DNA of 64,000 bases from IMG/VR virus record IMGVR_UViG_3300021960_000018. One strand, written 5' to 3'. The position numbers were made by a program, and so were the translations under genes. This document shows, in pieces, positions 1 to 64,000 of the stretch (within the stretch, counting starts at the first letter, position 1; the number at the start of each line of letters is the position of its first letter). This DNA is from a virus. Under the pieces are notes generated by a model. It saw only the letters and a list, made by a program, of their open reading frames with translations. It did no database searches and was not told the origin of the DNA.

Positions 1-505
1 TAGATCTTAGTAAAGAGGCCGTCCAGTAAGCTGATAGATGCCATGTCTCATCCAATTTAATCGCAGCATCTACCGTAGTACCACCAATATAAGTCTTACC
101 GGCATGCTTTTTAAGAACGGAGGGGGTAAAGTATTCTACTGGTTTATTTAAGGGTTCACCCATCACCGCTGCACAATATAGACACTGAAGACTTTCGGCA
201 AGAGCTGTCTGAAGTGTTCCGCCGCCTTTGCCTGCTCCCCCGCCACCAAAGATCGCAGTTTTACCAATTTTAGAAGAACTTATTTTAGTTCCGGCTTTTA
301 GAGTAAGATCGAATGGTTTCCCGGTAATCTTAAACATTTCTACAGACTGCAGATTTTGTTTATCGTTCTTGATCACGACCTCTTTATTATCAACTGTAAC
401 CAATTTCGTGCCATTCTTAATAGCCTCAACGAGAATGTCAATCCTAGGTTTCCCGGTTTGGGAATTAGGCTTCTTCCATTCCTGAGGAGTCATTGCTACT
501 GGCAT
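1..505 (-). CDS. Hypothetical phage protein, 3' end outside window
   Basis: Open frame read manually from ATG at 505 (MPVAMTPQEWKKPN...FGGGGAGKGGG...) to the window edge; not in the ORF track. Confidence 0.7.
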   Translation of the reverse strand, partial: MPVAMTPQEWKKPNSQTGKPRIDILVEAIKNGTKLVTVDNKEVVIKNDKQNLQSVEMFKITGKPFDLTLKAGTKISSSKIGKTAIFGGGGAGKGGGTLQTALAESLQCLYCAAVMGEPLNKPVEYFTPSVLKKHAGKTYIGGTTVDAAIKLDETWHLSAYWTASLLRS

Positions 506-550
506 CTTTGTACTCTGTTATCATTGTTTAGTTATATTTATGATATTTTT

Positions 551-588
551 AGAATACAAAAAACCCGAGAGTTCGTAAACCCCCGGGT
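551..588 (-). promoter_or_regulatory. Early-type promoter (TTTACG-N17-TATTCT) overlapping an intrinsic terminator hairpin
   Basis: Minus strand CCCGGGGG-TTTACGAA-CTCTCGGG-TTTTTT; exact 17-nt spacer. Confidence 0.65.
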
Positions 589-595
589 TAAAATT

Positions 596-847
596 TTATC
601 GATTGTAGATGTAAACGTCTGCAGTTGTCGCGTATTTCAGCGGTAGAGATTGATTATAGCGCCGTACGCCTTGACGGTGACCACGACCTTGAAGTTTGAC
701 ATACATCTGACGTTTACCGGATTCACGGAGCTTGGCATTTGCTTCCTTAACCAGTTTACGAGCAATAGCCACCATGTTCATGTCGGCAGCGTCCGAAAGG
801 TCCACAGTGCCCATATAGGAATCAGTACGGTTTTCGTTGATGATCAT
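596..847 (-). CDS. Small early hypothetical protein
   Basis: ORF with AAGGAG SD directly below an early promoter. Confidence 0.75.
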   Translation of the reverse strand: MIINENRTDSYMGTVDLSDAADMNMVAIARKLVKEANAKLRESGKRQMYVKLQGRGHRQGVRRYNQSLPLKYATTADVYIYNR

Positions 848-873
848 ATCAGTATCTCCTTGTTGATAGTACT

Positions 874-907
874 AATATAAGGATTTACTTTTCATTTGTA
901 AACCCCC
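874..907 (-). promoter_or_regulatory. T4-like early promoter GGGGTTTACA-N17-TATATT
   Basis: Near-identical motif at 2514-2547 and 3601-3634; matches the T4 early GTTTAC -35 element. Confidence 0.85.
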
Positions 908-931
908 TATTTACATTTTTTTCGAAAAAAA

Positions 932-1153
932 TTAAAGACCCAAGATTCGAGCTGCTTCACGCTTGTTGTCATGGGGCAAAGGATTTCCTGCCATGATATG
1001 TTCTACGATCTGATGGAAGTAAAATGCAGCGTCTTCTTGACCTTCGGCATCGAGTACTTCTGCGCAGTCACGAAAGAACATCTTAAGTTTCATGTCCTGC
1101 ATGCCATCACCAAGAGCTGCCTTGTGGGTCTTACCGGCTCGTTGATTGCTCAT
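932..1153 (-). CDS. Small hypothetical protein
   Basis: Start reassigned to MSNQRAGK (GGAGG SD); member of an overlapping early gene run. Confidence 0.65.
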   Translation of the reverse strand: MSNQRAGKTHKAALGDGMQDMKLKMFFRDCAEVLDAEGQEDAAFYFHQIVEHIMAGNPLPHDNKREAARILGL

Positions 1154-1325
1154 ACCATCCTCCTTTTTTGAGCATCTGTTTAAAGTTGACAAGGTCATTG
1201 GGACTAAGACGAATCTCAGACGCAGGAACACCGTCATCTTTACTATACTGCTTTAGCGTAGTTCCGTAAATCCCCTCGTTGAGGTAATATACGTGTCTAT
1301 GATTATCGTGTACGTACTTAGTCAT
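1131..1325 (-). CDS. Small hypothetical protein
   Basis: ORF overlapping both neighbours. Confidence 0.6.
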   Translation of the reverse strand: MTKYVHDNHRHVYYLNEGIYGTTLKQYSKDDGVPASEIRLSPNDLVNFKQMLKKGGWYEQSTSR

Positions 1326-1512
1326 AATAGTCCGGATGAGTTAGGATCCAAAGACATTCTGACTGACCTTCATAGTCAGGATCAGGATACATCATTTCAC
1401 ACTTTTCATGTGGAAAGTTATATAGTCCGGATTTGGGAAAAAAATGATAATCGATTACAACGCCCCAGCCAGAGATGGCTAGGGCCCATGCAACTACAGT
1501 GGATCGTGACAT
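1318..1512 (-). CDS. Small hypothetical protein with hydrophobic N-terminus
   Basis: Start reassigned to MSRSTVVAW, after a GAGG SD. Confidence 0.55.
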   Translation of the reverse strand: MSRSTVVAWALAISGWGVVIDYHFFPKSGLYNFPHEKCEMMYPDPDYEGQSECLWILTHPDYYD

Positions 1513-1522
1513 TATATTCCTC

Positions 1523-2479
1523 TTAGGCGGCAGTGGCAAAAGCCACTGCCTGCTCTGCTGCAACAACCTTACGTGCTGCGTTCTGACCAAACCACTGAGA
1601 GTGGAGACGGTTATCTGCGTTACGACCTTGAATGTGATCAGTAACGAAAGTCACCGAGTTGAAAGCCTGCCACCAAGTACCGGCAGCATATTCTGCACCA
1701 GGCTGAACTTCCAGAGCATCGTAGCAAAGCTTAGCGTTGCGGGAAAGATCTTCGTAAACCGTAACCTCTTTCGGAGTTTCAGTGCGCGAAGTATTCGGGA
1801 ACACAGTGTTGTAGTACTGAATAAGCGATTCAGCGGTAACCTTACGCGAACCAAGGAACTGTGCCATTTCTTTGTACTTGGCAAATTTCTCATGAGCAAT
1901 ACCAAGTGTTTCTTTTACCATATCAGGATTGAACTCAGTGCGGTGAGAAAGACGAACACTGTTTTTAGACTCTTGATTCAGAGACATAGTAAGAGTGTTG
2001 TTGCAAACCACGCGAATGGGCGTGAAACGAACGTCGATGGATTTACCGTATTTGTGGGGGTTGCTAAAGAGAAGGTACGAATCGATCTTATCTTCACCGA
2101 AAACGTCAAACGATTCTTTTACTTTAGCAAGTGCCCAAACGTACTCGCCATCGCGAAGAGAACCAGCGGTGTGCATTTCCATGTCACCTGCGAGAACGAA
2201 CTCCGAGAAGAATTCGAAAGCGGTTTCGTTTTGAACCGGATTCCAGTTTTCACCGATATTGGTAAGGATGCGCCCGTCAGTGGAACGAACCAGCGATTTC
2301 TGACCGGTGGCCTTACGTTCACCGTTAAACTCGATGAAGGATTCAACAGCGTGAACTTCCCAATCGACGCCAGCTTTCTGCATCATCTGAGCGGGGGTAA
2401 GATCGTTGCTAACCTCTTCACCCAGTCCATGCCAGGGCAGCTCGCCAGCGTAAGCCATCGTTTCAACCATATGTGCCAT
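1523..2479 (-). CDS. DUF932 family phage/plasmid protein
   Basis: MAH..ETMAY....PWHGLG start; TPIRVVCNNTL; GTWWQAFNSVT. Confidence 0.9.
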   Translation of the reverse strand: MAHMVETMAYAGELPWHGLGEEVSNDLTPAQMMQKAGVDWEVHAVESFIEFNGERKATGQKSLVRSTDGRILTNIGENWNPVQNETAFEFFSEFVLAGDMEMHTAGSLRDGEYVWALAKVKESFDVFGEDKIDSYLLFSNPHKYGKSIDVRFTPIRVVCNNTLTMSLNQESKNSVRLSHRTEFNPDMVKETLGIAHEKFAKYKEMAQFLGSRKVTAESLIQYYNTVFPNTSRTETPKEVTVYEDLSRNAKLCYDALEVQPGAEYAAGTWWQAFNSVTFVTDHIQGRNADNRLHSQWFGQNAARKVVAAEQAVAFATAA

Positions 2480-2513
2480 AATATATCTCCAAGTGTGTGT
2501 GTTTGATAGTAGT

Positions 2514-2547
2514 AATATAAGGTATTACGAATCGTTTGTAAACCCCC
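2514..2547 (-). promoter_or_regulatory. Early promoter TTTACA-N17-TATATT
   Basis: Repeat of the 874-907 motif. Confidence 0.85.
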
Positions 2548-2900
2548 TAATTCAAATAATTACGACATTTTTTCAGTTTTTTCGAAATAAATTCTGGATC
2601 ATTGATCTGTCGGTTTAGTGGGGAAGGGTGAGGAAGCACGAAATGTTCTACATTAAGCTGAGAAAGGAATTTAGAAACCAGTCCACCTAAGGCTATTACT
2701 TTCTCGTGCCCGCGTACGCACGAGAGCACGTACTCGCGGTCGATCGCGCGCTTGTCCCAGTAAGGGTCATGGGATAGATTAGTAAATGCTACAATACCCA
2801 CCCCGAGGTCATCGATCCAGTCTTGTAAACGATACCAAGCACATCCCTTTCGGTACTGTGCCTTGGTAGGATTTAATCCGACAATTAAGGTCATCCCCAA
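2547..2900 (-). CDS. Uracil-DNA glycosylase-like fold protein
   Basis: IVGLNP motif, KVIALG, LPHPSPLN. Confidence 0.7.
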   Translation of the reverse strand: MGMTLIVGLNPTKAQYRKGCAWYRLQDWIDDLGVGIVAFTNLSHDPYWDKRAIDREYVLSCVRGHEKVIALGGLVSKFLSQLNVEHFVLPHPSPLNRQINDPEFISKKLKKCRNYLN

Positions 2901-3169
2901 TCCTTACGATCTTCCTCGTGGTTCCAACCGTATGCATATTGGAAGATTTCATCCGAAGTCATTTCATCCATTTCGATTCGACGGCCAAAGCCGGTGCCTT
3001 CGGGATACCAATGGGGGCTGAACTTTCGACCATAGTAACGATCCGCACTTCCACGATCTTGCGGGGATCCGTGAACTGGAAGTTTATTAGAATCTTTGGG
3101 AATGATCCCTCTACGAATATTTTCCGGATAAACGGTAATAAAACCGTCGTCTTCGATTTCACTGTCCAT
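2891..3169 (-). CDS. Hypothetical phage protein
   Basis: HGSPQDRGSADRYYGR segment; start reassigned to MDSEIE. Confidence 0.7.
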   Translation of the reverse strand: MDSEIEDDGFITVYPENIRRGIIPKDSNKLPVHGSPQDRGSADRYYGRKFSPHWYPEGTGFGRRIEMDEMTSDEIFQYAYGWNHEEDRKDWG

Positions 3170-3170
3170 A

Positions 3171-3575
3171 TTATGCAGCCTCCCATTCTTCAAACTTAAC
3201 AATGCCCATCAACTCTTTGACGAGTTCTTTCCCATAGTCGGTGAACAGAATTCCTTGTTTCCAGACCCAATGCTCAACATCCTGCTGGTGATAGAACTTT
3301 TCACCTTCAGTCATCCAGCGGAGAACATCTTCACGCGCAGGACGGCCATCAGCATACTCGTAGCACTTTTCGATCCAAGCTTCAAAGTTGGCAATAGCTT
3401 CCGCTTTCGCTTTCTCCTCACGCACCATTTCCTGGAGGAAATCTTGCTCCATATTGTCCCAGATATCCTGCTTACGCTCAGGAGTGGCATCGTAGAATTC
3501 ATCATTTCCACCAGGACGGAATCCGTAGGTGTCCTTGTGGAAGTCCGAGAAGAGCTCTTCAGAGTAAGTAAACAT
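3171..3575 (-). CDS. Early hypothetical phage protein
   Basis: SDFHKDTYGFRP N-terminus; SD and early promoter upstream. Confidence 0.8.
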   Translation of the reverse strand: MFTYSEELFSDFHKDTYGFRPGGNDEFYDATPERKQDIWDNMEQDFLQEMVREEKAKAEAIANFEAWIEKCYEYADGRPAREDVLRWMTEGEKFYHQQDVEHWVWKQGILFTDYGKELVKELMGIVKFEEWEAA

Positions 3576-3600
3576 GAGGTATCTCCTTGTTGATACTACT

Positions 3601-3634
3601 AATATAAGCCTTTTCGAATCGTTTGTAAACCCCC
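3601..3634 (-). promoter_or_regulatory. Early promoter TTTACA-N17-TATATT
   Basis: Third copy of the motif. Confidence 0.85.
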
Positions 3635-3648
3635 TTTTTACATTTTTT

Positions 3649-4209
3649 TCACTTTTTTAGTTGTTCGAATCCCCAGTTTTTCTCTCTGCATTGCCAACAC
3701 TCCCCACACTCTTCACCAGATGTTTTTCTGATGCAACTTCTCGTCTGTGATAGATCTATAGATAGTTGGTTAGCAAGATCGATAATGTGGTACTTGTATA
3801 GGTGTAAGAACGGGGTCTGCAATCTGGGAGTAGCAATGTTCCAGGGTCGACCTGGCTTGTCAGATGTGGCAAACTCTGGGAAGTATTCAAGGGGAGGAGT
3901 ATGGTTGATACCATAATATAGATTATCAATATCATAGTTTTTAAGAATATAATCTATAGCCGTGGGCACTCTTGCCCAATGTTCAGTAGTAAGTTCTGCG
4001 ATTTCGATTACGGGTTTGTTGGTAATAGCCTTTACTCTAGCGCTACTATCAAACCCGTCAGCTCTTGCAATATTAAAGATTATGGGATTATCAAGTAAAT
4101 GATACATGACAAAACTATCAATCCCGCCAGACATAATAATACCGGGCTTTTTATCGGTTGGGATATTGACTACCCTTTGATCCCATTCAGGTCCGCATAT
4201 ATATTGCAT
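3649..4209 (-). CDS. QueC-like PP-loop ATPase (short, divergent)
   Basis: SGGIDS PP-loop; SC-x8-CGECWQC Zn motif; start at MQYIC after GGAGG. Confidence 0.75.
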   Translation of the reverse strand: MQYICGPEWDQRVVNIPTDKKPGIIMSGGIDSFVMYHLLDNPIIFNIARADGFDSSARVKAITNKPVIEIAELTTEHWARVPTAIDYILKNYDIDNLYYGINHTPPLEYFPEFATSDKPGRPWNIATPRLQTPFLHLYKYHIIDLANQLSIDLSQTRSCIRKTSGEECGECWQCREKNWGFEQLKK

Positions 4210-4240
4210 AACAATCCTCCAAATCATAAGGTATATATCT

Positions 4241-5017
4241 ATGTATGACACTGTTGTTTCAGGATGTAGTTTTACTGCAGCTAATTTCAAGAGTCACGCA
4301 GCGCCTGATGTTGATACTAGCTGGCCAAAATGGCCTGAGTTATTAGGCAATGAAATGGGTTGGAGTGTATTAAATGTTGCCAAAAGCGGATACTCAAACG
4401 AAAGGATATGCGAAGAGGCCATAGAGGCTATAAAGGAAAATAGTAATATAAAAAGATGTATCATTGCTGCATCTGGATGGACTAGGTTTTCTCTTTTCGG
4501 ATATAATTTTATGTGGGATTTTATAATGCAAAAGGAAACCGGACTAGAGGTAATGAAATTGTGGGGTGATGAAGATCCAGAAACGAATCCTATCTATTTA
4601 AAACAAACTCGAGATTTAAAAGAAATAGTACGATTGGTGGAAGTTAAAGAAGAAAAAGCATATCGCCACAGTCTTAAAAAACAACTATACGCATTGGATT
4701 ATTTAAGATTAGTTTGTAAGCAGCGCAATATAGAATTATATTTCTTCCAGATGTTACCAATAGTTAATCATCTTTTTATTGATAGATATAATATAAAACA
4801 GCAGGTCCTGAATAGTTATGAATATAAAACTATGAAAAGGGAATGTAAATTTATTAAACGATACGATTCATTATATGAAAATAATATTATATTAATGAGT
4901 TTTTCAGATAAGAAATTATCTGATAAAGATTTAAGAGTTTCTGAATACGATCAGCATCCTAATAAATTATGTCATGAACTCATTGCACTATGGTTAAAGG
5001 AAGAAATAAATGGTTAA
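4241..5017 (+). CDS. SGNH/GDSL-like hydrolase or acyltransferase
   Basis: GCSFT block I, N-A-SG-SN block II, DQHPN..H block V. Confidence 0.7.
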   Translation: MYDTVVSGCSFTAANFKSHAAPDVDTSWPKWPELLGNEMGWSVLNVAKSGYSNERICEEAIEAIKENSNIKRCIIAASGWTRFSLFGYNFMWDFIMQKETGLEVMKLWGDEDPETNPIYLKQTRDLKEIVRLVEVKEEKAYRHSLKKQLYALDYLRLVCKQRNIELYFFQMLPIVNHLFIDRYNIKQQVLNSYEYKTMKRECKFIKRYDSLYENNIILMSFSDKKLSDKDLRVSEYDQHPNKLCHELIALWLKEEING

Positions 5018-5885
5018 TCATGAGATAGTTGTTATATCATATTTTGGTGAGTTAGAACTGTGTAAACTTCAATTGAAATCATTTGAGGCACATGTAGAAT
5101 CCACAACAATTAATATTATTGTAAACGAACCAGATGTGCAAAGATTTATCAATGGCGTTAAACCGGTTGTTGATAGAATGGTCAATCACAAGGTAGTTTT
5201 CTGGCCAGCAACAGATATAGCAACCTTTCCTCCAATTGAGCAGACAAGATATCTTCCTCGTAATGATCCATTTATGTCATGGGATAGTGCTGTAGAATGC
5301 ATAGACACACTTCATGCTGGATATGGCTGGGTCTTACAACAAGCTTTGAAATTACTGTTTGCGCTCAAGCACAATAAAGATTACGTTGTTTGTGATACTA
5401 AAGACATTTTTATGTATCCTTGTAGTGCTTATGAACTTGACACAAAACAATATGATGATTTTGGAACAGGGTGGGAAAAGAAAAGTTTATGGACTCATCC
5501 TTTTCAAAAAGACTATTATGAAGATGTTGCCAAAAGGTTTGGCGGAGATGTAGATAGAGATACAATCAACGATTATTTAACACCACAAGTCATTCGACAC
5601 GAAGCTGTTTATAAAATTATTGAGCACTTTGGATCAAAAGAAAAATTTATTGAATGGTTTATGTCGTACAAATTTATGTCAGAATTTATTATTCATGACT
5701 ATTGTGTAAAGATATTAGGTCTTCCTGAGAAGCGTAGACAGCCAAGCAATTTTATCACTTATGATCCTAAGGTTCCGTCTGATCATAAAGTTATCAAGTT
5801 TCATAGATCAATATATGAAAGACCGGGAACCAGACACCACTGGGATAATATAGAAAACTATATCAACGGATGTTTAAAATGGTAG
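5010..5885 (+). CDS. DUF6492-like putative glycosyltransferase
   Basis: GWxxQQxLKL, DxKxxF and SEFxxx motifs; paralogous to 6468-7289. Confidence 0.55.
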   Translation: MVNHEIVVISYFGELELCKLQLKSFEAHVESTTINIIVNEPDVQRFINGVKPVVDRMVNHKVVFWPATDIATFPPIEQTRYLPRNDPFMSWDSAVECIDTLHAGYGWVLQQALKLLFALKHNKDYVVCDTKDIFMYPCSAYELDTKQYDDFGTGWEKKSLWTHPFQKDYYEDVAKRFGGDVDRDTINDYLTPQVIRHEAVYKIIEHFGSKEKFIEWFMSYKFMSEFIIHDYCVKILGLPEKRRQPSNFITYDPKVPSDHKVIKFHRSIYERPGTRHHWDNIENYINGCLKW

Positions 5886-6508
5886 AGTATACTACTGATC
5901 AAGAGATAGACCAAAGTTATAGATTTCTTGATGTAGCTTATCCTAAGGAAGATCTATTAAAAGATCTCAATTGGCATTTGACTAATAGTTACGCAGGAAC
6001 CTACACGCTATGTCCTGCACAAAGTTTTGTGCCGTGGAAAGAAAATGTTAAGTCAGAATTCTTCTTTGATTTGTATAGAAAGATAGAGAGTGTTTGGCCA
6101 CATGTAGATGAGCGATCAACTGGATACTATTATTACAAAGATGAGGGGATAGGTTTACAGCCGCACACTGATAAGCACGGAGATCATCCTGGTAAATATT
6201 ATACTTTACTGTTCCCCTTAGAAGGTCTTGGTATTCTTAGATTCTATAAAGAGAAAGAACACCTATTAAAGACTTCATATGTCGATCCGTTTTATAACAT
6301 ATATGATGATAATCCAGTTCAAGAGATAGGGTCTGTATTAATTGATAAACCCATGATATTTAATCCTACTGAAATTGTTCATGCGTTAGACATTGTTGAA
6401 CGAGAACGAAAGATCTTAATGATTAGATATCATAGTGCTCCTGATATAGATCAGTTTAAGATAATTTTTGAAGAGAGATGGAATGAAACTTTTAACGGTA
6501 ACGTGTGA
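5870..6508 (+). CDS. 2OG-Fe(II)/cupin-fold oxygenase-like protein
   Basis: PHTD...H...R arrangement. Confidence 0.55.
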   Translation: MFKMVEYTTDQEIDQSYRFLDVAYPKEDLLKDLNWHLTNSYAGTYTLCPAQSFVPWKENVKSEFFFDLYRKIESVWPHVDERSTGYYYYKDEGIGLQPHTDKHGDHPGKYYTLLFPLEGLGILRFYKEKEHLLKTSYVDPFYNIYDDNPVQEIGSVLIDKPMIFNPTEIVHALDIVERERKILMIRYHSAPDIDQFKIIFEERWNETFNGNV

Positions 6509-7289
6509 AAGGGACTTAACTTGGTTTCTTATACAATGTGAAAGTATTCAAAAATATCTAGAACCATGCACACACTATGTTATCATAAATGAAAAACAAT
6601 ATGATTTGAATTTATGGAAACAAAGAATAGAAAAATATTATACAAACCACACTTTAGTTTTTCTTAATTATGATATTAGTAATTTAGAGATTGGTTGGAA
6701 ACATCCAGAATACAATCATCAATTTTTAGATTATGAAGGGTGGGTAACGCAAATGGCTTTAAAGTATTTGGCCTTTAAAGACATTCAAGATGATTATCTT
6801 ATTTTAGATTCTAAAAATTTTTTTATTAATCATACGTCATTAAACCATTTTAAAGATCAAATCGGATCTGGTCGGACCTGTACTCTTTTACCTTGGTGGG
6901 ATGAAACAGTAAAATGTTATTCAGATTATTTTGGAAAGACTCCTAAAAAGATTCATCTATCAATAGATACTCCGTTTGTATTTCATAAAGCAATTCTTGA
7001 TCGAATATCCGATTATGATAAATTTATTGAATGGTTTATTTCTCAATCGGTTATGCCTAGCGAATTTATATTATATAATTATCTAACATCCTTTTCGGAA
7101 GAAGATATATCAAGATACAAAACCTTTTGGGATCATGATCAATTGGAACAGTATAATTTATCCGATTTGAATAATTATCTTGTGGTAGGATTTCACAGAC
7201 AGGTTATTGGTAGAATAAGTAAATACAAGATTGATGAAATCAATCAATTCTTAAAATTAAAAGGTATACATGACACCGTTTTCGTATAG
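6468..7289 (+). CDS. DUF6492-like putative glycosyltransferase
   Basis: GWVTQMALK, LDSKNFFI, TPFVFH, SEFILY. Confidence 0.6.
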   Translation: MKRDGMKLLTVTCERDLTWFLIQCESIQKYLEPCTHYVIINEKQYDLNLWKQRIEKYYTNHTLVFLNYDISNLEIGWKHPEYNHQFLDYEGWVTQMALKYLAFKDIQDDYLILDSKNFFINHTSLNHFKDQIGSGRTCTLLPWWDETVKCYSDYFGKTPKKIHLSIDTPFVFHKAILDRISDYDKFIEWFISQSVMPSEFILYNYLTSFSEEDISRYKTFWDHDQLEQYNLSDLNNYLVVGFHRQVIGRISKYKIDEINQFLKLKGIHDTVFV

Positions 7290-7818
7290 GATACATAAGA
7301 ATCCATATGATGTAAATAAAATGTATGATGAAGCCATGGAAAGAAGGCTTAATCCAACTTACAACTTGAAGTTGGTAAAAGAGAGTTTATGGAATCATAA
7401 TTTTTGGTATGTAGAAGATAGAGAGAAATGGGAAACATTTAATAAGATTGCTCCGCTTACGAAGGCCATTGGATGGGATGGTCACGAATGGGATTATCAT
7501 GTTTGCTATTGGGAGTGGAACCCCGCAGATACGTTAGAGACTCATATTGATGATCCGGCTATAGGCAGAGGCAATCTTTTAGTTCCCATCATAGGTGAAA
7601 CCACCACTTACTTCTACGATATAGTTGATGAAAAAGATGTGGCAAAGCCTGGGGAATCAAGACCGTATAAAGAAATTGAAACCGATCCACGACAAAGTAC
7701 TTTTTCAATTACATATGGTCCAGGGGAAGTCCTAGAAATTGAAAACAGCATGTGGTATCACAGTGTACACCCTAAACAAGAATATAGATTACATATGCAA
7801 TTGAGGTTAGCATGGTAG
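7270..7818 (+). CDS. 2OG-Fe(II)/cupin-fold oxygenase-like protein
   Basis: HID...WYHSV...R. Confidence 0.55.
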   Translation: MTPFSYRIHKNPYDVNKMYDEAMERRLNPTYNLKLVKESLWNHNFWYVEDREKWETFNKIAPLTKAIGWDGHEWDYHVCYWEWNPADTLETHIDDPAIGRGNLLVPIIGETTTYFYDIVDEKDVAKPGESRPYKEIETDPRQSTFSITYGPGEVLEIENSMWYHSVHPKQEYRLHMQLRLAW

Positions 7819-8246
7819 ATATTGAGAGAATCTTAGAAGAGCTAATAATTGTTCCTTCCGGTCTTCAGGTATGCCTGCAGGGGGTAGAAGGAATTGATGA
7901 TCCATTCTATGGCACTGGTAAACTTCAAAACGTAAATCATACAGAAGATATGTTTACAGTTCCATTGTTCGATATACCCTATACCAACTCAATTATTAAA
8001 CAGTTAGGTATGACTAGAACCCGAGTAATGAGAATGGCGCCGATCAGTTGTTATTCTTATCATCAAGATCCAACTCCTAGAATGCACATTCCATTAGTCA
8101 CTAATGATAATTGCTTTATGGTATTAGACGATAAAGTAGAACGATATCCAGCAGATGGAAACTACTATTTGGTAGACACTACTAAAAAACACACTTTTGT
8201 AAATGCATCATGGGAAGAGAGAATCCATCTTGTTGGATGTGTTTGA
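7812..8246 (+). CDS. Aspartyl/asparaginyl beta-hydroxylase family protein
   Basis: YSYHQD..RMHIPLVTN...DTTKKHTFVN....RIHLV. Confidence 0.75.
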   Translation: MVDIERILEELIIVPSGLQVCLQGVEGIDDPFYGTGKLQNVNHTEDMFTVPLFDIPYTNSIIKQLGMTRTRVMRMAPISCYSYHQDPTPRMHIPLVTNDNCFMVLDDKVERYPADGNYYLVDTTKKHTFVNASWEERIHLVGCV

Positions 8247-8792
8247 ATATCTTACCTCATCAATGTAACTAATATCACCAGTGTAAAATATGTTCTGATA
8301 ACTATCTTTGTAGATCAATTCTACAGGATCTTTATACAATTCCCAGTCTGCAAATATATCTGGTCTGCCACGTTTTAATCTTTCAAAGAATTTACCAGAA
8401 CGATCTCTGCTCCATATAATTAGTGGATATTCTTTTCTTAGTATTTCCAAACTATATTTCAATTCTTTGAAGTCGTCTACCTTCTCTAAAGGTTTAGTAC
8501 CATCTGTTCGATAGTTAGGATAAGAATAATAACGACTAAACACTCTAACAACATTGTCAGATAATTTTTCACTACCACTGGCTAATATTGGCTGTTCACC
8601 GTCAAAGCATATATTGTATAGATGCATGCGATGCAGGTTCAATCTTTCTCTCGAGTAATTGACACCCAGCCTATCGTTTGCAGCAAATGTGGTTAAATCA
8701 TCAATAGCATTTTCACATCTAAACAAATCGTGATTTGTTAGATCGGGATTGATCTGTCCTTTATAGAAAAAAGTTAATAGCTCTATGTTCAT
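8208..8792 (-). CDS. Hypothetical protein, possible GNAT-like fold
   Basis: RVFSRYYSYPNYR resembles GNAT motif A; 4-nt overlap with upstream gene. Confidence 0.5.
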   Translation of the reverse strand: MNIELLTFFYKGQINPDLTNHDLFRCENAIDDLTTFAANDRLGVNYSRERLNLHRMHLYNICFDGEQPILASGSEKLSDNVVRVFSRYYSYPNYRTDGTKPLEKVDDFKELKYSLEILRKEYPLIIWSRDRSGKFFERLKRGRPDIFADWELYKDPVELIYKDSYQNIFYTGDISYIDEVRYSNTSNKMDSLFP

Positions 8793-9334
8793 TTGTAAAT
8801 GGCCTTAGACTGTATCTTTTGAAAAAATGCTTGGCCGTGTTCTATTTGAAACAATTTACACAATTGAGAACATGATGCAAAACTGTTGATGCCAAGCATC
8901 GGCCATTTTTTGGAATCATCATCTAACTCGAAAAAATAATCGTCAACGACTAGAATGCCATCTATCTTCAATAGCCTTTCCAATAAAAACAAAGCTCCTG
9001 CATTATCTGCAGCTGACTTTGCTGCATCCAAATATATGAAGTCGTATTGCTCTTCGTGGGGTAATTTGCCAATGGTTTCTAAAGCATCTCCTTTATAGTA
9101 TGTAATCTTATCTTCCCACTGCTTTACGTTGTGGTATAAGTTGTCTACATAGCTATGATGCAATTCATCAACAATGTCTAGTTTACCTTGATCGCCGACA
9201 AGATTCTCCAGAATCCATATAGTAGATCTGCCTTCATAACATCCAACTTCTAAACAATTTAAGTTAGTAGGAAGCTGAAGAGAAGACCAAACCTTTCCTC
9301 TATCATTGAAAAAATCATGAGTGAATTTGTACAT
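8789..9334 (-). CDS. Class I SAM-dependent methyltransferase (Methyltransf_24-like)
   Basis: LEVGCYEGRS, YDFIYLDA, LKIDGILVVDDY. Confidence 0.85.
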   Translation of the reverse strand: MYKFTHDFFNDRGKVWSSLQLPTNLNCLEVGCYEGRSTIWILENLVGDQGKLDIVDELHHSYVDNLYHNVKQWEDKITYYKGDALETIGKLPHEEQYDFIYLDAAKSAADNAGALFLLERLLKIDGILVVDDYFFELDDDSKKWPMLGINSFASCSQLCKLFQIEHGQAFFQKIQSKAIYK

Positions 9335-9956
9335 CCAGAATTTCTCTCTTACCAGCAAATATTTCTAAATCTAAAAAGATAGATCGTACATCATATGCTT
9401 TTTTATAAACATCAAACTCTTGCTGGATTGTATTCATTACTAGTCTTTTATCCCAGTGTCTTTGTTCTACACAGGGTTCTTGAATAAGAGCATTGGGGGA
9501 TTTATAGTATTCTGTAACAACCTTTGTAAAAAATTCAAAGTGATCATTAGGTCTATACAAGAGTACAGCACTGAACAATACCATGTCCACTGGAAAGTCA
9601 ACGATAAAAGATGCCTTATCATTCCAGCTTTCGTTTCTGAATTCGATGTTATTATAATCTTTCCATTTGTCTATAGCTAACGCAATTGGTTCAATAGAGG
9701 TGTCAAAGCCCATATATTGAAATTCAGTATATCCTCTTTCATAAAGAACATCTAAGACATTGCCTAATCTACAACCCACATCGACAATACCTTTACATTG
9801 TCTTTCGATAATAATATCGGCTTGTGCCTCAAATATGGGTCTGGCTTGCGGTGTATCCAAATAAGCCATAGAAGCAACATAGTAGTTTTCTTTTAGAGGA
9901 ACTTGGTGTCCATCTTGTATGTTTTCTAAATTGGGAAAAGGTACTACCAAAACCAA
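9315..9956 (-). CDS. Class I SAM-dependent methyltransferase
   Basis: IVDVGCRLG motif I, YMGFDTS, SAVLLY. Confidence 0.8.
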   Translation of the reverse strand: MVLVVPFPNLENIQDGHQVPLKENYYVASMAYLDTPQARPIFEAQADIIIERQCKGIVDVGCRLGNVLDVLYERGYTEFQYMGFDTSIEPIALAIDKWKDYNNIEFRNESWNDKASFIVDFPVDMVLFSAVLLYRPNDHFEFFTKVVTEYYKSPNALIQEPCVEQRHWDKRLVMNTIQQEFDVYKKAYDVRSIFLDLEIFAGKREILDVQIHS

Positions 9957-10474
9957 ACTCCCATGCTATATCTAACGCCATCTGATACTGGAGTTACCTT
10001 GTGTGGATATAAAAACATTGATGGGAAAATTATAGTATCTCCAATTTCCATATCGATTTTTTGTTCAAGAATATAAAATTCTCCGCCTTCAAAGTCTTTA
10101 TTTAATAACGTAACAGCACTTAAAACTGGTCTACAAATGTGATTTTTACAAAACGGAATGAATATATGATCTGCATGATTTTCAATTCCATGCCCTACGA
10201 CATATTTAACGAATATTGGTTTAGTGTTGCCAGAAATATTCGGGGAAATAACTGATAATGATTCAATGTATCGAGTATATTTCTCTTTTAATCCTTCCCA
10301 TTTTGTTTGAAGTTCTGTTATAAGATCTTTATCTTCTGTATGTCCATTAAGGGGATATATTGAACCATTATCTCTCAAGATCCCTTCAGATTCTATTTTT
10401 TTAATAATATTATTACATTCGTCTACGGTAAAATAGTTTTTAACCACATAAGAATAATCAATTAAGTTTTGCAT
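9944..10474 (-). CDS. Prolyl-4-hydroxylase-like 2OG-Fe(II) oxygenase
   Basis: HAD, LNKDFEGGEF, FPS..YPHKVTPV..GVRYS. Confidence 0.9.
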   Translation of the reverse strand: MQNLIDYSYVVKNYFTVDECNNIIKKIESEGILRDNGSIYPLNGHTEDKDLITELQTKWEGLKEKYTRYIESLSVISPNISGNTKPIFVKYVVGHGIENHADHIFIPFCKNHICRPVLSAVTLLNKDFEGGEFYILEQKIDMEIGDTIIFPSMFLYPHKVTPVSDGVRYSMGVWFW

Positions 10475-11265
10475 ATCACACCGTAATCACTTGCAATTCG
10501 CCATTGAAGTCTTGGACCCATTACAGGTGTGCGTCTATGCAAAGTCATAAATTGATCCATTAAAAAAAGATCACCCTCAGCAAATACGTGATGCACTTGG
10601 TATTTGCTTTTGAAAATTTTAGGTTTTAATTTTGAGATCATTTCTTCATGATCAATTTTCTTTTTACCTTCCCATGCCCCAATAATAAAGTGATAAGGGA
10701 AATAAAAATAATCAACACCCGTATGAGGATGCTGACCAACTAATGGTCTAATACTACCTTTGTTCTTACTCATAAACTCAAGCTCTGGATCATCTTCATC
10801 TAGATGATACATTGTATCGTTTTGAAATTTTAATCTGATAGTAATTGATTTCCAATACTCTTGTTCGTCAGCACTCATATCGTAAAACGGCCGACTGGTA
10901 TTGCAAATGCTCAGCGTTGTATTAACATCCCCTTTGATACAATACAATCCAATAAGGATCTTATCAATGAGATGCCTACTGTTACCGTTGCTGTGCCATC
11001 CAAGCTCTCCATCACCAAACATACCAATCTTTTTGCCTTCTGAGTCTCTTTCTCCGGTGACAAAAAAGATTTCTGGGTAGTCTTTGTGATTCATGAATAA
11101 GCCAGGTGCTTCACATTCCCCAATACGTTTAAAGGTTGAAACATACTGCTGTTCATTTAATTCTTGGTCGTATAGTAATGCACAACCCTCGGTCATAACA
11201 TTATTAATTAATTCTTTTAATTCTTGATCATTGTAATTGTAAATCTGTGAGGTCATCGGTTCCAT
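10462..11265 (-). CDS. TauD/TfdA family dioxygenase
   Basis: LGWHSN, PLV..HP.TG, GDL..MDQ..TLHRR. Confidence 0.8.
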   Translation of the reverse strand: MEPMTSQIYNYNDQELKELINNVMTEGCALLYDQELNEQQYVSTFKRIGECEAPGLFMNHKDYPEIFFVTGERDSEGKKIGMFGDGELGWHSNGNSRHLIDKILIGLYCIKGDVNTTLSICNTSRPFYDMSADEQEYWKSITIRLKFQNDTMYHLDEDDPELEFMSKNKGSIRPLVGQHPHTGVDYFYFPYHFIIGAWEGKKKIDHEEMISKLKPKIFKSKYQVHHVFAEGDLFLMDQFMTLHRRTPVMGPRLQWRIASDYGVICKT

Positions 11266-11848
11266 CCAAACTAAACATTAATGCAATTCTTGGTTTATCA
11301 CTCATATTCACTACAGCATGTGGATAACCAATATTTAAAAAGTAAGCGTTTCCGTCTTCTAAATTATATGCCTCTAATTTTCCATCACGTTTAAATAAGT
11401 TAACAACATTATTACCACCGTAGATTGGACAAATACATCTAACGGCATAATCGACATCATAGTCAACATGAAATGGAATTGTTTTGCCCGGAGCAAGTTT
11501 GGTAATACGAATTCTGCTAGCTTTAGCTTTCAATTGTGTGACAATCTTTTCAAAATAACTACCAGTATATTCTGGTGTAGGAACATTGTATAGATGTTCC
11601 TCTCTACGTCTAAGTCGTTCTTTAATACTGGCAGTGTAAGGCATTAGCTCACTGGGTTCAGTGAGATTAATCTGTTCAAAGTTATCATAAACGTTTTTTA
11701 CTAATTCCATGTGATTATCACACAGCATTGGGTTGGCAGATCTTACATCAGTATACTTGGATGCAAGTTGATCTGCAGCCTCTCTTAACAATTCTAGATC
11801 AATCTCTAGACCTAAGTTAGCATAAGTCGGTAAGTTATGTTTTTTCAT
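11228..11848 (-). CDS. Aspartyl/asparaginyl beta-hydroxylase family protein
   Basis: RITKLAPG..IPFHVD, NIGYPHAVVN...RIAL. Confidence 0.8.
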   Translation of the reverse strand: MKKHNLPTYANLGLEIDLELLREAADQLASKYTDVRSANPMLCDNHMELVKNVYDNFEQINLTEPSELMPYTASIKERLRRREEHLYNVPTPEYTGSYFEKIVTQLKAKASRIRITKLAPGKTIPFHVDYDVDYAVRCICPIYGGNNVVNLFKRDGKLEAYNLEDGNAYFLNIGYPHAVVNMSDKPRIALMFSLDGTDDLTDLQLQ

Positions 11849-12666
11849 TACTCAATTCCTGTTATACACAATCTTGCAATATCTCGATACCTACGACGTG
11901 TTTGATAATAATCATCAGTACTGGTACCTATAAAATAAGTATCGCTAGGATTTAAATCATATTTCCAACAAACTTGTTTTTGGGTTTCTTTATATCTATG
12001 ATACATTTCATCAACTGTGAATTTGTTCATTATAGCTTTCATAATAATAGCAGCAGAATAATTAAAACACTCAACCTTTTTTAGTGGATGTAAAGTAGGA
12101 TGAGGTTTTTTGGTATACACTAGTCCACATCTTTGACCGATCAATCCAAACCCCTTACTAAAGCTAAACATTACTTGTTCAGTATTCACAGGTGCAACTA
12201 TTCTTTTAATAGGGGTTGAAGAAATATAAGCGCAATCTAAAATGATAGGCACATCGATGTTATCAAATTCAAATATGTTTCCATCGTAGCATCTTGGATT
12301 ACTAATGTACAACACGTGATCTGGTAAAAGTTCTTCTACTTGCACGCCATTGCCAGATATCATTTGTGGCCACTGATACTCGCCTTCAAAATACTGCCAT
12401 GGTCTTCTATCACTCATTCTCCAATGATTAATAGCTTCTGTAGCTCCAGATGTAACATAGGCATAAGAAAAATCTGAAAGATCTATAATACTACTTACCC
12501 ATTTTCTGTGTAGATTAATAGTATCTTCTAGATCATAACTAGCAGCCCCAGTTCCTCTTTGATAATAGCTATCCGATATTCTTATGGAATTTAGAAGATC
12601 ATATACATCGGGCCAAATTGGAGATTGAACCCATTGACTATTTTTTAACAAAGAGCTTTTCTGCAA
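11848..12666 (-). CDS. PLP-dependent fold-type-I (aminotransferase-like) enzyme
   Basis: SGATEA, SNP...G, ILDCAY, SFSKGFGLIGQRCG (PLP lysine). Confidence 0.8.
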   Translation of the reverse strand: MQKSSLLKNSQWVQSPIWPDVYDLLNSIRISDSYYQRGTGAASYDLEDTINLHRKWVSSIIDLSDFSYAYVTSGATEAINHWRMSDRRPWQYFEGEYQWPQMISGNGVQVEELLPDHVLYISNPRCYDGNIFEFDNIDVPIILDCAYISSTPIKRIVAPVNTEQVMFSFSKGFGLIGQRCGLVYTKKPHPTLHPLKKVECFNYSAAIIMKAIMNKFTVDEMYHRYKETQKQVCWKYDLNPSDTYFIGTSTDDYYQTRRRYRDIARLCITGIE

Positions 12667-13273
12667 GCCACCCTCCGGTATCCCATTTATGAAGTCTTAC
12701 ACGTCTCCAGTTGTCGTGATGATTTCTGTGAAAGCCTTCACCTGCTACAAAGAAGTTTAACCACCATTTATTAGATCCACCTTCATCGGAATGTCCATAA
12801 GTATTTAAAAGGCCAAAGCCCACCTTTGCAAATACAAATGGAATGGCCGCATACGCTAACCAAAAATATGGGCTGATCAAAAAACTAATAACATTGTGAG
12901 CCAGTAATAATTTTTTATGGTGGTTATGAAAGAAAACTAAACGTGGATTGCTATACAGATCCCTTGCATATTTCATGGGTATCTTGGGAACGTCCCAGGT
13001 TGTAGTCAATACCTTCCATCTACCAATGTATTGCCAAGCGTGGGGATCTTTTTCTGTATCACTATGCTGATGATGCATTCTGTGACTGGCTATCCACCCA
13101 ATAGGGGATCTAATATAAGCGACAGATAACATGAATAGGCCCATAACCTCAAACCACACAGGCACTTTAAACTGTCGGTGACAGTAATGACGATGTAATA
13201 AAATTGACGCTCCAAAATGAGATATAATCTGACTCCAGATTAATCCAATAATAATGATAAAAACTAATGTCAT
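12638..13273 (-). CDS. Membrane fatty-acid desaturase family protein
   Basis: His boxes HRHYCH, HRMHH, GEGFHRNHH; TM segments. Confidence 0.9.
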   Translation of the reverse strand: MTLVFIIIIGLIWSQIISHFGASILLHRHYCHRQFKVPVWFEVMGLFMLSVAYIRSPIGWIASHRMHHQHSDTEKDPHAWQYIGRWKVLTTTWDVPKIPMKYARDLYSNPRLVFFHNHHKKLLLAHNVISFLISPYFWLAYAAIPFVFAKVGFGLLNTYGHSDEGGSNKWWLNFFVAGEGFHRNHHDNWRRVRLHKWDTGGWLAEKLFVKK

Positions 13274-13926
13274 CTGCCTGCTAGTGGGTTATCCAATGCC
13301 TCTTGTAATCTCATTTCAAGATCAGTTCTAAGGGTTCTCATATTAGTATCTATACGCTCCTCTGTATCCCGCATTGTATCACGTACGTCCTTTTCTGATT
13401 CGCGGATAGTCCCTTCGACTTCCCGAATAGAAGCAGTTACATCTTTTTCCTGCTGGTTCATGTCCGCGCGCACGCCCTCGAGAGTCGCTTCAATTGAGAC
13501 CTGTGTTGCTTTAATCCTTGCCTCTGCATCTTCTAAAGATTGACCTACGCGGATTTCTAGTTCTCGCATATCTCTTTCAACTCTATCGGTCGTCTGTTCA
13601 ATGCGTAGAATATCGTCTCTTAGGCCGTTTTTAATATCGCGCGTGTACGCGATCGCTTCTTCTAGTTTAATCTCTATTTCATTATTACGAGCTTCAATAG
13701 CATCAGTATCAATATTGGCAATGATTTCTTTCATCCCCATATAGTCATTATAGACTTGGAATGCACCATAAAGTCCGCCAATAATAGAACTGATAATAGC
13801 AAAGGCTGCACCAATTGTAGTCGGCGTTACAGTAATACCAAATACTTTCATTTTGGTATTTTTAAGATTTTCTATTTCTTCTTCGAACGCTTCTGTTAGT
13901 TCGCCTAAGTCTTTATCTTCTGCCAT
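13270..13926 (-). CDS. Membrane-anchored coiled-coil protein
   Basis: One TM (IGAAFAIISSIIGGLYGAF) followed by a long heptad-rich region. Confidence 0.7.
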   Translation of the reverse strand: MAEDKDLGELTEAFEEEIENLKNTKMKVFGITVTPTTIGAAFAIISSIIGGLYGAFQVYNDYMGMKEIIANIDTDAIEARNNEIEIKLEEAIAYTRDIKNGLRDDILRIEQTTDRVERDMRELEIRVGQSLEDAEARIKATQVSIEATLEGVRADMNQQEKDVTASIREVEGTIRESEKDVRDTMRDTEERIDTNMRTLRTDLEMRLQEALDNPLAGR

Positions 13927-13928
13927 TC

Positions 13929-14378
13929 TTACTCCTCGAACTGTAAAGCCCTGAGTGCTGAGATTTCTTCTTGCAGTTTTAAAATCTCCATTTGTCTTGC
14001 TTGTAGTTCTAATTCGAATAGTCTATTACAATCGATTCTTTCTTTAGGTTTAGCACCAAGCGGAATAACGATACGAGCAAATACACCAATATCAGCGAAA
14101 GGATCTAGATATTGATCATTGTAATACCAATCACCGTTATTAATAACGCCCATTACTCCGAACTCTAGATTAGTAGCCGAACCAATAGCATTAGCACATT
14201 CTAAGTCACCGGCTCTAATCCTATCTTGCATATTATTAGTAGAGGCTTGCGGCATGCTTAAGTTAATCGCACCGCTTTGATTCGGTAATAGATTTTGTGC
14301 TATAGCCGGATCAGGGAGATTACCTGATACGCAACCTGCAATAAACATTGGTAGGATTAAACCCAAATATTTCATCAC
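13929..14378 (-). CDS. Putative lipoprotein with beta-hairpin and C-terminal coiled coil
   Basis: Lipobox IAGC; LEFGVMG...DIGVFARIVIPLG; two further Cys. Confidence 0.7.
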   Translation of the reverse strand: MMKYLGLILPMFIAGCVSGNLPDPAIAQNLLPNQSGAINLSMPQASTNNMQDRIRAGDLECANAIGSATNLEFGVMGVINNGDWYYNDQYLDPFADIGVFARIVIPLGAKPKERIDCNRLFELELQARQMEILKLQEEISALRALQFEE

Positions 14379-14746
14379 TTTTCTCCATCAATCTTAGAAC
14401 AAATAAGAGAAGCTACATTAGTAATATTATCTGCCATAGATCTGGAACAAATATATGTAATTCGATTAATGTCAGATTTTCTAAAATATAGTTTTGCTTC
14501 TATCCCTTGCCCATATTCAAGCTTTACATATCGATCAAACGATGCAAATTCAATTGGTACCCAATCTTCAGTATAAACTTCGAATTGATATCTATCAGCA
14601 TCTTCCCTACGATTAAATAGTTCTACTGTACTCATATAAATGTTATTATATGGGGTAGGAATAATCTTAAAATAGGTAGGTGTCATTTCATGAGCTGCAG
14701 CACCAGTAGAAAACATTAGTGCTGCAGCTAATAATAATTTTTTCAT
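14375..14746 (-). CDS. Exported protein, possible PapD-like pilus chaperone domain
   Basis: Sec signal ending AAA; xxPTY start, beta-rich, C-terminal Cys pair. Confidence 0.5.
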   Translation of the reverse strand: MKKLLLAAALMFSTGAAAHEMTPTYFKIIPTPYNNIYMSTVELFNRREDADRYQFEVYTEDWVPIEFASFDRYVKLEYGQGIEAKLYFRKSDINRITYICSRSMADNITNVASLICSKIDGEK

Positions 14747-14759
14747 CTTATAAGTTCCC

Positions 14760-15263
14760 TTACTGGGCGATGCACTCCGCCGTTACAATGGCCACATAGT
14801 TACCAGCAGGAAATGCTTTATCATAACCATAATTGGCTGTTGATGTTACTTTAAACCAAACCGTTCCAGCTTCAGTTAGATCGAATTCAGTCGTATTATT
14901 ATATTCAATTTTATTTGTATCGTAAGCCGACATAGCAGCATCTGTTACTTCGGCAACCTCGACTTCGCCAGTCCAAGTTACTGTATCAGATAGAGATGGC
15001 GAGCTTTGGAATTCATTTGGCCAAGAAATTTTGGCGACATATGAATCTGCCAAAGCAACATCATATCTGATCTTTGGCATTACACCACCATCTGTAGTAA
15101 CAGTAGTTAGTTCGTCTGGTGTTGGCTGTGCGTAAACACCATTGATATCTGTATGGATTGTACATTTAGATTGTACAGTTCCATAAATTGGGCTGTTATT
15201 AGCTGAAGCGGTGAGTGTTGACCCAGCCAAAACAGCAGTAACAGCAAAAACTTTTTTGAACAT
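14760..15263 (-). CDS. Exported pilin/fimbrial-subunit-like protein
   Basis: Sec signal; GTVQSKC N-terminal strand; C-terminal PAGNYVAIVTAEC (G-x-Y followed by an alternating strand). Confidence 0.55.
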   Translation of the reverse strand: MFKKVFAVTAVLAGSTLTASANNSPIYGTVQSKCTIHTDINGVYAQPTPDELTTVTTDGGVMPKIRYDVALADSYVAKISWPNEFQSSPSLSDTVTWTGEVEVAEVTDAAMSAYDTNKIEYNNTTEFDLTEAGTVWFKVTSTANYGYDKAFPAGNYVAIVTAECIAQ

Positions 15264-16153
15264 TAGTTCTCTCCGTTATTGTTTTCGTATTGTGAACGTA
15301 CCATCGCCCGGTGGTTAGCATCATTCGCTAGGCTTCTAAGTACACTCCCATTATCTGGCAATTGTGAATCCACTAATACTAAAACATCCTGATAAGTACC
15401 ACCAGGAATACTCGTAGCATAATACTGTTCAAAAGCTGGGACTGAGCCCATTTGTAATATTACTTCGGCCTGATTAATAGTTCCAGCTAATTCAGCAATA
15501 CTAGTTTTTGCATCTAGTTGCTGTTCTAACTCGGACTCTTCATCGGCATTTTCTTCCATAACAACTTGTTCTTCTTCAACATCGACTTCTTGTTCTAATT
15601 GTCTTTGAACCCATTCATTGTAATATGGATCATTGAAATCAGGATTATTTAAAAGTCCATTCTCAAGTAAGTAATCATATAAAGCCTGTTCAAATCCTGG
15701 GCATCTTGGATCATCAAGAGGTACCATACAGGTGTCATATCTGTATCTATATCTTACTGTGGCGTCAGTTACTTCACCTTCGCCTTCAGTGACTATTTCG
15801 CCATCTCCAAATCTAGTTCCTAATATACCGCCTAGCGGATCATAACCAACTATTGTATTACCAGGCAACCCACTCCAATCATCAGTGTGGGTGTAGATAT
15901 ATCCTACTGCATCATTATCCTTGTTTCTAATTGTTACCAGTAAGTCAGCATCCGGATCTTTTACTGTGGTATAACGAAATAATACACCGTCAATAACTAA
16001 CCCCGATTGTGGGGGTAGAAGATCTGGCATATACCAATAATATCCATTGACCGCGGCATTCCCAGTAACGCCAGGGATTATTTCAGAGCGCAAGGAGGAG
16101 GAGTAACAAACCACCAACAGTGGCAAGACCACCCGCAGTAGATTTAGTCTCAT
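15263..16153 (-). CDS. Exported acidic protein
   Basis: Signal-like N-terminus, beta-rich domain, C-x7-C pair; TAATG coupling to the next gene. Confidence 0.65.
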   Translation of the reverse strand: MRLNLLRVVLPLLVVCYSSSLRSEIIPGVTGNAAVNGYYWYMPDLLPPQSGLVIDGVLFRYTTVKDPDADLLVTIRNKDNDAVGYIYTHTDDWSGLPGNTIVGYDPLGGILGTRFGDGEIVTEGEGEVTDATVRYRYRYDTCMVPLDDPRCPGFEQALYDYLLENGLLNNPDFNDPYYNEWVQRQLEQEVDVEEEQVVMEENADEESELEQQLDAKTSIAELAGTINQAEVILQMGSVPAFEQYYATSIPGGTYQDVLVLVDSQLPDNGSVLRSLANDANHRAMVRSQYENNNGEN

Positions 16154-16661
16154 CGCTCATTCCTTTTAATACGCCTTCTCCCTCAGCCGGTTGATCACCA
16201 CTATTTGCCGCCCAAGCTGCTTTCGCTTCATCGCCAATTAATCCATCAAATGGACAAGGAGTTCCAGCATTCATCATAGCAGAAAATACATCTGGATCTT
16301 GACACATTACAGATACTGCAGCAACCTTCATGCCCATATCATATAGTACTTTAGCATTTTTCAATCTTAAACAGTTTTCTTCGGTAAACACCGTACCAGC
16401 GGAAATACCCAAGATCTGCGTTTGAACTGCTCCTGCCACCCCAATAGTACATAAATCCGAATTAGCAGAATTTATGGATGGGGATATAGCCGAAGGAGGT
16501 GGTGAAATAACCGTTGTAGTAGAAGTAGAGTCTACTGTGCTAGTACCGTCTGTACGAGTACAAATATAACCTTCCGGACAAGTTACCTCTTGTGCAAGAG
16601 ATGCAGATGCATACACTATACCAAATAATAGCAACGTAATCCTTAAAACATATTTAACCAT
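16083..16661 (-). CDS. Exported Cys-rich protein with C-terminal membrane anchor
   Basis: Sec signal, six Cys, GGLLLLLLAL tail. Confidence 0.7.
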   Translation of the reverse strand: MVKYVLRITLLLFGIVYASASLAQEVTCPEGYICTRTDGTSTVDSTSTTTVISPPPSAISPSINSANSDLCTIGVAGAVQTQILGISAGTVFTEENCLRLKNAKVLYDMGMKVAAVSVMCQDPDVFSAMMNAGTPCPFDGLIGDEAKAAWAANSGDQPAEGEGVLKGMSDETKSTAGGLATVGGLLLLLLAL

Positions 16662-16696
16662 TTTATTTTCCTAGAGGATTATTATTCATTCATGGC

Positions 16697-16704
16697 TATT
16701 TATA
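16697..16704 (-). promoter_or_regulatory. T4 late promoter TATAAATA
   Basis: Exact consensus just upstream of the 16661 start. Confidence 0.8.
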
Positions 16705-16723
16705 TAAAAAAAATTCTATTCAT

Positions 16724-16756
16724 AAAAAAAAGGGGCAGCTTTCGCCACCCCTTTTT
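16724..16756 (-). terminator. Intrinsic terminator
   Basis: AGGGGTGGC-GAAA-GCTGCCCCT followed by a T run. Confidence 0.85.
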
Positions 16757-16775
16757 ATTTCTAATATCTTATATA

Positions 16776-17150
16776 TTAGAACGAGAAAGCAACACCGAGT
16801 GTAATTTCGCCCATATCCATGGCATCAAGATCCCATGAAGATTTAACGTAGGCAGTGGCCATATCATTTAGACCATAGGAGGCTGAAAGATCAATGACTG
16901 GAAGCGAACCAAAAGCGTCCATAAGAACGAGTTCGTTGTCATAGACTACAACATCAGTTGAAGCAGCGAAAATAAAGCCCCAGTTGGTGTAACCAATTTC
17001 AGGGGTTACGACAACGGACATGTCACCAGCGTTGACAGTGTATTCAGCAACAGCATTAGTATTTAGCAATAGACCGGTATTACCGATTTCAGCAGCCGAA
17101 GCAGCAGAAGCGGCAAGAAGAGCAGCAGTGGTAAAAGCAGCTAGTTTCAT
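16776..17150 (-). CDS. Small outer-membrane beta-barrel (porin-like) protein
   Basis: Sec signal; amphipathic strands; C-terminal TLGVAFSF beta-signal. Confidence 0.7.
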   Translation of the reverse strand: MKLAAFTTAALLAASAASAAEIGNTGLLLNTNAVAEYTVNAGDMSVVVTPEIGYTNWGFIFAASTDVVVYDNELVLMDAFGSLPVIDLSASYGLNDMATAYVKSSWDLDAMDMGEITLGVAFSF

Positions 17151-17170
17151 TTTAGATTTCCTTAATTTAC

Positions 17171-17392
17171 TTATTTACGAGACCAGATTTCATATAGAAC
17201 CCAAACAGCGATCAGACCAACAAGGCCTTGAGAACCGAGAGCAGCAACAATAGCAGAAACGTTGCCAATGACGCTGACACCAGCGATAGATGGCATCCCA
17301 AGAACTTCCAGAACGATACCAAGAGCCAAGAGACTGACACCTAGCTCAGCAACTTGACCAATAACAGATTTAACTTTGTTTAGAACTTCCAT
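17171..17392 (-). CDS. Small membrane protein
   Basis: Two hydrophobic segments; AGGA SD. Confidence 0.7.
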   Translation of the reverse strand: MEVLNKVKSVIGQVAELGVSLLALGIVLEVLGMPSIAGVSVIGNVSAIVAALGSQGLVGLIAVWVLYEIWSRK

Positions 17393-17414
17393 ATTAGACT
17401 TCCTTTATGTTTGA

Positions 17415-17737
17415 GAAATTGGGCCCGTTCTGTTTCTAGGTGGAACCCATACCCACTTAGCAAAAAGCAGTTCTTAGGCTGCTAAAGCCAGAGGAGCAAA
17501 GTTATCGTTTGCATTTAGTTTAATTGATCTATACGCGATCATCCGGTAAACTCCACTCAATCTTCACACCTGTCGATCCTATTTCGACCCCATCATAAGC
17601 ACACCGGCAGTTAAACATGCATTCTTTTAACTAATCCGCCCTAAACTAATAATTGATTAGTACCGATGTGCTTATGGTGGAGTCGCTGGGTACCGCCCCC
17701 AGGTCCAGAATGTGTCCACGTTGCTTCAACGTTTACA
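17415..17737 (-). ncRNA. ssrA: Circularly permuted (two-piece) tmRNA
   Basis: Acceptor piece ...CTGGGGGCGGTACCCAGCGACTCCACCA ends at 17675; coding piece starts GGGGTCGAAATAGGATCGAC at 17591; tag ANDNFAPLALAA* at 17512-17474; outer ends approximate. Confidence 0.93.
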
Positions 17738-17749
17738 AACATACTTATA

Positions 17750-18328
17750 TCATATGTTGTCTAGGTTGATGATCCCCATTGGTGCAAATTCTTGATGATG
17801 TGACATTTCGGTAACCTTAGGTGCATTCTTACCTAATAGATTATCGAACAACTGTTTAACACCAAGAGTAAGATCATCTACTGAACCGTTATTATCGATA
17901 ATAAAATCAGCCATCCACGGTTCAATACTGTTGCTTTCTTTGCTTTCTTCTTTAACATGCTCTGAGCGATCGACCCAGATAGCAATGTCGAATACACCAG
18001 CATTCTTCATAAAGGTGAATTCACGCTTGTTACGAAGACCACAGTAAATATCAGACTCTTTAAAGATTTCGCGGCCAAGTCGCGTTGGGTCTTCGGCACA
18101 ATAATTTGCTATGAGAGTATACCATCTTTTACGGTGCTTATGTCTATCTTTAAAGCATTCTTCTACAGTCTTATAACCAAATTCATGCTTAAGGACCGGG
18201 AAGACGACATGTTCAGCACAGAATTCACTGGACGAACGGAAAGACATACCGTAGAACATAGCTAAAAGCTCTGCTACGGTGTCTTTACCGTGACGACCAT
18301 GACCAACCAATACAATTTTAGGATTCAT
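17750..18328 (-). CDS. Deoxynucleoside monophosphate kinase-like P-loop protein
   Basis: GHGRHGKDT P-loop; GLRNKRE; DFIIDNNGS. Confidence 0.7.
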   Translation of the reverse strand: MNPKIVLVGHGRHGKDTVAELLAMFYGMSFRSSSEFCAEHVVFPVLKHEFGYKTVEECFKDRHKHRKRWYTLIANYCAEDPTRLGREIFKESDIYCGLRNKREFTFMKNAGVFDIAIWVDRSEHVKEESKESNSIEPWMADFIIDNNGSVDDLTLGVKQLFDNLLGKNAPKVTEMSHHQEFAPMGIINLDNI

Positions 18329-18334
18329 ACTAAT

Positions 18335-18364
18335 ATTATACCTTATTATTCAGAGGGTGTAAAC
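18335..18364 (-). promoter_or_regulatory. Early promoter TTTACA-N17-TATAAT
   Basis: Exact spacing; -10 ends 6 nt before the ATG. Confidence 0.75.
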
Positions 18365-18366
18365 CT

Positions 18367-18843
18367 TTAATTCCAACTTCCATCCCAGACATAAAAGATG
18401 TGATTGCCAATCCTACGAGAAGGCTCCATATGCGAAGCCCATTGCGGCTTTCGGATATAGTCAGCGTGGTAGAATTCAGCCCCATTTGTAATGTCGGGGT
18501 ATTTTTGATAGTATACTAGAGATGCAATTGCCTGAGCCATTTCCCAAGCTTCTGCATTGCGTGGAACATCAGATTTACCATCATGAGTCCAACTAAACTG
18601 ATTATCTTGCCAAACTACATCGCATATTGTATCTGGAAAATAAGCATTCTTAACACGATTCATAGTTACATGGGCTACTGCAATTTGACCTACTAGATTC
18701 TGGTCTCTTGCTTCGAAATAGACATTCAATGCAAGACATTCTTTATCTTGTTGAGTTTGCGCTGCCATAGCAGAAGATACGGCTGCGAATGCCATGGATG
18801 CCACAATGGAAGCATTCAGGGCAAAGGAGATTACGTTCTTCAT
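18367..18843 (-). CDS. SleB-family cell wall hydrolase (Hydrolase_2)
   Basis: CLALNVYFEAR, VAHVTMNRV, QFSW, YHA, IGNHIFY; N-terminal signal. Confidence 0.92.
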   Translation of the reverse strand: MKNVISFALNASIVASMAFAAVSSAMAAQTQQDKECLALNVYFEARDQNLVGQIAVAHVTMNRVKNAYFPDTICDVVWQDNQFSWTHDGKSDVPRNAEAWEMAQAIASLVYYQKYPDITNGAEFYHADYIRKPQWASHMEPSRRIGNHIFYVWDGSWN

Positions 18844-18869
18844 GTTTCCTGCCTCGGATTTTTATGTAA

Positions 18870-18907
18870 TATTTATATATCACAACCGATTTAGGATGTA
18901 AACCCCC
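18870..18907 (-). promoter_or_regulatory. Overlapping early (GGGGTTTACA) and late (TATAAATA, 18870-18877) promoters
   Basis: Both motifs are present upstream of the hydrolase. Confidence 0.65.
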
Positions 18908-18917
18908 TATTTACAAA

Positions 18918-19127
18918 TTATGCTAATTTTTTTATGCCCAGACACCAATTTTCAGCAGCATCTTCTACATATCGCATAGACTTACCGGGGAACTCCTCAG
19001 TGAAGAACCTACGTCCCTCATTGTCAAAATATTTGATATAAAACATTTCTTCTTTATAATTTACATGGATCTCACAATGTCCTAGAGATGTGTTGTTATT
19101 ATAGAAAGTCGAAATCTTTTTACCCAT
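18918..19127 (-). CDS. Hypothetical phage protein
   Basis: ORF overlapping the end of thyX; YVEDAAENW segment. Confidence 0.7.
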   Translation of the reverse strand: MGKKISTFYNNNTSLGHCEIHVNYKEEMFYIKYFDNEGRRFFTEEFPGKSMRYVEDAAENWCLGIKKLA

Positions 19128-19782
19128 TTTGAATAAACTCCTCTATCATTGGGAAGCATCGCGCGATCGCGTACGCGCACTCTCTCGCGAGCTCGATGTG
19201 CTCTTTTTGTGTACCATTTCCAGACCTAAGTTCAATGTAATGTACCCAAGAGCGAAGGGTACCATTAACATAGAGACGGCTAACTGTGTTCCCCTCTGGT
19301 AGCACAGCGCGCGCCTGTTCCTTGGCAATCCCGGCCTGAATTGCCCATTTGTATGCCATTCGTGCTTCATGAATTATCTGTTCCTGTTTAATAATCCAAG
19401 CTTTTTTGATTTGTTCATCATCAGTTTCTATAGAATTCTGACGATTCTTTTCATCTTGCAGTCGTGCTTCTCTGACAACAAATTGTAGATCTTCGGTGGG
19501 GTCTGCATATCGCTGTGAGAATTCTTGGAAAGAAAAAGACCTATGCCGCAAAAACTGTCTAGCAATATCACGAGTGGTTTCAACCTCAAGTGTGGCAGAA
19601 GCCATTTCTAGTGGTGACCAATGTTTATGTTTGATCAGATAACGAATAAGCTTTTCGCCAGTTTCTGTATTTAGCTGATTCGAGGGATTTGATACACGAG
19701 CACAATAGGCAATAAGATCTTTTGCATTATCAATGCCGATCATATTAACCGGTTGGGTATAACCAATTAGTCTAGCCTTCAC
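19120..19782 (-). CDS. thyX: Flavin-dependent thymidylate synthase
   Basis: HWSPLE, RHRSFSFQEFSQRY, ARAVLP, TQKEH. Confidence 0.97.
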   Translation of the reverse strand: MKARLIGYTQPVNMIGIDNAKDLIAYCARVSNPSNQLNTETGEKLIRYLIKHKHWSPLEMASATLEVETTRDIARQFLRHRSFSFQEFSQRYADPTEDLQFVVREARLQDEKNRQNSIETDDEQIKKAWIIKQEQIIHEARMAYKWAIQAGIAKEQARAVLPEGNTVSRLYVNGTLRSWVHYIELRSGNGTQKEHIELARECAYAIARCFPMIEEFIQNG

Positions 19783-20075
19783 TCTTCATTCTCCCAAGCG
19801 AATCGAGACTTCTTTTCTTTCTTTTGCGGTAGTTCTTTCGGTTTAAACCAATACTTACCTTCTACCCGAATAAAACGTTTATTGGTTTCCTCTTTATTCG
19901 GATTTTCGATAGTAACCATAGTACGCTTACCCTTATCAAAGGCTTTGCGTTGGTTAATAACTCTATCAGCAGAAGCCATATAGTCAGCCCTCACAGCACG
20001 ACGTGTAGCCGTCGATACGTTGCTGTGAATTCCCTGACTGATAAATCCTTTACTTTTACCGCCTTTTTTACCCAT
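19779..20075 (-). CDS. Basic hypothetical protein
   Basis: NPNKEETNKRFIRV segment; ATGA coupling to thyX. Confidence 0.7.
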   Translation of the reverse strand: MGKKGGKSKGFISQGIHSNVSTATRRAVRADYMASADRVINQRKAFDKGKRTMVTIENPNKEETNKRFIRVEGKYWFKPKELPQKKEKKSRFAWENEE

Positions 20076-20086
20076 TCTATATTCTC

Positions 20087-21463
20087 CTAATTCAGTTTAA
20101 AATCTTTGAAGCGATCGTTCATTTCGCTTTTATCAAATGCAGGTGTATCTTCTACCAATGTTTGTTCATCAGGATTTACATCAAATAGCCTCATCTTACT
20201 CCTATCTATGCCTAATACGAATCGTTTATATGTAGTTGGATCATTATAACGATTCTTCAATTGCTTTACGGCAATTTGTCCTTGTTTTTCGAGCTCTTCG
20301 GTTGAGACGATTGCGAACATGAGGTCTGCTGTTGCGGGTAGTCCAAAAGACTCGGAGGTGTCTTCAAGCCCAACATCTGAGTTACCATAACCTGAGCGAG
20401 TCGTTTGCGTTGCAGATACGAGCGGTACGTTGAACTCGACCGCAAGTCCACGGAGCTCTTCGGCAATAGCCTTGATATATGTGTAAGAATTGATAGATCC
20501 TCCCATAGCTTTCATCCGTGACGATGCACAGATATTTAAATAATCTACAAATATAATGTCTGGCTTAAAAGTCTTTTTAAGCTTTAGTTCATTCAATAGT
20601 GCACGGAAGTGTGAGCTATTGGCTTGACCAGTAGGATATTCTTTTACAATTAGTTTACCAGTAGTTTGCTTAGCAATACGAGCAACCTTCTGTGAGAACA
20701 TATCCTTAGGTACATTATCTAGCTGATCGATTGGTACATCCATAAGATTGGCGTCGATACGTTCAGCAATGCGTTCTTCCGCCATCTCCATAGTAATATA
20801 GAGAACATTATAACCATCGGCAAGCGCGGCTGCAGCAAAGTGACACATAGCCAATGATTTACCAACACCAGTACCAGCAAGGATAATATTGAGGGTTTTA
20901 TTTGGAAGACCGCCTTTGGTAATCTTGTTTAGCATTTCAAGATCAAAGGGGATCCGTTCTTCTTTGGTATGATAAAAGTCAAACCGTTGCTGCCAGTTCT
21001 CAATATAGTCGTGACCGACATTCGCATCAAAGGATACGCCCAATGCCTTTGTAAGAATATCAGGCAATGCATTTTTAGTAAGCGACTGGTGCTTGCCATC
21101 AATAATCGTAATGGATTCCATGATAGCATTATAGACTGCACGGTCTTGACACCACTTTTCAGTGGTGTTTACTAACCATTCGTCGTCAACCTTTTCTGTA
21201 CCAAATAGATTAGGCAAGACCTCTACAGCGTGACGATACTGTTCGTCACCCATGCTTGCCTCATCAATTTGGATCTTAAACGATTCGAGGGTTGGAAGTT
21301 TATTATACTTAGCTACAAACTTACCAACCTCTTGGAATAATGTTCGATAAGTTCCTTCAAAGTACTCCGGTCTAATGTAAGGAAGAACCTTACGTGTATA
21401 TTTCTCGTTTACTAGCAGATTGCGGAGAATAGTCTGCTCGAGATTAATATTCATCAAATTCAT
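20087..21463 (-). CDS. 41: Replicative DnaB-like helicase (gp41)
   Basis: AGTGVGKS Walker A; ITMEMAEE; VDYLN; SATQTTR; KQLKNRY. Confidence 0.96.
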   Translation of the reverse strand: MNLMNINLEQTILRNLLVNEKYTRKVLPYIRPEYFEGTYRTLFQEVGKFVAKYNKLPTLESFKIQIDEASMGDEQYRHAVEVLPNLFGTEKVDDEWLVNTTEKWCQDRAVYNAIMESITIIDGKHQSLTKNALPDILTKALGVSFDANVGHDYIENWQQRFDFYHTKEERIPFDLEMLNKITKGGLPNKTLNIILAGTGVGKSLAMCHFAAAALADGYNVLYITMEMAEERIAERIDANLMDVPIDQLDNVPKDMFSQKVARIAKQTTGKLIVKEYPTGQANSSHFRALLNELKLKKTFKPDIIFVDYLNICASSRMKAMGGSINSYTYIKAIAEELRGLAVEFNVPLVSATQTTRSGYGNSDVGLEDTSESFGLPATADLMFAIVSTEELEKQGQIAVKQLKNRYNDPTTYKRFVLGIDRSKMRLFDVNPDEQTLVEDTPAFDKSEMNDRFKDFKLN

Positions 21464-21647
21464 TTACCTCGGAATTAAATTTATCAACGATACTATGACA
21501 ATGATCACACAGGTATATTATACCGATTGAGACTATACCAGGCTCATCAGAGTCTTCTCGTCTATACCTAAACTCTTTATATTCGTCGAACCCACGAAAA
21601 AGTTCATCTTTGCACAAAGCACAGTATTTCTGGCTTTCTGCATTCAT
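21444..21647 (-). CDS. Small Zn-finger-like protein
   Basis: CxxC...CxxC. Confidence 0.55.
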   Translation of the reverse strand: MNAESQKYCALCKDELFRGFDEYKEFRYRREDSDEPGIVSIGIIYLCDHCHSIVDKFNSEVNEFDEY

Positions 21648-21889
21648 GCTGAAGCATCTTCTAATAGTGAGAATAGTATATCTTTTGCCACGGACTGTAA
21701 ATCCCCATTTTCTTTATCCAGATCGGCAACCGGGGAACTTATAAGATCAAAATTAAATTTAAGATGATCATCAACTACCTTAAGGGTTGTATATTGGATA
21801 ACAGTCTCTACAAAGTCACCTGACAAAATGCGAATCTGCCAGAACTCATTCTCAGTTGGGACTAGTTCATAGTCAACGTTTTCATGCAT
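21644..21889 (-). CDS. Hypothetical protein (at the position of T4 gp40)
   Basis: Lies between uvsX and 41; function positional only. Confidence 0.6.
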   Translation of the reverse strand: MHENVDYELVPTENEFWQIRILSGDFVETVIQYTTLKVVDDHLKFNFDLISSPVADLDKENGDLQSVAKDILFSLLEDASA

Positions 21890-22934
21890 CTTCATCATCA
21901 ATGATATCATCCATATTTACTGGTGCTGCATAACCAATCTTATATTGTTTTTCGATAAAAGATTTAAAGTCGGTATTAGCAAAGATAGGATCCCAGAACT
22001 CTTTTTCTAGAGTTTGATCGAGCCGTACTTTGCCGCCAACTTCACCAGTTTCCATATCAACCGTTGCATACCATCCATTCGAAGGTTTAGTAGCGTACCC
22101 ACCTGCAAGAGCCACGTCAAGAAGGCCAGAATAACGCTGAACACCACCGTCCCAGGAAACAGTAATAGGAATCTTAGACTTTTCCTTAACAAATCGAGAC
22201 TTTTCAACATTAATGACGAAGTTATACCCAACAATCTCTGTACCTTTCTTTTCCTGCTGACGACCGATGATCCAGATGTTATCGGCTGAATAATAAATGC
22301 CTGTACCACCAGACACAATCGCTTTCGGGAATAATCCCATCTCTTGATATGTATGGTTGACTGCAATCATAGGAATGTTCTTCATTGTCAGATAAGGTGT
22401 TGCCATGCGGAACAGGCCCTTAAGTGCTTTTGCTCTAGACATATCAGCAACTGATTTCTCGTTAATTGCATCCTCGAGTTCTTTCTTAGATGCAAGGTTA
22501 CCAATCGAGTCAATAACAATTACTACTTTATCACCACGCTCAATTCCTTCTAGTTGGTTAACTAGGTCAAACTTGAGTTGTTCTACGTCTGTGATAGGCG
22601 TATGCAATACCCGATCGGTATCGATACCAAACTGTTCGAAATAAGACTGTGGAGAACCGAACTCCGAATCATAGAAAAGAATAACCGAATCTTTATGCTG
22701 TTTCAGATATGCAGCCGCCATAAGCAGTGCGAACGACGTCTTGAAGTGTTTAGACGGACCAGCAAGAACTGTAAGACCCGAACTTAAACCGCCATCTACA
22801 GATCCAGACAGCGCAACGTTAATCATTGGAACATCGGTAGTAACCATATCCCTTTCATTAAAAAATTTAGATTCAGATAGAATAGATGTTGATTTAATCT
22901 TACTATTTTTCTGAAGTTTATCCATAATACTCAT
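21882..22934 (-). CDS. uvsX: UvsX RecA-like recombinase
   Basis: AGPSKHFKT, YDSEFG, IDSIGNLAS, SGGTG. Confidence 0.96.
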   Translation of the reverse strand: MSIMDKLQKNSKIKSTSILSESKFFNERDMVTTDVPMINVALSGSVDGGLSSGLTVLAGPSKHFKTSFALLMAAAYLKQHKDSVILFYDSEFGSPQSYFEQFGIDTDRVLHTPITDVEQLKFDLVNQLEGIERGDKVVIVIDSIGNLASKKELEDAINEKSVADMSRAKALKGLFRMATPYLTMKNIPMIAVNHTYQEMGLFPKAIVSGGTGIYYSADNIWIIGRQQEKKGTEIVGYNFVINVEKSRFVKEKSKIPITVSWDGGVQRYSGLLDVALAGGYATKPSNGWYATVDMETGEVGGKVRLDQTLEKEFWDPIFANTDFKSFIEKQYKIGYAAPVNMDDIIDDEDA

Positions 22935-23096
22935 CTAGTATCATTCTCCTTGTTATAAATTTCTTCGGCAAGAGTTTCAATACTTTTACCTTCCACATAA
23001 TTATATTTTACCAAATATTTGGCTTTTCGTAAATAATCATTTTGTTTTTCTTGGGGTAAATCTTCAAATTTTTTCATATCCAAAACCCTTTTTTAT

Positions 23097-23104
23097 TATA
23101 AATA
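23097..23104 (+). promoter_or_regulatory. Late promoter TATAAATA
   Basis: Exact consensus upstream of the endonuclease. Confidence 0.75.
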
Positions 23105-23165
23105 GAAGTGTAGATCGCGGTGCGGGAACACCCATCTACTCTAGAAACACAAGGAGATCTCCAGC

Positions 23166-23624
23166 ATGTACTATCTATATCTTAAGACCCATAATGTAAC
23201 CGGATTAAAGTATCTCGGTAAAACCAATTCAAATCCTTTTAAATATAAAGGTTCGGGTATTGTTTGGTCTCGACATTTACAAAAACATGGTAATGATGTT
23301 ACTACTACTGTTTTAAAAGAATGTCAAACCAATGAAGAAATACGTAGATGGGGCATTTATTATTCTGATAAATGGAATATCGTAGAATCTTCTGAATATG
23401 CAAATCTATGTCGGGAAGAAGGCCAGGGTGGTCATACTTATGATAAAAGAGGAAAATCCCGACCAAATGGATGTAAATTCCACAGAAGAGGTAGAAAACC
23501 TATTATAATAGACGATAAAGAATATATTAGTTCCCATTATGCCAGTAGCATATTAGACATACCCCAGTCAACCATCTCTTACAGAGTTAAGTCTGACTAT
23601 TGGCCAAATTACTCATTTGCGTAA
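23166..23624 (+). mobile_element. Free-standing GIY-YIG (Seg-like) homing endonuclease
   Basis: YLYLKTHNVTGLKYLGKT, YKGSG..W, C-terminal HTH-like segment; opposite strand to flanking genes. Confidence 0.85.
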
Positions 23625-24454
23625 GTGACATTTTGTTGTCTTTCCCTTTCATCTAAATCATATTGGGCTCTATACTCATTATTAATTCTAACACATTCTT
23701 CGACTAATGTAAACCTATCACTGTAATTAATTAGCGCATTTGTATCCTTTGGAAAACATGCTCCGCCATATCCTTGCTTACCGTCGAAGCCGGGAACTTT
23801 AGTATGTGAAGAACCAATACGAGGATCTGATGCAATGGCTTTCATAATGGTAGAATAATTGGCTCCAATATCTTGTGCAGCATCATATAGTTGATTAAAA
23901 AATGTAATCTTAGTAGCAAGGAATGCGTTAATCCCATATTTAACTAAAGAAGCTTCTGCCATACTCATAAAATGAAATGGTGCTGGATCGCATAGACTAT
24001 AATTTTCATATAGATCTTTTAATGCCCAGCATTCATCTACATCACCACCAATAATATGGAATTTAGGACGAACGAAATCTGCCTTGGCAAATCCCTCTGT
24101 AAGAAACTCAGGATTATATACAACCCCGCCAACGTCCCAATGTCGGATAATATCAGGAGTTACAGTTGATTTGATTACAATAATAGTGTTTATCAGCATA
24201 CTCTTAGTAAGGCGTTTCATTACCTTATTAAAGATAGTTGCGTCGATAGTGCCATCTTCCCCAAATGGTGTTGGTACACATACAAAAATAAAATGGCAGC
24301 TGCCGAGGATGCCAAGATTATTTTCTACTGTAGTATTATAGATTGGATCGATGATAACCTTTTCAACACGGTCATTGGTAAAGCCATAGTCAACAGCTTT
24401 ACCGACAAATCCGTGCCCAATAATAGCAATTCTTTTCAATTGATAAACTCCCAA
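23609..24454 (-). CDS. UDP-glucose/GDP-mannose dehydrogenase family protein (lacks C-terminal domain)
   Basis: GHGFVG, CVPTP, KSTV, NPEFL, GYGGACFPKD. Confidence 0.92.
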   Translation of the reverse strand: MGVYQLKRIAIIGHGFVGKAVDYGFTNDRVEKVIIDPIYNTTVENNLGILGSCHFIFVCVPTPFGEDGTIDATIFNKVMKRLTKSMLINTIIVIKSTVTPDIIRHWDVGGVVYNPEFLTEGFAKADFVRPKFHIIGGDVDECWALKDLYENYSLCDPAPFHFMSMAEASLVKYGINAFLATKITFFNQLYDAAQDIGANYSTIMKAIASDPRIGSSHTKVPGFDGKQGYGGACFPKDTNALINYSDRFTLVEECVRINNEYRAQYDLDERERQQNVTYANE

Positions 24455-24873
24455 TCAATCTGGGCTTCTTTGAACATTTCTAGAGTCTGTTCGACAGATT
24501 CCCGCCAACGTTCGTTGAAAGGATCCCCGTGCATAACAACACGATCAATACCTACTTGGATAATAGCCTTAGCGCATTCGCTGCAGCAGGGTAAGCCGTA
24601 GACGTACATGGTAGAACCTTTTAGGGATACACCATTGTAAGTAGCATTATAGATGCAGTTTGCTTCAGCGTGAACGATATATTTATACTTAATCTGACGA
24701 TCTGCATAACGTTCATTCATATCCAAAATGTGTCGTGGGAAGCCGTTATATCCTGTAGATAGTACTTCACCCTTCCCGCCTACCGCAATTGCACCGATTT
24801 TGCTGGAAGGATCTTTCGACCAAGTAGAAACTTCCTTGGCCAGGTTAATATAGCGGACGTCCCATTTATCCAT
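24436..24873 (-). CDS. dCMP deaminase
   Basis: SKDPS, TGYNG, HAEAN, PCCSEC; start reassigned to MDKWD. Confidence 0.92.
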   Translation of the reverse strand: MDKWDVRYINLAKEVSTWSKDPSSKIGAIAVGGKGEVLSTGYNGFPRHILDMNERYADRQIKYKYIVHAEANCIYNATYNGVSLKGSTMYVYGLPCCSECAKAIIQVGIDRVVMHGDPFNERWRESVEQTLEMFKEAQIDWEFIN

Positions 24874-26161
24874 AAAGTTCACTCCAGATTTTTTCATTGG
24901 TTTGGCGTTGTTGCATAGGATCTGTGCGGATTGCATCAGTCTTAAGAGGATGTTTGTCCCGCGAAAGAATCTTTTGTGGGACAAGATCTTTGAAAGCTTC
25001 TTTAAGAACTTTCTTTTCGCCATTACGTTGCTCGTACGGCGTGCGTAGCGCGTGCGTGACGACCTTAGGCGACAGGAATGGAGCACGAAGTTCAATAGTG
25101 CTATGCATCATCGTACGGTCCAATTTAGGTAGATGATAATAAGGCAATTCACACCAAATATCCGAAGCTTGGCTATCATACTCTTTTGCACGACGATATC
25201 CACCGAATAGTTCGTCAGCACCATCCCCGGTTAGGACTGCATGGAAACCGAGGTCATGTAGTTTTCCTGCCATAGCAATTTGTGGTTTGGTAGAACCAAG
25301 ATCAACTGGAGACTGATGTATAGCAACGCTATCCATGTCACTAACGCCGTGAAGTTGTACTTCGACCATATCTTTTGCAACCAATTTAGCATAGTCTTCT
25401 TCTCCATTATCGACGTGAATGGCTGTAACATCACGACCGAGGATATCAGTAATAATCTTATAAATGATGGTAGAATCTAGGCCGCCAGATAGTAGAATAG
25501 ACAGTTCACGCTGACCGCCAAGGCGTCGTTCGACTGATTCGATTAGGTCAGTGCGCAGGTCAGTGCACGAGGTCATTTTCCAATTCCAGTACTTGTGCAC
25601 TTGCCCTTTATGAATAAGGCATCCTGGAGGAAGTTGTTTAATTTCATTCCAGGGAGTACCACCAGTTGGATCATAGCCCCATTTCATAGTATTTGAATGG
25701 AACAGTTCGTTACGGGTGACAGGACCAAATTCTTTTAGTACATCTGGTTCAGAAGCCATAGCATCTACGTCAGTACGGTAATACAAAGGCTTAATACTAA
25801 GATGATCGGTAACACCAAACAGTGCGCCGTCCATAACAGTTACGTATGTCCAGAAGCCATCGAATCGATTAAACTCACGAATACCTTTGATCCAAAAGGT
25901 TTGCCATGCACAATCGATATCATTATCGAAGCCAAAATCTTCGTAGTTAAAGATTTCACCGACAAATAGTGAGTTACTACCAGGACGAGGCTGAATAGCG
26001 ACTTCAGGATCTAGATTAACAAATGGTAGACTTACGTGGCCGAGCTGAATAGGACCATTACGTTCATAGCCTTTATAACCCGGTAGTCCTCGATAAGCAA
26101 TTTTATCCAGTAATGATTCTACATCAACATCTGTATTGATTGCTGCAATGAAACCACACAT
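24866..26161 (-). CDS. Asparagine synthetase B-like glutamine amidotransferase
   Basis: N-terminal MCG (Ntn Cys), GEIFNY, SGGLDS, GDGADELFGGY, ELRAPFL. Confidence 0.92.
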   Translation of the reverse strand: MCGFIAAINTDVDVESLLDKIAYRGLPGYKGYERNGPIQLGHVSLPFVNLDPEVAIQPRPGSNSLFVGEIFNYEDFGFDNDIDCAWQTFWIKGIREFNRFDGFWTYVTVMDGALFGVTDHLSIKPLYYRTDVDAMASEPDVLKEFGPVTRNELFHSNTMKWGYDPTGGTPWNEIKQLPPGCLIHKGQVHKYWNWKMTSCTDLRTDLIESVERRLGGQRELSILLSGGLDSTIIYKIITDILGRDVTAIHVDNGEEDYAKLVAKDMVEVQLHGVSDMDSVAIHQSPVDLGSTKPQIAMAGKLHDLGFHAVLTGDGADELFGGYRRAKEYDSQASDIWCELPYYHLPKLDRTMMHSTIELRAPFLSPKVVTHALRTPYEQRNGEKKVLKEAFKDLVPQKILSRDKHPLKTDAIRTDPMQQRQTNEKIWSELYG

Positions 26162-26940
26162 TACACTGCTGCTCCTTCGAAGTTATCCCAATTGTATTCT
26201 TGAATGCCGGCAAGCTGTCTTAGTGCATATCGATCATTCTCGAAACAATGTAAACTAGTTGAGCTAAAATGTAAATACCCTGGTTTGGCATTTATACCAC
26301 TTTTTTCAATCATCCACATAGTTAGACGATTAGCAAAGTATAGGTCGTTGTGTAGGTGACGCACCACGTCGCAAGAGCGCATGTGATATGAACAGTGTAG
26401 TTCACCGCCGCGTTCCATAAAGTGCCAACCGAATGAACAGGGTACACGCTCACCCTGATTAGCAGCTACGATATCCTCGGGAAACCACATAGGAACATAA
26501 CACTGACGGGTAGTACTGTCCTTTTTAAGCAATTCAACGGCATCGCCAAGGTTGCCAGTCTTGAAGCGAATACCGTCCATGCTTGGTGCCCACATACGTT
26601 CGGGATACGAATGAGAGAACGCTTGTTGGCCCTCAGACATATATTTGTCTGTATCCTTGAGCCACATAGTGTGGGATGGGGGAGGATTAAGTGGTACACC
26701 GCCGGTACGTTCGTCAAAGTGTACGTCGGCCCAGGGTTGTGTAGCGCTTAGACCGTCTGATGCTTCTTTGGCATCAGTATACATTGGTGCTACTAGGTCA
26801 GCGTGAAGAATCTCCAGGAAGGTAGGCGGAGAGGTCGTACCCTGCCAGCTTCCCGTCTGAATCGTATACCCCTGTTTGTACAACAAAGTCCTTAAGTTTT
26901 TCAAGCCCTCGCTCAGATTTCTCCCGCTTACTCTGTTCAC
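26161..26940 (-). CDS. Thymidylate synthase homolog, dCMP hydroxymethylase-like
   Basis: VPC catalytic Cys; MRSCDVVRHLHND; SLH. Confidence 0.8.
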   Translation of the reverse strand: MNRVSGRNLSEGLKNLRTLLYKQGYTIQTGSWQGTTSPPTFLEILHADLVAPMYTDAKEASDGLSATQPWADVHFDERTGGVPLNPPPSHTMWLKDTDKYMSEGQQAFSHSYPERMWAPSMDGIRFKTGNLGDAVELLKKDSTTRQCYVPMWFPEDIVAANQGERVPCSFGWHFMERGGELHCSYHMRSCDVVRHLHNDLYFANRLTMWMIEKSGINAKPGYLHFSSTSLHCFENDRYALRQLAGIQEYNWDNFEGAAV

Positions 26941-27361
26941 TTTCGTATACCCTTTCTCTCAGGTTTGAAGAAGAGAACCTGTGGTCTCTCTTGTTATAAT
27001 AAATGTCAATACCAAGTGCGCGGCATTCTTCTTTACCGGTAAAGTCACGGGATCGATATTCATCACCAATAATACGGATATCAATAGGATACATCTCTAA
27101 GATATCCATAACGTCAGACTCTGTCTGATATGGGATAATTTCATCTACGTAACTAACAGCGGCAAGTTGGGAATGCCGCTCCACTAGGGTTTGTACTGGT
27201 GGATTCTTGTACATTCTATCATAACTTGGGTCCACTTGTAAACCACAAATTAGATGGTCGCACACACTTTTTGCTTCACGGAGCATGGCTATATGCCCCG
27301 CGTGAAGTAAATCAAAAGTGCTAAAGGTAATACCTACGATAGGCTTTTTAGGATGCTCCAT
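26798..27361 (-). CDS. Glycerol-3-phosphate cytidylyltransferase-like (TagD-like) nucleotidyltransferase
   Basis: FDLLHAGH, YVDEIIPY, RDHRFSSS. Confidence 0.88.
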   Translation of the reverse strand: MEHPKKPIVGITFSTFDLLHAGHIAMLREAKSVCDHLICGLQVDPSYDRMYKNPPVQTLVERHSQLAAVSYVDEIIPYQTESDVMDILEMYPIDIRIIGDEYRSRDFTGKEECRALGIDIYYNKRDHRFSSSNLRERVYESEQSKREKSERGLEKLKDFVVQTGVYDSDGKLAGYDLSAYLPGDSSR

Positions 27362-28065
27362 GTTTCTTCCCAACTCTTTACATGATGTGCATGGCTGCCA
27401 GAATTTGCAACTTCTAGCATGAGCGTATAATCATTTCCCCCTGGCTCCATTTTGTCTCCAAAGAAATGAATGTTATCATATGGGGAAAATTTATGAATGA
27501 TTTGGGATTTATCATATCCCTTTTCGACAATATCTATACCGGTTTCTCCTGCGACTTGGCAATCATAGGCAGGAAAATACGTATTCAAATAATCAGCAAT
27601 TGCTTGTCTTTCGTAATGAACGGCATCCCATTCTTTATATTCTTCCCGTTCATCGATAGTACATCCACGACCGATAATAGAAAAATTAACTAGGCCCGGT
27701 CTTACATCTACATGATTCCCGGTTTTAACTGGGAACTGACTTATCTGGAGGAAGTCGTCAAATGCGTCAAACATTTCCATAGGAAGTTCCATTTTACGAA
27801 CTTCAAGTCTTCTGTCTTTGTGCCAAATATCATTACCTGCGCACTGGAAACAGATCTGCATTGAATTATATAATCCGGAGCCGATTTGTTCTAAGGTTTT
27901 CGGACGGTCAGATCCTGTTACAATACAACAAAAATGATTGTTAGCAAAATCAATCATCCAGTCTCTAAACTTAGGATCAATTGTATGTCTACTATATGTG
28001 AGAGTTCCGTCTACGTCGAAAACGAACTTATTAAGGTCTGGTTTTGATTTTACATCAAGCTGCAT
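27334..28065 (-). CDS. HAD-type (eukaryotic-like) phosphomannomutase
   Basis: FDVDGTLT, VTGSD, NFSIIGR, FFGDKMEPGGNDY. Confidence 0.9.
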   Translation of the reverse strand: MQLDVKSKPDLNKFVFDVDGTLTYSRHTIDPKFRDWMIDFANNHFCCIVTGSDRPKTLEQIGSGLYNSMQICFQCAGNDIWHKDRRLEVRKMELPMEMFDAFDDFLQISQFPVKTGNHVDVRPGLVNFSIIGRGCTIDEREEYKEWDAVHYERQAIADYLNTYFPAYDCQVAGETGIDIVEKGYDKSQIIHKFSPYDNIHFFGDKMEPGGNDYTLMLEVANSGSHAHHVKSWEETWSILKSLS

Positions 28066-28414
28066 TCTCTGCTACTTTATCCATATCAAAATTAACACTC
28101 ACGCCGCAGCCACAAGAAGATTGCGCATTCGGATTTGAAATCTCAAATGTTGATCCAATAATGGATTTTGTATAATCAATAGTGGAACCAAGTAGAAACA
28201 TTAAACTTGTTGATCCTACTACAAAATTACCATTTTCACAGGGGATCAGAATATCGTTCTTTTCTATTTCAGATTCGGTCATTGTACCCCATTCATATTC
28301 GAACCCGGCACATCCTCCGCCCTTGATATTCAAACTAATCGCATGACAGTTATTTTCTTGACAAAGCTTGCCGATTTGGCTATTAGCGGATGGGGTTAAA
28401 AATACTAGAGACAT
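28055..28414 (-). CDS. iscA: HesB/IscA Fe-S cluster carrier
   Basis: GGGCAGFEY, NPNAQSSCGCGVS. Confidence 0.93.
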   Translation of the reverse strand: MSLVFLTPSANSQIGKLCQENNCHAISLNIKGGGCAGFEYEWGTMTESEIEKNDILIPCENGNFVVGSTSLMFLLGSTIDYTKSIIGSTFEISNPNAQSSCGCGVSVNFDMDKVAENAA

Positions 28415-28591
28415 TTAAGTTCCTTTATAGTCTTCTACGTCTTGAACGCAGACCATACCTTCCCAGGTTTTATTGATTGCAATTTCAGCCTCGTGCATAT
28501 CGTATAAACATTCTTCAAATGTTTCATATTCACCTAAATCTGTTACGATAACAGTCCCTTGAATTAACTGAATCCAAAGCAACATCCACAT
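28415..28591 (-). CDS. Small hypothetical protein
   Basis: 58-aa ORF read manually (MWMLWIQL...) filling the gap; TAATG coupling. Confidence 0.55.
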   Translation of the reverse strand: MWMLLWIQLIQGTVIVTDLGEYETFEECLYDMHEAEIAINKTWEGMVCVQDVEDYKGT

Positions 28592-28932
28592 TATTTATGT
28601 CCTACAGTTTCTCTTTTAATATCGTTATGGTTAAACTCGGCCCAATAAAGTTCAAATGCTACACCATCTTCAATACACTCAAACTGGTGATAGACACCAG
28701 GCTTGACTTTTGTATAGTCACCAGGGCCTAGTACAGTCTCATCCACCAGATCATAATCTTTTTGCCATACACGAATAAGCATACGACCTGATTCTACATA
28801 GAAGCCATTCCACTTATACTCATGAAGGTGTTTAGAACACACACCACCAGCTTCCATCTCAATTCGATGAAACTCGAGCACACCATTAGCTTCAATTAGT
28901 TCAGTCGTACCCCACACTTTTCCTGCGATCAT
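28591..28932 (-). CDS. Cupin protein (mannose-6-phosphate isomerase-like)
   Basis: KVWG, CSKHLH, PGVYHQF. Confidence 0.8.
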   Translation of the reverse strand: MIAGKVWGTTELIEANGVLEFHRIEMEAGGVCSKHLHEYKWNGFYVESGRMLIRVWQKDYDLVDETVLGPGDYTKVKPGVYHQFECIEDGVAFELYWAEFNHNDIKRETVGHK

Positions 28933-29264
28933 TTCCCATCACCTTTCAAACATTTGCGAACATGCTCGATCTTATAATCACGATCCCAACCCTTTAAATA
29001 GTCGTTGTCACGATCAAAGAATGTCAGCATTTCATCTTCAGTGCATTCGTAGTGATCTACGATCTGTTCACCAAGCCATTCCTGTGAAAACTCTTCACAC
29101 TCTTGCATAGTTACTGTATCTAGTGCCCAATCAACTAGATCTTTTTCGGTTGGGGTAACATCTGTATTCAACTTACTCAAATCATCTTTGTGCATTACAT
29201 AACGCATACGATGTGTTGAAATAGTTGTTACTACAATATAATCATTGTTCGCCATAGATATCAA
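28929..29264 (-). CDS. Hypothetical protein
   Basis: EFSQEWLGEQI and FDRDNDYL segments; coupled to neighbours. Confidence 0.7.
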   Translation of the reverse strand: MISMANNDYIVVTTISTHRMRYVMHKDDLSKLNTDVTPTEKDLVDWALDTVTMQECEEFSQEWLGEQIVDHYECTEDEMLTFFDRDNDYLKGWDRDYKIEHVRKCLKGDGK

Positions 29265-29481
29265 TCACCCTGTTCAATGCATGAATATCTTGGACCAGGC
29301 ATTCCCAGTCTTCTTCTTCGTGTAGCAAAAGCTCACGATTAGCTTTAATATTATCAAGTCGTTCACGTTCCATTGTATACATGTCGCGAGACTCTTTCAA
29401 ACGGTGTACAACCATAGCATCCATAAGATCCCAAACCGCTTCGTGCTCAAGTGCTTTTGCCAATAAATCAATTACTTTCAT
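29242..29481 (-). CDS. Hypothetical protein
   Basis: ORF within a coupled run. Confidence 0.6.
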   Translation of the reverse strand: MKVIDLLAKALEHEAVWDLMDAMVVHRLKESRDMYTMERERLDNIKANRELLLHEEEDWECLVQDIHALNRVIDIYGEQ

Positions 29482-29642
29482 TCATCCATATCCACTATAT
29501 CAAGAACTTTGTTATATTCAATCATATATCCACAAGCACGAAGGAAGTTCTGAAACTGTTCAAGCACTTCATCAAGTGTGCTATCATCATGGACTTCTAC
29601 CTCAATCTTAATCCCGTGTTCATTCCATCTACTAAATCTCAT
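29478..29642 (-). CDS. Small hypothetical protein
   Basis: 54-aa ORF read manually (…LDEVLEQFQNFLRACGY…); ATGA overlaps on both sides. Confidence 0.6.
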   Translation of the reverse strand: MRFSRWNEHGIKIEVEVHDDSTLDEVLEQFQNFLRACGYMIEYNKVLDIVDMDE

Positions 29643-29821
29643 TCATCTACCTCCCAATAACGACAGTAGAAGTGTTTAGGCATTTTATCAATCTCGAATT
29701 GTGGATAGCCTTCGCTCAACAGCCAAGGGATAATACTTTCCCCCTCTGGATAATCTGCAGGCAACGGTTTAGGAAATCCATACTTCCATCCACTAGGTGG
29801 ATCTACCATTGTTCTTTTCAT
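29639..29821 (-). CDS. Small hypothetical protein
   Basis: DPPSGWKYGFPK segment; start MKRTMV. Confidence 0.65.
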   Translation of the reverse strand: MKRTMVDPPSGWKYGFPKPLPADYPEGESIIPWLLSEGYPQFEIDKMPKHFYCRYWEVDE

Positions 29822-30485
29822 TCCACTTCCTCGCATCCTCTGGTGTATTAATCTCAATACCATTAAAGGTTACTGGTAAGACACCAATATCATGTCCATT
29901 TTTTAGCCAACGTAGTTGTTCTAATTTTTCGACGCGTTCTTCTTTTGTACCAGTCATGTACGGATACAATTGTAACACATCTTTGTGGTATCCGTAAACC
30001 CCCAAATGCCAATCTCCGTATCCAGTCATTCCTCTGCCGAACCACAAACATTTATCCCCAGCTCTAACCAGTTTAACCGAATTAGGATTATTTTGTTCTT
30101 CTTCCGGCATCAATGCACAAACCGTAGAGACTTTATAATAATTTAACATCTTTTCGGTTTTTTGGATCATCTCTAAAGTAACATCCGGCATATCACCTTG
30201 TACGTTAATAAATCGATCATAATGAGATAATAATGCAGATTTATTAACAGCGCCGGCACACCGCTCAGTCCCATTTTCATATGGATCTGTATCTACAATT
30301 AATTTATTATCTGGGAATAAATCTATAATTAAAGGATGGTCAGTCAACACATAGGTATCAAGACCGGCCTCTTTACATGCATTATATACTCTGACGATCA
30401 TATGGTGATCACCAAGCATAGTTAGAGGTTTACCTGGAAATCGAGTTGATCCGTATCTAGCCGGAATGAGGATAGCGGTCGCCAT
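29793..30485 (-). CDS. kdsB: CMP-Kdo synthetase
   Basis: IPARYGSTRFPGKPL, NGTER, NVQGD, HLGVYGY, EKLEQLRWL. Confidence 0.93.
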   Translation of the reverse strand: MATAILIPARYGSTRFPGKPLTMLGDHHMIVRVYNACKEAGLDTYVLTDHPLIIDLFPDNKLIVDTDPYENGTERCAGAVNKSALLSHYDRFINVQGDMPDVTLEMIQKTEKMLNYYKVSTVCALMPEEEQNNPNSVKLVRAGDKCLWFGRGMTGYGDWHLGVYGYHKDVLQLYPYMTGTKEERVEKLEQLRWLKNGHDIGVLPVTFNGIEINTPEDARKWNEKNNGRST

Positions 30486-31301
30486 TTACCAATTCCTATA
30501 ATTTCTATCAATAGGTGCTGTTTCTTTTGGTGTATAATGGCATCTATCGATACCATCAATCACCTTTTGAAAATCCATAAGTTTAACCATATTAGGTCCG
30601 TCGGATGGAGCATTTTCAGGATCAGGATGTACTTCTAAAAAGAAGTTTTTAATACCCAAAGCAGAGCCTGCACGACATAGCCCAGGAACATAATCTCGAT
30701 TGCCGCCACTAGAACTGCCTTGCCCACCTGGTTTTTGAACGGAGTGCGTGGCGTCCAAAACAATAGGACAATCAAAGTTATTAAGCATATAGTCAAGGCC
30801 GGTGAAATCAACCACCAAATTATTATATCCAAAACTAGTACCCCTTTCAGTAATCCAAATTTCTTTTGCGCCTTCAGTTTTTGACAAAATGCCTGCAACA
30901 TCCCATGGTGCTAGGAACTGTCCCTTTTTAATATTAACGATCTTATTGCTTTCTACAGCTGCACGAATTAAATCAGTTTGCCGGCATAGAAAGGCTGGGA
31001 TCTGAATAACATCAACACTATCTCTAAAATGATTTCGAATGAACATAACATCTTCGACACTATGCACATCTGTAAGAATCTTAAGATCCGGAATGTTCTT
31101 TTTCATCTCCCTGAAATCAAACATTGTTTGGGGTAAACCTTTACCCCGTTTTCCATTCATAGAGGTGCGATTAGCTTTGTCATAGCTGGCTTTAAAAACA
31201 TATTCAAATCCAAACTGTTCGCAATCCCATTTGCAAGCTTTTGCGATCTCTAAAGATTGTTCTAATGATTCGTGCTGACAGGGACCGGCAATAATACGCA
31301 T
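30486..31301 (-). CDS. kdsA: Kdo-8-phosphate synthase
   Basis: IAGPC, KASYDKANRTS, QIPAFLCRQT, KKGQF, DATHSVQ, SDGPN. Confidence 0.96.
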   Translation of the reverse strand: MRIIAGPCQHESLEQSLEIAKACKWDCEQFGFEYVFKASYDKANRTSMNGKRGKGLPQTMFDFREMKKNIPDLKILTDVHSVEDVMFIRNHFRDSVDVIQIPAFLCRQTDLIRAAVESNKIVNIKKGQFLAPWDVAGILSKTEGAKEIWITERGTSFGYNNLVVDFTGLDYMLNNFDCPIVLDATHSVQKPGGQGSSSGGNRDYVPGLCRAGSALGIKNFFLEVHPDPENAPSDGPNMVKLMDFQKVIDGIDRCHYTPKETAPIDRNYRNW

Positions 31302-31537
31302 TAATAATGTTTCACCACTCTATAATCAAAGGGTTTATGAGTTCTAAATTCTACTTTTGCACCTTCAAGCGTAACACCCTTGAAATAGGTTGAAGTAATT
31401 TTTTTTAATTCCTTTAACTCGTAGGACATAACACCAGTCGTACCGTCATCCTCTTGTGTATAGAGAGTAACGGTATAATGATCACTAAAAATTCTTTTTA
31501 ATAGTCCAGGTTTATTTTTAGACGACTTCATCCTCAT
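31301..31537 (-). CDS. Hypothetical protein
   Basis: TAATG coupling to kdsA. Confidence 0.6.
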   Translation of the reverse strand: MRMKSSKNKPGLLKRIFSDHYTVTLYTQEDDGTTGVMSYELKELKKITSTYFKGVTLEGAKVEFRTHKPFDYRVVKHY

Positions 31538-31685
31538 CCGCCTTTCTTACTGTCCAAGCACCATCGTCTTGTTCTTCCCAGACTAATACAGTGCCAATTT
31601 CCCAACCCATAGAGGTCATCAGTTCATCAGGAAATTCAATAAGCAATTCCCCATTGCCATCATCTTTTAGTTCAAGTGTGTACAT
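31518..31685 (-). CDS. AbrB/MazE-like small protein
   Basis: Manual ORF MYTLELKDDGNGELLIEFPDELMTSMGWEIG...; AGGAG SD. Confidence 0.6.
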   Translation of the reverse strand: MYTLELKDDGNGELLIEFPDELMTSMGWEIGTVLVWEEQDDGAWTVRKADEDEVV

Positions 31686-31696
31686 ATTATATACTC

Positions 31697-32623
31697 CTAT
31701 ACGTTTTTGTAAGCATATTCAAGTGCGCGATCCGCCTCAACCTCTAGCGGACGATTTTCATACCAATTACCATTCTCACGATCAAACTCTTGGCATAGAT
31801 TCGCGATCTGAGATGCAGTAATTGGGTATTCCTTAGTAATTGCTTTAGCAGCCGTAGCTACCATAATCTGGTACATCTTATGATACCAACCAGTTTCAGT
31901 AATTGCTCTGTATTCGTCTGCAAGTTTACGTGGCCAGAATGGACAGTCATTATAACCAGACCAAACATAGTTGGTGTTTTCCATTTTCGATCTACGATGT
32001 TCGATTACAGACCGCTGAATAGCTTCAGGTAGTCTATCCATAAAGTTATTGCTATGCTGTTTTTCTACATACGGGAATCTAGAAAGAAGAGCATCAACGT
32101 CAAGGGTATCGCTGCCACCAGAGAAAATAAAATTGAAAGCGCTATCGTACGTCGCAGGTACGTAGTACATTCGACTAAGGTCCTTAGTTTGACGATCTCC
32201 GGCACTGTCAAGGTAATTGTTGAGTGCCCACCAGAAGTGTTTAATCTGTCCGGACTCAATATATCGCGAGAGTCTGAAGACAATTCGAAACTTTGGTTTA
32301 TCAATTTTACTGCTGGCTGTACTATAGCAAATATAGGAATAAGAACCGCACATATTATCAACAACATCTTTTACGTCCCCATGAATCTCAATGTCGTCAA
32401 CATCAACAGCAGCCCAACCTGCCCAAGTAAGTACGTTTTTGTTGGCTCTAGTTGTATTAGGAACATAGACAGCCGGGGAAATAAGTTCAGCATCTTTTTT
32501 ACCTCCTAAAGGTCGATTAGATAATGCGAATAAGAACCTCTCGAAGTGCGCCCAATCCGAGAAGTCCATCTGCTTTGGTACATTGTCATATTGACTCTTA
32601 AAAGACGTCAGGGAGATTGCCAT
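31697..32623 (-). CDS. AEP/PrimPol-type primase-like protein
   Basis: AVDVDD, YSTASS...KFRIVF, D.QTKD.SRMYY.P; start reassigned to MAISLT. Confidence 0.7.
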   Translation of the reverse strand: MAISLTSFKSQYDNVPKQMDFSDWAHFERFLFALSNRPLGGKKDAELISPAVYVPNTTRANKNVLTWAGWAAVDVDDIEIHGDVKDVVDNMCGSYSYICYSTASSKIDKPKFRIVFRLSRYIESGQIKHFWWALNNYLDSAGDRQTKDLSRMYYVPATYDSAFNFIFSGGSDTLDVDALLSRFPYVEKQHSNNFMDRLPEAIQRSVIEHRRSKMENTNYVWSGYNDCPFWPRKLADEYRAITETGWYHKMYQIMVATAAKAITKEYPITASQIANLCQEFDRENGNWYENRPLEVEADRALEYAYKNV

Positions 32624-33023
32624 GGTTATCCTCGTGGCTAGGAGCTTTCCAACCTTCTGGTTTAAGTAGATCTGGAAGACCGAATGGATTAGGACGGCCC
32701 GGTTTAACACCCGGTTCTTTTGTCATATTTGCCCTATAGACTTTATTCCATGCTTGATTTGCATCTACCCCAAATACGTCTAGTGTACCGATAGCAAATA
32801 CACAAAGGTCGATTAGACCATCGACAATCTCTTCAGGATCTTTATTGTCTACGGCAGTAAGGGTTTCATCCAACTCTTCTTTACACATAGACAACCTAAA
32901 GGCAAGATACTTTGCCATAAGATCCTTATCGTGTTTATTCTCTTCAAACCACTGCCTTACACCAAACTTATGGTGCATAGCAGCAATATCATCGGGCCAA
33001 TTAGACATTATATTCTCCATCAA
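32598..33023 (-). CDS. MazG-like NTP pyrophosphohydrolase
   Basis: EELDE...EEIVDGLID, ANMTK, KPEGW..P. Confidence 0.85.
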   Translation of the reverse strand: MMENIMSNWPDDIAAMHHKFGVRQWFEENKHDKDLMAKYLAFRLSMCKEELDETLTAVDNKDPEEIVDGLIDLCVFAIGTLDVFGVDANQAWNKVYRANMTKEPGVKPGRPNPFGLPDLLKPEGWKAPSHEDNHGNLPDVF

Positions 33024-33046
33024 TATTCATATTATACCACACATTT

Positions 33047-35512
33047 TTATCCAAAGAAATCCTCTAATGTTGCTTTGGGTTCACTTTTCCAACCAATAGA
33101 ATCTAAGATAGATTGGACCGGATCCAAGAATGCTTTGTCGAACTGTAGATCGTAGTCTATATATTTATCCAGACCGAGTTCGGGAGGTAGGTAATCCATA
33201 AACGAGATAACATTCTCTTTTAGAGGATTCGGTAGACGTAAGTATGTATACTTCATCTTATTTCCGTTTTGAATAAGTTCATATTTCTTATCTAGTCGTT
33301 TTTCCGCCAATGCTTTGTTATAGAGGATTGACCCGCGAACGTGAATTGGACAACCTTTTTTATATCCATCAGATGTTACCCATTTATCGATGTCGGTAAC
33401 ACCACGTGGTGCAGCAACCTGATCTGGGCGTAGCTTACGGAACTTTTCCTTACATTTACGAATATATGCCTGGGTTTCGGCTTCGGTGCCTGACATAAGA
33501 ACAGGGAACAGTTCGCGCATCCATCCGCGCGCGACCTCGGGCGTGGAAGACTTGATAGCTTCAATACCCATGATCTTAAGCTTAGGCTTTTCGTATTGAA
33601 CACCTTCAGAGTTGTGTACGTTAAGGATATATCGCTTCTTAGCTTGCCAGATGCCACGGTCAGCAATAACCTCACGTTCCATAACCATACGGTTTTCGAA
33701 GCAATTCATATCATCAAACAGATCTTTCATAGACCGTTCGAACATGGGGTTAAAATGATTCTCGCATGCTTCATCTAGGAACTTAACCGGATCAACCGGG
33801 TTAAACTTTTTAACGAATGGTGCAAAGTTAACATAAACCGAATCAGTATCAATAGCAATAACATAATCGTCGTCAGTGCCTAAGATCTTGTTCAGTTCGG
33901 AGTTAATAGCTCGTTCACACCACTTAATAACATGCTGACCTGTAAGGGTAATGCCCTCGGCAACACGAAGGTCAAAGTATCGGTACCACTTATTACCAAT
34001 AGCACCAAACAAAGAGTTCATAAGGATCTTAATTGCCATTTGTTTGTTTTGGGCCGTGGCAATCTCACGTTCCAGTTCTTTACTTGTACCGTCTTTCTGT
34101 TGCTTACGCATTGCTGCGAGCATTTCTTTCTTGACCTCTTTACGTTCAGCATAATAAGCTTTAACAATTCGAGGAAACGTACCTTCGAACGAATTATCAT
34201 ACTTAGAATCGTTAGCCGCACGAGATACGTTATCTGGCACCCGGGTAGTTTGTATAAGAGTCTCGGGCGACATGTTCCATTGAGCAATGATGTTAGGGTA
34301 TAGAGAGTTAAGGTCAAAGCTAACTACCCATTCATACATGGCAGGCTTAACCTCTTTCACGTACCCGCCCGCGAATCCAACCGACATATTAGCCAGTCGT
34401 TCACGATCTTTCATGGGGGGAACAGCAATATTCTTAAGGGTTAGGTCCCGATAGACAATAGAATCCCAGATGGAAGTAGTACCGAATACGTCAGTAAAGT
34501 TTACACCAGCCTTATAGGCCAGTGTGCATGCTAGACCGATAAGATCCATCTTCTCGTCCATACGTTCTACTAGTTCTACGTCCTTAATGTTATAGTCGAT
34601 ATAGAGCTGATGATTCTCATTATAAAGATTGCGGAGGCTACCATATTCATCGTAGGATAGTTTATTCTCACCAAGAACCACATGGGCAATGTGGTCCAGT
34701 TTATATGATTCTTGTGGACCGTAGCTATAACCAAACTTTTGGAATAGGTCATAGTAGTCCATTTGGCTGATCCCAGTCAACTGATAAGAGTCCATGTTCT
34801 TGTTCTTGAACTGAACCTGCTTTTGACGTACAGATCCCCACGGGGAAAGAGACTCTGCTGCTTTCTCAGAGCCAAGTCGGGTGATACGATTAACGATGTA
34901 CGGAATATCGAAGAATCGAATATTCCATCCGGTAATAATATCGGGATAATCTTTCTTCCACCAGACTAGGAACTTATAGAGCAACTCTACTTCGTCTTTG
35001 CAGTAGTGATACTGGATTAAAAGATGTTTATGCGGGGATTTTTCTACATCATACTCTTTCGTGCCCCAAACGTGGTACACGGAGGAACGAGACGACTTGC
35101 AGGTAATAGCCGTAATAGGGTGTCGGGCTTCTTCTGGGGTAGGAAAGCCATCATCTGAGTAGACCTCGATATCAATGTTAACTACATTGATGTGGCCACG
35201 ATTAAAGGGGATTTCACCGGGAAACTTTTCTTGAATAAACTGCATGACAGGACGATCACAGCCATAGTACTTAAAGCCTTCCAGTCCTTCTTTGTCTTTA
35301 ATCCAATCCCGCATAGCGCTAGGAGACGGCAACGTAATAGGTTCTACGTTATAGCCTTCAAGGGTGCGCCAGCCGGTTTCATTTTTAGATGGAAGAAAGA
35401 GTGTAGGTTCGAATTCATATCGATGTGACACTGGAGTGCCGTTGTCAGTATAGCCACGGTAAACTACACGATTACCGAGAACGTCGACTGATGTATAAAA
35501 TGACAAATGCAA
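33047..35512 (-). CDS. 43: Family B DNA polymerase (gp43)
   Basis: DIE exonuclease motif, DLNSLYP, KILMNSLFG, DTDS, KKRY; TTG start (35506 or 35512). Confidence 0.97.
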   Translation of the reverse strand: MHLSFYTSVDVLGNRVVYRGYTDNGTPVSHRYEFEPTLFLPSKNETGWRTLEGYNVEPITLPSPSAMRDWIKDKEGLEGFKYYGCDRPVMQFIQEKFPGEIPFNRGHINVVNIDIEVYSDDGFPTPEEARHPITAITCKSSRSSVYHVWGTKEYDVEKSPHKHLLIQYHYCKDEVELLYKFLVWWKKDYPDIITGWNIRFFDIPYIVNRITRLGSEKAAESLSPWGSVRQKQVQFKNKNMDSYQLTGISQMDYYDLFQKFGYSYGPQESYKLDHIAHVVLGENKLSYDEYGSLRNLYNENHQLYIDYNIKDVELVERMDEKMDLIGLACTLAYKAGVNFTDVFGTTSIWDSIVYRDLTLKNIAVPPMKDRERLANMSVGFAGGYVKEVKPAMYEWVVSFDLNSLYPNIIAQWNMSPETLIQTTRVPDNVSRAANDSKYDNSFEGTFPRIVKAYYAERKEVKKEMLAAMRKQQKDGTSKELEREIATAQNKQMAIKILMNSLFGAIGNKWYRYFDLRVAEGITLTGQHVIKWCERAINSELNKILGTDDDYVIAIDTDSVYVNFAPFVKKFNPVDPVKFLDEACENHFNPMFERSMKDLFDDMNCFENRMVMEREVIADRGIWQAKKRYILNVHNSEGVQYEKPKLKIMGIEAIKSSTPEVARGWMRELFPVLMSGTEAETQAYIRKCKEKFRKLRPDQVAAPRGVTDIDKWVTSDGYKKGCPIHVRGSILYNKALAEKRLDKKYELIQNGNKMKYTYLRLPNPLKENVISFMDYLPPELGLDKYIDYDLQFDKAFLDPVQSILDSIGWKSEPKATLEDFFG

Positions 35513-35532
35513 TACCTCCTATAGATGGAGTC

Positions 35533-35570
35533 ATTATATAAAATAAAGGGGGATTCGTAAACCCCCCCTT
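35533..35570 (-). promoter_or_regulatory. gp43 promoter (TTTACG-N17-TATAAT) overlapping a terminator hairpin
   Basis: GGGGG-TTTACGAAT-CCCCC-TTTATTTT followed by TATAAT. Confidence 0.75.
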
Positions 35571-35585
35571 TTTGTTTTATTAAGA

Positions 35586-35804
35586 TCAATCTCTATGAGA
35601 AACGAAGGTATACATCTCTTTGGCCTTTGCCATAAGATCTTCCATGGAATACATATGCATGGCATCTTGATATTCGTCAAACTGAATTTTACCCTGCTCA
35701 AACATATTACGAGCAAAATCAACATTCATGTGATACTGGTTGTCCATATAGTCTTTGGCAAGAGCTAGCATCTCGGCACGGATTTCAAATGGATTCTTGT
35801 TCAT
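35586..35804 (-). CDS. Hypothetical phage protein
   Basis: KNPFEIRAEMLALAKDY; ATGA coupling. Confidence 0.75.
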   Translation of the reverse strand: MNKNPFEIRAEMLALAKDYMDNQYHMNVDFARNMFEQGKIQFDEYQDAMHMYSMEDLMAKAKEMYTFVSHRD

Positions 35805-36007
35805 TTCATCACCTTTGCCATAGCTGCACCAGCGGCATTCGCAAATGCGTTGGTATGTTTCATAGCATCTTTAGTGAATTCGGTTTGAACTTTGATGAAG
35901 TCGTTAAGAGGCTTGCTCATCGATTCATCTTTAATCCAGGTATCAACCCAGGATTTCTTAGCGTTCTGGATCGTATCGATCCACATATTTGTCATATACT
36001 CATTCAT
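35801..36007 (-). CDS. Small helical protein (possibly phasin-like)
   Basis: Strong SD; amphipathic helix pattern; function speculative. Confidence 0.6.
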   Translation of the reverse strand: MNEYMTNMWIDTIQNAKKSWVDTWIKDESMSKPLNDFIKVQTEFTKDAMKHTNAFANAAGAAMAKVMK

Positions 36008-36091
36008 GACATTCTCCTTTGTGTTTGTGTTTGTGTAGATGGGGAGCTAACCGTAGCTCCCCGCGGGTTTATTAGGTAACCACCCCATCTC

Positions 36092-36406
36092 TTAGACCCA
36101 ATTACGAAGATTGGGGTTCTCTTCAACTTGTTTTTTAGTGAAGGCTTCCATTGCAACCCAATGAATGTCTCCACGGCAAATACCAATGTCTTGCAACTCT
36201 CTGTCCGATAGTTTTGACAGTCCGTTGAAAGTTTCTCTGTAAACTCTTTGAGCCCACATATACTCTTTTACTAAAGCAATTGCTTTTCGTGTTTGAGCTA
36301 TTGAAATAGCCTCATTGATTTTTGCAAAGAATTTAACAAATCCACTAGTAAGATTAGTTAGTGGATTCAGTAAGTAGTTGTTTAGTGTTAGAATGTGTTG
36401 TGTCAT
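36092..36406 (-). CDS. DUF1127 domain protein
   Basis: YRET..LSKLSDRELQDIGICRGDI. Confidence 0.85.
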   Translation of the reverse strand: MTQHILTLNNYLLNPLTNLTSGFVKFFAKINEAISIAQTRKAIALVKEYMWAQRVYRETFNGLSKLSDRELQDIGICRGDIHWVAMEAFTKKQVEENPNLRNWV

Positions 36407-36830
36407 TTGTTAATCCCTCGTAATGACCGATTTCGATTTTACGAGGACGCATTTCTTCTGGGACTTCATACTTCAATACAATTGACAGTACTCCGTCGAT
36501 CAGGTCTGCTCCATTTACTTTTACGTGTTCGGACAGCCTAAAGGTGCGTTTGAACTTCTTAGTGGAAATACCACGGTGAATGTACTCGCGACCTTTACTC
36601 GCATGTTCTCCAAGGATAGTTAGGGTGCGATCCTTAACTTCGATGGTGAGTTCATCTTTGCTAAATCCCGCCACAGCTAATTCGATTAGATATTCGGTTT
36701 CACCGGTTCTAAGAATATTGTGGGGAGGATAGTTATCCTGTGCATGTTTTGTTACATAGTCTAGTTCATTAAGCAAATGATCAAAGCCAACAAAAGATGA
36801 ACGTGGAAATAGTGATTGTACGCCTGTCAT
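36354..36830 (-). CDS. Small heat-shock protein (Hsp20/IbpA-like)
   Basis: YPPHNI, IELAVAGF, YIHRGIS...F.RTF.L, ADL.DGVL; start MTGVQ after AAGGAG. Confidence 0.95.
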   Translation of the reverse strand: MTGVQSLFPRSSFVGFDHLLNELDYVTKHAQDNYPPHNILRTGETEYLIELAVAGFSKDELTIEVKDRTLTILGEHASKGREYIHRGISTKKFKRTFRLSEHVKVNGADLIDGVLSIVLKYEVPEEMRPRKIEIGHYEGLTNDTTHSNTKQLLTESTN

Positions 36831-36900
36831 GGTTTTCTCCTTTTTACAAGCAAGAACATTACGCCGACCGGTTAATTCCGCATCAGCAAGTGTATTTATA
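36831..36900 (-). promoter_or_regulatory. Late promoter (36893-36900) and ROSE-like RNA thermometer 5'UTR of hsp20
   Basis: UUCUUGCUU pairs with AAGGAGAA (SD) with a bulged G; a second hairpin lies upstream. Confidence 0.7.
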
Positions 36901-36934
36901 CCCATATACTTATCCTCTAGAAGAATACCTGGTA

Positions 36935-37342
36935 TTACTTATTACCAATGTTGTATTTTGGGCACAGTTCCCATTCGTTTTTTTCTTTAAACGAAAGGAT
37001 CTTAATCTGGCGTAATGGTGCACATTGAAGACCGGCTTTAGCATTTACTGTTACTAAACCCCAGTCACTTAACAATGTAGCGATAGTATTACGACGCAGA
37101 ATATCATTCTCTTCAAGATTCGACTTCTTGCCATCCAGGAGAAATAGCTCCTTAAAATGCACAATAAAGTAGCGACCTTGTTTATGTAGAATATGACATG
37201 ATTGGTATAGTTTGCGATCTTTTCTAGAAGCGACACCAATACGGGTCAGCGTTTCTTTTACCTTTAAAAAATCGTCTGGCTCGGCGAGGGTTACCTCAAG
37301 CATTTTGCTTGGGTCCCATTCGTATAAATTATTTTCTTCCAC
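36935..37342 (-). CDS. regA: RegA translational repressor
   Basis: DDFLKVKETLTRIG, LYQSCHILHKQGRY.IVHFKE. Confidence 0.96.
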   Translation of the reverse strand: MEENNLYEWDPSKMLEVTLAEPDDFLKVKETLTRIGVASRKDRKLYQSCHILHKQGRYFIVHFKELFLLDGKKSNLEENDILRRNTIATLLSDWGLVTVNAKAGLQCAPLRQIKILSFKEKNEWELCPKYNIGNK

Positions 37343-37706
37343 CTTTATAAACCTTCTGTTTCAATAAATTTAATTGTTCTTCACTTAGAAGGGTCAAGGC
37401 TTGTTTGGCTTTTTCATTACTATAGCCATAATATTCCTTGACAACTTCCAAATCACTTTCTTTGACAGGCTTAGCCCATTTTGAGAAGCGCTTCCGCTTT
37501 CTAATAGTATTTATAAAAAAATGAAATTGAAGTTTTTTATCAAGGTGATGGTATTGGTTCATCTCATTAGCGAAAAGAACCGTATCAGGAAAATAACTTA
37601 GCGATCTATTGATCATGAACGGGATATATGATTTCTCAGTGATATCATCTACCATGATATCCTTTTTGGTCATATTAATAGAATTTAGGTAATCATAAGG
37701 ATTCAT
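37329..37706 (-). CDS. 62: Clamp loader small subunit (gp62)
   Basis: PFMINRSLS, NEMN, KRKRFSKW, YYGYSNEKA. Confidence 0.92.
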   Translation of the reverse strand: MNPYDYLNSINMTKKDIMVDDITEKSYIPFMINRSLSYFPDTVLFANEMNQYHHLDKKLQFHFFINTIRKRKRFSKWAKPVKESDLEVVKEYYGYSNEKAKQALTLLSEEQLNLLKQKVYKGGRK

Positions 37707-37912
37707 TTAGCCGTCCATAATCTATCTAGCACAAAAAACCATACCGCGTTTAGTAATGGTTCTACTATAGCATCCGTCAAAGCAATATAAAACGGTGCGC
37801 CAGTGAAATACATAACACAAGCTGCAGCAATTAAAAAGTGTCCAATAGTATATATGCCGGTCCGCAGTAAAGTGCCTTTTAAAGTATTATAAGATTTTGT
37901 AAATTCACTCAT
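37703..37912 (-). CDS. DUF2061-like small membrane protein
   Basis: Two TM segments; EP..N.VWFF..DR.W. Confidence 0.6.
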   Translation of the reverse strand: MSEFTKSYNTLKGTLLRTGIYTIGHFLIAAACVMYFTGAPFYIALTDAIVEPLLNAVWFFVLDRLWTAK

Positions 37913-38511
37913 TAGAATGGGATTTCATCAATTAGAAGTCGTGACACATATTGAATACGCATTACATCCATAACTACATCATGTCTAGGATCATGGGCAA
38001 TAAATTTGGATTCAAGCCCATCAGGAATAAACTTATCACTAATATCTTGCCCCCAAGTCATTCCATTCAATAGACTTTTAGTATCACGAATAACCCACCA
38101 CTTATGTGGCATAGGATCTCCAAACTGGGAACAAATATACTGAACAAATACCGGATCAAACGTATTGTTACGAGTAAAAGCCATATCTACATCAGATGAA
38201 GTATTGGATACAAACCAACTATATAGTTCCGAGATATCAACATCATCGGGCGTTGGTGTTAGCTGCTTTTGGGCTTCTGGACCTTGATTCTTCCACCAAT
38301 TCAAAGTGTCAGTACAGATAGTTCGACCATATTTCTTTACCTGTGATTCTACATCAAACTTGAGGAATTGTACATCCCCAATTAGTTCATCCCACTCATA
38401 TGCTTTACCATGCATAAGACGGTTCATATCAAAGTTAAGAAGTGCAATTGATACTATCACACCTCGATGCTGATCTTGGCTCAGCGTTTCAATATCATAA
38501 ATGATAGCCAT
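37912..38511 (-). CDS. DexA-like DEDD 3'-5' exonuclease
   Basis: YDIETL, TLNWW, RNNTFD, HDPRHD. Confidence 0.8.
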   Translation of the reverse strand: MAIIYDIETLSQDQHRGVIVSIALLNFDMNRLMHGKAYEWDELIGDVQFLKFDVESQVKKYGRTICTDTLNWWKNQGPEAQKQLTPTPDDVDISELYSWFVSNTSSDVDMAFTRNNTFDPVFVQYICSQFGDPMPHKWWVIRDTKSLLNGMTWGQDISDKFIPDGLESKFIAHDPRHDVVMDVMRIQYVSRLLIDEIPF

Positions 38512-39449
38512 TATGTAAACTCCACGTTGGACATAATCTCTGTCATGCAAGCTACGATGTTTAGTTCGTGGTCTGCGACAAAGGCGTTTTTATATTGGTA
38601 ATCTGCAAGTATGAGTACAAGTGCAGGAATAGATTGCGGCTTGACCTTATCGTTCATACGGTCATAGATCGCACGGAAGATAGCAGAAGCATCTGTGTCG
38701 ATGTTATCTACCACCCACTTACGCATATTCTTAAAGTCTTTATCCTTTAGGTAAGTGAACAAAGATTCGTATGAAGTATCGCTCACGCTCGCGAGCACGC
38801 CCGAATCAATCTTACCCGAAATACTATAGCGCTGACATTCGTTAATAACACGACGCCAATCAGGGGCATGCTTGATAATTAGATCTGCAACTGCTTTGGT
38901 ATCATACTGAATCTTTTCAGATTCGAGGATGTGTTTCATACGCTCGAAGAATACAGCCGCAAGACCAGCCATCTCCTTACGGGTAGTATTAAATTCGTAT
39001 ACCGAACACCGTGAGTGCAGGGGTTCGATAATACGGTTCTTAAAGTTAGCTGTAAGGATAAACCGACAGTTATTAGCAAACTCTTCGATAAATCCACGAA
39101 GAGCTGGTTGAGTAGACTGTGGGTTAAGATAATCAGCCTCATCAAGGATAACTACTTTGTAGCCGCCTTGTAGTGAAATAGTAGAGGCAAACTGACGGAT
39201 CTTACCACGAAGGGTTTCGATATTACCTTCTTCGGATCCGTTAACATATAGGTAATCAAGACCAAGCTCGTTACACAATGCACGAGCTACAGTGGTCTTA
39301 CCGAGACCCGCCGTACCTGTAAACAGCATATTAGGGAGTTGGCCAGTTGAAGCCAACTCCACAAAAGTCTTTTTCAGACTAGGTGGGAGAACAGTATCTT
39401 CGATCTTACGAGGACGATACTTTTCTACCCACAAAAAGTCATTCGACAT
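38511..39449 (-). CDS. 44: Clamp loader large subunit (gp44)
   Basis: WVEKYRP, GLGKTT, DEAD, SRC. Confidence 0.96.
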   Translation of the reverse strand: MSNDFLWVEKYRPRKIEDTVLPPSLKKTFVELASTGQLPNMLFTGTAGLGKTTVARALCNELGLDYLYVNGSEEGNIETLRGKIRQFASTISLQGGYKVVILDEADYLNPQSTQPALRGFIEEFANNCRFILTANFKNRIIEPLHSRCSVYEFNTTRKEMAGLAAVFFERMKHILESEKIQYDTKAVADLIIKHAPDWRRVINECQRYSISGKIDSGVLASVSDTSYESLFTYLKDKDFKNMRKWVVDNIDTDASAIFRAIYDRMNDKVKPQSIPALVLILADYQYKNAFVADHELNIVACMTEIMSNVEFT

Positions 39450-39482
39450 ATATTCACCTTTTCATAATATAATAGAGTAAGA

Positions 39483-39665
39483 TTACTCAGATTCAGTTGC
39501 ACTCAGTGCTGCTTCGGCCAGTTGGATCAGATTGGTGCATTGATCACGGAGACGGCCAATAGTAGATAGCTCTTCCCCTTTAAAGGCACCACGAGCAGTG
39601 ATAGTATCAATAACCGCGATGGTGCTGCGAGCAACCTGGTTGGCGTTATTTGCAAGGTCAGACAT
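39483..39665 (-). CDS. Small hypothetical protein
   Basis: ID....RGAFKGEEL..IG.LR. Confidence 0.7.
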   Translation of the reverse strand: MSDLANNANQVARSTIAVIDTITARGAFKGEELSTIGRLRDQCTNLIQLAEAALSATESE

Positions 39666-39670
39666 AATGA

Positions 39671-40357
39671 TTAATCTCCATATTTAGATGTTTTTTCTAG
39701 CGCTACGAAATATTCAATCGGAAGGTCTGAATCCTCCGATGTGAAATGGGAAATAAGTTTGGAAGAAATCGCTACGTTGTAGTTAGTAGGGATAAGCTTC
39801 TTTAGGTTGTTGATATTGAACACCAGCGAGAAGTTGGTGCCTGCTTCATATTTACCGGGGATATCAATAGAAAATGTGTTACTAGTAGCATTTTCTTTGT
39901 CAAAGATTGTCATCGTAATCACTCCGTTCGATGGAGTAATTGCGACCTCACTATGACCGAGAGCAGATGCAGCAGACTTAATCCTGGAAAGGGTTTCAGT
40001 ATCAAGGCGGAACTCTACATCAACTGGTGGCATAATTACGTTACGAGTAGGTGATGTGAGCATTTCCGGGTCAGAGAAATAGTACTTAATCTTAGACCTA
40101 CCGCTACCATCACTAATGGTAGCAAAGCCCGCATCGGGCTTAAAGGTCGGACTGTCGACAAGATTTAGTACACCTAGAAACTCGTTAAGATCATAGATGC
40201 CAAATCGAGAAGGAAATGTGTCCTTTAGGGTAGCAGTTGCAAAGACGTTCTTTGCCTCTGAAACGGTCTTAATCGTATTGCCTTGGTCGATCACAATGTT
40301 AGAATTGATCTGAGCAAAGTTCTTAAGAACCTGAATGGTGGTGTCATTTAGTTGCAT
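39671..40357 (-). CDS. 45: Sliding clamp (gp45)
   Basis: LKNFAQIN, FGIYDLNEFL, YFVALE. Confidence 0.94.
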   Translation of the reverse strand: MQLNDTTIQVLKNFAQINSNIVIDQGNTIKTVSEAKNVFATATLKDTFPSRFGIYDLNEFLGVLNLVDSPTFKPDAGFATISDGSGRSKIKYYFSDPEMLTSPTRNVIMPPVDVEFRLDTETLSRIKSAASALGHSEVAITPSNGVITMTIFDKENATSNTFSIDIPGKYEAGTNFSLVFNINNLKKLIPTNYNVAISSKLISHFTSEDSDLPIEYFVALEKTSKYGD

Positions 40358-40383
40358 TATAAACTCCGTATGATGTGTGTTCC

Positions 40384-40413
40384 ATTATACTATATAACGT
40401 ACGATGTGTAAAC
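40384..40413 (-). promoter_or_regulatory. Early promoter TTTACA-N17-TATAAT
   Basis: Exact spacing upstream of gp45. Confidence 0.8.
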
Positions 40414-40415
40414 CG

Positions 40416-42134
40416 TTAAGCTGCCAATTTAGAGAAATTTTTCTCTTTTACAAATTCAAGCTTACGTTGGAACTTATTGTCTAGTATTTCACCCTTATGG
40501 CTGATTACAAAGGTATTGGTCTCATCATCAAGGGTGTATAGAATCTTCATTAGGTTATCCACCCCATCATGATCCAATGAAGAGTCAAAGGTCTCATCAA
40601 GGATTAATAGGTTGGTAGAAATACTGTTTTTCATCTTGGCAATCATTCTCCAAGTAAACAGCAATGATAGGTCGATCCTCTGCTTTTCACCTTCAGAAAA
40701 CGAATCATACGTAAACGTGTCACGGTGGCGGGATCGAATAGTCTCGCTAAATTCTTCGTTGAGGTTAAAGTGTACAAAGAAGTCCAATGTTTGTAGGTAC
40801 TGATTAACCAGTTTATTGATCACAGGAAGATATTGCTTAATGATCTTGGTCTTAATACCGGTATCCTTTAGCATCTCTGCAATAACAGAATTATAACTAT
40901 AGGTCTCATTCTGCTTAAATTTTTCTTCGCGTAGGTTATCTCGCTCGGTCTTCATCGTTTCCAGATCCGACTTAGCAGTACCAAGATCGCCCTCGCGCGC
41001 GGTCAGGCGCTCGATATCTTTATTTAATGCATCAATAGTCTTTTGTAGTCTACCGATCTCTTGATTGTTAGCATTGATCTTAGACTGTGTATTACGAATC
41101 TCTTCAGCTTTAAGTGTAAACTCGTCTATAGTTTTCGTAATTTTTGCTGCTTCTTCGTCTGCTTTTTCAAGGGCCGATTTGAGCGTCGATGCGCTGCTTC
41201 TAGCTTCCGCAAGCTTTGTCTCAACGAGGGACTCGGTAATTTCTTGCTTACAAGTCGGGCATGAGGTGTTCGACTCGTAGAACTTTGCATCCTTGACAAG
41301 GGCTTCCATTCGTAGATTAAAAGTGGACCGATATTGTAAGAGGGCTTGCTTTTGGTCGTGACCTTTTTTAAGCGCTTCATTAACGGTTTCCTGATGTTGT
41401 AAAATGTAATCAGAGTGCGTCGAGTTTTCTGCTTGGAGCCGCTTAATCTCGTCCCGAGTCTGTTGGATAGTAGATTGTTTTTCATTAATCTCTTCCTCGT
41501 TCATGGCATTAATGTCACGAATATACTTGTTCTGAGTATCTATACGATTCTGGTTTAGATCGAGCTGATATGTTAAATCCTTTAGAGATTCTTTAATCAA
41601 CGCCTGCTTTTCTTTTATCAATACATTCATTTTAGAGAATACATTGATATCTAAAAGATCCTCGATAACATCTCTACGATGTTGTGCGGAGAGTTGCATA
41701 AAGGGGATAAACGAAGAGCTACCAAGGACTACGATCTGATGGAATGACTTATGTGTCATTTTTAGGATGTTTTGTTCTAGTACCTTTTGATATTCGCGCG
41801 AATGAGCTTCTTGGTTGACCAGATCCGATCCTTTCCAGATCTCAAACACTTGCGGCTTTAGTCCACGAACAATCTTAAAGGTGGAAGATCCTACTGTGAA
41901 AACTACTTCAACCTTACAGTCTTTGTTGTTAATTGTATTAACTAACTGAGGTTTGTTGATGTTACGATGGGGTTTACCGAACAAGGCAAAAGACAATGCA
42001 TCTAGCATTGTTGATTTACCAGCACCATTCTGACCAACAATAAGCGTGGACTTAGTGGCCGTTAGATCCATCTCAGTCCAGTTATTGCCAGTGCTTAGGA
42101 AATTCTTCCATCGCAAAGTCTTAAATTTTATCAT
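40416..42134 (-). CDS. 46: Rad50-like recombination ATPase (gp46)
   Basis: GQNGAGKS, CPTC hook, FSEGE, LDE. Confidence 0.96.
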   Translation of the reverse strand: MIKFKTLRWKNFLSTGNNWTEMDLTATKSTLIVGQNGAGKSTMLDALSFALFGKPHRNINKPQLVNTINNKDCKVEVVFTVGSSTFKIVRGLKPQVFEIWKGSDLVNQEAHSREYQKVLEQNILKMTHKSFHQIVVLGSSSFIPFMQLSAQHRRDVIEDLLDINVFSKMNVLIKEKQALIKESLKDLTYQLDLNQNRIDTQNKYIRDINAMNEEEINEKQSTIQQTRDEIKRLQAENSTHSDYILQHQETVNEALKKGHDQKQALLQYRSTFNLRMEALVKDAKFYESNTSCPTCKQEITESLVETKLAEARSSASTLKSALEKADEEAAKITKTIDEFTLKAEEIRNTQSKINANNQEIGRLQKTIDALNKDIERLTAREGDLGTAKSDLETMKTERDNLREEKFKQNETYSYNSVIAEMLKDTGIKTKIIKQYLPVINKLVNQYLQTLDFFVHFNLNEEFSETIRSRHRDTFTYDSFSEGEKQRIDLSLLFTWRMIAKMKNSISTNLLILDETFDSSLDHDGVDNLMKILYTLDDETNTFVISHKGEILDNKFQRKLEFVKEKNFSKLAA

Positions 42135-43192
42135 GCAATCTCAAGCGCCTGTGCTTCTGTCAATAGGTTTCTCATACTCAATTTAATACGATCTTTATCA
42201 AGATCAGTATCTACACCGTCTACATAGGAATCTAGAAGCGTTTCGGTTTCTTCCAACTGAATGCCTTCATCATCTACATTTTCACCGATAAACTCATTAA
42301 AGTTCTCGGCGATCTGCAGACCGTGAATCTTACGTGCTTGTATTGTATCAACAAATCTATCAAATGTAAATAGGTCTGACTTGTTAATTACCACAATTTT
42401 TACAAATTTATTCTCTACTGACCCGAAGTCAAAATCCATCGGATCCCCTGCAGTATCATCGTAGCGGATACGCTGAAAAAGAGTATGGGGATTACGAACT
42501 CTCTCAAGGCCACGCGTAGCCGTGTCCAAAATGTGGAAGTGTTTGGGGTCGTGTGCGTCGTTCCAGTAGAACTCCATTTGGGTCCCAAGATATTTGACAT
42601 TGCCCTTCTCCGATGCCGTGTGGAAGTGGCCTGATAAGACTTGTTCAAATCGGTTAAATAAATCTGCCTCCATTCCTCCATGGTGCTGGACGCCTTTCAT
42701 AACCTCGAATCCATTTAATTCTAAGTGTCCTCCAAGCCAATCCGCTTTACAGGTTTTAATGAATTGTATAGATCGATCATAGTTATCTGCACAGATCCAT
42801 GGTAGCAAAGCAATTCGCATCCCATCATATTCTACTACCGTAGGATCCATATGAATAGTTACCTCGCCCATATAGTGGCCGAGTAATTCCTTTAATGCAT
42901 TTAGATCATTGGTATTCTTATAATACGTATCATGGTTGCCAGGAATAACGTCCATGTGCATACCATATTCTCTTAGCCTACTAAGAAAGTTCTTACGGTA
43001 ATTGTTAAGAGCACGGAAGTTGATAAACTTCCTGTTATCAAAAACATCGCCAAGGTGAATGATCCGACGAATACCATGTTCCAAAAGATAAGGAAAAAAT
43101 ACATCAGAATAAAATTTCTCTGCATTATCGAGAAATACGTCAGAGCTATTGCGAATGCCACAATGAGTATCATTGATAATTGCTACCTTCAT
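42131..43192 (-). CDS. 47: Mre11-like nuclease (gp47)
   Basis: DTH, GD.FD, GNHD, GHFH. Confidence 0.96.
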   Translation of the reverse strand: MKVAIINDTHCGIRNSSDVFLDNAEKFYSDVFFPYLLEHGIRRIIHLGDVFDNRKFINFRALNNYRKNFLSRLREYGMHMDVIPGNHDTYYKNTNDLNALKELLGHYMGEVTIHMDPTVVEYDGMRIALLPWICADNYDRSIQFIKTCKADWLGGHLELNGFEVMKGVQHHGGMEADLFNRFEQVLSGHFHTASEKGNVKYLGTQMEFYWNDAHDPKHFHILDTATRGLERVRNPHTLFQRIRYDDTAGDPMDFDFGSVENKFVKIVVINKSDLFTFDRFVDTIQARKIHGLQIAENFNEFIGENVDDEGIQLEETETLLDSYVDGVDTDLDKDRIKLSMRNLLTEAQALEIA

Positions 43193-43764
43193 ATAAAGAA
43201 CTCCGATAGATCAGAATCAACCTTAACTGAGCGTTTACGTCTTTCCCTCTTCTTATAATCCTTGACCTTTTGGTCATAGTCTTTAACCTTATCAATACGA
43301 TCTTTAAGTTGATCCACGAAGGAATTCATAATAGGATTGTTTAGATCTTCATCGTCAATAAAGTTTTCTACACCCGATTCTGCGATGTATCGTAGTTTAA
43401 CGTCTTGCTGCTTTTTTTCCTTCTCGATCCGGCGAAGGAAAGCATACCAGGAAATCTGTGTAAAGTATGCAAATGCATTTGGATTACCTGTACGTGTGGC
43501 AGCTTCAATATTGTAGTTTTCAATGGCTTTTAGACAATTCTCAACGGCATCCATAACCATCTCTTCACGATAGGTATAACGGATGAAATTCGATTTATGT
43601 GAAAGTCCTTCTGCGATTCTTAGAAAACAGACTGCAATATAATCTGGTACGATTGGTATCTCTTGCTTGAGTTTCTTTGCATCGGTGATTTGTTCAACAT
43701 ACTTTACAACAGCCCTAGAAAAGTCAGCATTGTTAACATAATGAATGCTTTGTTTTTTGGCCAT
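43189..43764 (-). CDS. 55: Late-transcription sigma factor (gp55)
   Basis: HYVNN, NF..YTY.EEM..D, NAFAYFTQI. Confidence 0.95.
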   Translation of the reverse strand: MAKKQSIHYVNNADFSRAVVKYVEQITDAKKLKQEIPIVPDYIAVCFLRIAEGLSHKSNFIRYTYREEMVMDAVENCLKAIENYNIEAATRTGNPNAFAYFTQISWYAFLRRIEKEKKQQDVKLRYIAESGVENFIDDEDLNNPIMNSFVDQLKDRIDKVKDYDQKVKDYKKRERRKRSVKVDSDLSEFFI

Positions 43765-43792
43765 TGAATGTTACTCCTCTCATAACTATATA

Positions 43793-43865
43793 ATTCTACC
43801 ACAGGAGAAAAAAATCGTAAATCCCCAAAATAGGGGGTTTACAAAATAAATTTAGTCGGTATAAT
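43793..43865. promoter_or_regulatory. Back-to-back early-type promoters
   Basis: Minus: TTTACG-N17-TAGAAT with TGTGG, toward gp55. Plus: GGGGTTTACA-N16-TATAAT. Confidence 0.65.
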
Positions 43866-44454
43866 ATAAAAGACTTTTTTGGGCAGGATAGAATACTGTC
43901 CCCACGTATTCCTTGATTTTCTGAGCTAAGGGGCCACTATCCTGCGAAACCTCCCCTTCAATAAACACTTTAAAATTAGAAAGTTGACTTTCAACCTTTT
44001 GATTAATCCAATAATCCTCGGGAATAGATTCTAGCATAGTTTTTATAATATCGAAAAAATAATCACTGTTGGGATGATTGTTATATCTATTGTAAAAATA
44101 TTGAATGCCAGGAACAGTAGGATTTTGTTTTAATGTGTTTTCTAAAGTTAATATTTCTTTAAATGAAAGTCTAATAATAATATCATGCCAAGATAGAAAA
44201 TTTTTAATCATAGCAGAATGAAAAGTTCTACTACCATCTAAGGAAAATACATATTCCTTTAGTTCTTCAAATTCATCTAAAAACTGTCCGGCGTATCTAA
44301 GTTTATTGTTCATTTTATAATGATGATCTGAATTTGGAAATTTTTCCATTCTATCAACATTATTCTCAAGATAAGATTCAGCCGCCGAATAACTAGTGTT
44401 AACGGCCACTGCATATCCCGCCATAGGTCCAATACCAACTGCTTCACTTTCCAT
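43852..44454 (-). CDS. Hypothetical protein
   Basis: 200-aa ORF, TAATG coupled to the upstream gene. Confidence 0.65.
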   Translation of the reverse strand: MESEAVGIGPMAGYAVAVNTSYSAAESYLENNVDRMEKFPNSDHHYKMNNKLRYAGQFLDEFEELKEYVFSLDGSRTFHSAMIKNFLSWHDIIIRLSFKEILTLENTLKQNPTVPGIQYFYNRYNNHPNSDYFFDIIKTMLESIPEDYWINQKVESQLSNFKVFIEGEVSQDSGPLAQKIKEYVGTVFYPAQKSLLYYTD

Positions 44455-44855
44455 TAATGTATAGTCTTTCTTCCGTGTAGTAATTCAAATATTTCTTTAG
44501 GATCCATTTCTTCTTCGAATATTTCTTTAGGATCTACTATAACAGGATCTTCTTCAGGTTCTTCATCTTTTTTTAAAAGATCTTTCATAACCCTATCATA
44601 CTGCTTTGTTACGATTTTATTCGGATTCCCTTCAGCAATAATAGTACCAGCATTTAGAATCATTAAATTATCTTCAGCAAACTGATATACCATAAAAGGC
44701 TTAAGCTGGTGGTAAAAATTTCCGTCAGGTCCTAACATAGAATGAACCTTTAAAGGGTTGCGGATAACAATATCTAAACTATCTTCATCTGGCCATTCTA
44801 CGACCAGCGCAATGATTTCTTCACCACTACTAAGTTTAAATTGTTTAAGGTCCAT
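44454..44855 (-). CDS. Conserved uvsW-adjacent protein (possible Sm-like fold)
   Basis: KLSSGEEII N-terminus; position after uvsW. Confidence 0.7.
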   Translation of the reverse strand: MDLKQFKLSSGEEIIALVVEWPDEDSLDIVIRNPLKVHSMLGPDGNFYHQLKPFMVYQFAEDNLMILNAGTIIAEGNPNKIVTKQYDRVMKDLLKKDEEPEEDPVIVDPKEIFEEEMDPKEIFELLHGRKTIH

Positions 44856-44858
44856 GTA

Positions 44859-46355
44859 TTATTCCCCTAGGTTTATTTTATATATGGTATATCTAAACTC
44901 CTGATCCTCATACATTTTTAATCTTTCTGCCCCATGCAAGAAAGCAAAGTTTTTCATTTTTCCTCTGGATATATCGTCGACCAGATCGTACAATCTTGTG
45001 TTAACTCCGGAATCAGACTGTCGAAGACCTCTTCCAATAGACTGCAATACCCTAATTTGTGACTTACTTGGGCTTGCAAATATAATATTATGGAGATTGC
45101 GAATGTTAATACCAGTAGAGAAGGTGCCAAATGACGCAACAATGATAGAATCCTTTTGCTTTTCGACTATTCCGCGGATCGCCTCACGATCTTCAGTATC
45201 AATATCACCACTTACAAAATAAACCTTTCGGTCTTCAGCTGCATTATCTTTTATCATATCAAACAGCGGTCGACCATGTTTATCAACGAATTGGAATAGT
45301 ACGAGGGTGTTTCCCTTTTGATCCAATGCCAAATTTCGAATGAACCGGTTTCTTGCTTCGTTCCTAACTATATAATCTATTTCATCTTGGTATGTCCTTT
45401 TACCCCACGTCGCGCGCACGGGCTCGGGATGATTAAGGACTAACATAGAAATGTCTAGATCTGCTAGGGTGTTATCATCCTGTAGCTTTTTAGTAGTTGT
45501 TACATCAAACACAGGACCGAATAATCCCTCTAGAACCAGTTTATGTGTCTGTGTACCATCTAGCGTTCCGGTAGTACCATATCGATAGGCAGCATATCTG
45601 CACTTATTCATAATAGAGGTCAGGGACTTTGATTTAAACCCGTGACACTCATCTCCAAATACTGCACCGAATTGTTCGAACCATTTGCCAGGTAACTTGT
45701 AGATAGACTGCCAAGTAGAAATAATAACCTTCTTACGTGTATCTTTATCTTTACCTGAATAGATTCGATGTGCATTCGTTTCTACATCATAACCATAATC
45801 TTTAAAATCATCATACATCTGTTCCACTAGAGATGTGGTAGGAACAATGACCAATACTTTTTCTTCACTAAGATGCTCGGTGAAATATCTCATCATGGTA
45901 TAGATGATTAAAGACTTACCCGATCCAGTAGGTGATAAAAGGATCGCTCGCTTATTCGTAAGGCCCCTAAAAACAGCGCTATACTGATAGTCTCTAATTT
46001 CTATGGGGTTACCCTTAGACCTAAGTTCTAGATTACGAATATACTCAGAAAGATTCTTAGGATCTATAGTATTTTTATCAGTAGGATATCCAGCCGTACC
46101 TTCTTCTAGATCAATTTCATAACCACGATCTTTAGAAAATTTAACTAGGTAATTATATAACCCAACGGGTAGCTCGTAAGTGTTACGGTTAAAAAGTCTA
46201 ACCTTACCGTCCCATACCTTATTCTTGTACGCGGGCATAAATTTATAGCCAGGAACAAAGAACGAAAAGAATTCGTTAAGTTCCATGGCAATACCACTAT
46301 TACAACTTAGCTGTAAGTTTACGTGGCTATTCTTCTGTACAAGAATTTTTTCCAT
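44859..46355 (-). CDS. uvsW: UvsW SF2 helicase
   Basis: RDYQ, SPTGSGKS, DECH, QSIGRGLR. Confidence 0.96.
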   Translation of the reverse strand: MEKILVQKNSHVNLQLSCNSGIAMELNEFFSFFVPGYKFMPAYKNKVWDGKVRLFNRNTYELPVGLYNYLVKFSKDRGYEIDLEEGTAGYPTDKNTIDPKNLSEYIRNLELRSKGNPIEIRDYQYSAVFRGLTNKRAILLSPTGSGKSLIIYTMMRYFTEHLSEEKVLVIVPTTSLVEQMYDDFKDYGYDVETNAHRIYSGKDKDTRKKVIISTWQSIYKLPGKWFEQFGAVFGDECHGFKSKSLTSIMNKCRYAAYRYGTTGTLDGTQTHKLVLEGLFGPVFDVTTTKKLQDDNTLADLDISMLVLNHPEPVRATWGKRTYQDEIDYIVRNEARNRFIRNLALDQKGNTLVLFQFVDKHGRPLFDMIKDNAAEDRKVYFVSGDIDTEDREAIRGIVEKQKDSIIVASFGTFSTGINIRNLHNIIFASPSKSQIRVLQSIGRGLRQSDSGVNTRLYDLVDDISRGKMKNFAFLHGAERLKMYEDQEFRYTIYKINLGE

Positions 46356-46801
46356 TACGATCCTGCTTGGAATTTACGCCATTCAATCATGTTACGGATT
46401 GTCTGGTGTCTCCATTTGACACTATCTAAAATTTCTTTTAGTGTGTCAACGGTAGTCTTCCAATATTCAATCTTTTCTTCTGATTTCTGAATGTCAGGAT
46501 CCGCATCATAAAAGCGGTCCATATCTGTTTTAAGTACTTTTAGACCATCGAATGGATCATACTTCCATCCCTTGTCGTCAATAGTAGCGGCATCCATTTT
46601 GCCACCATAATATAACCATTTGTCTTTCAGTATAGTCTTTTGCTCCATCTCGGCTTTTTTTAGCTGTAGCTTTGATAGGGCATGGAGCTGGATATACTTG
46701 GCATGTAACGAAGCTGCCCGGCGGGATTCTTCGTCTAGGTTCATATCATCAATGACAGAGTCTTTCTGCCAATCATTTAGCACATTCTGTAGATCAATCA
46801 A
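46355..46801 (-). CDS. uvsY: UvsY recombination mediator
   Basis: LHAKY, W.YY.GK, IRNMIEWRKF.AG. Confidence 0.92.
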   Translation of the reverse strand: MIDLQNVLNDWQKDSVIDDMNLDEESRRAASLHAKYIQLHALSKLQLKKAEMEQKTILKDKWLYYGGKMDAATIDDKGWKYDPFDGLKVLKTDMDRFYDADPDIQKSEEKIEYWKTTVDTLKEILDSVKWRHQTIRNMIEWRKFQAGS

Positions 46802-46812
46802 ATTTCAATCCT

Positions 46813-47301
46813 TTATGAGACTAGTTCAAAGTATGTATATTTCAAAGTAAGGGGGAAAGTTACGATAGTAGTTGCATCAGCATTTGCTTCCATCTGGATA
46901 TTACCTAAGTTAGTCGGGAAGCAGTCAACGTATCGAATTTCTTGATTTGTATTATTCTTACTGGTTAGGATGCTTAGAGTAACATCCGAGTATGTAGAGT
47001 TAGCGTCTTCTTTTGGCTTTTCTTCATTGTCCATGTTATACTTCATCCAGTTATATAGATCTTTGTAAGACTGAAGATCCTCGTCTGCAATCACATTAAC
47101 CTCAAGTGTACCGTATTCCCATACATCACCAGCGAATGGAACCCCTCTGTAACCTCTGAAGTTTGTAATGGCTTCATTGACAGATACATTTGGGTGTGCT
47201 ACAGACTGGGCAAAGAATGCAAAATTGGCAAAGCGACGTCTATCCACCACAAGCTTGAATCCAGTAGGCTGTAGGTAGTTGATGTTGTTCGTAAGGGCCA
47301 T
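46813..47301 (-). CDS. 3: Tail tube terminator (gp3)
   Basis: NYLQPTGF, DEDL..Y..LYNW, FPTNL; late promoter at 47327-47334. Confidence 0.85.
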   Translation of the reverse strand: MALTNNINYLQPTGFKLVVDRRRFANFAFFAQSVAHPNVSVNEAITNFRGYRGVPFAGDVWEYGTLEVNVIADEDLQSYKDLYNWMKYNMDNEEKPKEDANSTYSDVTLSILTSKNNTNQEIRYVDCFPTNLGNIQMEANADATTIVTFPLTLKYTYFELVS

Positions 47302-47373
47302 AGTTAAACCTCATGTTGCTTACATGTATTTATATGAAAAAAAGTTGGAAAAAAATCGAAAAAAATGCAAAAA

Positions 47374-47408
47374 GGGGGTTTACAAATCAAACGAAAGACC
47401 TTATATCT
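47374..47408 (+). promoter_or_regulatory. Early promoter GGGGTTTACA-N17-TATATC
   Basis: Same flanks (CCTTATAT...ATCAACAA) as the 874/2514/3601 promoters. Confidence 0.75.
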
Positions 47409-47433
47409 ACTATATCAACAAAAGGAACACATC

Positions 47434-47703
47434 ATGACCAAGTTCGATAAAGCACTGATCAACAAAGACGGCGAATACGTTTCCTATGGTGTTGGCGCCA
47501 AGCGCAGGTTTATTGCTCGCTTCAAGCACCGCGGTCCGTTCACCAAGGCGATTTTCCTTAAAGAACTGATCACTAACCACACTGTTGAAAGCTACTTCGC
47601 TGAGATGGAAACCGGTAAAGCTCCTCTCGCTATCCTTCGTGATGCTAATGAGGATTGGTACTACGGTATCCTCGAAAAATTTTCTGGTAAGTCGTTTCGC
47701 TAA
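47434..47703 (+). CDS. Early hypothetical protein
   Basis: Start reassigned to MTKFDK after AAGGA. Confidence 0.75.
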   Translation: MTKFDKALINKDGEYVSYGVGAKRRFIARFKHRGPFTKAIFLKELITNHTVESYFAEMETGKAPLAILRDANEDWYYGILEKFSGKSFR

Positions 47704-47715
47704 GGAGATTATATA

Positions 47716-47812
47716 AAGACTATTTTCTGCTGCATCCGATCCAACTGAAGGCCAAGGGGGGATCCGAATGTGTTAGAAGCTCGGTTCTAGGGGTGCGGTA
47801 GAAAGTAGTCTT
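47716..47812 (+). ncRNA. Putative structured RNA element (22-bp closing stem, two inner hairpins)
   Basis: AAGACTATTTTCTGCTGCATCC pairs with GGGTGCGGTAGAAAGTAGTCTT using G-U pairs. Confidence 0.55.
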
Positions 47813-47823
47813 AGGAGTGTATA

Positions 47824-48033
47824 ATGGTTAGAACTGTACACTATGTTGGAATGGATCAGGATACCTACCAACGGGCTCGGAGAGTCTGGGGTGGTCCTGC
47901 ATACTACCACAAATGGATGGATGATCGTGTTTGGACCGAAGTTGGCGACGACGATGTTGTGGTCGTTGGCGATCCAACGTATAATCCATATGTTTGGGAC
48001 GCTTCGGCTGTTCCGAACAAATACACTGATTAG
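47824..48033 (+). CDS. Small hypothetical protein
   Basis: AGGAG SD. Confidence 0.65.
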   Translation: MVRTVHYVGMDQDTYQRARRVWGGPAYYHKWMDDRVWTEVGDDDVVVVGDPTYNPYVWDASAVPNKYTD

Positions 48034-48076
48034 CAAAAGTATAAATAGCAGTGTTTACTAACAGAGGAACATTACT

Positions 48077-48943
48077 ATGGCTGAATTAAAAAAAGAGCAT
48101 CTTGCTCAATTAATCCCCGGAAACAAAGAAGTAGATGCTTGGCATGCAGCACTTGTAAAGGTTCTGCCCAAGTATGGTATCGACACTGAACGGCGTATTG
48201 CTCATTTCATTTCTCAGTGTGCGCACGAATCAAACAACTTTAGAAACCTTGAGGAAAATCTTAACTATTCTGCGAAGGCTCTAAATTCTGTTTTTGGTCG
48301 TTATTTCGGACCAGGTAAACGTGATGCAGCTGAGTACGAGCGTAAGCCCGAAAAGATTGCGAACTATGTGTATCAAGACGAGTTCCGTAGCTCTAAGATG
48401 GGTAACGTTAATCCAGGTGACGGCTGGTTATTCCGCGGTCGTGGTCTGAAGCAACTTACTGGTCGTGACAACTATACTCGCTTTGGTAAGTCAGTTGGTA
48501 TGACAGCTGAGGAAGCTGCTGAATATGTTGCTACCCCCGCTGGTGCCGTAGAATCTGCTTGCTGGTTTTGGGATACGAACAAGCTGAACACTATTGCTGA
48601 TACTGATGATGTAGCAAAAATGACCAAAAAAATCAATGGTGGAAACATCGGTCTTGAAGATCGTCAAAAGCGTTATCTTCATGCTATGGAAGTACTTGGT
48701 GGTAAGGTTAGTGCTGCTCCTGCAGCTGCTCCGGCTGCTGAAAGCGCTGCTACAGCTATCCTTAAAAAAGGTAGCAAGGGCGAACTCGTTAAAAAGATGC
48801 AAAAGGTTCTGGGCATCACTCCAGCTGATGGCGACTTCGGTCCTGGCACTAGAGCAAAAGTTGTTGCATGGCAATCAGCTAATGGTCTAACTGCTGATGG
48901 TGTAGTTGGTCCTAAGACTCTAGCTAAGATGGGTATTAAGTAA
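48077..48943 (+). CDS. GH19 endolysin with C-terminal peptidoglycan-binding domain
   Basis: FISQCAHES, EENLNYS, DGWLFRGRGLKQLTG, INGG; ADG..GP.T repeats; late promoter at 48040-48047. Confidence 0.93.
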   Translation: MAELKKEHLAQLIPGNKEVDAWHAALVKVLPKYGIDTERRIAHFISQCAHESNNFRNLEENLNYSAKALNSVFGRYFGPGKRDAAEYERKPEKIANYVYQDEFRSSKMGNVNPGDGWLFRGRGLKQLTGRDNYTRFGKSVGMTAEEAAEYVATPAGAVESACWFWDTNKLNTIADTDDVAKMTKKINGGNIGLEDRQKRYLHAMEVLGGKVSAAPAAAPAAESAATAILKKGSKGELVKKMQKVLGITPADGDFGPGTRAKVVAWQSANGLTADGVVGPKTLAKMGIK

Positions 48944-48945
48944 AT

Positions 48946-49015
48946 AAAAAGGGCGGCTTTCGCCGCCCAGTTTATAGGAGATAGATTGGGAGGGGTTAAT
49001 TCCCCTCCCTTTTTT
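48946..49015. terminator. Pair of convergent intrinsic terminators
   Basis: Minus: GGGCGGC-GAAA-GCCGCCC-T5 (gp23). Plus: GGGAGGGG-loop-CCCCTCCC-T6 (lysin). Confidence 0.85.
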
Positions 49016-49019
49016 ATTC

Positions 49020-50357
49020 TTACTGAAGAATACCGTCGACGCGGAAGATTCTGTAGTAAGTGTTGCTACGAGCAGCGGCAAGACCGCTAGCAGGAGTAGC
49101 ACCAACGAATGGGTTCGAGACCATGCCGTAGCGGGTCTTGAAGCCAATTTTTGGCTGGAAGGTTTCTTCACCAACGGCACGAACCATGGTCAATGGAACG
49201 TATGGGCAGTAGAAGACGCCGGCGTCGTAAGCCGAAGTACCTTTGTAACCAACGTTGATGTAGTCGTTAGTAGCATATGGGTCGATATAGACCTTTGTGC
49301 GACCGTTTAGTGTACCAGCGTAGGTGTTGCCTGTGTCATCAACAGCAAGTGAAGTGTTGAGGGCAGGGGCGTAGTCTAGCATGCCGGTAGCCGAAAGAGC
49401 CGAAGCCACGTCCGAAGAAGTGATGATGAAGTTACCACGACCTCTACGAGTGTCTTTAGCAATCTGGTTGGCTTCACGCTCGAGCTGAACGATAAGACCT
49501 TTAAACTTCTCAACTGACCAACGGCCATCGGCGTCTGTCTCTAGGTCGAAGATACCGTTAACAGCAGTGTTAGCTGTCGAAGCACCAAGCTGAGCTTGCG
49601 AGTTAACAGTACGGATAACTTCGCGGTTGATTTCCGCAAGGATTTCCGTTGTTAGGATGTTAGCAAGCTCTGTCTCGGCGTCAAGACCATGAATAGCACG
49701 AAGGTCCTGAGCAAGTTCCATCGAGTATTCAGCTTTGAGCGCACGTGACTTGGCAGTAACGGTGGCTTTTTCGATGCTGAAACCCATTTCGCCGAACGAC
49801 TGACCGCCAGCACCGCCGAGGCCTTCAGCAGCAGCGGTCGAAAGGGTAGCAATGTTGGCCATTGGATCGGAGATCGAGTCAGAGATCGTGCCGTCGCCGT
49901 CGCCGTCAAGAGCAGTACCAAGACCCGATGGATCCGAACCCTGAGCAGTAACGCCTGAGTCGCCGCTGAAACCAGCAGCAGCTTCCGAGAAGAGAGCTTC
50001 CGCACCCGAAGAGACGCCAGCGCGTGTCGACTTGTAGCGTGACTTAAGAGCGAAGATAAGGCCGGTAGGACCAGTCATTGGCTGAACGCCAGCAATGTCG
50101 TAGGCGATCATGTTTGGCATCGCGCGACGAACGAGCGAGATAAGAACTGGGTTCCAGTTAGCAATGCCCGAACCAGTGTTCATGGTTGGGGTTTCCGCTA
50201 GGAAGTTCATAGCATTGCCTTCTTCACGGAAAGCAATTTCTTGGTTTTCAAGAAGCTGGGCTGTGACAGCTTTCTTATAACGGTCGGAGATCGAACCGGC
50301 GGTCTCTTCGTTGAGAACCGGAGCCCATTTCTCCATTAGTTTATCGTATGACTGCAT
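49020..50357 (-). CDS. 23: Major capsid protein (gp23)
   Basis: GVQPMTGPTGLIFA, KSRALKAEYS.ELAQDL, FYCPYVPL, GFKTRYG. Confidence 0.98.
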   Translation of the reverse strand: MQSYDKLMEKWAPVLNEETAGSISDRYKKAVTAQLLENQEIAFREEGNAMNFLAETPTMNTGSGIANWNPVLISLVRRAMPNMIAYDIAGVQPMTGPTGLIFALKSRYKSTRAGVSSGAEALFSEAAAGFSGDSGVTAQGSDPSGLGTALDGDGDGTISDSISDPMANIATLSTAAAEGLGGAGGQSFGEMGFSIEKATVTAKSRALKAEYSMELAQDLRAIHGLDAETELANILTTEILAEINREVIRTVNSQAQLGASTANTAVNGIFDLETDADGRWSVEKFKGLIVQLEREANQIAKDTRRGRGNFIITSSDVASALSATGMLDYAPALNTSLAVDDTGNTYAGTLNGRTKVYIDPYATNDYINVGYKGTSAYDAGVFYCPYVPLTMVRAVGEETFQPKIGFKTRYGMVSNPFVGATPASGLAAARSNTYYRIFRVDGILQ

Positions 50358-50379
50358 TTGTCATTACTCCTTAATTAAA

Positions 50380-51414
50380 TTATTTTTGTGTTTTTCTAAG
50401 AGCAGAAACGTAGGCTTCCATGATTGATGGGATAGCAACTTCCTCGGTATCACCCTCGTCAGCAGCTTCTTCAATCGCTTTAGCTTCGGTCTTGGTTTCA
50501 TTGAAGAATGACTCTTTAACAGTAGCAACTTTCTTAGCGAAAGAAACTTCGTCTTCGAATTCGATTTTCTCGCAAAGACCAGCAAGCTTTTCAGCTTGTG
50601 TATCAGCAAGACCTTTAGCGGCTTCGGCGATCACGCGCTCTCTTTTGAGAACTTCGATTTCTTCCGAAAGACCGATAGCGTCTTTGGTTGTCTTATTGAG
50701 TTTTTCTTCTAGTTCTTCAACTTGACCAGCTAGGTCATCAACTAGGTCAACTTTGCCTTCTGGAACTTCGATGTAAGATTCAGTGAATAGATTCTTAAGG
50801 CTATTCATGAAACCTTCAGCGATTTCTGTACGAAGACCGTTCTGAATGGCGACTTTGTTTTCTTCCATCCAGTTTTCGACCACGTAGTTTAGGTAGCTGT
50901 CGATTTTCTCAACCATTGATTCTTTCATGGTCTTGACTTCTTCAGCTAGTTCTTCCTTGTACTGTTCATCGAGACGCTCAACTTCTTCAGCGATCTTGGC
51001 GTTAACAGCGGTTTCAAATAGAACCGCGGTCTTTTCCTTGAACTCTTCAGAAAGTGTAGCCTCGTTGTCGACAAGATGCTTGAGTTCTGAATTAACGTCA
51101 ATCTGAGCTTCCGAAACAACAGCTGTTTCTTCTTCTTCAAATTCCACGTCTTCGTGCATACCCTTGTACATTGCCTGAAGCGACTGCTTGTTCATTCCAG
51201 ACATTTTTGTATACATGGCGTTAATCATTCCAGCCTTTGTTTTTGGCATTGGCTCGGAATTTCTTTTATCGCCAGTACGGGTAGCAGCTTGGCCTGGGCC
51301 GGTGGCTGCAGCTTTATCTACTGAGGCAACCGACTGAGCTTCAGCGTTTTTAGGATCGTGAGCTTCCTCGATATCATCAAGCTCAACATCCTGTTCCTGA
51401 ATTTGATCAGTCAT
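50380..51414 (-). CDS. 22: Prohead core scaffold (gp22)
   Basis: LSEEFK.K...FE.A, YLNYVVENW. Confidence 0.93.
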   Translation of the reverse strand: MTDQIQEQDVELDDIEEAHDPKNAEAQSVASVDKAAATGPGQAATRTGDKRNSEPMPKTKAGMINAMYTKMSGMNKQSLQAMYKGMHEDVEFEEEETAVVSEAQIDVNSELKHLVDNEATLSEEFKEKTAVLFETAVNAKIAEEVERLDEQYKEELAEEVKTMKESMVEKIDSYLNYVVENWMEENKVAIQNGLRTEIAEGFMNSLKNLFTESYIEVPEGKVDLVDDLAGQVEELEEKLNKTTKDAIGLSEEIEVLKRERVIAEAAKGLADTQAEKLAGLCEKIEFEDEVSFAKKVATVKESFFNETKTEAKAIEEAADEGDTEEVAIPSIMEAYVSALRKTQK

Positions 51415-51424
51415 GTTTAACTCC

Positions 51425-52081
51425 TTATTTATTTTTGATCAACGAGAGGAAATTCTTGTATTCACGAACCTGTGCTTCGTAAAGCCCTGCGCGTGACGTT
51501 TTCTTAATTTCAGTCTCAATTCTTTCAATCTCTCGTGCCTCAATGATGCCATTATTCCAAACCCATTCAACACCCTCCATAATCCCATTAACGAATGCTT
51601 GGGGTGCAGATGGATCCTGAACAATGTCTACGGTAGCAAGGTGGAAATCCTCCTTGACATACATAACACCATTTCGTTGCTCGAGACTTCCCATACCACG
51701 AGTCGACACACCTAGTTGTACTCCGCCCTCAAGTAAACCTTTTACAATTTTACCCATAGGAGTATCTAGTACTTGTGCCTTACCCATAACATTATTTCCC
51801 TCAAATCTGAGTTCAGTAATCTTATGAGATACTTTATCCAAGTTAATGGTAGGACCGTCTGGGTGATTTAACTCCCCAACGGCACGACCCTTGGAAACCT
51901 GTTCTGTAACGTATTTGTTCACCGCCGATTCCATAATGGGGCGTGGATAAATTCTTCCGTTACGATTCTTCTGATCAGCCTGAGCAAAAATACCTTCAAT
52001 GACGAAATTCTTTTCGCCATTCTCTTTTGCTTCTACGATACATTGAATATCGTTTTCTACATATTCGCTGATCAGCTTCAT
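51425..52081 (-). CDS. 21: Prohead protease (gp21)
   Basis: NRNGRIY, GELNHP, GVSTRG.GS, DPSAP. Confidence 0.96.
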   Translation of the reverse strand: MKLISEYVENDIQCIVEAKENGEKNFVIEGIFAQADQKNRNGRIYPRPIMESAVNKYVTEQVSKGRAVGELNHPDGPTINLDKVSHKITELRFEGNNVMGKAQVLDTPMGKIVKGLLEGGVQLGVSTRGMGSLEQRNGVMYVKEDFHLATVDIVQDPSAPQAFVNGIMEGVEWVWNNGIIEAREIERIETEIKKTSRAGLYEAQVREYKNFLSLIKNK

Positions 52082-52085
52082 TTAA

Positions 52086-52373
52086 TTAATCCTCGTCTTC
52101 AATATCGTCAAAATCGATATTTTCTAGATCTTCATCTGTAATTTCAAAGTCTTCATCGTCTTCCTCGCCGGAGACTACAATTTCGTCGCCTTCTAGTTCT
52201 TCCTCTTCGGGTTGAACTACGCGACCACCATTAAAAATGTCTGCAGCTAAACCAATTTTTTCTTGCTCTAGTGCATCCGATACTTTATCGTCAATAGCAT
52301 TTTTAAAAATGTCATTGGCTTTATTAAAGTTATCGTCCATGACAAATTGAATCATATCCTCAATTTCACTCAT
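52086..52373 (-). CDS. Acidic prohead core protein (gp67-like)
   Basis: Position between 20 and 21; acidic; late promoter at 52392-52399. Confidence 0.65.
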   Translation of the reverse strand: MSEIEDMIQFVMDDNFNKANDIFKNAIDDKVSDALEQEKIGLAADIFNGGRVVQPEEEELEGDEIVVSGEEDDEDFEITDEDLENIDFDDIEDED

Positions 52374-52411
52374 TTTATACTCCTTGTATATTATTTATAC
52401 ATTTTAAAATT

Positions 52412-54064
52412 TTAACGTTTATTTTGAACTAATTTAGCAATATTTGAGGCATTACCTCTGATTGTCACATGATTAGGATCCTCTTTATTCTTAGCCTGCT
52501 CTTTTTCTCTTTGAGCTTGAGCTAAAGCCATTTGATTGTCCTGATCTTGTTGCGCTGCAGCAGCTTGATTCCGTTCTTCTTCATCATTTGCTGCAGCAGT
52601 TTCAGCAGACACTTTCTCTAGTTCTTTAATATCGTCGTCGTCATATCTTAATACGTTTTTCAGTACCCATTCTTTAGTAAAGTATTCACCAACATACTGG
52701 TTAACCATATCCAGTGTCTGTACCTTTTCACGCAAGATATCGTTTTCTTTTAATTCGGCAAAGTGATTGTCGCGGATGTAATCAACCACGATATCATTCT
52801 TCCATTGTTGCCAATCTTCCTCTGTAATTATACCTTTCATAACAAGCTGTTTCTTTAATAGCTCTAGGAACAATTTAGAGAATTTTTTACGTAGTTTATC
52901 GATAAACTTTTGGAACTTAACCTCATCACGAGTAATCTCTGATGATCTACCAAGTGAGAACTGTGACTCTTGCTCAAGTCTATTTAGAGGAACGTTAAGC
53001 GATCTATATAGACGCTTCTGGAAGTAGATAACGTCATCGATCTGACCAAGGTTTTCACCACCAGGAAGACTAGTAATCTCTGTGCTTCTACCACCTTCAC
53101 GGCGTGGGAGCCAGTAATCTTCAAGCATTGACATGTGTTTCCGTTCATCACGAATAACACCAGTCTCAGAATCGTAAACAAGCTTGTTACGATACTTAGT
53201 CATAATACCTTTTAGATATTCTTCAGCTTTATTCTTTGGCAAGTTACCAACATCGATGTAAAAAATACGACGCTCAGGCGCACGTGCGAGACGATAGATA
53301 ACTAGCGAATCTTCCATCATGCGGAGCTGGTTAACTGGCTTAAGAGCTTTATGAAGATATGAAACTACTTTTTTACGTGTCTCATCCAATAAACCTGAAG
53401 AAACATAGCTGACAGAATCAAGCGTCATCTTGACAGCATTGTTTGTATTTGATCCAGGTTTTTCCTGATAGATGTAATATTCTTCGACTCCGTTTACAAG
53501 TTGTGCACCTGTAGATTCATCTTTTTTGTATTTAACTTCACGAACTTTACGAATCTTAGTAGCATCAATAAATCTGAGTTCCTTGATACCAGCCTTCAAA
53601 TTAGATGGATCTACGATGATATGGTGAACTAGGCGTCCATCCACATACCATCTGCGGAACATATCGTGACCATTATCGTTAAAATTTAACATTGAAACGA
53701 TATCGTCAAATTCTTCTTTCATCGAATTCTTAATCTTGTCAGAAGCTTCCACTTTATCTAATACAAGATCAACAGACGATTCAAGTTCTGAAACCGAAAT
53801 AGATTCATTAACAATTTCTTCAATCGCCATATCTACTTCAGGATGCATCGAAATGCCTCTATATTTTAGGATCAGCTGATGGTTATCTTTTGCATGATCA
53901 CCATCAATATCTACATAATGTCCATAGATCCCAGAAGCTGACGCTGTAACATAGCCTGCACCATCCTCATCGGTAGGTGGCACAACTGATACTACTTTTT
54001 CGCTCTGAGGAGCTTTGGCTCTTTTAATCTCAAAGCCAAATAAGCGAATACTATTTTCTGCCAT
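52412..54064 (-). CDS. 20: Portal protein (gp20)
   Basis: WYVDGR, RAPERRIFYIDVGNLP, EDYWLPRREGG; late promoter at 54117-54124. Confidence 0.97.
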   Translation of the reverse strand: MAENSIRLFGFEIKRAKAPQSEKVVSVVPPTDEDGAGYVTASASGIYGHYVDIDGDHAKDNHQLILKYRGISMHPEVDMAIEEIVNESISVSELESSVDLVLDKVEASDKIKNSMKEEFDDIVSMLNFNDNGHDMFRRWYVDGRLVHHIIVDPSNLKAGIKELRFIDATKIRKVREVKYKKDESTGAQLVNGVEEYYIYQEKPGSNTNNAVKMTLDSVSYVSSGLLDETRKKVVSYLHKALKPVNQLRMMEDSLVIYRLARAPERRIFYIDVGNLPKNKAEEYLKGIMTKYRNKLVYDSETGVIRDERKHMSMLEDYWLPRREGGRSTEITSLPGGENLGQIDDVIYFQKRLYRSLNVPLNRLEQESQFSLGRSSEITRDEVKFQKFIDKLRKKFSKLFLELLKKQLVMKGIITEEDWQQWKNDIVVDYIRDNHFAELKENDILREKVQTLDMVNQYVGEYFTKEWVLKNVLRYDDDDIKELEKVSAETAAANDEEERNQAAAAQQDQDNQMALAQAQREKEQAKNKEDPNHVTIRGNASNIAKLVQNKR

Positions 54065-54131
54065 TTCTGTTTCCTTAATCACACGGGTTAGGAAGGGCGT
54101 TTCCGCCCTTCCAAATTATTTATAAGACCAA

Positions 54132-54659
54132 TTAACCTTTGATTAGATCAGGAGTAGTCCAGTACTGATACTGGAACGTAATCTGATATTCTTCCAATTG
54201 GTTTTCGTTATCGTACGACACTGAGATCGGGCCTAGATCTGAAGGCCAAGCTTCCACAAACTCATAGCTTCTAGTATCTGAACCATCGCGATTCAGTTGA
54301 TGAACTTTGAGCGTACCGAAATAGCCATCATTTAGACCTTGGTTATCTTCATGATTGTTAATTAAGCTCATCCAACGCTCTACGAACTTACGGATGGTAA
54401 AATTAGCATCATTGATAACTGTAACAGTCCATGGATCAAACGTTCTATCACCAGAAACCTTAAGCTGACGCCCGCGGAATGGAATAATGATAGGAGTAAT
54501 CGTTGAACCTGGCATTTCTGCAGTTTTGATAAGGAAGCTGGATTCTTCAGAAATCGCACCTAGTGGCGAGTTCGTAATCTCAGCGCGGAAGAGGTTGGCG
54601 CGAGCGCCACCCCCGATTAGTTTCTTTTTGAAATCTAAGACGTTGGTAACTTGAGCCAT
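54132..54659 (-). CDS. 19: Tail tube protein (gp19)
   Basis: GGARANLF, FRGR..KVSGDRTF.PW. Confidence 0.95.
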   Translation of the reverse strand: MAQVTNVLDFKKKLIGGGARANLFRAEITNSPLGAISEESSFLIKTAEMPGSTITPIIIPFRGRQLKVSGDRTFDPWTVTVINDANFTIRKFVERWMSLINNHEDNQGLNDGYFGTLKVHQLNRDGSDTRSYEFVEAWPSDLGPISVSYDNENQLEEYQITFQYQYWTTPDLIKG

Positions 54660-54674
54660 TTTCGGTATCTCCTA

Positions 54675-56498
54675 TTATACTCTGCCAACAACTTCTTCGA
54701 ACGAAACGCCAGAGCGAACCGAGATGAAGTTGAGGGTAATGAAGTTGATAGACCGAGAAGGCTTAATGAACACAGACGCAATAAATTCGTTGTTGTCAAC
54801 GACTGCAGCAGTGTTGTTCGTCTCGTCACATACGACGCGGAAGTCTTGAATACCTCTACGAGCTTGAATATCTCTTAGATATGCTTCAACTACCGAAGTA
54901 AACTCTGAACGAGTAAATTCATCGTTGAATTCAAACATAACTGTTTTAGCATATGCTACGATATCTTTTTCAATCTTGAGGAACAGTCTACGTACGTTAA
55001 TACGGTCGAATGCACTTGGTCTATTTAGTTTTGTTTTATCACCGTATAGAAGTGTACCTTGACCGACAAGAGTAGCAATAGGGTTAACCCCGGCTTTATA
55101 GAGAGTATCTCTTTCAGTTTTATTGGGGTTCCAAGCCAATCCTGTAACACCTAGGTATTGGCCGCGGCTTTGACCGGCAGGTGACCACCAAGGTCCAGCA
55201 TTTGCATCAGTAGCTGCCATTAAGCCGGCAGTGGAAGAAGCGGCTGGGATCCAGATGTATTGATCGTTATACTTATCGTAAATTTTAAAGAAGTTACCAT
55301 CCACAGCAAGATATGAAGAGTTAGTAAACGAATTAGCGCAGAGCGCGATATTAGTAGAAATACCCGCTTTTGCTGTGTTAATTATACCGGCTCTATTAGT
55401 AGATGATACTACAATGCAATCTTTACGAGAAGCGGCAATAGCTACTAAATCATTAGTGGCAGACACTTGATCGTTAAAGGTACCCATTGGAGGTGCAATT
55501 AAAATATCTACTGAAAGAGTTTCAGGATCCTCAAATCTATCTTGAGCTCTTAACTGATCTGCAAGAGCTAGAGTGCCGCTATTTACACCATTGCCTAAAG
55601 TATAAGTTCTAACTGGCAAATTGTTCGTATAAGTTTTAGCCGAACCGGCTGTAGTAGCAGTACCTAGATTTGATGAAAGACCCCATTCGTCGCTGTCGAA
55701 AGATAGAGAAGAACCGAACGAGGAAAAATAGATATAATTAGATCTTTCGTTAATGATATCTCGAATATAATTACCATCACCATCATGATCTTTTGCATCT
55801 GATGCAGTAGAAACATATGGATATTTTTCTAAAATAGTTCCGGCTGTACCACTAATAGTTCCGTTTTTATCAATGACTACTACGTGGACTTCGTCCCAAG
55901 CGCCATCTCTAGCACTTACGTAATCAGATGTACCTGGAGCCCCATCAAATTCATTTTTATAAGCCCATGCATTAAACACTGCGTTAGCATCTGAATCACC
56001 TGGGCAAATCTGAACTTCTAGGCTATTGCCTAAAGTGCCGGGATAGCGAGCGATAAGTGTATGACCGCGAACTGCATTGCCATCGCTATCGCCAGAATAA
56101 TCATCAAGATTAACGTCTTGAATATCGAAATCAGATTTATTCTTTACTAGTGGGGAAGTTGTAGCGGCATCGCCTGCCGAAGAAACTGGGGCGTAAGCGT
56201 TTCTGGCGCTAGCATCGCTTGCCGAATCGCCATCAATTTCTCTAACTACATATAGTGCATTAGCATACTTTAGGAAGTATGATGCGCTATGAAAATCAAT
56301 TGTATTTGCTGTGGTTGGCGCACCGAAAACCGATACAAGACCAGCTTCATTTGAAACTAGGATTGGCTCAGCAACGGGACCCCAACTAAAATTGCCTGCA
56401 ATACCGCCGGTTGATCCGACTTGGTTAGGAACTGATCCGGTTAGATCAATCTCCCTAAAGTTTACTGCAGGAGAAGCGGAAGGAATTCCTAATGCCAT
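54675..56498 (-). CDS. 18: Tail sheath protein (gp18)
   Basis: F.WGP, W.SPAG, GDKT, FDRINVRRLF, KP.RSINFI; late promoter at 56555-56562. Confidence 0.97.
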   Translation of the reverse strand: MALGIPSASPAVNFREIDLTGSVPNQVGSTGGIAGNFSWGPVAEPILVSNEAGLVSVFGAPTTANTIDFHSASYFLKYANALYVVREIDGDSASDASARNAYAPVSSAGDAATTSPLVKNKSDFDIQDVNLDDYSGDSDGNAVRGHTLIARYPGTLGNSLEVQICPGDSDANAVFNAWAYKNEFDGAPGTSDYVSARDGAWDEVHVVVIDKNGTISGTAGTILEKYPYVSTASDAKDHDGDGNYIRDIINERSNYIYFSSFGSSLSFDSDEWGLSSNLGTATTAGSAKTYTNNLPVRTYTLGNGVNSGTLALADQLRAQDRFEDPETLSVDILIAPPMGTFNDQVSATNDLVAIAASRKDCIVVSSTNRAGIINTAKAGISTNIALCANSFTNSSYLAVDGNFFKIYDKYNDQYIWIPAASSTAGLMAATDANAGPWWSPAGQSRGQYLGVTGLAWNPNKTERDTLYKAGVNPIATLVGQGTLLYGDKTKLNRPSAFDRINVRRLFLKIEKDIVAYAKTVMFEFNDEFTRSEFTSVVEAYLRDIQARRGIQDFRVVCDETNNTAAVVDNNEFIASVFIKPSRSINFITLNFISVRSGVSFEEVVGRV

Positions 56499-56566
56499 TG
56501 GATGTTCTCCTTAAAAATTATACGTATAATCATCATAAGAATGTTCATTACTATTATTTATAATAT

Positions 56567-58165
56567 TTAAAAATTTCGATGTGTTGGATCAATTGCCCAC
56601 TCCCAATCATCGTTTTTACGAGCTTGTTCGATTGCCGCAATTTCATCTTCGTTGTCATTAATGAATCCGAATGGTAATACATCATCCTCGATGGCTTTCA
56701 TATTTTGTTCAAATAGCATTTGTTTAATATTAATATCAGTAATATCCGCAAAGTAACTAGTGCTAATAAAATAACCAAATAAAACTAGATTCATTACTAG
56801 GTCGTCGTGGTTACCATCACTAGCTTCATAGGATTGACCTTTGGCTACAAACGTACTAATTTCTAGAATTGTATTTTGATCTACGATTTCTAATTTTTTA
56901 TTCTCGAGTACATCTTTAAATCCCGAACATCCGATACGTTTTACTTTTCTATTCATATTAATGCCGAGTGAATTCGCTTTAATCGCAGACTCAACAAACA
57001 TATTTTCATATTCTAGGTCCATATAAAGACCATTACATACCAATTGTCCAGCATCATTATTCTCAATAATTACTAAAGCTTCGTTGTAAGAAGTTGCGTA
57101 CTTATAAATAATATTGGGGAAGAGGATAGGAGAGATAGTATTATTTCGATAAACCGCGACCTGTTTCCAAGGTCTACATGTTACATCGATCACATTAAAA
57201 GTAGAATAATCCAGACCTCTTCCCTTCGCAACATCCACTAACATAATATACTCGTGGTTTTTAATTGCCTCTTCATAAATGAAAACATCATCTGCGGTTC
57301 TCATTTTATAAGGCATAGATCTAAGCGACATAAGAGTATCCGCAGAGATCAACGTATCCCCAGTACCAAAGAATGTATTACCAAATTCCTGGTCGAACTG
57401 AAGCTGTGAAGTATTTGCAATAGTCTTCCGCTTCCATTCTTCATCTCTTCCTGGTACCATCCACCAATCAACTCGGAATGGTTTATATTCGCTTACACCT
57501 TGTACTGCGCTTTCCCATATTTTATGGAACATATTACCAATACCATTTGCGGTAGAGGTAATAATAATGCGAGTGTCTTTACCAGATGAAATAACAGGAT
57601 ATGTTGAAGTATAGAATTCAGTAGCACGTTCTACGAATGCAAATTCGTCTAGATAAAGTAGGTTAACGGACATACCGCGAATCGAGCTACCAGAAGTCGC
57701 TCGTGCTATGATACGAGAATTATTACTAAATTCTAATGAACCCTTATTTAAAACCTTTGTACCAGGCTGTAAAAAGAATGGGAGATTTTCTAGCATAAGG
57801 GTCACGCGGGCGAGCATCTCCCGCGCGGTATCACCTTTGTTGGCTAGAATAGCAACTGTCTTATCTGGATGAAAGATAGCATACCAGAGAAGATAAGCTA
57901 CAGATGAAATAGACTTACCAGACTGACGACATGCTAGAACAACGGAAAATCGATTCGAATTAAAATGGTCAAACATTTCCGTTTGATATGGATAAAGATC
58001 AAACGGCACAAGACCTTTATCCAGAGAAATTACTTTACAGTATGCTCTGGCGAAATAACTGGCATCCTGAGAACATTTAACATATTCTTGGATTTCTCTT
58101 TGCGTGAAATTATGGATAACGCCATCTGCTTTAATGCTGGCATTACCATTATATGAATCATTCAT
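56567..58165 (-). CDS. 17: Terminase large subunit (gp17)
   Basis: RQSGKS, LDEFAF, STANG, DVAKG, HDDLVM. Confidence 0.97.
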   Translation of the reverse strand: MNDSYNGNASIKADGVIHNFTQREIQEYVKCSQDASYFARAYCKVISLDKGLVPFDLYPYQTEMFDHFNSNRFSVVLACRQSGKSISSVAYLLWYAIFHPDKTVAILANKGDTAREMLARVTLMLENLPFFLQPGTKVLNKGSLEFSNNSRIIARATSGSSIRGMSVNLLYLDEFAFVERATEFYTSTYPVISSGKDTRIIITSTANGIGNMFHKIWESAVQGVSEYKPFRVDWWMVPGRDEEWKRKTIANTSQLQFDQEFGNTFFGTGDTLISADTLMSLRSMPYKMRTADDVFIYEEAIKNHEYIMLVDVAKGRGLDYSTFNVIDVTCRPWKQVAVYRNNTISPILFPNIIYKYATSYNEALVIIENNDAGQLVCNGLYMDLEYENMFVESAIKANSLGINMNRKVKRIGCSGFKDVLENKKLEIVDQNTILEISTFVAKGQSYEASDGNHDDLVMNLVLFGYFISTSYFADITDINIKQMLFEQNMKAIEDDVLPFGFINDNEDEIAAIEQARKNDDWEWAIDPTHRNF

Positions 58166-58520
58166 CTTTCTTATAGTCGTTTATATCAATTACATTATCA
58201 TTTTGTTGTCTACTACTTAATAACATTTTTTGAAGTTCTGCCGTAGAACCCACAAATAAATTATTTGTAGTTTGTGGTAATGCAGGAATATCTTTTTTCT
58301 GCATATCCTTTTTCTTTTTATGTACGTCCATAAGTCTATCGTTCACATCACTGATGTGTTTAATTAGTCCACCTAAAACTTCAAAAGATCTTGGGTGCTG
58401 GGTTTGATCTGCTACGTCTAGCATACCTTGCAATGCTTCTTGACCCGTAGCGATTAGATCTAAGTAAACTTTGCGGGAATATTCAAAATCATCTTGTACT
58501 TGTTTATCAGAATCTTCCAT
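58158..58520 (-). CDS. 16: Terminase small subunit (gp16)
   Basis: HPRSFEV, NNLFVGSTAEL. Confidence 0.92.
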   Translation of the reverse strand: MEDSDKQVQDDFEYSRKVYLDLIATGQEALQGMLDVADQTQHPRSFEVLGGLIKHISDVNDRLMDVHKKKKDMQKKDIPALPQTTNNLFVGSTAELQKMLLSSRQQNDNVIDINDYKKDE

Positions 58521-58528
58521 ATCATTTC

Positions 58529-59290
58529 CTATGGCACATCATTAATTGTAGTTATAGTAAATCCATAATCCGAATCTGGATCAACATCTGATGGATTCGG
58601 TACTATAGTATACTTACTTACTCTACCATCAGAATCGCCCATTAAATAAAAATTAGTTTGGATTTCGCGAATAATTTTACTATCACCGATAGGACCATAA
58701 AACATAGTTTTCATCTCAAAATCTAATGTATATGTTATAGTTCTACGGCTTTCTACAGCACCTTCGAAGTCATCAGAGAAGGTAGATCCTACAATAGTAA
58801 TTGGAACATCTTCTTTAATATTAGGATAACTTGCAAAAGGTTTAAGCGATAGAGAATATTGAGGACTAAAATATGGAATGATTTGTTCCACAATTTGTAA
58901 AGCATCATCTTGCGTATCAGCATAAATGTTTAAGCTAAAAAATACGTTATAAGGAACGCCAGCATAAAATACTTTTTTATTCGTATCTGTATCATATGCA
59001 GAAAACTTATTGGTCTTTGCAACCATACGAGTCGAATCATATTGAAGAGATGTAATCTCAAATGACATTCTGGGAAGTTTAAGAGCAATTGATTGATCAG
59101 TGTCTAGATTTTGTTGAGCGCGAATTCTTTCTAGATATTTTTCTCTTGGTGCATATGCAAGAGGAACTTTTACTTGACTGATTACATTACCAGAAGAATT
59201 CTGACGGATCACGTATAGATTATTAAATAGCGACCCAAAGGCTGCTACTGATTTACGTAAACGCTGATGATAAAAGTGTGTCCCGAACAT
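58529..59290 (-). CDS. 15: Tail sheath stabilizer (gp15)
   Basis: FYH, FGSLFN, LPRMSFE, QIVEQIIPYF. Confidence 0.94.
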   Translation of the reverse strand: MFGTHFYHQRLRKSVAAFGSLFNNLYVIRQNSSGNVISQVKVPLAYAPREKYLERIRAQQNLDTDQSIALKLPRMSFEITSLQYDSTRMVAKTNKFSAYDTDTNKKVFYAGVPYNVFFSLNIYADTQDDALQIVEQIIPYFSPQYSLSLKPFASYPNIKEDVPITIVGSTFSDDFEGAVESRRTITYTLDFEMKTMFYGPIGDSKIIREIQTNFYLMGDSDGRVSKYTIVPNPSDVDPDSDYGFTITTINDVP

Positions 59291-60183
59291 TATTGTGGAT
59301 CTCCAAATGGATTGCTTTCTGAGAAGTCTAGGAAGCCAACCAATGTATCAAAGTACTCGTTTTGCTCGGTGACTGTTGATGAAGCTTTAATCAATCCTTC
59401 TTCCTCTACTAGTGTAACAGTACCAGTCGCCGAAGAACTGACGCCTGTAATAGTACGACCAGTAGCAAATTCAGAATATCCACCGCTATCTGCTCCAACG
59501 TGAATAAGTCCAAGTTTATTATCAGAATCACTCCATCTTGAAACCTCTCCCGACATTGTAATACCGGAAGAAAGAACCATATTAGCAATTTCGCCTAGTT
59601 CAAATGTACCAACCTGACCGCTGTCATTTAATGTAAGCATGTACGTGTACGCGTACTCGCGCTCGATTGCATCAATAGCTTCAACGCCAGTATCAAAGTC
59701 TTGATCATTGTATTGGAAGAGTTCACAACGTAATTGATAAGTTGGAAGATTTCTTAATTGGTAAAATGGCTGTTCATGCTCGACGTGCATGATCTGGAAG
59801 ATCTTTCTCGAGAAAGGAATATAAAGTAAATCTCCTTCAGCTGGGCGAGGAGCATTAATATCATTATCATAACGTTGAATAGTTTGTTGCCAACGTTTTC
59901 TAGCAACAATAAACGTAGCAGCATCCCGGATTTCAATACCGAATCGAGTGAATAGATCACCTTCTCCGTCGAATCCAGCAACGTTATCTACATACATTTC
60001 AATCTTATAAGAAGAATTAAATCTAGAAGGAACGTCGTGTCCTAGGATCTTATCTTCATTTACAATATCGCGAGGAAGATAGTAGACGTCTTGTCCATAC
60101 ATTTTTAGACTCTCTATGACTATATCTTCATAGAGATTCTGTTCGGATCTAACATCGTATTTAAAGTATGGATTAGTTGCCAT
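59290..60183 (-). CDS. 14: Neck protein (gp14)
   Basis: EQNLYED, YYLPR, P.EGDL, PFYQL, FSESNPFG. Confidence 0.93.
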   Translation of the reverse strand: MATNPYFKYDVRSEQNLYEDIVIESLKMYGQDVYYLPRDIVNEDKILGHDVPSRFNSSYKIEMYVDNVAGFDGEGDLFTRFGIEIRDAATFIVARKRWQQTIQRYDNDINAPRPAEGDLLYIPFSRKIFQIMHVEHEQPFYQLRNLPTYQLRCELFQYNDQDFDTGVEAIDAIEREYAYTYMLTLNDSGQVGTFELGEIANMVLSSGITMSGEVSRWSDSDNKLGLIHVGADSGGYSEFATGRTITGVSSSATGTVTLVEEEGLIKASSTVTEQNEYFDTLVGFLDFSESNPFGDPQ

Positions 60184-60188
60184 TCGTT

Positions 60189-60932
60189 TTATCCCACGAA
60201 AAAGTCTATGGGTAATTCAAATGTAAGTCTAAGCTCTTCTTCTAGCTTTTCAATTTCTTGAATGGCATCTTCGAAAATAATTCGACCATTTAAAGTAACA
60301 CCACCTGGAAGTTGAACCCCGTCGAATTTCATAAGGTTCGTTCCCCACTGTCTTTTAATTAAAGCAGTAGTATACTTCTTAAGCCACATATCATCCCAAA
60401 TACCAGTATCTGTAATGATTGTATAAGCTTCTACTACGATCCAGCTTCCTACGGCCAAATCAGTACCAAGGTCATCGCCAAAGATATAAATCTTATTCTG
60501 TCTTCTAGCAAATTCAATTAGCGGCATACCATTAAGGGTAGTATCCAATAATGAAAGATACTGCTGCATTTGTTCGTAATATGCAAGATCACCGGCATAA
60601 GTGGACATAAAGGCCATATCATTTAACATCATCTGATATTTGATGTCAAACATACCTCTACCAGATGCGAAAGATTCTGATACAGAAAAGATCTGTTTTA
60701 CCGCAGTAATATTAGATGAGACCGAAATATAACCATTATCGATATCATCCTGAGTTACCTGATGTTTCAGAAAATATCTTCGAGTTGCATCCATATGGAA
60801 CTCACGATATTTATCAAGAGCTTCATCGATGCGATCTTCGATCTGATCGGGGTCTACGTTAATATCAATGACAGGATCGCCAAGTTTCCTTAGTGCGTAG
60901 TCTGATAATTGACCTCTGGTTGTAACTGCCAT
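60189..60932 (-). CDS. 13: Neck protein (gp13)
   Basis: LRKLG.PVI.INV, QWG.NL.KF.GVQLPGG; late promoter at 60960-60967. Confidence 0.94.
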   Translation of the reverse strand: MAVTTRGQLSDYALRKLGDPVIDINVDPDQIEDRIDEALDKYREFHMDATRRYFLKHQVTQDDIDNGYISVSSNITAVKQIFSVSESFASGRGMFDIKYQMMLNDMAFMSTYAGDLAYYEQMQQYLSLLDTTLNGMPLIEFARRQNKIYIFGDDLGTDLAVGSWIVVEAYTIITDTGIWDDMWLKKYTTALIKRQWGTNLMKFDGVQLPGGVTLNGRIIFEDAIQEIEKLEEELRLTFELPIDFFVG

Positions 60933-60976
60933 AGTAGAAATCCTATTACGTTTTAGTACTATTTATATAATTTTTA

Positions 60977-61522
60977 TTATCTAAAACAGGGGCCTTCTAT
61001 CCATGCGACAAGAGATTTTCTTACTCCTTTTGTTACTGGAGTAACCCTATGACGAATAAATGAAGGAAATACTAGAACAGTTCCTTTCATTTTAAGATGT
61101 TCAGGATCCGGTTGTTCATACTGAGGATCAAGTTCAAAGCATCCGCCTTCGTATTCGCTAGGATCTGACAATTGAACTGTTACTGAAAGCTTTCTGTCAT
61201 AATTAGAATTGCTATCCCAAAAAGTATCAATGTGCCAATCATAATGACCTTGTTTTTCTTCGGTATATGTTGTAAATTGAATATCGGCTAGATAAGAAAT
61301 ATCAAATCCAAAGGCGGCTCTATTCGCTTGGTGTGCATATTCTAAAAGTCTATTTTTAATCCCCTGATCGCCTACCCACCGAATATCACTTCTTCTATAA
61401 TCCGCTTTAACTCCTTTTTCAGAAATACCAGCTTCGACCAATGGATATTGTTCACAGATACCTACAATTTCATCGACAATAGCGGCATCGCCGCCTGGCC
61501 ACATTCTCCAAATTTGATTCAT
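60977..61522 (-). CDS. 2OG-Fe(II) oxygenase (P4H/PKHD-like)
   Basis: YDWHID, RKLS, YEGG, FPS...HRVTPVTKG.R.S. Confidence 0.92.
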   Translation of the reverse strand: MNQIWRMWPGGDAAIVDEIVGICEQYPLVEAGISEKGVKADYRRSDIRWVGDQGIKNRLLEYAHQANRAAFGFDISYLADIQFTTYTEEKQGHYDWHIDTFWDSNSNYDRKLSVTVQLSDPSEYEGGCFELDPQYEQPDPEHLKMKGTVLVFPSFIRHRVTPVTKGVRKSLVAWIEGPCFR

Positions 61523-61914
61523 GATTTATCTTTCTGCCTTTGCAATTTTGCTTGTCTAGTTTTAACTGGATTACGTTTAATCCAATTAGCATTATCTTCT
61601 AGTTCCGGGTTATGAATACCATCACCAGTAGCTCTTCTATGTTGCGGCTCAGTTAATTCGGACTTACCACCTGCGGGGGTAGGATCTGGGGTTTCAAGAT
61701 CCGGTGTATTCGGGGTAGGTTGATTCATAGCAATCCATTCTTCTTCAGTATAGGGGTTAACCTGTTCAGAATAATGGAATCCATAATACATTCTTTCATA
61801 CGCACTATCAGCCATAAGGTGCCGATGTTCATCGACCACCCTTTTTCTTTTTTCTTCATCTATATCTTTAAGTATGTCAGAAAATATTCTAACAGCTTCC
61901 AGCGTGACTTCCAT
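61519..61914 (-). CDS. Hypothetical protein
   Basis: ORF in a coupled run. Confidence 0.6.
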   Translation of the reverse strand: MEVTLEAVRIFSDILKDIDEEKRKRVVDEHRHLMADSAYERMYYGFHYSEQVNPYTEEEWIAMNQPTPNTPDLETPDPTPAGGKSELTEPQHRRATGDGIHNPELEDNANWIKRNPVKTRQAKLQRQKDKS

Positions 61915-61915
61915 T

Positions 61916-62386
61916 TTAGATTCCTAGCAGTTTATCCAAATCTTTTACTGCATCGACAAATTCCCCACCAGTACCTTCAAGAAATTCTTTATATTTTAAA
62001 GCTTCTTCGTTCAATAATCCCTGTTGATTTACATGAGGATGTGGGGGATCGTTACAAATAGTTTGGTTAGGATTACGACCATCTGTCATCATCCCCTGAG
62101 ATTGCCAATTTTGCATTTGCTGATGTGCATCTGCTGGATTATTAATAGTTAAAAAATCTACACCAGCTTTCGGAACTTGTGCAACTGGTCCAAAATGTCT
62201 CATCAAATCAACCGCAGATTCAATATGTTTAAGAATCATAAAGCCGGCGATAGCTGCTTTGTTATTCTGGTGTCTACTCAATTCTCCAAATTTTTGAATA
62301 GTATCACTAATTAGTTCTACTACTTCAAGCGGAAGAACTTGATTTTCAAAATCTTCATCTTCCAAATTTTCATTTTCTTCAGCCAT
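61916..62386 (-). CDS. Hypothetical protein
   Basis: ORF in a coupled run. Confidence 0.6.
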   Translation of the reverse strand: MAEENENLEDEDFENQVLPLEVVELISDTIQKFGELSRHQNNKAAIAGFMILKHIESAVDLMRHFGPVAQVPKAGVDFLTINNPADAHQQMQNWQSQGMMTDGRNPNQTICNDPPHPHVNQQGLLNEEALKYKEFLEGTGGEFVDAVKDLDKLLGI

Positions 62387-63275
62387 TCAAGACTTCCCCT
62401 TCTTTAATAAAATGGTCAAATGGTAACATATTTTCATCATTTCCCAATGTAGCAAAAGTTTCAGCAGCGTAATAAGTTTTTCTAGAATGATTACCCGTAC
62501 AACCATCACAAGTATCACAGAAAAATGAACATATAGGATGTTCTAATTTACCGGTATTCCACAGTTCTCTTAATTTATCTGCTTGTGCCTTTACTACTTC
62601 TTTTTGTTCTTCATCTAAATATTCTACGATTGATGTAATAACCCTTTTTGGATTAAACGCCTTTTGAATACGTAAAATATCTGGAGCAAAATAATGATAA
62701 TTATGCTGCTGAATAGTATAACGAATTCTAAAGTTAATAGGTAAACCTGCTAATAATTTACAAGCTTCAATCACATCAGTAGAAGATTCTTTTCCACTTC
62801 TATATATTCTATCTTTATTACCTACGCCGTCGTATGAAATATCCCAAGAGGATCTTTGATTAATCTCTGGATGGGCGGCAATATAATTTTTAAATTCCTC
62901 GAAAAATTTAGGTTTGGTCCAACGAATTCCATTTGACACTACATTAAAATGAACATTAGATTTCTTTCTAGTAGCATATTCCATAGACCAGCATAAATTT
63001 TCCCATTCAAGAGTTACTTCACCACCAAACATAACAAATAAAGTTTGGGATTCCATTGGTTCATTATCAATAGCTTTATCAATAGCAGCCTTTAGTTTGG
63101 CCCGGGTCATAATCTGTTTAGGCTGACCTTCTAATACCTCATAACAATATGTGCATGCAAGATTACATTGATTCGTAAAATATAAAACGTTTACTGCAGT
63201 ATCAGGAACTTCTTTATCATTTTTATGTTTATTATCGTAATAAATTTCATCCTGAATTTTCGGGGCGTTTGACAC
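62379..63275 (-). CDS. Radical SAM protein
   Basis: CNLACTYC; FGGE; SNG; ISYDG; C-terminal CxxxCxxCxxC. Confidence 0.92.
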   Translation of the reverse strand: MSNAPKIQDEIYYDNKHKNDKEVPDTAVNVLYFTNQCNLACTYCYEVLEGQPKQIMTRAKLKAAIDKAIDNEPMESQTLFVMFGGEVTLEWENLCWSMEYATRKKSNVHFNVVSNGIRWTKPKFFEEFKNYIAAHPEINQRSSWDISYDGVGNKDRIYRSGKESSTDVIEACKLLAGLPINFRIRYTIQQHNYHYFAPDILRIQKAFNPKRVITSIVEYLDEEQKEVVKAQADKLRELWNTGKLEHPICSFFCDTCDGCTGNHSRKTYYAAETFATLGNDENMLPFDHFIKEGEVLNG

Positions 63276-63552
63276 CTTTTAAAGCCTCCGACATATTTGT
63301 TACAAATTCAGTGAAATCAATTTGATAATCATATAGATGGTTTTGAATTACTTCTTCATCTTTAATATACGTAATATCGACTCGAGCTAATTTTTTGGAT
63401 GCCACTCGATTTTGTAAATCTTGAGCCAGTTTTTCAGCAGACATAATCTTACTAGCATCATCCTCTGATATGCTATTTATCAGCTGCTTTGTACTCTGTA
63501 CAAGATCGATAACTTCTTTCTTAAGAATTGGTACAGGTAGATCAGGTCTCAT
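63247..63552 (-). CDS. Hypothetical protein
   Basis: Lies between two radical SAM genes, overlapping both. Confidence 0.6.
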   Translation of the reverse strand: MRPDLPVPILKKEVIDLVQSTKQLINSISEDDASKIMSAEKLAQDLQNRVASKKLARVDITYIKDEEVIQNHLYDYQIDFTEFVTNMSEALKGVKRPENSG

Positions 63553-64000
63553 CCCATGCTCCTCATTAGATTTCTAACATAACCCTGGAATGCAGGTTCA
63601 TATTTACATTCTCTTAATAATCTCATTGCTTGTTCATTAATCATATGAAATAACTCGCATACAGAATCGACTGGCGCATTGTTATTATTAATCTGTGAAT
63701 AGGTACAACCCATATTACAAACTTGACGAAGGCGACATGTATCGCACTTTTTATGGTTTAAGTTTGATAATGCATTTTGCCAATATTCATAATCGTACGT
63801 AGCACCATCCATTGGCATAAGCTTTTTAGATGCGAAGCGAGCACATGGATAAAATTTTCCCTCTGGTACTAGAACCGCACCGGAATAACCTGCAAAGCAA
63901 CCGAATGGTCTTTTACCTTTTGCAAGACCGATAGTCATATCCTGTAATGCAAGAGATAAGAATCCAACCGAAACGTTTCTTCCATCTTTAAAATATTGGA
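63549..64000 (-). CDS. Radical SAM/SPASM protein, C-terminal part (5' end outside window)
   Basis: C.AG....PEG..YPC and CDTC....VC.MGC SPASM motifs; frame stays open to 64000. Confidence 0.88.
   Translation of the reverse strand, partial: QYFKDGRNVSVGFLSLALQDMTIGLAKGKRPFGCFAGYSGAVLVPEGKFYPCARFASKKLMPMDGATYDYEYWQNALSNLNHKKCDTCRLRQVCNMGCTYSQINNNNAPVDSVCELFHMINEQAMRLLRECKYEPAFQGYVRNLMRSMG

Follow-up and report, generated by a model that had tools for sequence, protein, structure and literature searches.

Chi, matS, SlmA and Noc sites impose a DNA-level constraint on synonymous positions of unrelated genes across a whole chromosome, and each is a defined word. Phage T5 carries site-specific single-strand interruptions of unknown function at GCGC-containing sites, which are few and dispersed GC-rich positions on an AT-rich phage chromosome, strand-specific and marked by a consensus. 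GC-biased gene conversion at recombination hot spots, known from eukaryotes and proposed for bacteria, leaves local GC enrichment at silent and replacement sites alike. In T-even phages, the MobE/nrdB pair shows clustered, mostly silent differences in a conserved gene that has a nuclease gene nearby, and T4 MobE spares its own genome via nucleotide polymorphisms at the nicking site (PMC2790892). Local codon-usage pressures have been reviewed (PMC8410138), and criteria for Z-DNA-prone tracts are available from ZSeeker (PMC12123511).

Here we describe CpG-saturated codon islands in the complete genome of an estuarine, AT-rich, T4-like phage (157,283 bp, 38.8% GC, GC3 31%). Like Chi and the other chromosomal words, the islands constrain synonymous positions of unrelated genes over the whole chromosome, but they consist of 20-60 nt of saturated recoding without a shared word. 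Like the T5 interruptions, which share a consensus, they are few, dispersed and GC-rich. In contrast to MobE/nrdB, about 25 sites are found here for two nuclease-like ORFs, all changes are CpG-ward and many of the genes are atypical targets. Compared with the products of gene conversion, the islands are tens of bases long, sharp-edged, CpG-specific and without a link to mosaic boundaries. Many also resemble Z-DNA-prone alternating CG tracts in reaching a score of 50, and long GC-rich alternating runs are in excess, but the score follows from codon composition and the B-Z transition is a prediction from sequence only. No description of the phenomenon was found in the literature searched.

Over the whole genome the observed/expected ratio of CpG is merely 0.95, so that the island signal is one of clustering and not of abundance. 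The original prediction had listed twelve patches within the window (the whole stretch of DNA analysed, 64,000 nt), and all twelve are present at the coordinates and with the strings that it gave. As a null, synonymous codons were shuffled within each gene in 200 runs covering the whole 157-kb genome. Clusters with at least 6 CpG per 20 nt were observed 14 times against 0.76 expected (z = 15), windows with at least 8 CpG per 30 nt 8 times against 0.12, and windows with at least 75% GC per 30 nt 17 times against 5.2. Segments were also scored by the log-likelihood ratio (LLR) of island versus background synonymous codon use; 31 recoded segments reached an LLR of at least 10 (6.4 expected) and 10 reached at least 14 (1.0 expected). 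The excess of 31 over 6.4 corresponds to approximately 25 true islands genome-wide and approximately 12 in the window. Codon-shuffled controls, named beforehand as the refuting comparison, contained far fewer patches than the real genome, and the islands are confirmed as real. True islands cover about 7-21 consecutive codons (20-63 nt) that consist almost entirely of rare, CG-rich codons. Eight of the twelve predicted patches have an LLR of 10.6-23.1 (those at 2711, 13465, 19160, 25039, 38780, 40994, 57803 and 59637) and three of 8.8-9.2 (13638, 33514 and 45406). The features of the window are:

2703..2762, minus strand: island of 20 codons in a UDG-like gene (2547-2894, 115 aa); LLR 23.1, the strongest in the window
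13456..13488, minus strand: island of 11 codons in a coiled-coil protein gene (13270-13926); LLR 11.9
13639..13656, minus strand: short island of 6 codons in the same coiled-coil protein gene; LLR 9.1, with a small hairpin (RNA fold z = -2.4)
19138..19203, minus strand: island of 22 codons at the 3' end of thyX (19120-19782); LLR 19.5
19307..19314, no strand assigned: 8-nt GC run in thyX; present, alone not significant
25028..25078, minus strand: island of 17 codons in an AsnB-like amidotransferase gene (24866-26161, named by Pfam); LLR 15.1
26338..26385, minus strand: island of 16 codons in a second thymidylate-synthase-fold gene (26161-26940, PF00303, E = 1e-7); LLR 11.3
33506..33556, minus strand: weaker island of 17 codons in the DNA polymerase gene gp43 (33047-35512); LLR 8.8
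38781..38804, minus strand: island of 8 codons in the clamp loader gene gp44 (38511-39449); LLR 11.1
40989..41015, minus strand: island of 9 codons in gp46 (40416-42134, named by Pfam); LLR 11.8
45408..45428, minus strand: short island of 7 codons in uvsW (44859-46355, named by Pfam); LLR 9.2, borderline
57800..57829, minus strand: island of 10 codons in the terminase gene gp17 (56567-58165); LLR 10.6, with a hairpin (RNA fold z = -2.0)
59641..59667, minus strand: island of 9 codons in the neck protein gene gp14 (59290-60183); LLR 12.4

The island in the thymidylate-synthase-fold gene is absent from the list of the original prediction. The predicted gene names stand for thyX, gp43, gp44, gp46, uvsW, gp17 and gp14; the patch at 2711 lies in the UDG-like gene and not in thyX, those at 13465 and 13638 in the coiled-coil protein gene, and that at 25039 in the AsnB-like gene. 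Pfam supports the UDG assignment only weakly (E = 3e-4, short of the curated cut-off), and searches of PDB, NCBIfam and PHROG found no support for it. Further islands lie in nrdA and in a tail-fibre gene.

Technical and regional origins were considered for the genome as a whole. An assembly artefact is ruled out because the islands are present in independent assemblies; positions 2001-4427, which include the patch at 2705, show 0 differences in an independent 2024 assembly, and that patch is therefore no artefact. Regional GC heterogeneity is likewise ruled out (GC3 autocorrelation approximately 0), and a genome-wide palindrome or restriction-site effect was rejected, CGCG, GCGC and GTAC being overall near or below expectation.

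The islands are restricted to this lineage. The same codon-shuffle test applied to 562 kb of related T4-like contigs revealed no excess, with 23 observed against 34.6 expected, 1 against 1.8 and 3 against 3.0; these 37 contigs carry the same proteins and no islands, which makes the present lineage an outlier. The relatives G001-G003 show little excess. A megablast search of phage records gave no close relative, and a metagenome scan found relatives at 75% or less only; thyX relatives at 93-99% exist. In relatives, the amino acids of the islands are spelled with ordinary A/T-ending codons, and the GC3 of island columns is 0.87 here against 0.45 in G001. For example, the thyX island, which contains a CG-rich 10-nt palindrome, has 10 CpG where the corresponding columns of 79 homologues have 0-4 (mean 1.6), and its residues are kept in G001 with A/T-ending codons. 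At the gp14 island, which read on the plus strand is a perfect purine-pyrimidine run of 20 nt, relatives have TAT, GAT and ACC codons, and at 13456..13488 G001 and G003 have ordinary codons. The AsnB-like island is not common to G001 or G003, and G001 is partly GC-rich at the gp17 island too. The short island at 13639..13656 lies inside an 11%-diverged population tract, with 1 change among the differences listed (13639 G>A, run X9).

That the signal acts at the level of DNA, as originally proposed, is borne out, and amino-acid replacements within the islands (e.g. K to R, I to V) also run GC-ward, as do changes at all three codon positions. For residues that differ from G001, GC at codon positions 1-2 is 0.54 here against 0.43 in G001 within islands, and 0.41 against 0.43 elsewhere; in the gp44 island such changes include I to V, V to A and N to S. 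Three islands (UDG-like, nrdA and gp43) are kept in relatives, and there their spelling is conserved. Pooled by our own arithmetic over these three shared islands, approximately 8 of 47 synonymous codons are changed (about 17%) against approximately 551 of 1278 elsewhere (43%). Among 8 IMG/VR homologues, the UDG-like island shows 1-2 synonymous differences per 13-18 same-residue codons and the remainder of the gene 31-41 per 80-82 codons. At the gp43 island, relatives with 87% amino-acid identity differ in 4 of 17 codons; of the other 799 codons of the gene 410 are changed, and 306 of these changes are synonymous (out of 695 same-residue codons). The A/T-ending codons GTA, CTA and GAA within shared islands are likewise conserved. 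Islands that lie far beyond chance, are missing from most relatives and are conserved where shared indicate that something acts on the DNA itself.

The choice among G/C-ending synonyms is also specific. With islands defined by GC3 alone and compared with random G/C-ending synonyms, CG and GC steps are chosen (CpG z = +6.5, GpC +4.5 to +5.2), CC and GG steps are avoided (-5.5) and purine-pyrimidine steps are favored (z approximately +5). NCG codons are preferred over NCC (odds ratio approximately 2-8): the two stand at 69:39 in islands and 1326:1667 in the background, and where alternation is unchanged by the choice, CpG is still preferred (13:2 against 358:446). The expectation that the patches do not form a repeat family holds, with no shared word beyond CGCG-type composition: with up to 2 mismatches allowed, the best 10-mer is found in 20 of 32 islands where the null averages 16.4 (with 1 mismatch allowed, 9 against 6.5), only CGTACG-type words are mildly enriched, and a shared motif or Chi-like word was rejected. 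RNA hairpins as a general cause were also rejected. The mean fold z over 12 islands is approximately 0, the summed folding energy is no lower than in a composition-matched null (P = 0.26), the UDG-like island has one compensatory pair among 38, and an Rfam search of the genome returned a tmRNA only.

The islands had originally been read as alternating purine-pyrimidine tracts that favor Z-DNA. Plain alternating runs of at least 10 are not in excess (89 against 88), but GC-rich runs are (16 against 4.0; for those of at least 12, 5 against 0.68). With a simplified ZSeeker-style implementation, 34 segments score at least 50 against 15.8 +/- 3.4 in shuffles, and 14 of 24 islands reach that score. 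The codon composition of the islands fully accounts for the Z score (P = 0.16); the alternating fraction with composition held fixed is 0.553 against 0.548, and contexts informative for alternation alone gave no significant result. Alternation in the islands is inseparable from the CpG preference, and Z-DNA is a putative mechanism. Neither a Z-alpha domain nor a cytosine-5 or N4/N6 methyltransferase was found encoded in the genome, and these searches produced no candidate reader protein.

A recurrence every few kb had been part of the same proposal. Looked at with several thresholds, the strongest islands, which occur about every 6-14 kb, are more evenly spaced than random (P approximately 0.002-0.03), an effect that vanishes when weaker candidates are added. 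Gaps between segments with at least 7 CpG per 30 nt (n = 14) have a coefficient of variation of 0.44 against 0.90 (P = 0.002), the smallest being 5.5 kb. When islands are ranked by LLR, the top 7-20 give values of 0.36-0.62 (P = 0.001-0.03).

One possible explanation, which we favor tentatively, is that the islands are selected physical punctuation of the DNA. The lineage would push consecutive codons, and some residues, to the spelling richest in CG and GC steps that the protein tolerates, wherever the local protein sequence makes this cheap, and purifying selection on the nucleotides would then keep that spelling. What the islands share is a physical character and not a word: a very stable duplex, Z-prone by sequence, dense in possibly C5-modified cytosines on both strands. 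Through this character they could serve as barriers to strand opening, as torsion sinks or as docking sites of a protein that recognises CG tracts loosely. Against punctuation, no such system is known from phages, relatives manage without islands, many islands are short or interrupted and so poor for a B-Z transition, and several lie in genes typically targeted by homing nucleases. The synonymous identity of shared islands would also be expected from a persistent local GC pressure, since two-fold codons have a single G/C-ending form. The stronger proposal of a selected physical code, with tracts approximately every 10 kb that respond to supercoiling (Z-prone, possibly boosted by C5 modification) or act as melting barriers and organise replication, recombination or packaging, we consider rather improbable.

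The genes that count against punctuation could instead point to conflict with other phages, if the islands were homing endonuclease targets of competitors, respelled to escape cutting or shaped by repeated break repair. Island length suits a nuclease recognition site, the host genes include many classic targets (nrdA, thyX, the thymidylate-synthase-fold gene, gp43, gp17, uvsW and gp44), conservation is somewhat higher at island residues than at others (0.75 against 0.67), and MobE is a precedent for target-site polymorphism (PMC2790892). Two strong islands have a homing-endonuclease-like ORF at a distance of 1.4-1.8 kb, one at 23166-23624 (phrog_314, E = 4e-7; 1.4 kb from the AsnB-like island) and one directly downstream of nrdA (phrog_7363, E = 4e-21). 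Approximately 22 of the 25 or so islands nevertheless have no such ORF nearby, no HNH was found in the genome, relatives carry few such ORFs, and islands also occur in the tail-fibre, coiled-coil and gp14 genes. Escape from cutting needs no uniform CpG-ward change and does not predict even spacing, and islands are missing from the 37 related contigs even though T4-like phages commonly carry homing nucleases; we find the reading unlikely. Non-adaptive by-products at fixed recombination or repair hot spots, with mismatch correction favoring G:C, perhaps where a UDG-superfamily glycosylase encoded by the lineage itself attacks T:G or hmU:G mispairs, would fit the GC-ward changes at all three codon positions, the restriction to one lineage and the lack of a motif. 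This phage and the G003 group have the UDG-like gene, and G001 and G002 lack it. Such repair does not account for the preference of NCG over NCC, which leaves GC content unaffected, for sharp edges, for conserved A/T-ending codons or for even spacing, and the weakness of the UDG assignment weighs against its variant. Measured against G001, identity jumps from left to right by 0.083 at islands and by 0.081 at randomly chosen positions, so that a link to mosaic boundaries was rejected, and a G-then-C pattern across island halves gave no signal. We regard biased repair as distinctly improbable.

Two readings take the codons themselves as the starting point. Clusters of rare codons could slow ribosomes for co-translational folding, and the islands do use some of the rarest codons of the genome (GCG, ACG, GTG), are in some cases conserved in homologues and sit on slightly more conserved residues. 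This is very unlikely as the cause, given that residues also shift GC-ward, that CGC is favored although CGG and AGG are rarer, and GGC although GGG is rarer, that 37 relatives with the same proteins lack islands, and that even spacing along the genome is not predicted. The phage encodes tRNAs for A-ending codons and an alphaproteobacterial tmRNA, which suggests a GC-richer host in which island codons would be common; the phage tmRNA tag had no match in the bacterial genomes searched. Codon use of this kind is typical of GC-rich bacteria, so that the import of short stretches from GC-rich homologues, either of the host or of GC-rich phages, might be envisaged, and IMG/VR contains GC-rich nrdA homologues whose spelling of the conserved N-terminal motif is almost identical. 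The 79 thyX, 78 nrdA and 64 pyruvyl-transferase-like homologues compared included no donor, however, and ancestral A/T-ending codons shared with relatives persist within islands (e.g. AGA in thyX). Island residues match the phage's own clade, islands are present in phage-only structural genes, and the flat GC3 autocorrelation shows no longer GC-rich tracts. Import is already disfavored, and we hold it to be extremely improbable.

Silent positions of phage genomes are usually taken as near-neutral or shaped by translation. Here, about 25 short stretches have been rewritten to an extreme composition, with residues changed too, and some have been kept through approximately 40% silent divergence. 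Whichever the cause, such islands can mislead analyses of codon usage, horizontal transfer and selection. If the cause is a physical signal of the chromosome, the islands would represent a new layer of phage genome organisation. If it is nuclease escape or biased repair, they would flag conflict or repair hot spots that are otherwise invisible, and could be used to map these in uncultured phages.

The CG-rich patches of the original prediction are confirmed: all 12 strings were found at their coordinates, and Pfam bears out thyX, gp44, gp46, uvsW, gp17 and gp14, the remaining patches lying elsewhere, in UDG-like, coiled-coil protein and AsnB-like genes. Overall CpG observed/expected in the genome is 0.95, so clustering is the question. 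With synonymous codons permuted within each gene (200 runs, 207 called ORFs, whole genome), at least 6 CpG in 20 nt occurred 14 times versus 0.76 expected, far above the shuffled controls that the prediction had proposed as its check, and at least 8 CpG in 30 nt 8 times versus 0.12. Purine-pyrimidine runs of at least 10 show no excess when taken plainly (89 versus 88) and a clear one when GC-rich (16 versus 4.0). GC3 autocorrelation within genes is approximately 0, and the signal therefore consists of few discrete segments. Scanning for runs of G/C-ending codons gave 28 segments versus 5.9 expected at score 10, and a likelihood-ratio scan of island versus background synonymous codon use gave 31 versus 6.4 at LLR 10 and 10 versus 1.0 at LLR 14, from which we put the number of true islands at about 25, each 7-21 codons long. 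They form sharp peaks in genes with an otherwise 10-40% GC3, and an artefact was ruled out. The putative major capsid gene (window 49020-50357, minus strand) is also locally GC-rich (48.5% over window 48001-50000), through C/T-ending codons (GGT, GCT, ACT, TAC), a set different from that of the islands. Over the whole genome, GATC occurs more often than in synonymous shuffles (891 versus 743, z = 8.8) and AATT less often (1235 versus 1486, z = -10), and the sense-strand 6-mer AAAAGA is enriched (246 versus 168).

Codon choices in islands defined by GC3 alone were compared with random G/C-ending synonyms. CpG (z = +6.5), GpC (z = +4.5 to +5.2) and purine-pyrimidine steps (z about +5) are elevated and CC/GG is reduced (z = -5.5), with GCG, ACG, TCG, CGC and GTG favored over GCC, ACC, TCC, CGG and GTC respectively. 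When contexts that tell CpG and alternation apart were examined, CpG was favored where alternation is unchanged (13:2 in islands versus 358:446 in the background, P = 0.001); contexts informative for alternation only were not significant. A ZSeeker-style score (parameters from PMC12123511) of at least 50 was reached by 34 segments versus 15.8 in shuffles, an excess accounted for by island codon composition. The proposed Z-DNA was not demonstrated. The claim of a DNA-level signal outside any repeat family survives the codon shuffles; no universal k-mer was found across islands, so a word family was rejected, CGTACG-type words alone being mildly enriched. RNA structures were rejected (Rfam matched only the tmRNA), as were mosaic boundaries by comparison with the complete relative; island halves show no G-then-C pattern.

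Islands are not ordinary for such phages. A complete 146.5-kb relative and two partial ones show little or no excess in the codon-shuffle test, and 37 further T4-like contigs (562 kb) show none (observed/expected 23/34.6, 1/1.8 and 3/3.0). The thyX island holds 10 CpG versus 0-4 in 79 homologues. In codon alignments, orthologues mostly carry identical residues spelled with ordinary A/T-ending codons (GC3 over 269 aligned island columns, 0.87 in this phage, 0.45 in the relative). At columns with a replacement, GC over codon positions 1-2 inside islands is 0.54 in the phage and 0.43 in the relative, and outside islands 0.41 and 0.43; because of this shift, and because Arg is enriched and Lys depleted inside islands, the pressure is on DNA, beyond codon choice alone.

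Three islands are common to relatives, in nrdA, gp43 and the following gene; weaker islands are not.

Window about 2515-2894, minus strand: UDG-superfamily-like gene, 115 aa (Pfam E = 3e-4, below cut-off; GLNPT and HPSPLN motifs)

Eight IMG/VR homologues retain the UDG-like island, where 1-2 of 13-18 codons differ synonymously versus 31-41 of 80-82 outside, two GTA codons being among those kept. In nrdA, 3/16 changed versus 204/503 elsewhere in 94%-identity relatives, and the island is absent at 70% identity; in gp43, 4/17 changed versus 306/695 in the rest of the gene. Arithmetic pooling gives about 17% synonymous change versus 43% elsewhere, to be read knowing that persistent local GC pressure likewise yields identity at two-fold codons. 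The UDG-like gene, found in eight IMG/VR contigs, is itself a mobile module (about 88% identity to the related sequence G003, homology ending abruptly on both sides), and its protein has no PDB, NCBIfam or PHROG match.

A regular placement had also been predicted, and the strongest islands are spaced more evenly than random points, a suggestive observation made under several thresholds. Between the 14 sites that reach 7 or more CpG in 30 nt, the gaps have a coefficient of variation of 0.44 versus 0.90 at random (P = 0.002), and none is under 5.5 kb; when islands are ranked by LLR, the top 7-20 give 0.36-0.62 (P = 0.001-0.03). The effect fades once weaker candidates join.

The window is the minus strand, 65545-129544, of a complete 157,283-bp T4-like phage genome (38.8% GC, GC3 31%) with direct terminal repeats, detected in estuary, marine and freshwater metagenomes of at least 11 studies. 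No close relative was found among deposited phages, and gp43 polymerase identity to named phages is at most 49%. Features bearing on host, possible DNA modification and nucleases are as follows.

Whole genome G000:C1:522-2928: seven tRNA genes (Arg-UCU, Leu-UAA, Ser-UGA, Pro-UGG, Thr-UGU, Leu-UAG, Met)
Window 17418-17790, minus strand: permuted alphaproteobacterial-type tmRNA (RF01849, 125 bits; tag ANDNFAPLALAA)
Window 26161-26940, minus strand: second thymidylate-synthase-fold gene
Window 23166-23624, plus strand: homing-endonuclease-like ORF (PHROG match, weak GIY-YIG)
Whole genome G000:C1:142275-142697 (L126:2275-2697), following nrdA: homing-endonuclease-like ORF (PHROG match, weak GIY-YIG)

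All seven tRNAs read A-ending or Met codons (including AGA, UUA, UCA, CCA, ACA and CUA); from these and the tmRNA we infer a host richer in GC. The identical tag ANDNFAPLALAA was not found in bacterial genomes, and population variants replace some 50-80 nt inside the tmRNA (joints at 17516-17568 and 17595-17674). Other population variants have an 11%-diverged tract at window 13522-13765 in a contig otherwise 1.4% diverged, and in some contigs 19290/19301 is joined directly to 20316, so that roughly 1 kb starting in mid-thyX is skipped or replaced. Besides thyX, the phage carries the second thymidylate-synthase-fold gene beside sugar-nucleotide enzymes, which makes a C5-modified pyrimidine possible; the cluster (window 23609-28065, minus strand), where this gene adjoins AsnB-like amidotransferase, UDP-glucose dehydrogenase-like, phosphomannomutase-like and cytidylyltransferase-like genes, may be a pyrimidine hypermodification pathway.

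Several explanations can be weighed for the islands. Recoding of homing-nuclease targets, ranked second, is rather unlikely. In T4, polymorphisms at the nicking site protect the genome that carries the nuclease (PMC2790892), and here both homing-endonuclease-like ORFs (140-152 aa; phrog_314, phrog_7363) lie 1.4-1.8 kb from strong islands. Relatives have few such ORFs and lack that at 23166-23624, which sits between uvsX and the UDP-glucose dehydrogenase-like gene on the opposite strand. Hot spots of CpG-biased repair come third and are improbable. Clusters of rare codons, in fourth place, are very doubtful, and least credible of all are imports from GC-rich homologues, rejected because the thyX, nrdA and pyruvyl-transferase-like homologues compared include no donor and islands still contain ancestral A/T-ending codons. 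Ranked first, as a tentative reading, is that the islands may be selected physical punctuation.

What the first reader, a model, noticed from the sequence alone, without database searches (positions are those of the whole stretch)
8208..13273. Eight-enzyme tailoring cassette translationally coupled to the exported-protein operon
Seen: a desaturase, PLP enzyme, AspH-type hydroxylase, TauD dioxygenase, P4H-type oxygenase, two SAM methyltransferases and a GNAT-like ORF each overlap the next gene. The first overlaps the coiled-coil gene by ATGA, giving one apparent late unit of about 8.5 kb from 16661 to 8208. The TauD homolog has HSN where the family usually has HxD. Known: the AspH family includes lipid hydroxylases (LpxO, OlsC). 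Inference: this is a phage biosynthetic gene cluster making a modified lipid, amino-lipid or small molecule, or decorating the exported structure.
Basis: partly seen in the sequence, partly recalled or inferred. Interest (0 to 1): 0.72.

Follow-up and report, generated by a model that had tools for sequence, protein, structure and literature searches.

The report
Phage oxygenase-rich lipid/amino-acid tailoring cassette
A marine T4-like phage carries a tightly packed set of oxygenases, a membrane desaturase, a PLP enzyme, methyltransferases and an acetyltransferase-fold protein; the same set recurs in many related phages and in some predatory-bacterium genomes, so it is probably one undescribed pathway that tailors an amino-acid-derived, probably lipid-linked, molecule.

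Summary
Eight minus-strand genes (13273 to 8208) overlap or abut. The first overlaps the upstream coiled-coil gene by ATGA. The TauD homolog has H-S-N where the family has HxD.

New here:
- The cassette is half of a larger AT-rich island (3649-13273). Its plus-strand arm adds two or three oxygenase-like proteins, two DUF6492-like proteins and a QueC-like PP-loop protein.
- A core set recurs: SCD-type desaturase, HisC/CobD-like PLP enzyme, two hydroxylases, HxN-TauD, one methyltransferase and a GNAT-fold protein. It occurs in Pelagibacter phage Mosig and dozens of viral contigs, with variable order. At about 30% identity it also occurs in Bdellovibrionota MAG chromosomes.
- The desaturase-hydroxylase pair is the most persistent. 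P4H and the second methyltransferase are accessory.
- Both 'AspH-type' proteins are closest to Cpz10 and free-proline hydroxylases, not to human AspH.
- HxN marks a whole TauD clade.
- The exported-protein operon is not co-conserved with the cassette and evolves differently.

Best reading (about 0.4): a pathway that tailors an amino-acid-derived, probably acylated, small molecule or aminolipid. The substrate is unknown. The two pelagimyophage papers read do not describe it, and the keyword searches found nothing.

The parts
12638..13273 (-). SCD-type integral-membrane di-iron desaturase (core). It is short (211 aa) and is the only cassette protein with transmembrane segments.
   Evidence: Pfam FA_desaturase. 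Weak match to acyl-CoA desaturase 1 (4ymk), E 0.003. All His boxes plus NxxxH are invariant. Hydropathy.
11848..12666 (-). Minimal class-I (HisC/CobD-like) PLP enzyme (core)
   Evidence: Invariant N, D..Y, SFSK and R. Profile against the PDB finds histidinol-phosphate aminotransferases and threonine-phosphate decarboxylase, E 4e-4 to 4e-3. The nearest ESM Atlas clusters are 86-100% viral.
11228..11848 (-). Fe/2OG hydroxylase 'AspH1', Cpz10/proline-hydroxylase-like (core, the most conserved gene)
   Evidence: Pfam PF05118. HxD..H..R invariant, 81% mean column identity. AF2 pLDDT 85.5. Foldseek best hit 7V4M/7V4F, E 5e-12. 1090 protein clusters in metagenomes.
10462..11265 (-). TauD-family oxygenase with HxN in place of HxD (core)
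   Evidence: Pfam TauD. Best PDB hit ScoE, with WHSN aligned to WHAD. W-H-x-N-G, H-x-R and two further R are invariant in 23 diverse relatives. Most of the 150 representatives carry WHxN.
9944..10474 (-). P4H/PKHD-type 2OG-Fe(II) oxygenase (accessory)
   Evidence: Pfam 2OG-FeII_Oxy_3 and phrog_61. Present in 4 of 19 and in 6 of 31 loci.
9315..9956 (-). Class-I SAM methyltransferase MT1 (core)
   Evidence: Four methyltransferase Pfam models at E 6e-6 to 6e-4. Present in all 19 loci, often duplicated.
8789..9358 (-). Cation-dependent O-methyltransferase-like MT2 (accessory, found only in this genome)
   Evidence: Methyltransf_24 and Methyltransf_3. No homolog in 18 or in 78 related loci.
8208..8792 (-). 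GNAT-fold protein (core). The CoA-loop motif is only partly kept.
   Evidence: AF2 pLDDT 87. All top Foldseek hits are GNAT acetyltransferases. Alignment.
7812..8246 (+). Second Cpz10-like Fe/2OG hydroxylase 'AspH2' (core). It is convergent, and its 3' end overlaps the GNAT gene by 39 nt.
   Evidence: Pfam PF05118. Profile against the PDB: Cpz10 E 1e-20, proline cis-4-hydroxylase E 7e-9. Sequence.
7270..7818 (+). AspH2-related cupin-like protein with H-x-D..H (accessory)
   Evidence: Alignment invariants. hhalign to the AspH2 family, E 0.0012.
5870..6508 (+). Protein with invariant H-T-D..H..R, oxygenase-like (accessory). The fold was not confirmed.
   Evidence: Alignment. No PDB or Pfam match. 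hhalign inconclusive.
5010..7289 (+). Two DUF6492-like paralogs (5010-5885 and 6468-7289) that flank 5870-6508
   Evidence: The two are paralogs (cluster 57). ESM Atlas features 0.97 to DUF6492 clusters. No Pfam hit at E 0.01.
4241..5017 (+). First gene of the plus-strand arm, unknown function
   Evidence: 27% identical to a Mosig ORF in the divergent operon. No Pfam hit.
3649..4290 (-). QueC-like PP-loop ATPase, divergent from the plus-strand arm (recurrent accessory)
   Evidence: Pfam QueC, E 5.8e-10, C-terminal part. Related PP-loop genes lie in phage loci and MAG islands.
13270..13926 (-). TM plus coiled-coil protein. Its stop overlaps the desaturase start (ATGA). It is not part of the conserved set.
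   Evidence: A homolog occurs only in L014/L089.
16697..16704 (-). T4-type late-promoter-like TATAAATA before the exported-protein operon
   Evidence: The same motif lies before the first cassette gene in Mosig, L013 and L014.

Best explanation
The stretch is the minus-strand arm of an AT-rich, horizontally mobile island of about 9.6 kb (3649-13273). The island encodes one multi-step tailoring pathway, not a set of unrelated auxiliary genes.

The conserved core is:
- a membrane SCD-type di-iron desaturase;
- two soluble Cpz10/proline-hydroxylase-like Fe/2OG hydroxylases;
- a TauD-family oxygenase of an uncharacterised HxN clade, whose nearest solved relative is ScoE, an enzyme that acts on an N-carboxymethyl-amino fatty acid;
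- a minimal HisC/CobD-like PLP enzyme;
- a SAM methyltransferase;
- a GNAT-fold transferase.

The proposed mechanism is inferred, not shown. In the infected cell, probably late in infection, the PLP enzyme makes or decarboxylates an amino-acid-derived amine. The GNAT-fold protein N-acylates or N-acetylates it, and the methyltransferase(s) methylate it. The soluble Fe/2OG enzymes hydroxylate or otherwise oxidise the amino-acid part. The membrane desaturase works on an attached fatty-acyl chain. The product would be a lipo-amino-acid or aminolipid-like metabolite, or a modified host membrane lipid.

P4H, MT2, the DUF6492-like proteins and the extra oxygenases are lineage-specific decorations. 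The coupling to the exported-protein operon is a local accident of gene packing.
For: Shown:
- Tight packing with no intergenic gaps.
- In TauD-anchored loci (17 IMG/VR contigs plus Mosig), Des, PLP, AspH1, TauD, MT1, GNAT and AspH2 recur. AspH1 is directly followed by TauD in 16 of 19 loci, although the other genes are rearranged.
- In 31 Des-anchored loci with at least 7 kb on both sides, AspH1 is present in 30, TauD in 28, PLP in 27 and MT1 in 27.
- Reduced versions keep Des plus AspH1 plus AspH2.
- The same families cluster at 29-40% identity in Bdellovibrionota-labelled MAG contigs of 118-505 kb. These are flanked by EF-Tu, RNR, aaRS and aroA/B/C genes, and no T4-type capsid gene was found in those MAGs with the window's capsid protein as query, a blank the tool itself calls uninformative.
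- In L026 a second membrane lipid-type enzyme (FA_hydroxylase, PF04116) sits beside Des.
- Catalytic residues are intact and invariant in Des, the PLP enzyme, AspH1 and AspH2 and TauD apart from D to N.
- The closest solved relatives of both AspH-type proteins hydroxylate free amino acids or an amino-acid side chain of a small molecule (PMC9814697).
- The closest solved and NCBIfam relative of TauD is ScoE.
- Only Des is membrane-embedded.
- The island has the lowest GC of the window, 0.33-0.35.
- It differs by 1% or less among strains in four metagenome runs.
Against: - No substrate or product is known for any of these clades.
- No acyl carrier protein, acyl-activating enzyme or acyltransferase of a lipid type was recognised in the window.
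- The GNAT fold's nearest structures are acetyltransferases for proteins, aminoglycosides and polyamines, not N-acyl amino acid synthases.
- Related islands also carry radical SAM/SPASM, PP-loop, GT2, SDR, DegT and carbamoyltransferase genes. These fit glycan or peptide chemistry at least as well.
- A GNAT-SET fusion in L025 hints at a protein substrate.
- Expression timing and co-transcription are not shown.
Confidence: 0.4

Rival explanations
1. Cell-envelope glycan or LPS remodelling. The enzymes modify lipid A-Kdo, O-antigen or capsule building blocks of the infected cell, for example to block superinfection. The desaturase would act on lipid A acyl chains. The PLP, GNAT and methyltransferase enzymes would decorate amino-sugar or aminoalcohol-phosphate substituents.
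For: - Pelagimyophage hypervariable islands are reported to be rich in LPS-related genes (PMC7029224).
- The window also encodes KdsA-family and KdsB-family proteins.
- The island holds DUF6492-like proteins.
- Relatives' islands hold GT2 and SDR genes. Mosig's holds DegT and carbamoyltransferase genes.
- PseH is among the GNAT fold hits.
- From my own knowledge: HisC/CobD-like PLP enzymes make aminoalcohol phosphates for Campylobacter capsule decoration.
Against: - No glycosyltransferase, flippase or sugar-nucleotide enzyme belongs to the conserved core.
- The reduced version is only desaturase plus two hydroxylases.
- The closest solved relatives of the oxygenases act on amino-acid-type substrates.
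Confidence: 0.2
2. Post-translational modification of a protein or peptide by hydroxylation, methylation or acetylation. The target could be a phage fibre or exported structure, or a host protein.
For: - In about a dozen relatives the cassette abuts an Mtd_N-domain fibre-like gene. In Mosig it abuts tail-fibre genes.
- In the window it is coupled to exported-protein genes.
- The top GNAT fold hits include protein acetyltransferases.
- L025 has a GNAT-SET fusion.
- SPASM radical SAM genes lie in related islands.
- A P4H-type enzyme is present.
Against: - A PLP enzyme and a membrane acyl desaturase have no obvious role in protein modification, yet both are core.
- There is no room for a precursor-peptide gene inside the cassette.
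- The exported operon and the fibre gene are not co-conserved with it.
- The set persists in bacterial chromosomes without phage structural genes.
- Human AspH ranks only 44th among AspH1 fold hits.
Confidence: 0.15
3. No common pathway. The island is a hypervariable dump of independent auxiliary oxygenases, for example for 2OG/succinate balance or repair, packed tightly only because phage genomes are compact.
For: - Order and orientation vary between relatives, and many accessory genes come and go.
- T4-like marine phages are known to carry many orphan 2OG oxygenases (my own knowledge).
Against: - Co-occurrence is 87-97% in independently anchored loci.
- It persists at about 30% identity in cellular genomes.
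- The AspH1-TauD adjacency is nearly invariant.
- AspH1, TauD and Des are strongly conserved (67-89% identity).
Confidence: 0.07
4. Nucleic-acid (DNA or tRNA) hypermodification pathway.
For: - QueC-like PP-loop, radical SAM, PLP, GNAT and methyltransferase genes recur in or near the island. These enzyme types occur in phage base-hypermodification clusters (my own knowledge).
- MT1 weakly matches a PHROG labelled tRNA methyltransferase.
Against: - A membrane desaturase is the most persistent member.
- No TGT/DpdA, kinase or glycosylase-type DNA-handling gene was recognised in the island.
Confidence: 0.05

Closest known systems
Gene block Mosig_00072-00081 of Pelagibacter phage Mosig EXVC030M (MT647606)
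   Same: The only cultured phage with the cassette. AspH1 is 72% identical, TauD 68% and Des 69%, and PLP, MT1 and AspH2 are present. All lie on one strand behind a TATAAATA motif.
   Different: Its genes are annotated singly and are not described as a unit. It adds a peroxiredoxin and an FMN reductase, and has a different GNAT-like gene. It lacks P4H and MT2. It lies beside tail-fibre genes rather than an exported-protein operon.
Cpz10, the Fe/2OG beta-hydroxylase of caprazamycin biosynthesis (PDB 7V4F/7V4M; PMC9814697), and free L-proline hydroxylases (4P7W, 1E5R)
   Same: They are the best solved relatives of both AspH-type proteins (profile E 1e-20; Foldseek E 5e-12, TM 0.64/0.78). The HxD..H motif is kept.
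   Different: Identity is only about 20%. The substrate of the phage enzymes is unknown. The other hallmark enzymes of a liponucleoside cluster (SHMT-like transaldolase, aminoribosyl enzymes) were not recognised in the window.
ScoE, the TauD-family isonitrile-forming oxygenase acting on (3R)-3-[(carboxymethyl)amino] fatty acids (PDB 6DCH)
   Same: It is the best solved and NCBIfam relative of the TauD homolog. The alignment is full-length, and the distal His and Arg are kept.
   Different: The match is weak (E 2e-8, well below the NCBIfam cut-off). The metal-binding Asp is Asn throughout the phage clade. No other Sco-type genes are present.
Cyanophage-encoded Delta-9 lipid desaturases (vFAD; PMC5776448)
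   Same: A DesC/SCD-type membrane desaturase with the three His boxes, carried by a marine T4-like phage.
   Different: It is not a close relative. tblastn against all GenBank phages finds only Mosig. It is much shorter (211 aa), and it sits inside a co-conserved multi-enzyme set rather than standing alone.
Lipid hydroxylases of the AspH family, LpxO and OlsC
   Same: Same Pfam family (PF05118), and a desaturase neighbour would fit a lipid substrate.
   Different: No membrane anchor. No NCBIfam match. The closest solved relatives are small-molecule hydroxylases. There is no LpxO or OlsC structure to compare with.

Membership tests
TauD/TfdA Fe(II)/2OG oxygenases (PF02668) | Sequence match over the curated cut-off across the whole domain | tested here: met
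   58.6 bits against a cut-off of 27, residues 11-256.
TauD/TfdA Fe(II)/2OG oxygenases (PF02668) | 2-His-1-carboxylate facial triad (HxD/E ... H) | tested here: not met
   H-S-N aligns with H-A-D of ScoE. N is invariant in 23 diverse relatives and the distal His is kept.
TauD/TfdA Fe(II)/2OG oxygenases (PF02668) | Arg that binds the 2OG C5 carboxylate, after the distal His | tested here: met
   R245, R252 and R256 are invariant. Which of them binds 2OG was not determined.
Cpz10 / free-amino-acid hydroxylase subgroup of PF05118 | Pfam match, HxD..H ligands, and closest fold to Cpz10 or proline hydroxylases | tested here: met
Cpz10 / free-amino-acid hydroxylase subgroup of PF05118 | Activity on a free amino acid or on an amino-acid moiety of a small molecule | not testable with these tools
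   Needs enzyme assays.
AspH/LpxO/OlsC-type protein or lipid hydroxylases | Membrane anchor or TPR substrate-binding domain, and closest similarity to these enzymes | tested here: not met
   No hydrophobic segment. The proteins are 206 and 144 aa, catalytic domain only. Human AspH is rank 44. LpxO and OlsC themselves could not be compared.
SCD/DesC-type membrane acyl desaturases (PF00487) | HRxxxH, HRxHH and HxxHH boxes plus the NxxxH motif | tested here: met
   All are invariant in 14 sequences. Pfam 35.5 bits against 29.7.
SCD/DesC-type membrane acyl desaturases (PF00487) | Four transmembrane helices and a full-length (about 300 aa) architecture | tested here: inconclusive
   The protein is 211 aa with only 26 residues before box 1. 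Hydropathy shows segments at 3-21 and 128-156. The MAG homologs carry an extra N-terminal segment.
Fold-type I class-I aminotransferase-like PLP enzymes (PF00155) | Schiff-base Lys in S-x-S-K, with Asp, Tyr, Asn and Arg contacting the cofactor | tested here: met
   Invariant N123-region, D144, Y147, S168, S170, K171 and R179. They align to HisC motifs.
Fold-type I class-I aminotransferase-like PLP enzymes (PF00155) | Pfam match over the cut-off | tested here: not met
   15.6 bits against a cut-off of 19.7. The protein is truncated relative to the family (272 against about 360 aa).
GNAT acyl-CoA N-acyltransferases | GNAT fold | tested here: met
   All top Foldseek hits are GNATs, E about 2e-5, TM 0.45-0.65.
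GNAT acyl-CoA N-acyltransferases | Q/R-x-x-G-x-G/A pyrophosphate-binding loop | tested here: inconclusive
   R-D-x-[GS]-x-x follows strand 4. It reads R-D-K-G-T-G in some orthologs and R-D-R-S-G-K in the window.
Biosynthetic/tailoring gene cluster | Co-localised genes that are co-conserved across lineages | tested here: met
Biosynthetic/tailoring gene cluster | A defined product | not testable with these tools
   Needs metabolomics or lipidomics.
Caprazamycin-type liponucleoside cluster | SHMT-like transaldolase, aminoribosyl enzymes and a lipase-like acyltransferase beside the two oxygenases | tested here: not met
   None was recognised among the island's 15 ORFs with Pfam, NCBIfam or PHROGs.

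The most novel reading that the evidence does not exclude
Marine T4-like phages, and predatory Bdellovibrionota with which they share the module, encode a natural-product-type pathway. Its product would be a bioactive lipo-amino-acid or liponucleoside-like compound that acts on the Gram-negative envelope of the host or prey, for example to time lysis or to exclude competitors. An HxN clade of TauD-family enzymes would carry out chemistry not yet described for Fe/2OG oxygenases.
Probability: 0.08. Interest if true: 0.9.

Novelty: new variant of a known kind. Interest (0 to 1): 0.62.

Why it matters
- Phage auxiliary genes are usually read one at a time. Here seven or more enzymes behave as one conserved, mobile pathway in an abundant group of ocean phages. 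The Des anchor alone finds at least 539 viral stretches, and AspH1 has more than 1000 protein clusters.
- One member of the group, Mosig, is in culture on Pelagibacter. The product can therefore be sought directly by lipidomics or metabolomics.
- If the product is a lipid or lipo-amino acid, this would be a bacteriophage counterpart of virus-driven lipid remodelling known from algal viruses.
- The TauD clade with Asn in place of the metal-binding Asp is conserved and under strong constraint. It is a defined target for enzymology: does it bind iron, and what reaction results?
- The sharing of the module with Bdellovibrionota chromosomes raises a testable question about gene flow between phages and predatory bacteria.

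Tried and rejected
The gene neighbourhoods of the more distant HxN-TauD relatives (P0124-P0270) could therefore not be read. The listing of cluster members gave only metagenome sources and generic names.
- No RNA holder was listed for the stretch, so co-transcription and timing could not be tested. Read laying used DNA contigs only.
- The search for related loci with the wide alignment A8 failed for lack of a conserved stretch. The narrower A9 worked.
- PDB sequence searches found nothing for the GNAT-fold family, p5870 or c16. hhalign of p5870 and c16 against AspH1 was inconclusive.
- Literature searches found no paper on the gene combination, on Asp_Arg_Hydrox in phages, or on an Asn-for-Asp TauD triad. 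The two pelagimyophage papers do not mention the cassette.
- The sigma-70 promoter and terminator scans were not above shuffles.
- A T4 capsid search in the four MAGs found nothing. This is weak evidence only.
- Pfam on 20 more ORFs of the MAG islands mostly gave no family.
- Considered and set aside:
  - Curli-type function for the cassette: no similarity.
  - RiPP cluster: no room for a precursor gene.
  - Ectoine-like or carnitine-like pathways: they share only superfamily composition.
  - Cyanophage vFAD orthology.

Full report
**What the window is.** It is part of a complete 157-kb virus record with terminal repeats. It encodes T4-type DNA polymerase, helicases, major head protein, portal, sheath and large terminase. 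The only GenBank phage with DNA similarity to 8208-13273 is Pelagibacter phage Mosig, at 71% over 40% of the stretch. Near-identical DNA occurs in estuary, marine and freshwater-labelled metagenomes of nine studies.

**Observation.**
- Eight minus-strand ORFs run from 13273 to 8208 without any intergenic gap.
- The upstream TM/coiled-coil gene ends in the ATGA that starts the desaturase. MT2 and the last gene share another ATGA.
- Pfam supports the desaturase, AspH-type, TauD, P4H-type and methyltransferase labels.
- The PLP label rests on invariant cofactor residues and a profile match to HisC/CobD-type enzymes.
- The GNAT label rests on a confident AF2 model whose top fold matches are all GNATs.
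- A T4-type late-promoter motif lies 36 nt before the 16661 start, with none between it and 8208 on that strand.
- Terminator-like hairpins are no more frequent than in shuffles.
- A single late transcript is therefore plausible but not shown. No RNA data could be found.

**The unit is larger than the finding.**
- The GNAT gene converges on, and overlaps by 39 nt, a second AspH-type gene at 7812-8246.
- That gene closes a six-gene plus-strand arm (4241-8246). The arm holds two DUF6492-like paralogs and two proteins with HxD..H signatures.
- A QueC-like PP-loop gene is divergent from the arm.
- In relatives, homologs of these plus-strand genes sit on the same strand among the 'minus-strand' genes.
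- The block at 4001-12000 has the lowest GC of the window.

**Conservation.**
- I fetched 17 viral contigs through TauD and clustered all their ORFs with those of Mosig and the window.
- Des, PLP, AspH1, TauD, MT1, the GNAT-fold protein and AspH2 recur in essentially all loci.
- AspH1 is directly followed by TauD in 16 of 19 loci. The other genes move in blocks. In several loci the desaturase flips to the far end, convergent with the rest of the cassette.
- AspH1, TauD and Des are 63-89% identical to the window's copies. PLP, MT1 and GNAT are 32-62% identical.
- P4H occurs in 4 loci. MT2 occurs only in the window.
- As an independent test I anchored on the desaturase. At least 539 viral stretches encode a relative.
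- Among 31 of the best 80 loci that have at least 7 kb on both sides, AspH1 is present in 30, TauD in 28, PLP in 27 and MT1 in 27. Homologs of the coiled-coil and exported-protein genes are present in only 1-2.
- Some diverged loci keep only Des plus AspH1 plus AspH2. The desaturase-hydroxylase pair is thus the most persistent link.
- Among cultured phages only Mosig has these genes.

**Cellular counterparts.**
- A scan of one genome per prokaryote species for the HxN motif region found six loci, all in MAGs.
- Four lie on contigs of 118-505 kb labelled Bdellovibrionales, Bacteriovoracaceae, Bdellovibrionia or 'bacterium'.
- In those loci TauD (x2-3), AspH-like (x1-2), Des (x1-2) and sometimes PLP, MT1, GNAT, p7270-like and c16-like genes cluster at about 29-60% identity.
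- The flanks hold EF-Tu, ribonucleotide reductase, two aminoacyl-tRNA synthetases and aroA/aroB/aroC.
- The window's capsid protein finds nothing in those MAGs, a blank that the tool itself calls uninformative. I therefore take them as chromosomal islands, with the usual caution about binning.
- These islands add a GNAT-SET fusion, a FA_hydroxylase (PF04116) next to Des, an HTTM protein, PP-loop proteins and many radical SAM/SPASM enzymes. Some of the radical SAM enzymes are 60-65% identical to those of phage islands.

**What the enzymes resemble.**
- Des keeps every SCD-type metal ligand. It is the only membrane protein of the cassette.
- Both AspH-type proteins are closest to Cpz10, which hydroxylates an aminobutyryl side chain in caprazamycin biosynthesis (PMC9814697), and to free-proline hydroxylases.
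- The AspH2 profile matches Cpz10 at E 1e-20. The AspH1 model matches at Foldseek E 5e-12, while human AspH ranks 44th.
- The TauD homolog is closest to ScoE.
- Its Asn in place of the metal-binding Asp is not a local defect. Only 259 of 1.84 billion representatives match at E 0.001 or better. Most of the 150 listed carry W-H-x-N, and N is invariant in 23 diverse members together with the distal His and Arg residues.
- One phage paralog type keeps W-H-T-D.

**Interpretation.**
- A co-conserved set links a membrane acyl-chain enzyme to amino-acid-type hydroxylases, a PLP enzyme, a methyltransferase and a GNAT. This is best explained as one pathway that tailors an amino-acid-derived, probably acylated, small molecule or membrane aminolipid (about 0.4).
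- Envelope glycan/LPS remodelling (about 0.2) and protein modification (about 0.15) remain open. Related islands carry glycan-type and peptide-type enzymes, and the island often lies beside fibre genes.
- The link to the exported-protein operon is local. That operon is absent from almost all other carriers.
- Across strains the island differs by 1% or less, while 13307-17454 differs by 4-7%. Contigs break at the Des/coiled-coil junction.

**Novelty.**
- The genes are annotated singly in the Mosig record.
- Neither the two pelagimyophage papers nor keyword searches describe the set, the HxN clade or the Bdellovibrionota link.
- I rate it a new variant of a known kind: a virus-borne multi-gene tailoring pathway.

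Noticed in passing
window 13307-17454 versus 3845-13306: In four metagenome runs the coiled-coil and exported-protein genes differ from the window by about 4-7%, while the tailoring island differs by 1% or less. Contigs break at about 13277-13306. The exported operon looks like a fast-evolving module.
   Followed up: partly
window 17418-19782: thyX (19120-19782), a cell-wall hydrolase (18367-18843) and a two-piece alpha-type tmRNA (17418-17790) precede the exported-protein operon. This is the place where Melnitz and pelagimyophages are reported to carry thyX-ssrA-csgGF (PMC9004378). No CsgG or CsgF Pfam match was seen in the window's exported proteins.
   Followed up: partly
L027 (G003:C34:165000-183000) and L025: The MAG island runs for more than 35 kb. 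It holds at least seven radical SAM/SPASM genes, two of them 60-65% identical to genes in phage loci L013/L015. This suggests recent exchange between phages and this bacterium.
   Followed up: partly
L025:12452-13456: A GNAT domain is fused to a SET (lysine methyltransferase) domain inside the bacterial version of the cluster.
   Followed up: no
L026:14927-15814 and 18800-20155: A FA_hydroxylase (PF04116) gene lies beside the desaturase homolog, and an HTTM-domain membrane protein lies at the edge of the bacterial cluster.
   Followed up: no
L001 (Mosig) about 14252-14265: TATAAATA motifs on both strands lie between the cassette's first gene and a divergent nitroreductase / radical SAM / DegT / carbamoyltransferase operon. 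This may be a bidirectional late-promoter region.
   Followed up: no
window 8208-8246: The convergent GNAT-fold and AspH2 genes overlap by 39 nt at their 3' ends, with no terminator between them.
   Followed up: no
window 29793-31301: Adjacent CTP_transf_3 (KdsB/NeuA-type) and DAHP_synth_1 (KdsA-type) genes lie in the replication region.
   Followed up: partly
L004/L007/L008/L009/L018 and L003/L006/L009/L011: There are two further TauD paralog types in related islands. One carries W-H-A-N-G. The other carries either the canonical W-H-T-D or W-H-[SC]-N plus an insertion of about 35 residues.
   Followed up: partly

Follow-up and report, generated by a model that had tools for sequence, protein, structure and literature searches.

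Studies of the WxL/Elr pilus of Enterococcus faecalis have revealed chaperone-guided donor-strand exchange that takes place without an usher (bioRxiv 10.64898/2026.10.17.759780). Because this pilus manages without one, an usher is not required for the chemistry of donor-strand exchange. Curli (type VIII secretion) operons are carried by pelagimyophages and pelagipodophages, and the roles proposed for them are 'sibling capture', defence against superinfection and control of lysis (PMC7029224, PMC9004378, PMC9599517); for the curli pore itself a part in lysis has been put forward (PMC9004378). Sister pelagimyophages have curli operons in place of the cassette that is described below.

The locus under study belongs to a marine T4-like phage (IMG/VR record IMGVR_UViG_3300021960_000018) and lies in a window of 64,000 nucleotides, the whole stretch of DNA that was analysed. 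It comprises six genes, g1 to g6, and no published description of such a module was found in the literature. Two of the products are predicted to dock in a pilus-like manner and an usher is absent; the cassette may therefore build a structure of the envelope or cell surface by a route not yet described.

Layout and inheritance of the cassette

The six genes occupy positions 13270-16661 on the minus strand, densely packed and downstream of a terminator and a late promoter. The features are the following:

About 16724..16756, minus strand: terminator-like stem-loop and T-run (G-rich stem, GAAA loop, C-rich stem, eight T), read directly
16697..16704, minus strand: T4-type late promoter TATAAATA, a perfect match, 36 nt before the g1 start
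16083..16661, minus strand: g1, 192 aa; signal peptide, Ser/Thr/Pro-rich linker, four-Cys domain and C-terminal hydrophobic anchor
15263..16153, minus strand: g2, 296 aa, the longest cassette protein; exported, with beta-rich N-domain, acidic low-complexity linker and conserved C-terminal segment
14760..15263, minus strand: g3, 167 aa; exported beta-sandwich, candidate subunit
14375..14746, minus strand: g4, 123 aa; exported single-domain protein of PapD/MSP fold, candidate chaperone of g3
13929..14378, minus strand: g5, 149 aa; exported, with an amphipathic beta-hairpin followed by a C-terminal coiled coil
13270..13926, minus strand: g6, 218 aa; inner-membrane protein of type II whose coiled coil lies in the periplasm

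The overlap is 71 nt between g1 and g2, a single nucleotide between g2 and g3 and 4 nt between g4 and g5; gaps of 13 nt and 2 nt separate g3 from g4 and g5 from g6, respectively. The g2 start falls 65–74 nt within the 3' end of g1 in every locus, and the stop of g6 overlaps the start of a desaturase gene (12638-13273). The stem-loop at 16724..16756, which ends an upstream unit made up of a tmRNA, a 73-aa gene and a 124-aa gene, is absent from the pattern-scan listing and is called from direct reading. The octamer TATAAATA recurs in the window ahead of late genes, those for portal and sheath among them, at a distance of 20–40 nt, and 13 of 18 related loci preserve it 35–68 nt ahead of g1. Found 0.5–2 kb upstream of the cassette are a SleB-like hydrolase, which has a signal peptide and a late promoter of its own, and a 73-aa membrane protein of holin-like character; in most loci the hydrolase is unlinked to the cassette.

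The proteins g1 to g5 carry N-terminal signal peptides of canonical n-h-c organization with small-x-small cleavage sites, which are kept in orthologues. Conserved Cys pairs are present among the cassette proteins and suggest periplasmic disulfides. A Pfam search with the six proteins returned no match beyond coiled-coil noise for g6, and a PHROG search gave no structural annotation. The initial annotation had described six closely packed reading frames below a perfect late promoter, all with export or membrane signals, and on each of these points it was accurate, the signals being conserved among orthologues and the promoter octamer being common to the portal and sheath genes.

All six genes occur together in about 30 contigs, that is, in every fetched contig of sufficient length, with flanks that vary. 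They are syntenic in 18 IMG/VR loci and, as far as each contig extends, in 10 MAG-binned phage contigs, whereas one divergent contig has all six in a rearranged order. Such co-occurrence is far beyond chance, and the co-conservation on which the earlier proposal depended is thus observed. A trio resembling g3-g4-g5 is found among the housekeeping genes of one alphaproteobacterial chromosome, where g6 is absent.

The candidate chaperone and candidate subunit

The AF2 model of g4 (pLDDT 88) consists of one domain of about 105 mature residues, with no TM anchor beyond the signal peptide; the mature protein begins with a His that is almost invariant, and Cys100 and Cys116 are invariant. The best Foldseek matches are DraB, SafB, PapD, FaeE, Caf1M, FimC, CsuC and MSP domains (E about 3e-4, TMq 0.5–0.64). 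In VIA comparisons, Z reaches 11.0 for SafB (105 residues aligned, rmsd 3.0), 10.8 for FimC and 10.2 for YadV, and stands at 9.3 for PapD and 8.8 for CsuC, with about 100 residues aligned, and at 8.6 for WxLIP (9i1y), against a background Z of 7–8; the likeness to PapD and other chaperone-usher (CU) chaperones is one of fold only. The PapD-like fold anticipated for 14375-14746 is therefore recovered by both Foldseek and VIA on the AF2 model, in one domain and not two. The 2671 relatives of g4 are all about 124 aa, and a search for longer ones found none, a weak indication. No sequence match of g4 to PapD_N was obtained, nor does PF00345 occur anywhere in the genome. A two-domain chaperone (PF00345/PF02753) was ruled out for g4, given its 123 aa, its one domain and the lack of a Pfam match.

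The AF2 model of g3 (pLDDT 86.5) is confident as a monomer without a donated strand, residues 22–33 being of low confidence or unmodelled. An N-terminal strand-like segment (aa 24–33) is conserved with i, i+2 periodicity, as seen in the alternating I26-G28-V30-..-C34-I36, and Cys34 and Cys164 are invariant. The C-terminal strand displays the invariant, alternating residues G154 (the 14th from the end), Y156, V160, A162, C164 and A166; Ala, and not Tyr, takes the penultimate place. Orthologues are 57–71% identical, and no paralogue was found in the genome, which leaves one subunit type only. Fold matches are generic: Z is at most 7.7, MSCRAMM and CBM domains are the counterparts, and the best full-length Z of about 7 lies within background. 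FimG, CfaB and Caf1 appear as weak matches in Foldseek only, and CU pilins are missing from the top VIA matches. As modelled, g3 is an adhesin-type beta-sandwich and not specifically a pilin; of the pilin-like character first attributed to 14760-15263, the Ig-like beta-sandwich stands and the pilin identity does not, the nearest matches being MSCRAMM-type with Z about 7, within background.

Docking between the two proteins, as the chaperone-subunit proposal for 14375-14746 and 14760-15263 implied, emerges at the level of prediction. The g3-g4 complex attains an ipSAE of 0.68 (0.66–0.68 between runs) compared with 0.06 for the best control; among the benchmark pairs, 58 of the 80 solved complexes and 2 of the 110 mismatched ones score as high. 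The runs agree in 96% or more of their contacts, with a partner pLDDT of 87 or above. The predicted interface brings g4 residues 19–25 and 109–118 together with g3 residues 31–38 and 157–167, such that the first and last strands of g4 lie against the first and C-terminal strands of g3 in parallel register (g4/g3 contacts 112/161, 114/163, 116/165-166 and 118/166, and g4 19–25 with g3 35-36/166). Conserved g4 residues, including H19, Y25, R47, D49, Y98, I115 and K118, make up 11 of 26 positions at this interface versus 10 of the 76 others (Fisher p 0.003). The predicted geometry matches donor-strand complementation, yet the prediction may echo solved chaperone-subunit complexes and not binding of g3 to g4.

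Companion proteins and possible functions

The g5 beta-hairpin is bracketed by Cys61-Cys117 and has a tip of variable length. Both the hairpin and the coiled coil of the original description are present; the lipoprotein assignment holds for this phage, whose copy has the lipobox FIAGC, and fails for the orthologues, which have ordinary signal peptides. The protein matches phrog_37374, its Atlas clusters are solely viral, its relatives occur in large Vibrio and Klebsiella phages and in one bacterial chromosome, and its shape bears a weak TolC/OEP-like resemblance (TM 0.43). In g6 a single N-proximal TM segment, present in all orthologues, precedes a helical, heptad-rich coiled coil of variable length (148–249 aa for the whole protein), and the C-terminal LDNPL motif is invariant. 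The protein thus has the N-terminal TM and periplasmic coiled coil of an i-spanin; its Pfam and NCBIfam matches amount to coiled-coil noise, and no Rz-family PHROG match was obtained. A canonical overlapped Rz/Rz1-like spanin pair is encoded elsewhere in the genome (phrog_739, 1.2e-8; phrog_812, 2.4e-6), and g5 and g6 are therefore not needed as spanins; this speaks against 13270 and 13929 being simple spanins, the outcome that was to have refuted the initial annotation. An o-spanin role for g5 was rejected on account of that pair, of the lipobox restricted to this copy and of the position of g5 before g6.

The conserved four-Cys domain of g1 (aa 70–150) matches phrog_20531 and at least 7977 metagenomic clusters, none of which is named, with no match in Pfam or PDB; in pelagi- and roseophages it stands by itself, and in CRP-810 it forms a fusion with a protein of the OmpA family. 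The N-domain of g2 has two invariant Cys and the conserved C-terminal segment ends ..V.SQY..; no relative was found in Pfam, PDB or Atlas.

The absence of an usher, already claimed from the window, extends to the complete 157-kb genome, where PF00577 has no match at E <= 0.1. CsgG (PF03783) gives only a sub-threshold match, in an unrelated 79-aa cytoplasmic ORF, and neither CsgF (PF10614) nor a secretin was found in the genome. CsgG is also absent from three other cassette-bearing genomes, the same search having detected it, as positive control, in HTVC008M and Melnitz, where g3 and g4 were not found.

The reading preferred here, whose chances fall somewhat short of even, is that the cassette is a late, Sec-exported six-protein envelope module with a core chaperone-subunit pair that acts like half a chaperone-usher system. 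In the periplasm the single PapD/MSP-type Ig domain of g4 would clasp the g3 beta-sandwich, its first and last strands placed as in donor-strand complementation, after which the N-terminal segment of g3 would displace g4 and join subunits head to tail. The acidic g2, the tail-anchored, Cys-rich g1 and the inner-membrane coiled coil g6 would, together with g5, fix the product in the envelope or guide it there, as their anatomy and co-inheritance suggest; on the same grounds g5, third member of the minimal trio, would be the strongest candidate for a component of the outer membrane. By analogy with the curli of sister pelagiphages, the likely outcome is an envelope or surface altered shortly before lysis. 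In favour of this explanation are the fold of g4, the predicted docking with its conserved interface, the conserved terminal strands of g3, the co-inheritance of the six genes, the bacterial trio, the late promoter, the spanin pair encoded elsewhere and the curli and Elr precedents. Late expression, which leaves little time before lysis, counts against it, as do the one subunit type without paralogues, the generic fold of g3, the confidence of its monomer model with no strand donated, and the single domain of g4, which has no sequence match to PapD_N. There is, besides, no usher, secretin or CsgG to carry a fibre over the outer membrane, and the invariant Cys34 and Cys164 might lock the terminal strands of g3 in cis. 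A bolder and unlikely reading is that phages and a few bacteria possess a complete donor-strand fibre system that works in Gram-negative envelopes without an usher: the half-size chaperone g4 would prime g3, g5 would oligomerise, its hairpins forming the assembly pore of the outer membrane in place of an usher and its coiled coil a stalk, and g6, g1 and g2 would provide the tie to the inner membrane. If so, infected cells would grow disulfide-stabilised surface fibres just before lysis.

The lack of an encoded outer-membrane conduit and the single subunit gene also favour a somewhat unlikely alternative in which no fibre is made: the g4-g3 complex would be a stable end product or delivery form that, with g1, g2, g5 and g6, binds or remodels a host envelope component (receptor, peptidoglycan or outer-membrane protein) for superinfection exclusion, debris masking or control of lysis timing. 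The complete and confident g3 model, most like ligand-binding domains, argues for this, as does the fusion partner of the g1 domain in roseophage CRP-810, which is peptidoglycan-binding, and the degree of g3 identity is that expected of a binder of a conserved host target. However, the predicted docking copies donor-strand complementation, a state that is transient and primes assembly in the systems known, and the conserved unstructured N-terminal segment of g3 lies mostly outside the predicted g4 interface and therefore needs another partner. The i-spanin anatomy of g6, the lipobox of g5, late expression, the neighbouring hydrolase and holin-like protein and the lysis role proposed for the curli pore of related phages are consistent with an accessory lysis module, in which g6 and g5 span the periplasm as spanin pair or gated pore and contribute to rupture of the outer membrane, assisted by the remaining four proteins; this is quite improbable, as the objections to g5 as an o-spanin apply, the hydrolase is generally unlinked, and both the chaperone-subunit pair and the bacterial trio without g6 are left unexplained. 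That the products are virion-associated or otherwise cytoplasmic, their hydrophobic N-termini not being export signals, accords with a promoter common to structural genes; nevertheless, five consecutive products have canonical, conserved signal peptides, the Cys pairs suggest periplasmic disulfides, PHROG structural annotations are lacking and T4-type virions are assembled in the cytoplasm, so that this reading is hardly credible.

Comparison with known systems

The envelope module recalls the CU pathway (PapD-PapK, FimC-FimA/G/H, Caf1M-Caf1, SafB-SafA and the archaic CsuC-CsuA/B). In both, a PapD-fold gene lies beside the gene of an exported Ig-like subunit; the predicted clasp sets the first and last chaperone strands on the C-terminal strand of the subunit in parallel, a conserved Lys closes the chaperone strand (that of g4 in the predicted complex), and the subunit has a Gly 14 residues from the C-terminus and a last strand of alternating conservation. 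Unlike CU systems, the cassette has no usher, its chaperone has one domain and not two, its proteins are without sequence similarity to the PapD_N, PapD_C and pilin families, and the g3 fold is not specifically pilin-like, with a penultimate Ala where CU pilins have Tyr. Moreover, it adds four obligate partners (g1, g2, g5 and g6), and its carriers are lytic phages, which express it late.

Two-component spanins (lambda Rz/Rz1, T4 PseT.3/PseT.2) are also late gene products and share with the cassette a type II inner-membrane coiled coil, as in g6, and an exported coiled-coil partner, for which g5 has a lipobox in this phage. In contrast, the gene order is reversed, the lipobox is not conserved, and in the bacterial chromosome g5 goes with g3 and g4 and without g6.

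Apart from the absence of an usher, the resemblance to WxL/Elr lies in g4, which is similar to the WxL-interacting protein (9i1y, Z 8.6) at the level of fold only. The Elr pilus is Gram-positive, confined to Bacillota and sortase-anchored (bioRxiv 10.64898/2026.10.17.759780), whereas the product of the cassette would still face an outer membrane to cross; the Elr chaperone is a membrane-anchored DUF916/DUF3324 protein and the Elr subunits carry WxL domains, neither family being detected in the cassette by Pfam. The phage curli operons differ in that the cassette genome is without CsgG, CsgF and CsgA/B and that Ig-fold strand complementation, as predicted, takes the place of amyloid. As in the curli case, genes of an exported fibre system, in the cassette a putative one, are absent from the host and lodged amid the oxygenase-rich accessory genes of related marine phages.

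Genome setting and layout of the cassette

The window corresponds to positions 65545–129544, minus strand, of an IMG/VR virus genome that is complete at 157,283 bp and bounded by direct terminal repeats. The source virus is a T4-like myovirus encoding UvsX, a gp43-type polymerase and, among its structural proteins, a gp23-type capsid protein, a portal and a sheath, and its nearest isolates, at ∼60% capsid identity, are the unclassified phage C48C1, Methylophilales phage Melnitz and the Pelagibacter phages HTVC008M and Mosig. The host is probably an alphaproteobacterium, since the genome encodes a tmRNA of alphaproteobacterial type and several neighbouring genes have their closest relatives in Rhodobacterales phages. 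Short stretches of the tmRNA are similar to tmRNAs of Rhodobacterales phages, and tmRNA has also been reported from related phages (PMC9004378).

The cassette and its surroundings (window coordinates)
18367–18877, minus strand: SleB-type cell-wall hydrolase with N-terminal signal peptide (Pfam Hydrolase_2, 1e-26; PHROG endolysin)
17383–17790, minus strand: two-piece (permuted) alphaproteobacterial tmRNA, tag ANDNFAPLALAA (Rfam alpha_tmRNA, 125 bits)
16776–17392, minus strand: two genes between the tmRNA and the terminator preceding the cassette
16083–16661, minus strand: g1, 192 aa, four-cysteine, C-terminally anchored protein
15263–16153, minus strand: g2, 296 aa, acidic exported protein
14760–15263, minus strand: g3, 167 aa, candidate subunit
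14375–14746, minus strand: g4, 123 aa, candidate chaperone
13929–14378, minus strand: g5, 149 aa, exported hairpin and coiled coil
13270–13926, minus strand: g6, 218 aa, inner-membrane coiled coil
12638–13273, minus strand: fatty-acid-desaturase-family gene, starting on the g6 stop codon (ATGA)

The six minus-strand ORFs are present just as the initial annotation described them, overlapping or separated by gaps of no more than 13 nt. A stem-loop with a T-run at ∼16724–16756 closes the upstream unit and is followed by TATAAATA at 16697–16704. On count alone this octamer is weak, with 13 copies in the window versus 7.6 expected; it behaves as a T4-type late promoter because most copies are located 20–40 nt upstream of ORF starts, including those of the portal, the sheath and the SleB-like hydrolase. 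The copy upstream of g1 is kept in 13 of 18 related loci, so that the late promoter originally proposed for the cassette is upheld. The same applies to the export or membrane signals ascribed to all six products: orthologues retain the signal peptides of g1–g5, the anchor at the g1 C-terminus and the one transmembrane segment of g6. Over 65–74 nt (window 16083–16153), two frames of the same DNA specify the Leu-rich membrane anchor at the 3′ end of g1 and the signal peptide at the 5′ end of g2, an arrangement conserved in 18/18 loci.

Downstream of g6, whose stop overlaps the start of the desaturase gene, a convincing terminator was not found, and transcription in this phage probably continues from the cassette into the downstream enzyme genes. 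The desaturase gene is the first of a series of overlapping enzyme genes extending to ∼8208 and lies 3′ of the cassette in just three of the 18 related loci. On the other side, the two genes preceding the cassette specify a 73-aa holin-like protein with two to three hydrophobic segments and a 124-aa exported beta-rich protein ending in ..GVAFSF, an outer-membrane-barrel-like C-terminus. Both are without a family match; the 124-aa gene is weakly kept, in three related loci, and the 73-aa gene is not kept. The SleB-type hydrolase, a probable secreted endolysin, has its own TATAAATA copy at 18870–18877.

Co-conservation and abundance

A scan of IMG/VR with g3 retrieved 18 loci, each harbouring all six genes in the same order within variable flanks. 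Ten further loci from MAG bins of unrelated phyla, which are evidently phage contigs, display the same order as far as each contig extends. A divergent 5-kb contig also contains all six genes, arranged as g1-g2-g6-g3-g4-g5. The co-conservation on which the first reading had been made to depend is thus observed in IMG/VR, MAG-bin and divergent loci. The MAG-bin contigs (L032–L041) were binned under Melainabacteria, Bathyarchaeia, Methanobacteriota, Polaribacter, Saprospiraceae, Parvibaculum and Rhodobacteraceae, labels that probably reflect binning contamination and are not host evidence. A scan of GTDB species genomes with g4 yielded only short contigs that resemble phage DNA and had been placed in unrelated MAGs.

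The cassette families are very abundant and almost exclusive to phages. In a collection of 5.8 billion proteins, the g4 family comprises 2671 clusters at 90% identity, all of ∼124 aa, and at least 7977 clusters contain the g1 domain; Atlas clusters of g3 and g5 are 87–100% viral. Distant g3 relatives reside on contigs mostly too short to show context. None of the cassette relatives carries a Pfam domain or any name except ‘hypothetical protein’. Pfam, NCBIfam and PDB sequence-profile searches with those cassette proteins that were queried returned nothing except coiled-coil noise, and PHROGs only families of ‘unknown function’. Isolate phages gave no nucleotide match to the cassette and none in tblastn with g3 and g4, and a published description of the six-gene cassette was not found in the literature.

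Many pelagi- and roseophages have the four-cysteine domain of g1 by itself: it is a separate exported protein in Pelagibacter podophages, myophage Mosig and roseophages (loci L020, L021, L028 and L029), and is once fused to an OmpA-family protein, beside a lysozyme gene. The gene for the domain often adjoins that for a large hypothetical protein, with a lysozyme gene nearby in HTVC033P and CRP-810. For g2, relatives outside the cassette were not found, and the ESM Atlas provided a poor model (pLDDT 0.36) and no usable matches. The g6 product is a type II membrane protein in which the coiled coil varies in length and the LDNPL motif at the C-terminus is invariant. Its length of 218 aa, shared with T4 holin T, prompted a comparison that was discarded, as orthologues span 148–249 aa and a PHROG or Pfam holin match is absent.

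The g3–g4 pair and alternative readings

A 54-sequence alignment of g4 produced a confident model (pLDDT 88) of a seven-stranded sandwich, whose best PDB matches in Foldseek are chaperone-usher N-domains (DraB, SafB, PapD, FaeE, Caf1M, FimC, CsuC) and MSP domains. Exhaustive VIA-align searches, with a stated background of Z 7–8, gave Z scores of 11.0 for SafB, 10.8 for FimC and the MSP domain of MOSPD2, 10.2 for YadV, 9.3 for PapD, 8.8 for CsuC and 8.6 for an enterococcal WxL-interacting protein. The model thereby places g4 in the PapD-like fold class, as one domain, in agreement with the fold that had been claimed beside a pilin-like gene; sequence similarity to PF00345 was not found. A 116-aa protein of Klebsiella phage Eowyn is among the fold matches in BFVD. 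A near-invariant mature N-terminal His prompted consideration of g4 as a His-brace copper protein of the CopC, YcnI or LPMO type, which was put aside: a second conserved His was not found, and the alignment with GbpA had an rmsd as high as 6.5.

The g3 model is a beta-sandwich (pLDDT 86.5, residues 22–33 unmodelled) with generic structural neighbours, namely MSCRAMM N2/N3 domains and CBMs at Z ∼6–7; FimG, CfaB and Caf1 appear as weak rows in Foldseek only. Foldseek gave no match at E ≤ 0.001 and VIA no row above background, and the Atlas search returned only g3's own viral clusters. Of the Ig-like pilin envisaged initially, the beta-sandwich stands, but its neighbours are not specifically those of a pilin.

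The predicted g3–g4 complex attains an ipSAE of 0.68 (three runs, 0.66–0.68) versus 0.06 for the best of three controls; 58 of 80 solved complexes attained this mark, as did 2 of 110 mismatched pairs. The runs have at least 96% of contacts in common, with partner pLDDT of at least 87. In the predicted interface, the first (19–25) and last (109–118) strands of g4 face the first (31–38) and C-terminal (157–167) strands of g3 in parallel register (g4/g3 pairs 112/161, 114/163 and 118/166), and the near-invariant Lys118 of g4 adjoins the g3 C-terminus. This predicted geometry is of the donor-strand complementation type and is read as a likeness in docking rather than as a demonstration that the two proteins bind, because the high score may stem from resemblance to complexes with solved structures. 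The predicted interface is richer in conserved g4 residues than the rest of g4 (11/26 versus 10/76, Fisher p 0.003). The N-terminal segment of g3, unstructured in the monomer model and largely outside the predicted g4 interface, shows i, i+2 conservation (I26, G28, V30, C34, I36, T38), and the last strand is invariant at G154 (14th from the end), Y156, V160, A162, C164 and A166. Judged by these patterns, the g3 termini would fit a candidate donor strand and an acceptor strand.

A serious rival to assembly through these termini is a g3–g4 complex that does not polymerise: no conduit is encoded, and g3 resembles a complete ligand-binding sandwich. The proposal that g5 and g6 form a spanin pair is weakened by a canonical overlapped pair elsewhere in the genome, outside the window; g5 and the o-spanin of that pair are the only lipobox ORFs in the whole genome.

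Spanin genes (coordinates of the complete genome, G000, 138476–139280)
138476–138985, plus strand: Rz-like i-spanin, 169 aa (phrog_739 ‘Rz-like spanin’, 1.2e-8)
138885–139280, plus strand: o-spanin lipoprotein, 131 aa, lipobox LLAGC (phrog_812, 2.4e-6)

Curli genes are absent from this genome and from the other cassette-bearing genomes checked; HTVC008M and Melnitz possess CsgG but lack g3 and g4, so that curli and the cassette may be alternative fibre-type modules in this phage group. Mosig shows neither. A sub-threshold CsgG-like match at window 29311–29427 was dismissed, as it falls in an unrelated cytoplasmic 79-aa ORF.

g5, related trios and known assembly systems

In g5, two invariant Cys residues flank an amphipathic hairpin with a tip that differs in length among orthologues; a conserved coiled coil follows. 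These elements of the proposed lipoprotein are borne out, but the lipobox is confined to the window copy and is not found in orthologues. The ESM Atlas search returned viral clusters only and a weak TolC/OEP-like shape (TM 0.43), a lead only. Among the cassette proteins, g5 alone had relatives that could be detected in distant large phages, namely in Vibrio phage 1.081.O (E 7e-6) and Klebsiella FBKp24-like phages (E ∼4e-3).

Trios resembling g3, g4 and g5
L030 2615–3851 (Vibrio phage 1.081.O): g5-like gene and flanking small exported proteins, order g4-g5-g3
L031 2565–3876 (Klebsiella phage FBKp24): g5-like gene and flanking small exported proteins, order g4-g5-g3
L053 5380–6615 (bacterial genome G152, contig C1, ∼714.4–715.6 kb), plus strand: coupled g3-like (162 aa), g4-like (131 aa) and g5-like (135 aa) genes

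In both phages, which are large myoviruses, the g5-like gene is flanked by exported proteins of 109–123 and 163–168 aa, whose Cys pattern and C-terminal motif (..ITYDIECE / ..LVLTCN) recall g4 and g3; hhalign comparisons of these neighbours with the g3 and g4 profiles were not significant. A search of 300 genomes of one MAG's class disclosed one chromosomal g5 match (E 1e-8). The G152 trio consists of translationally coupled exported-protein genes in a 68% G+C alphaproteobacterial chromosome, surrounded by ispG, a CorA-like gene, a dehydrogenase and an asparaginase, with no g1, g2, g6, usher or phage genes nearby. Of its three proteins, the g5-like one alone reaches sequence significance (HMM 36.6 bits); hhalign with g3 and g4 was not significant, though the alignments are in register. 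The likeness to g3 and g4 in the large-phage and bacterial trios is based on signal peptides and Cys pattern together with the size and position of the proteins. On this partial evidence, subunit, chaperone and g5 seem to constitute the minimal unit, which makes g5 the best candidate for whatever stands in for the usher.

The observation underlying the initial annotation is therefore confirmed, and its interpretation as a fibre-assembly system is supported in part. A recognisable half of the chaperone-usher machinery travels with four envelope proteins lacking an assigned family, and the usher is absent. Should the g3–g4 pair assemble something, it would do so by a new assembly pathway, and marine phages would possess a second type of surface-fibre system besides curli, whose operons in pelagiphages provide an ecological precedent (PMC7029224, PMC9004378, PMC9599517). 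Such a system would bear on how phages of oligotrophic alphaproteobacteria change the host surface, with regard to aggregation, superinfection and the loss of progeny that bind to debris. A pair that does not polymerise would still exemplify a compact, widespread PapD-fold domain put to a new periplasmic job.

By the textbook route, Gram-negative pili are built through chaperone-guided strand complementation, which, to our knowledge, is always coupled to an usher. The cassette is predicted to correspond to the chaperone–subunit half of this pathway, but differs from it in having no usher, no two-domain chaperone and no sequence-family membership. Usher-less chaperone-guided donor-strand exchange has been shown in Enterococcus (2026 preprint, bioRxiv 10.64898/2026.10.17.759780); the protein families of that system differ from those of the cassette, and there is no outer membrane to cross there.
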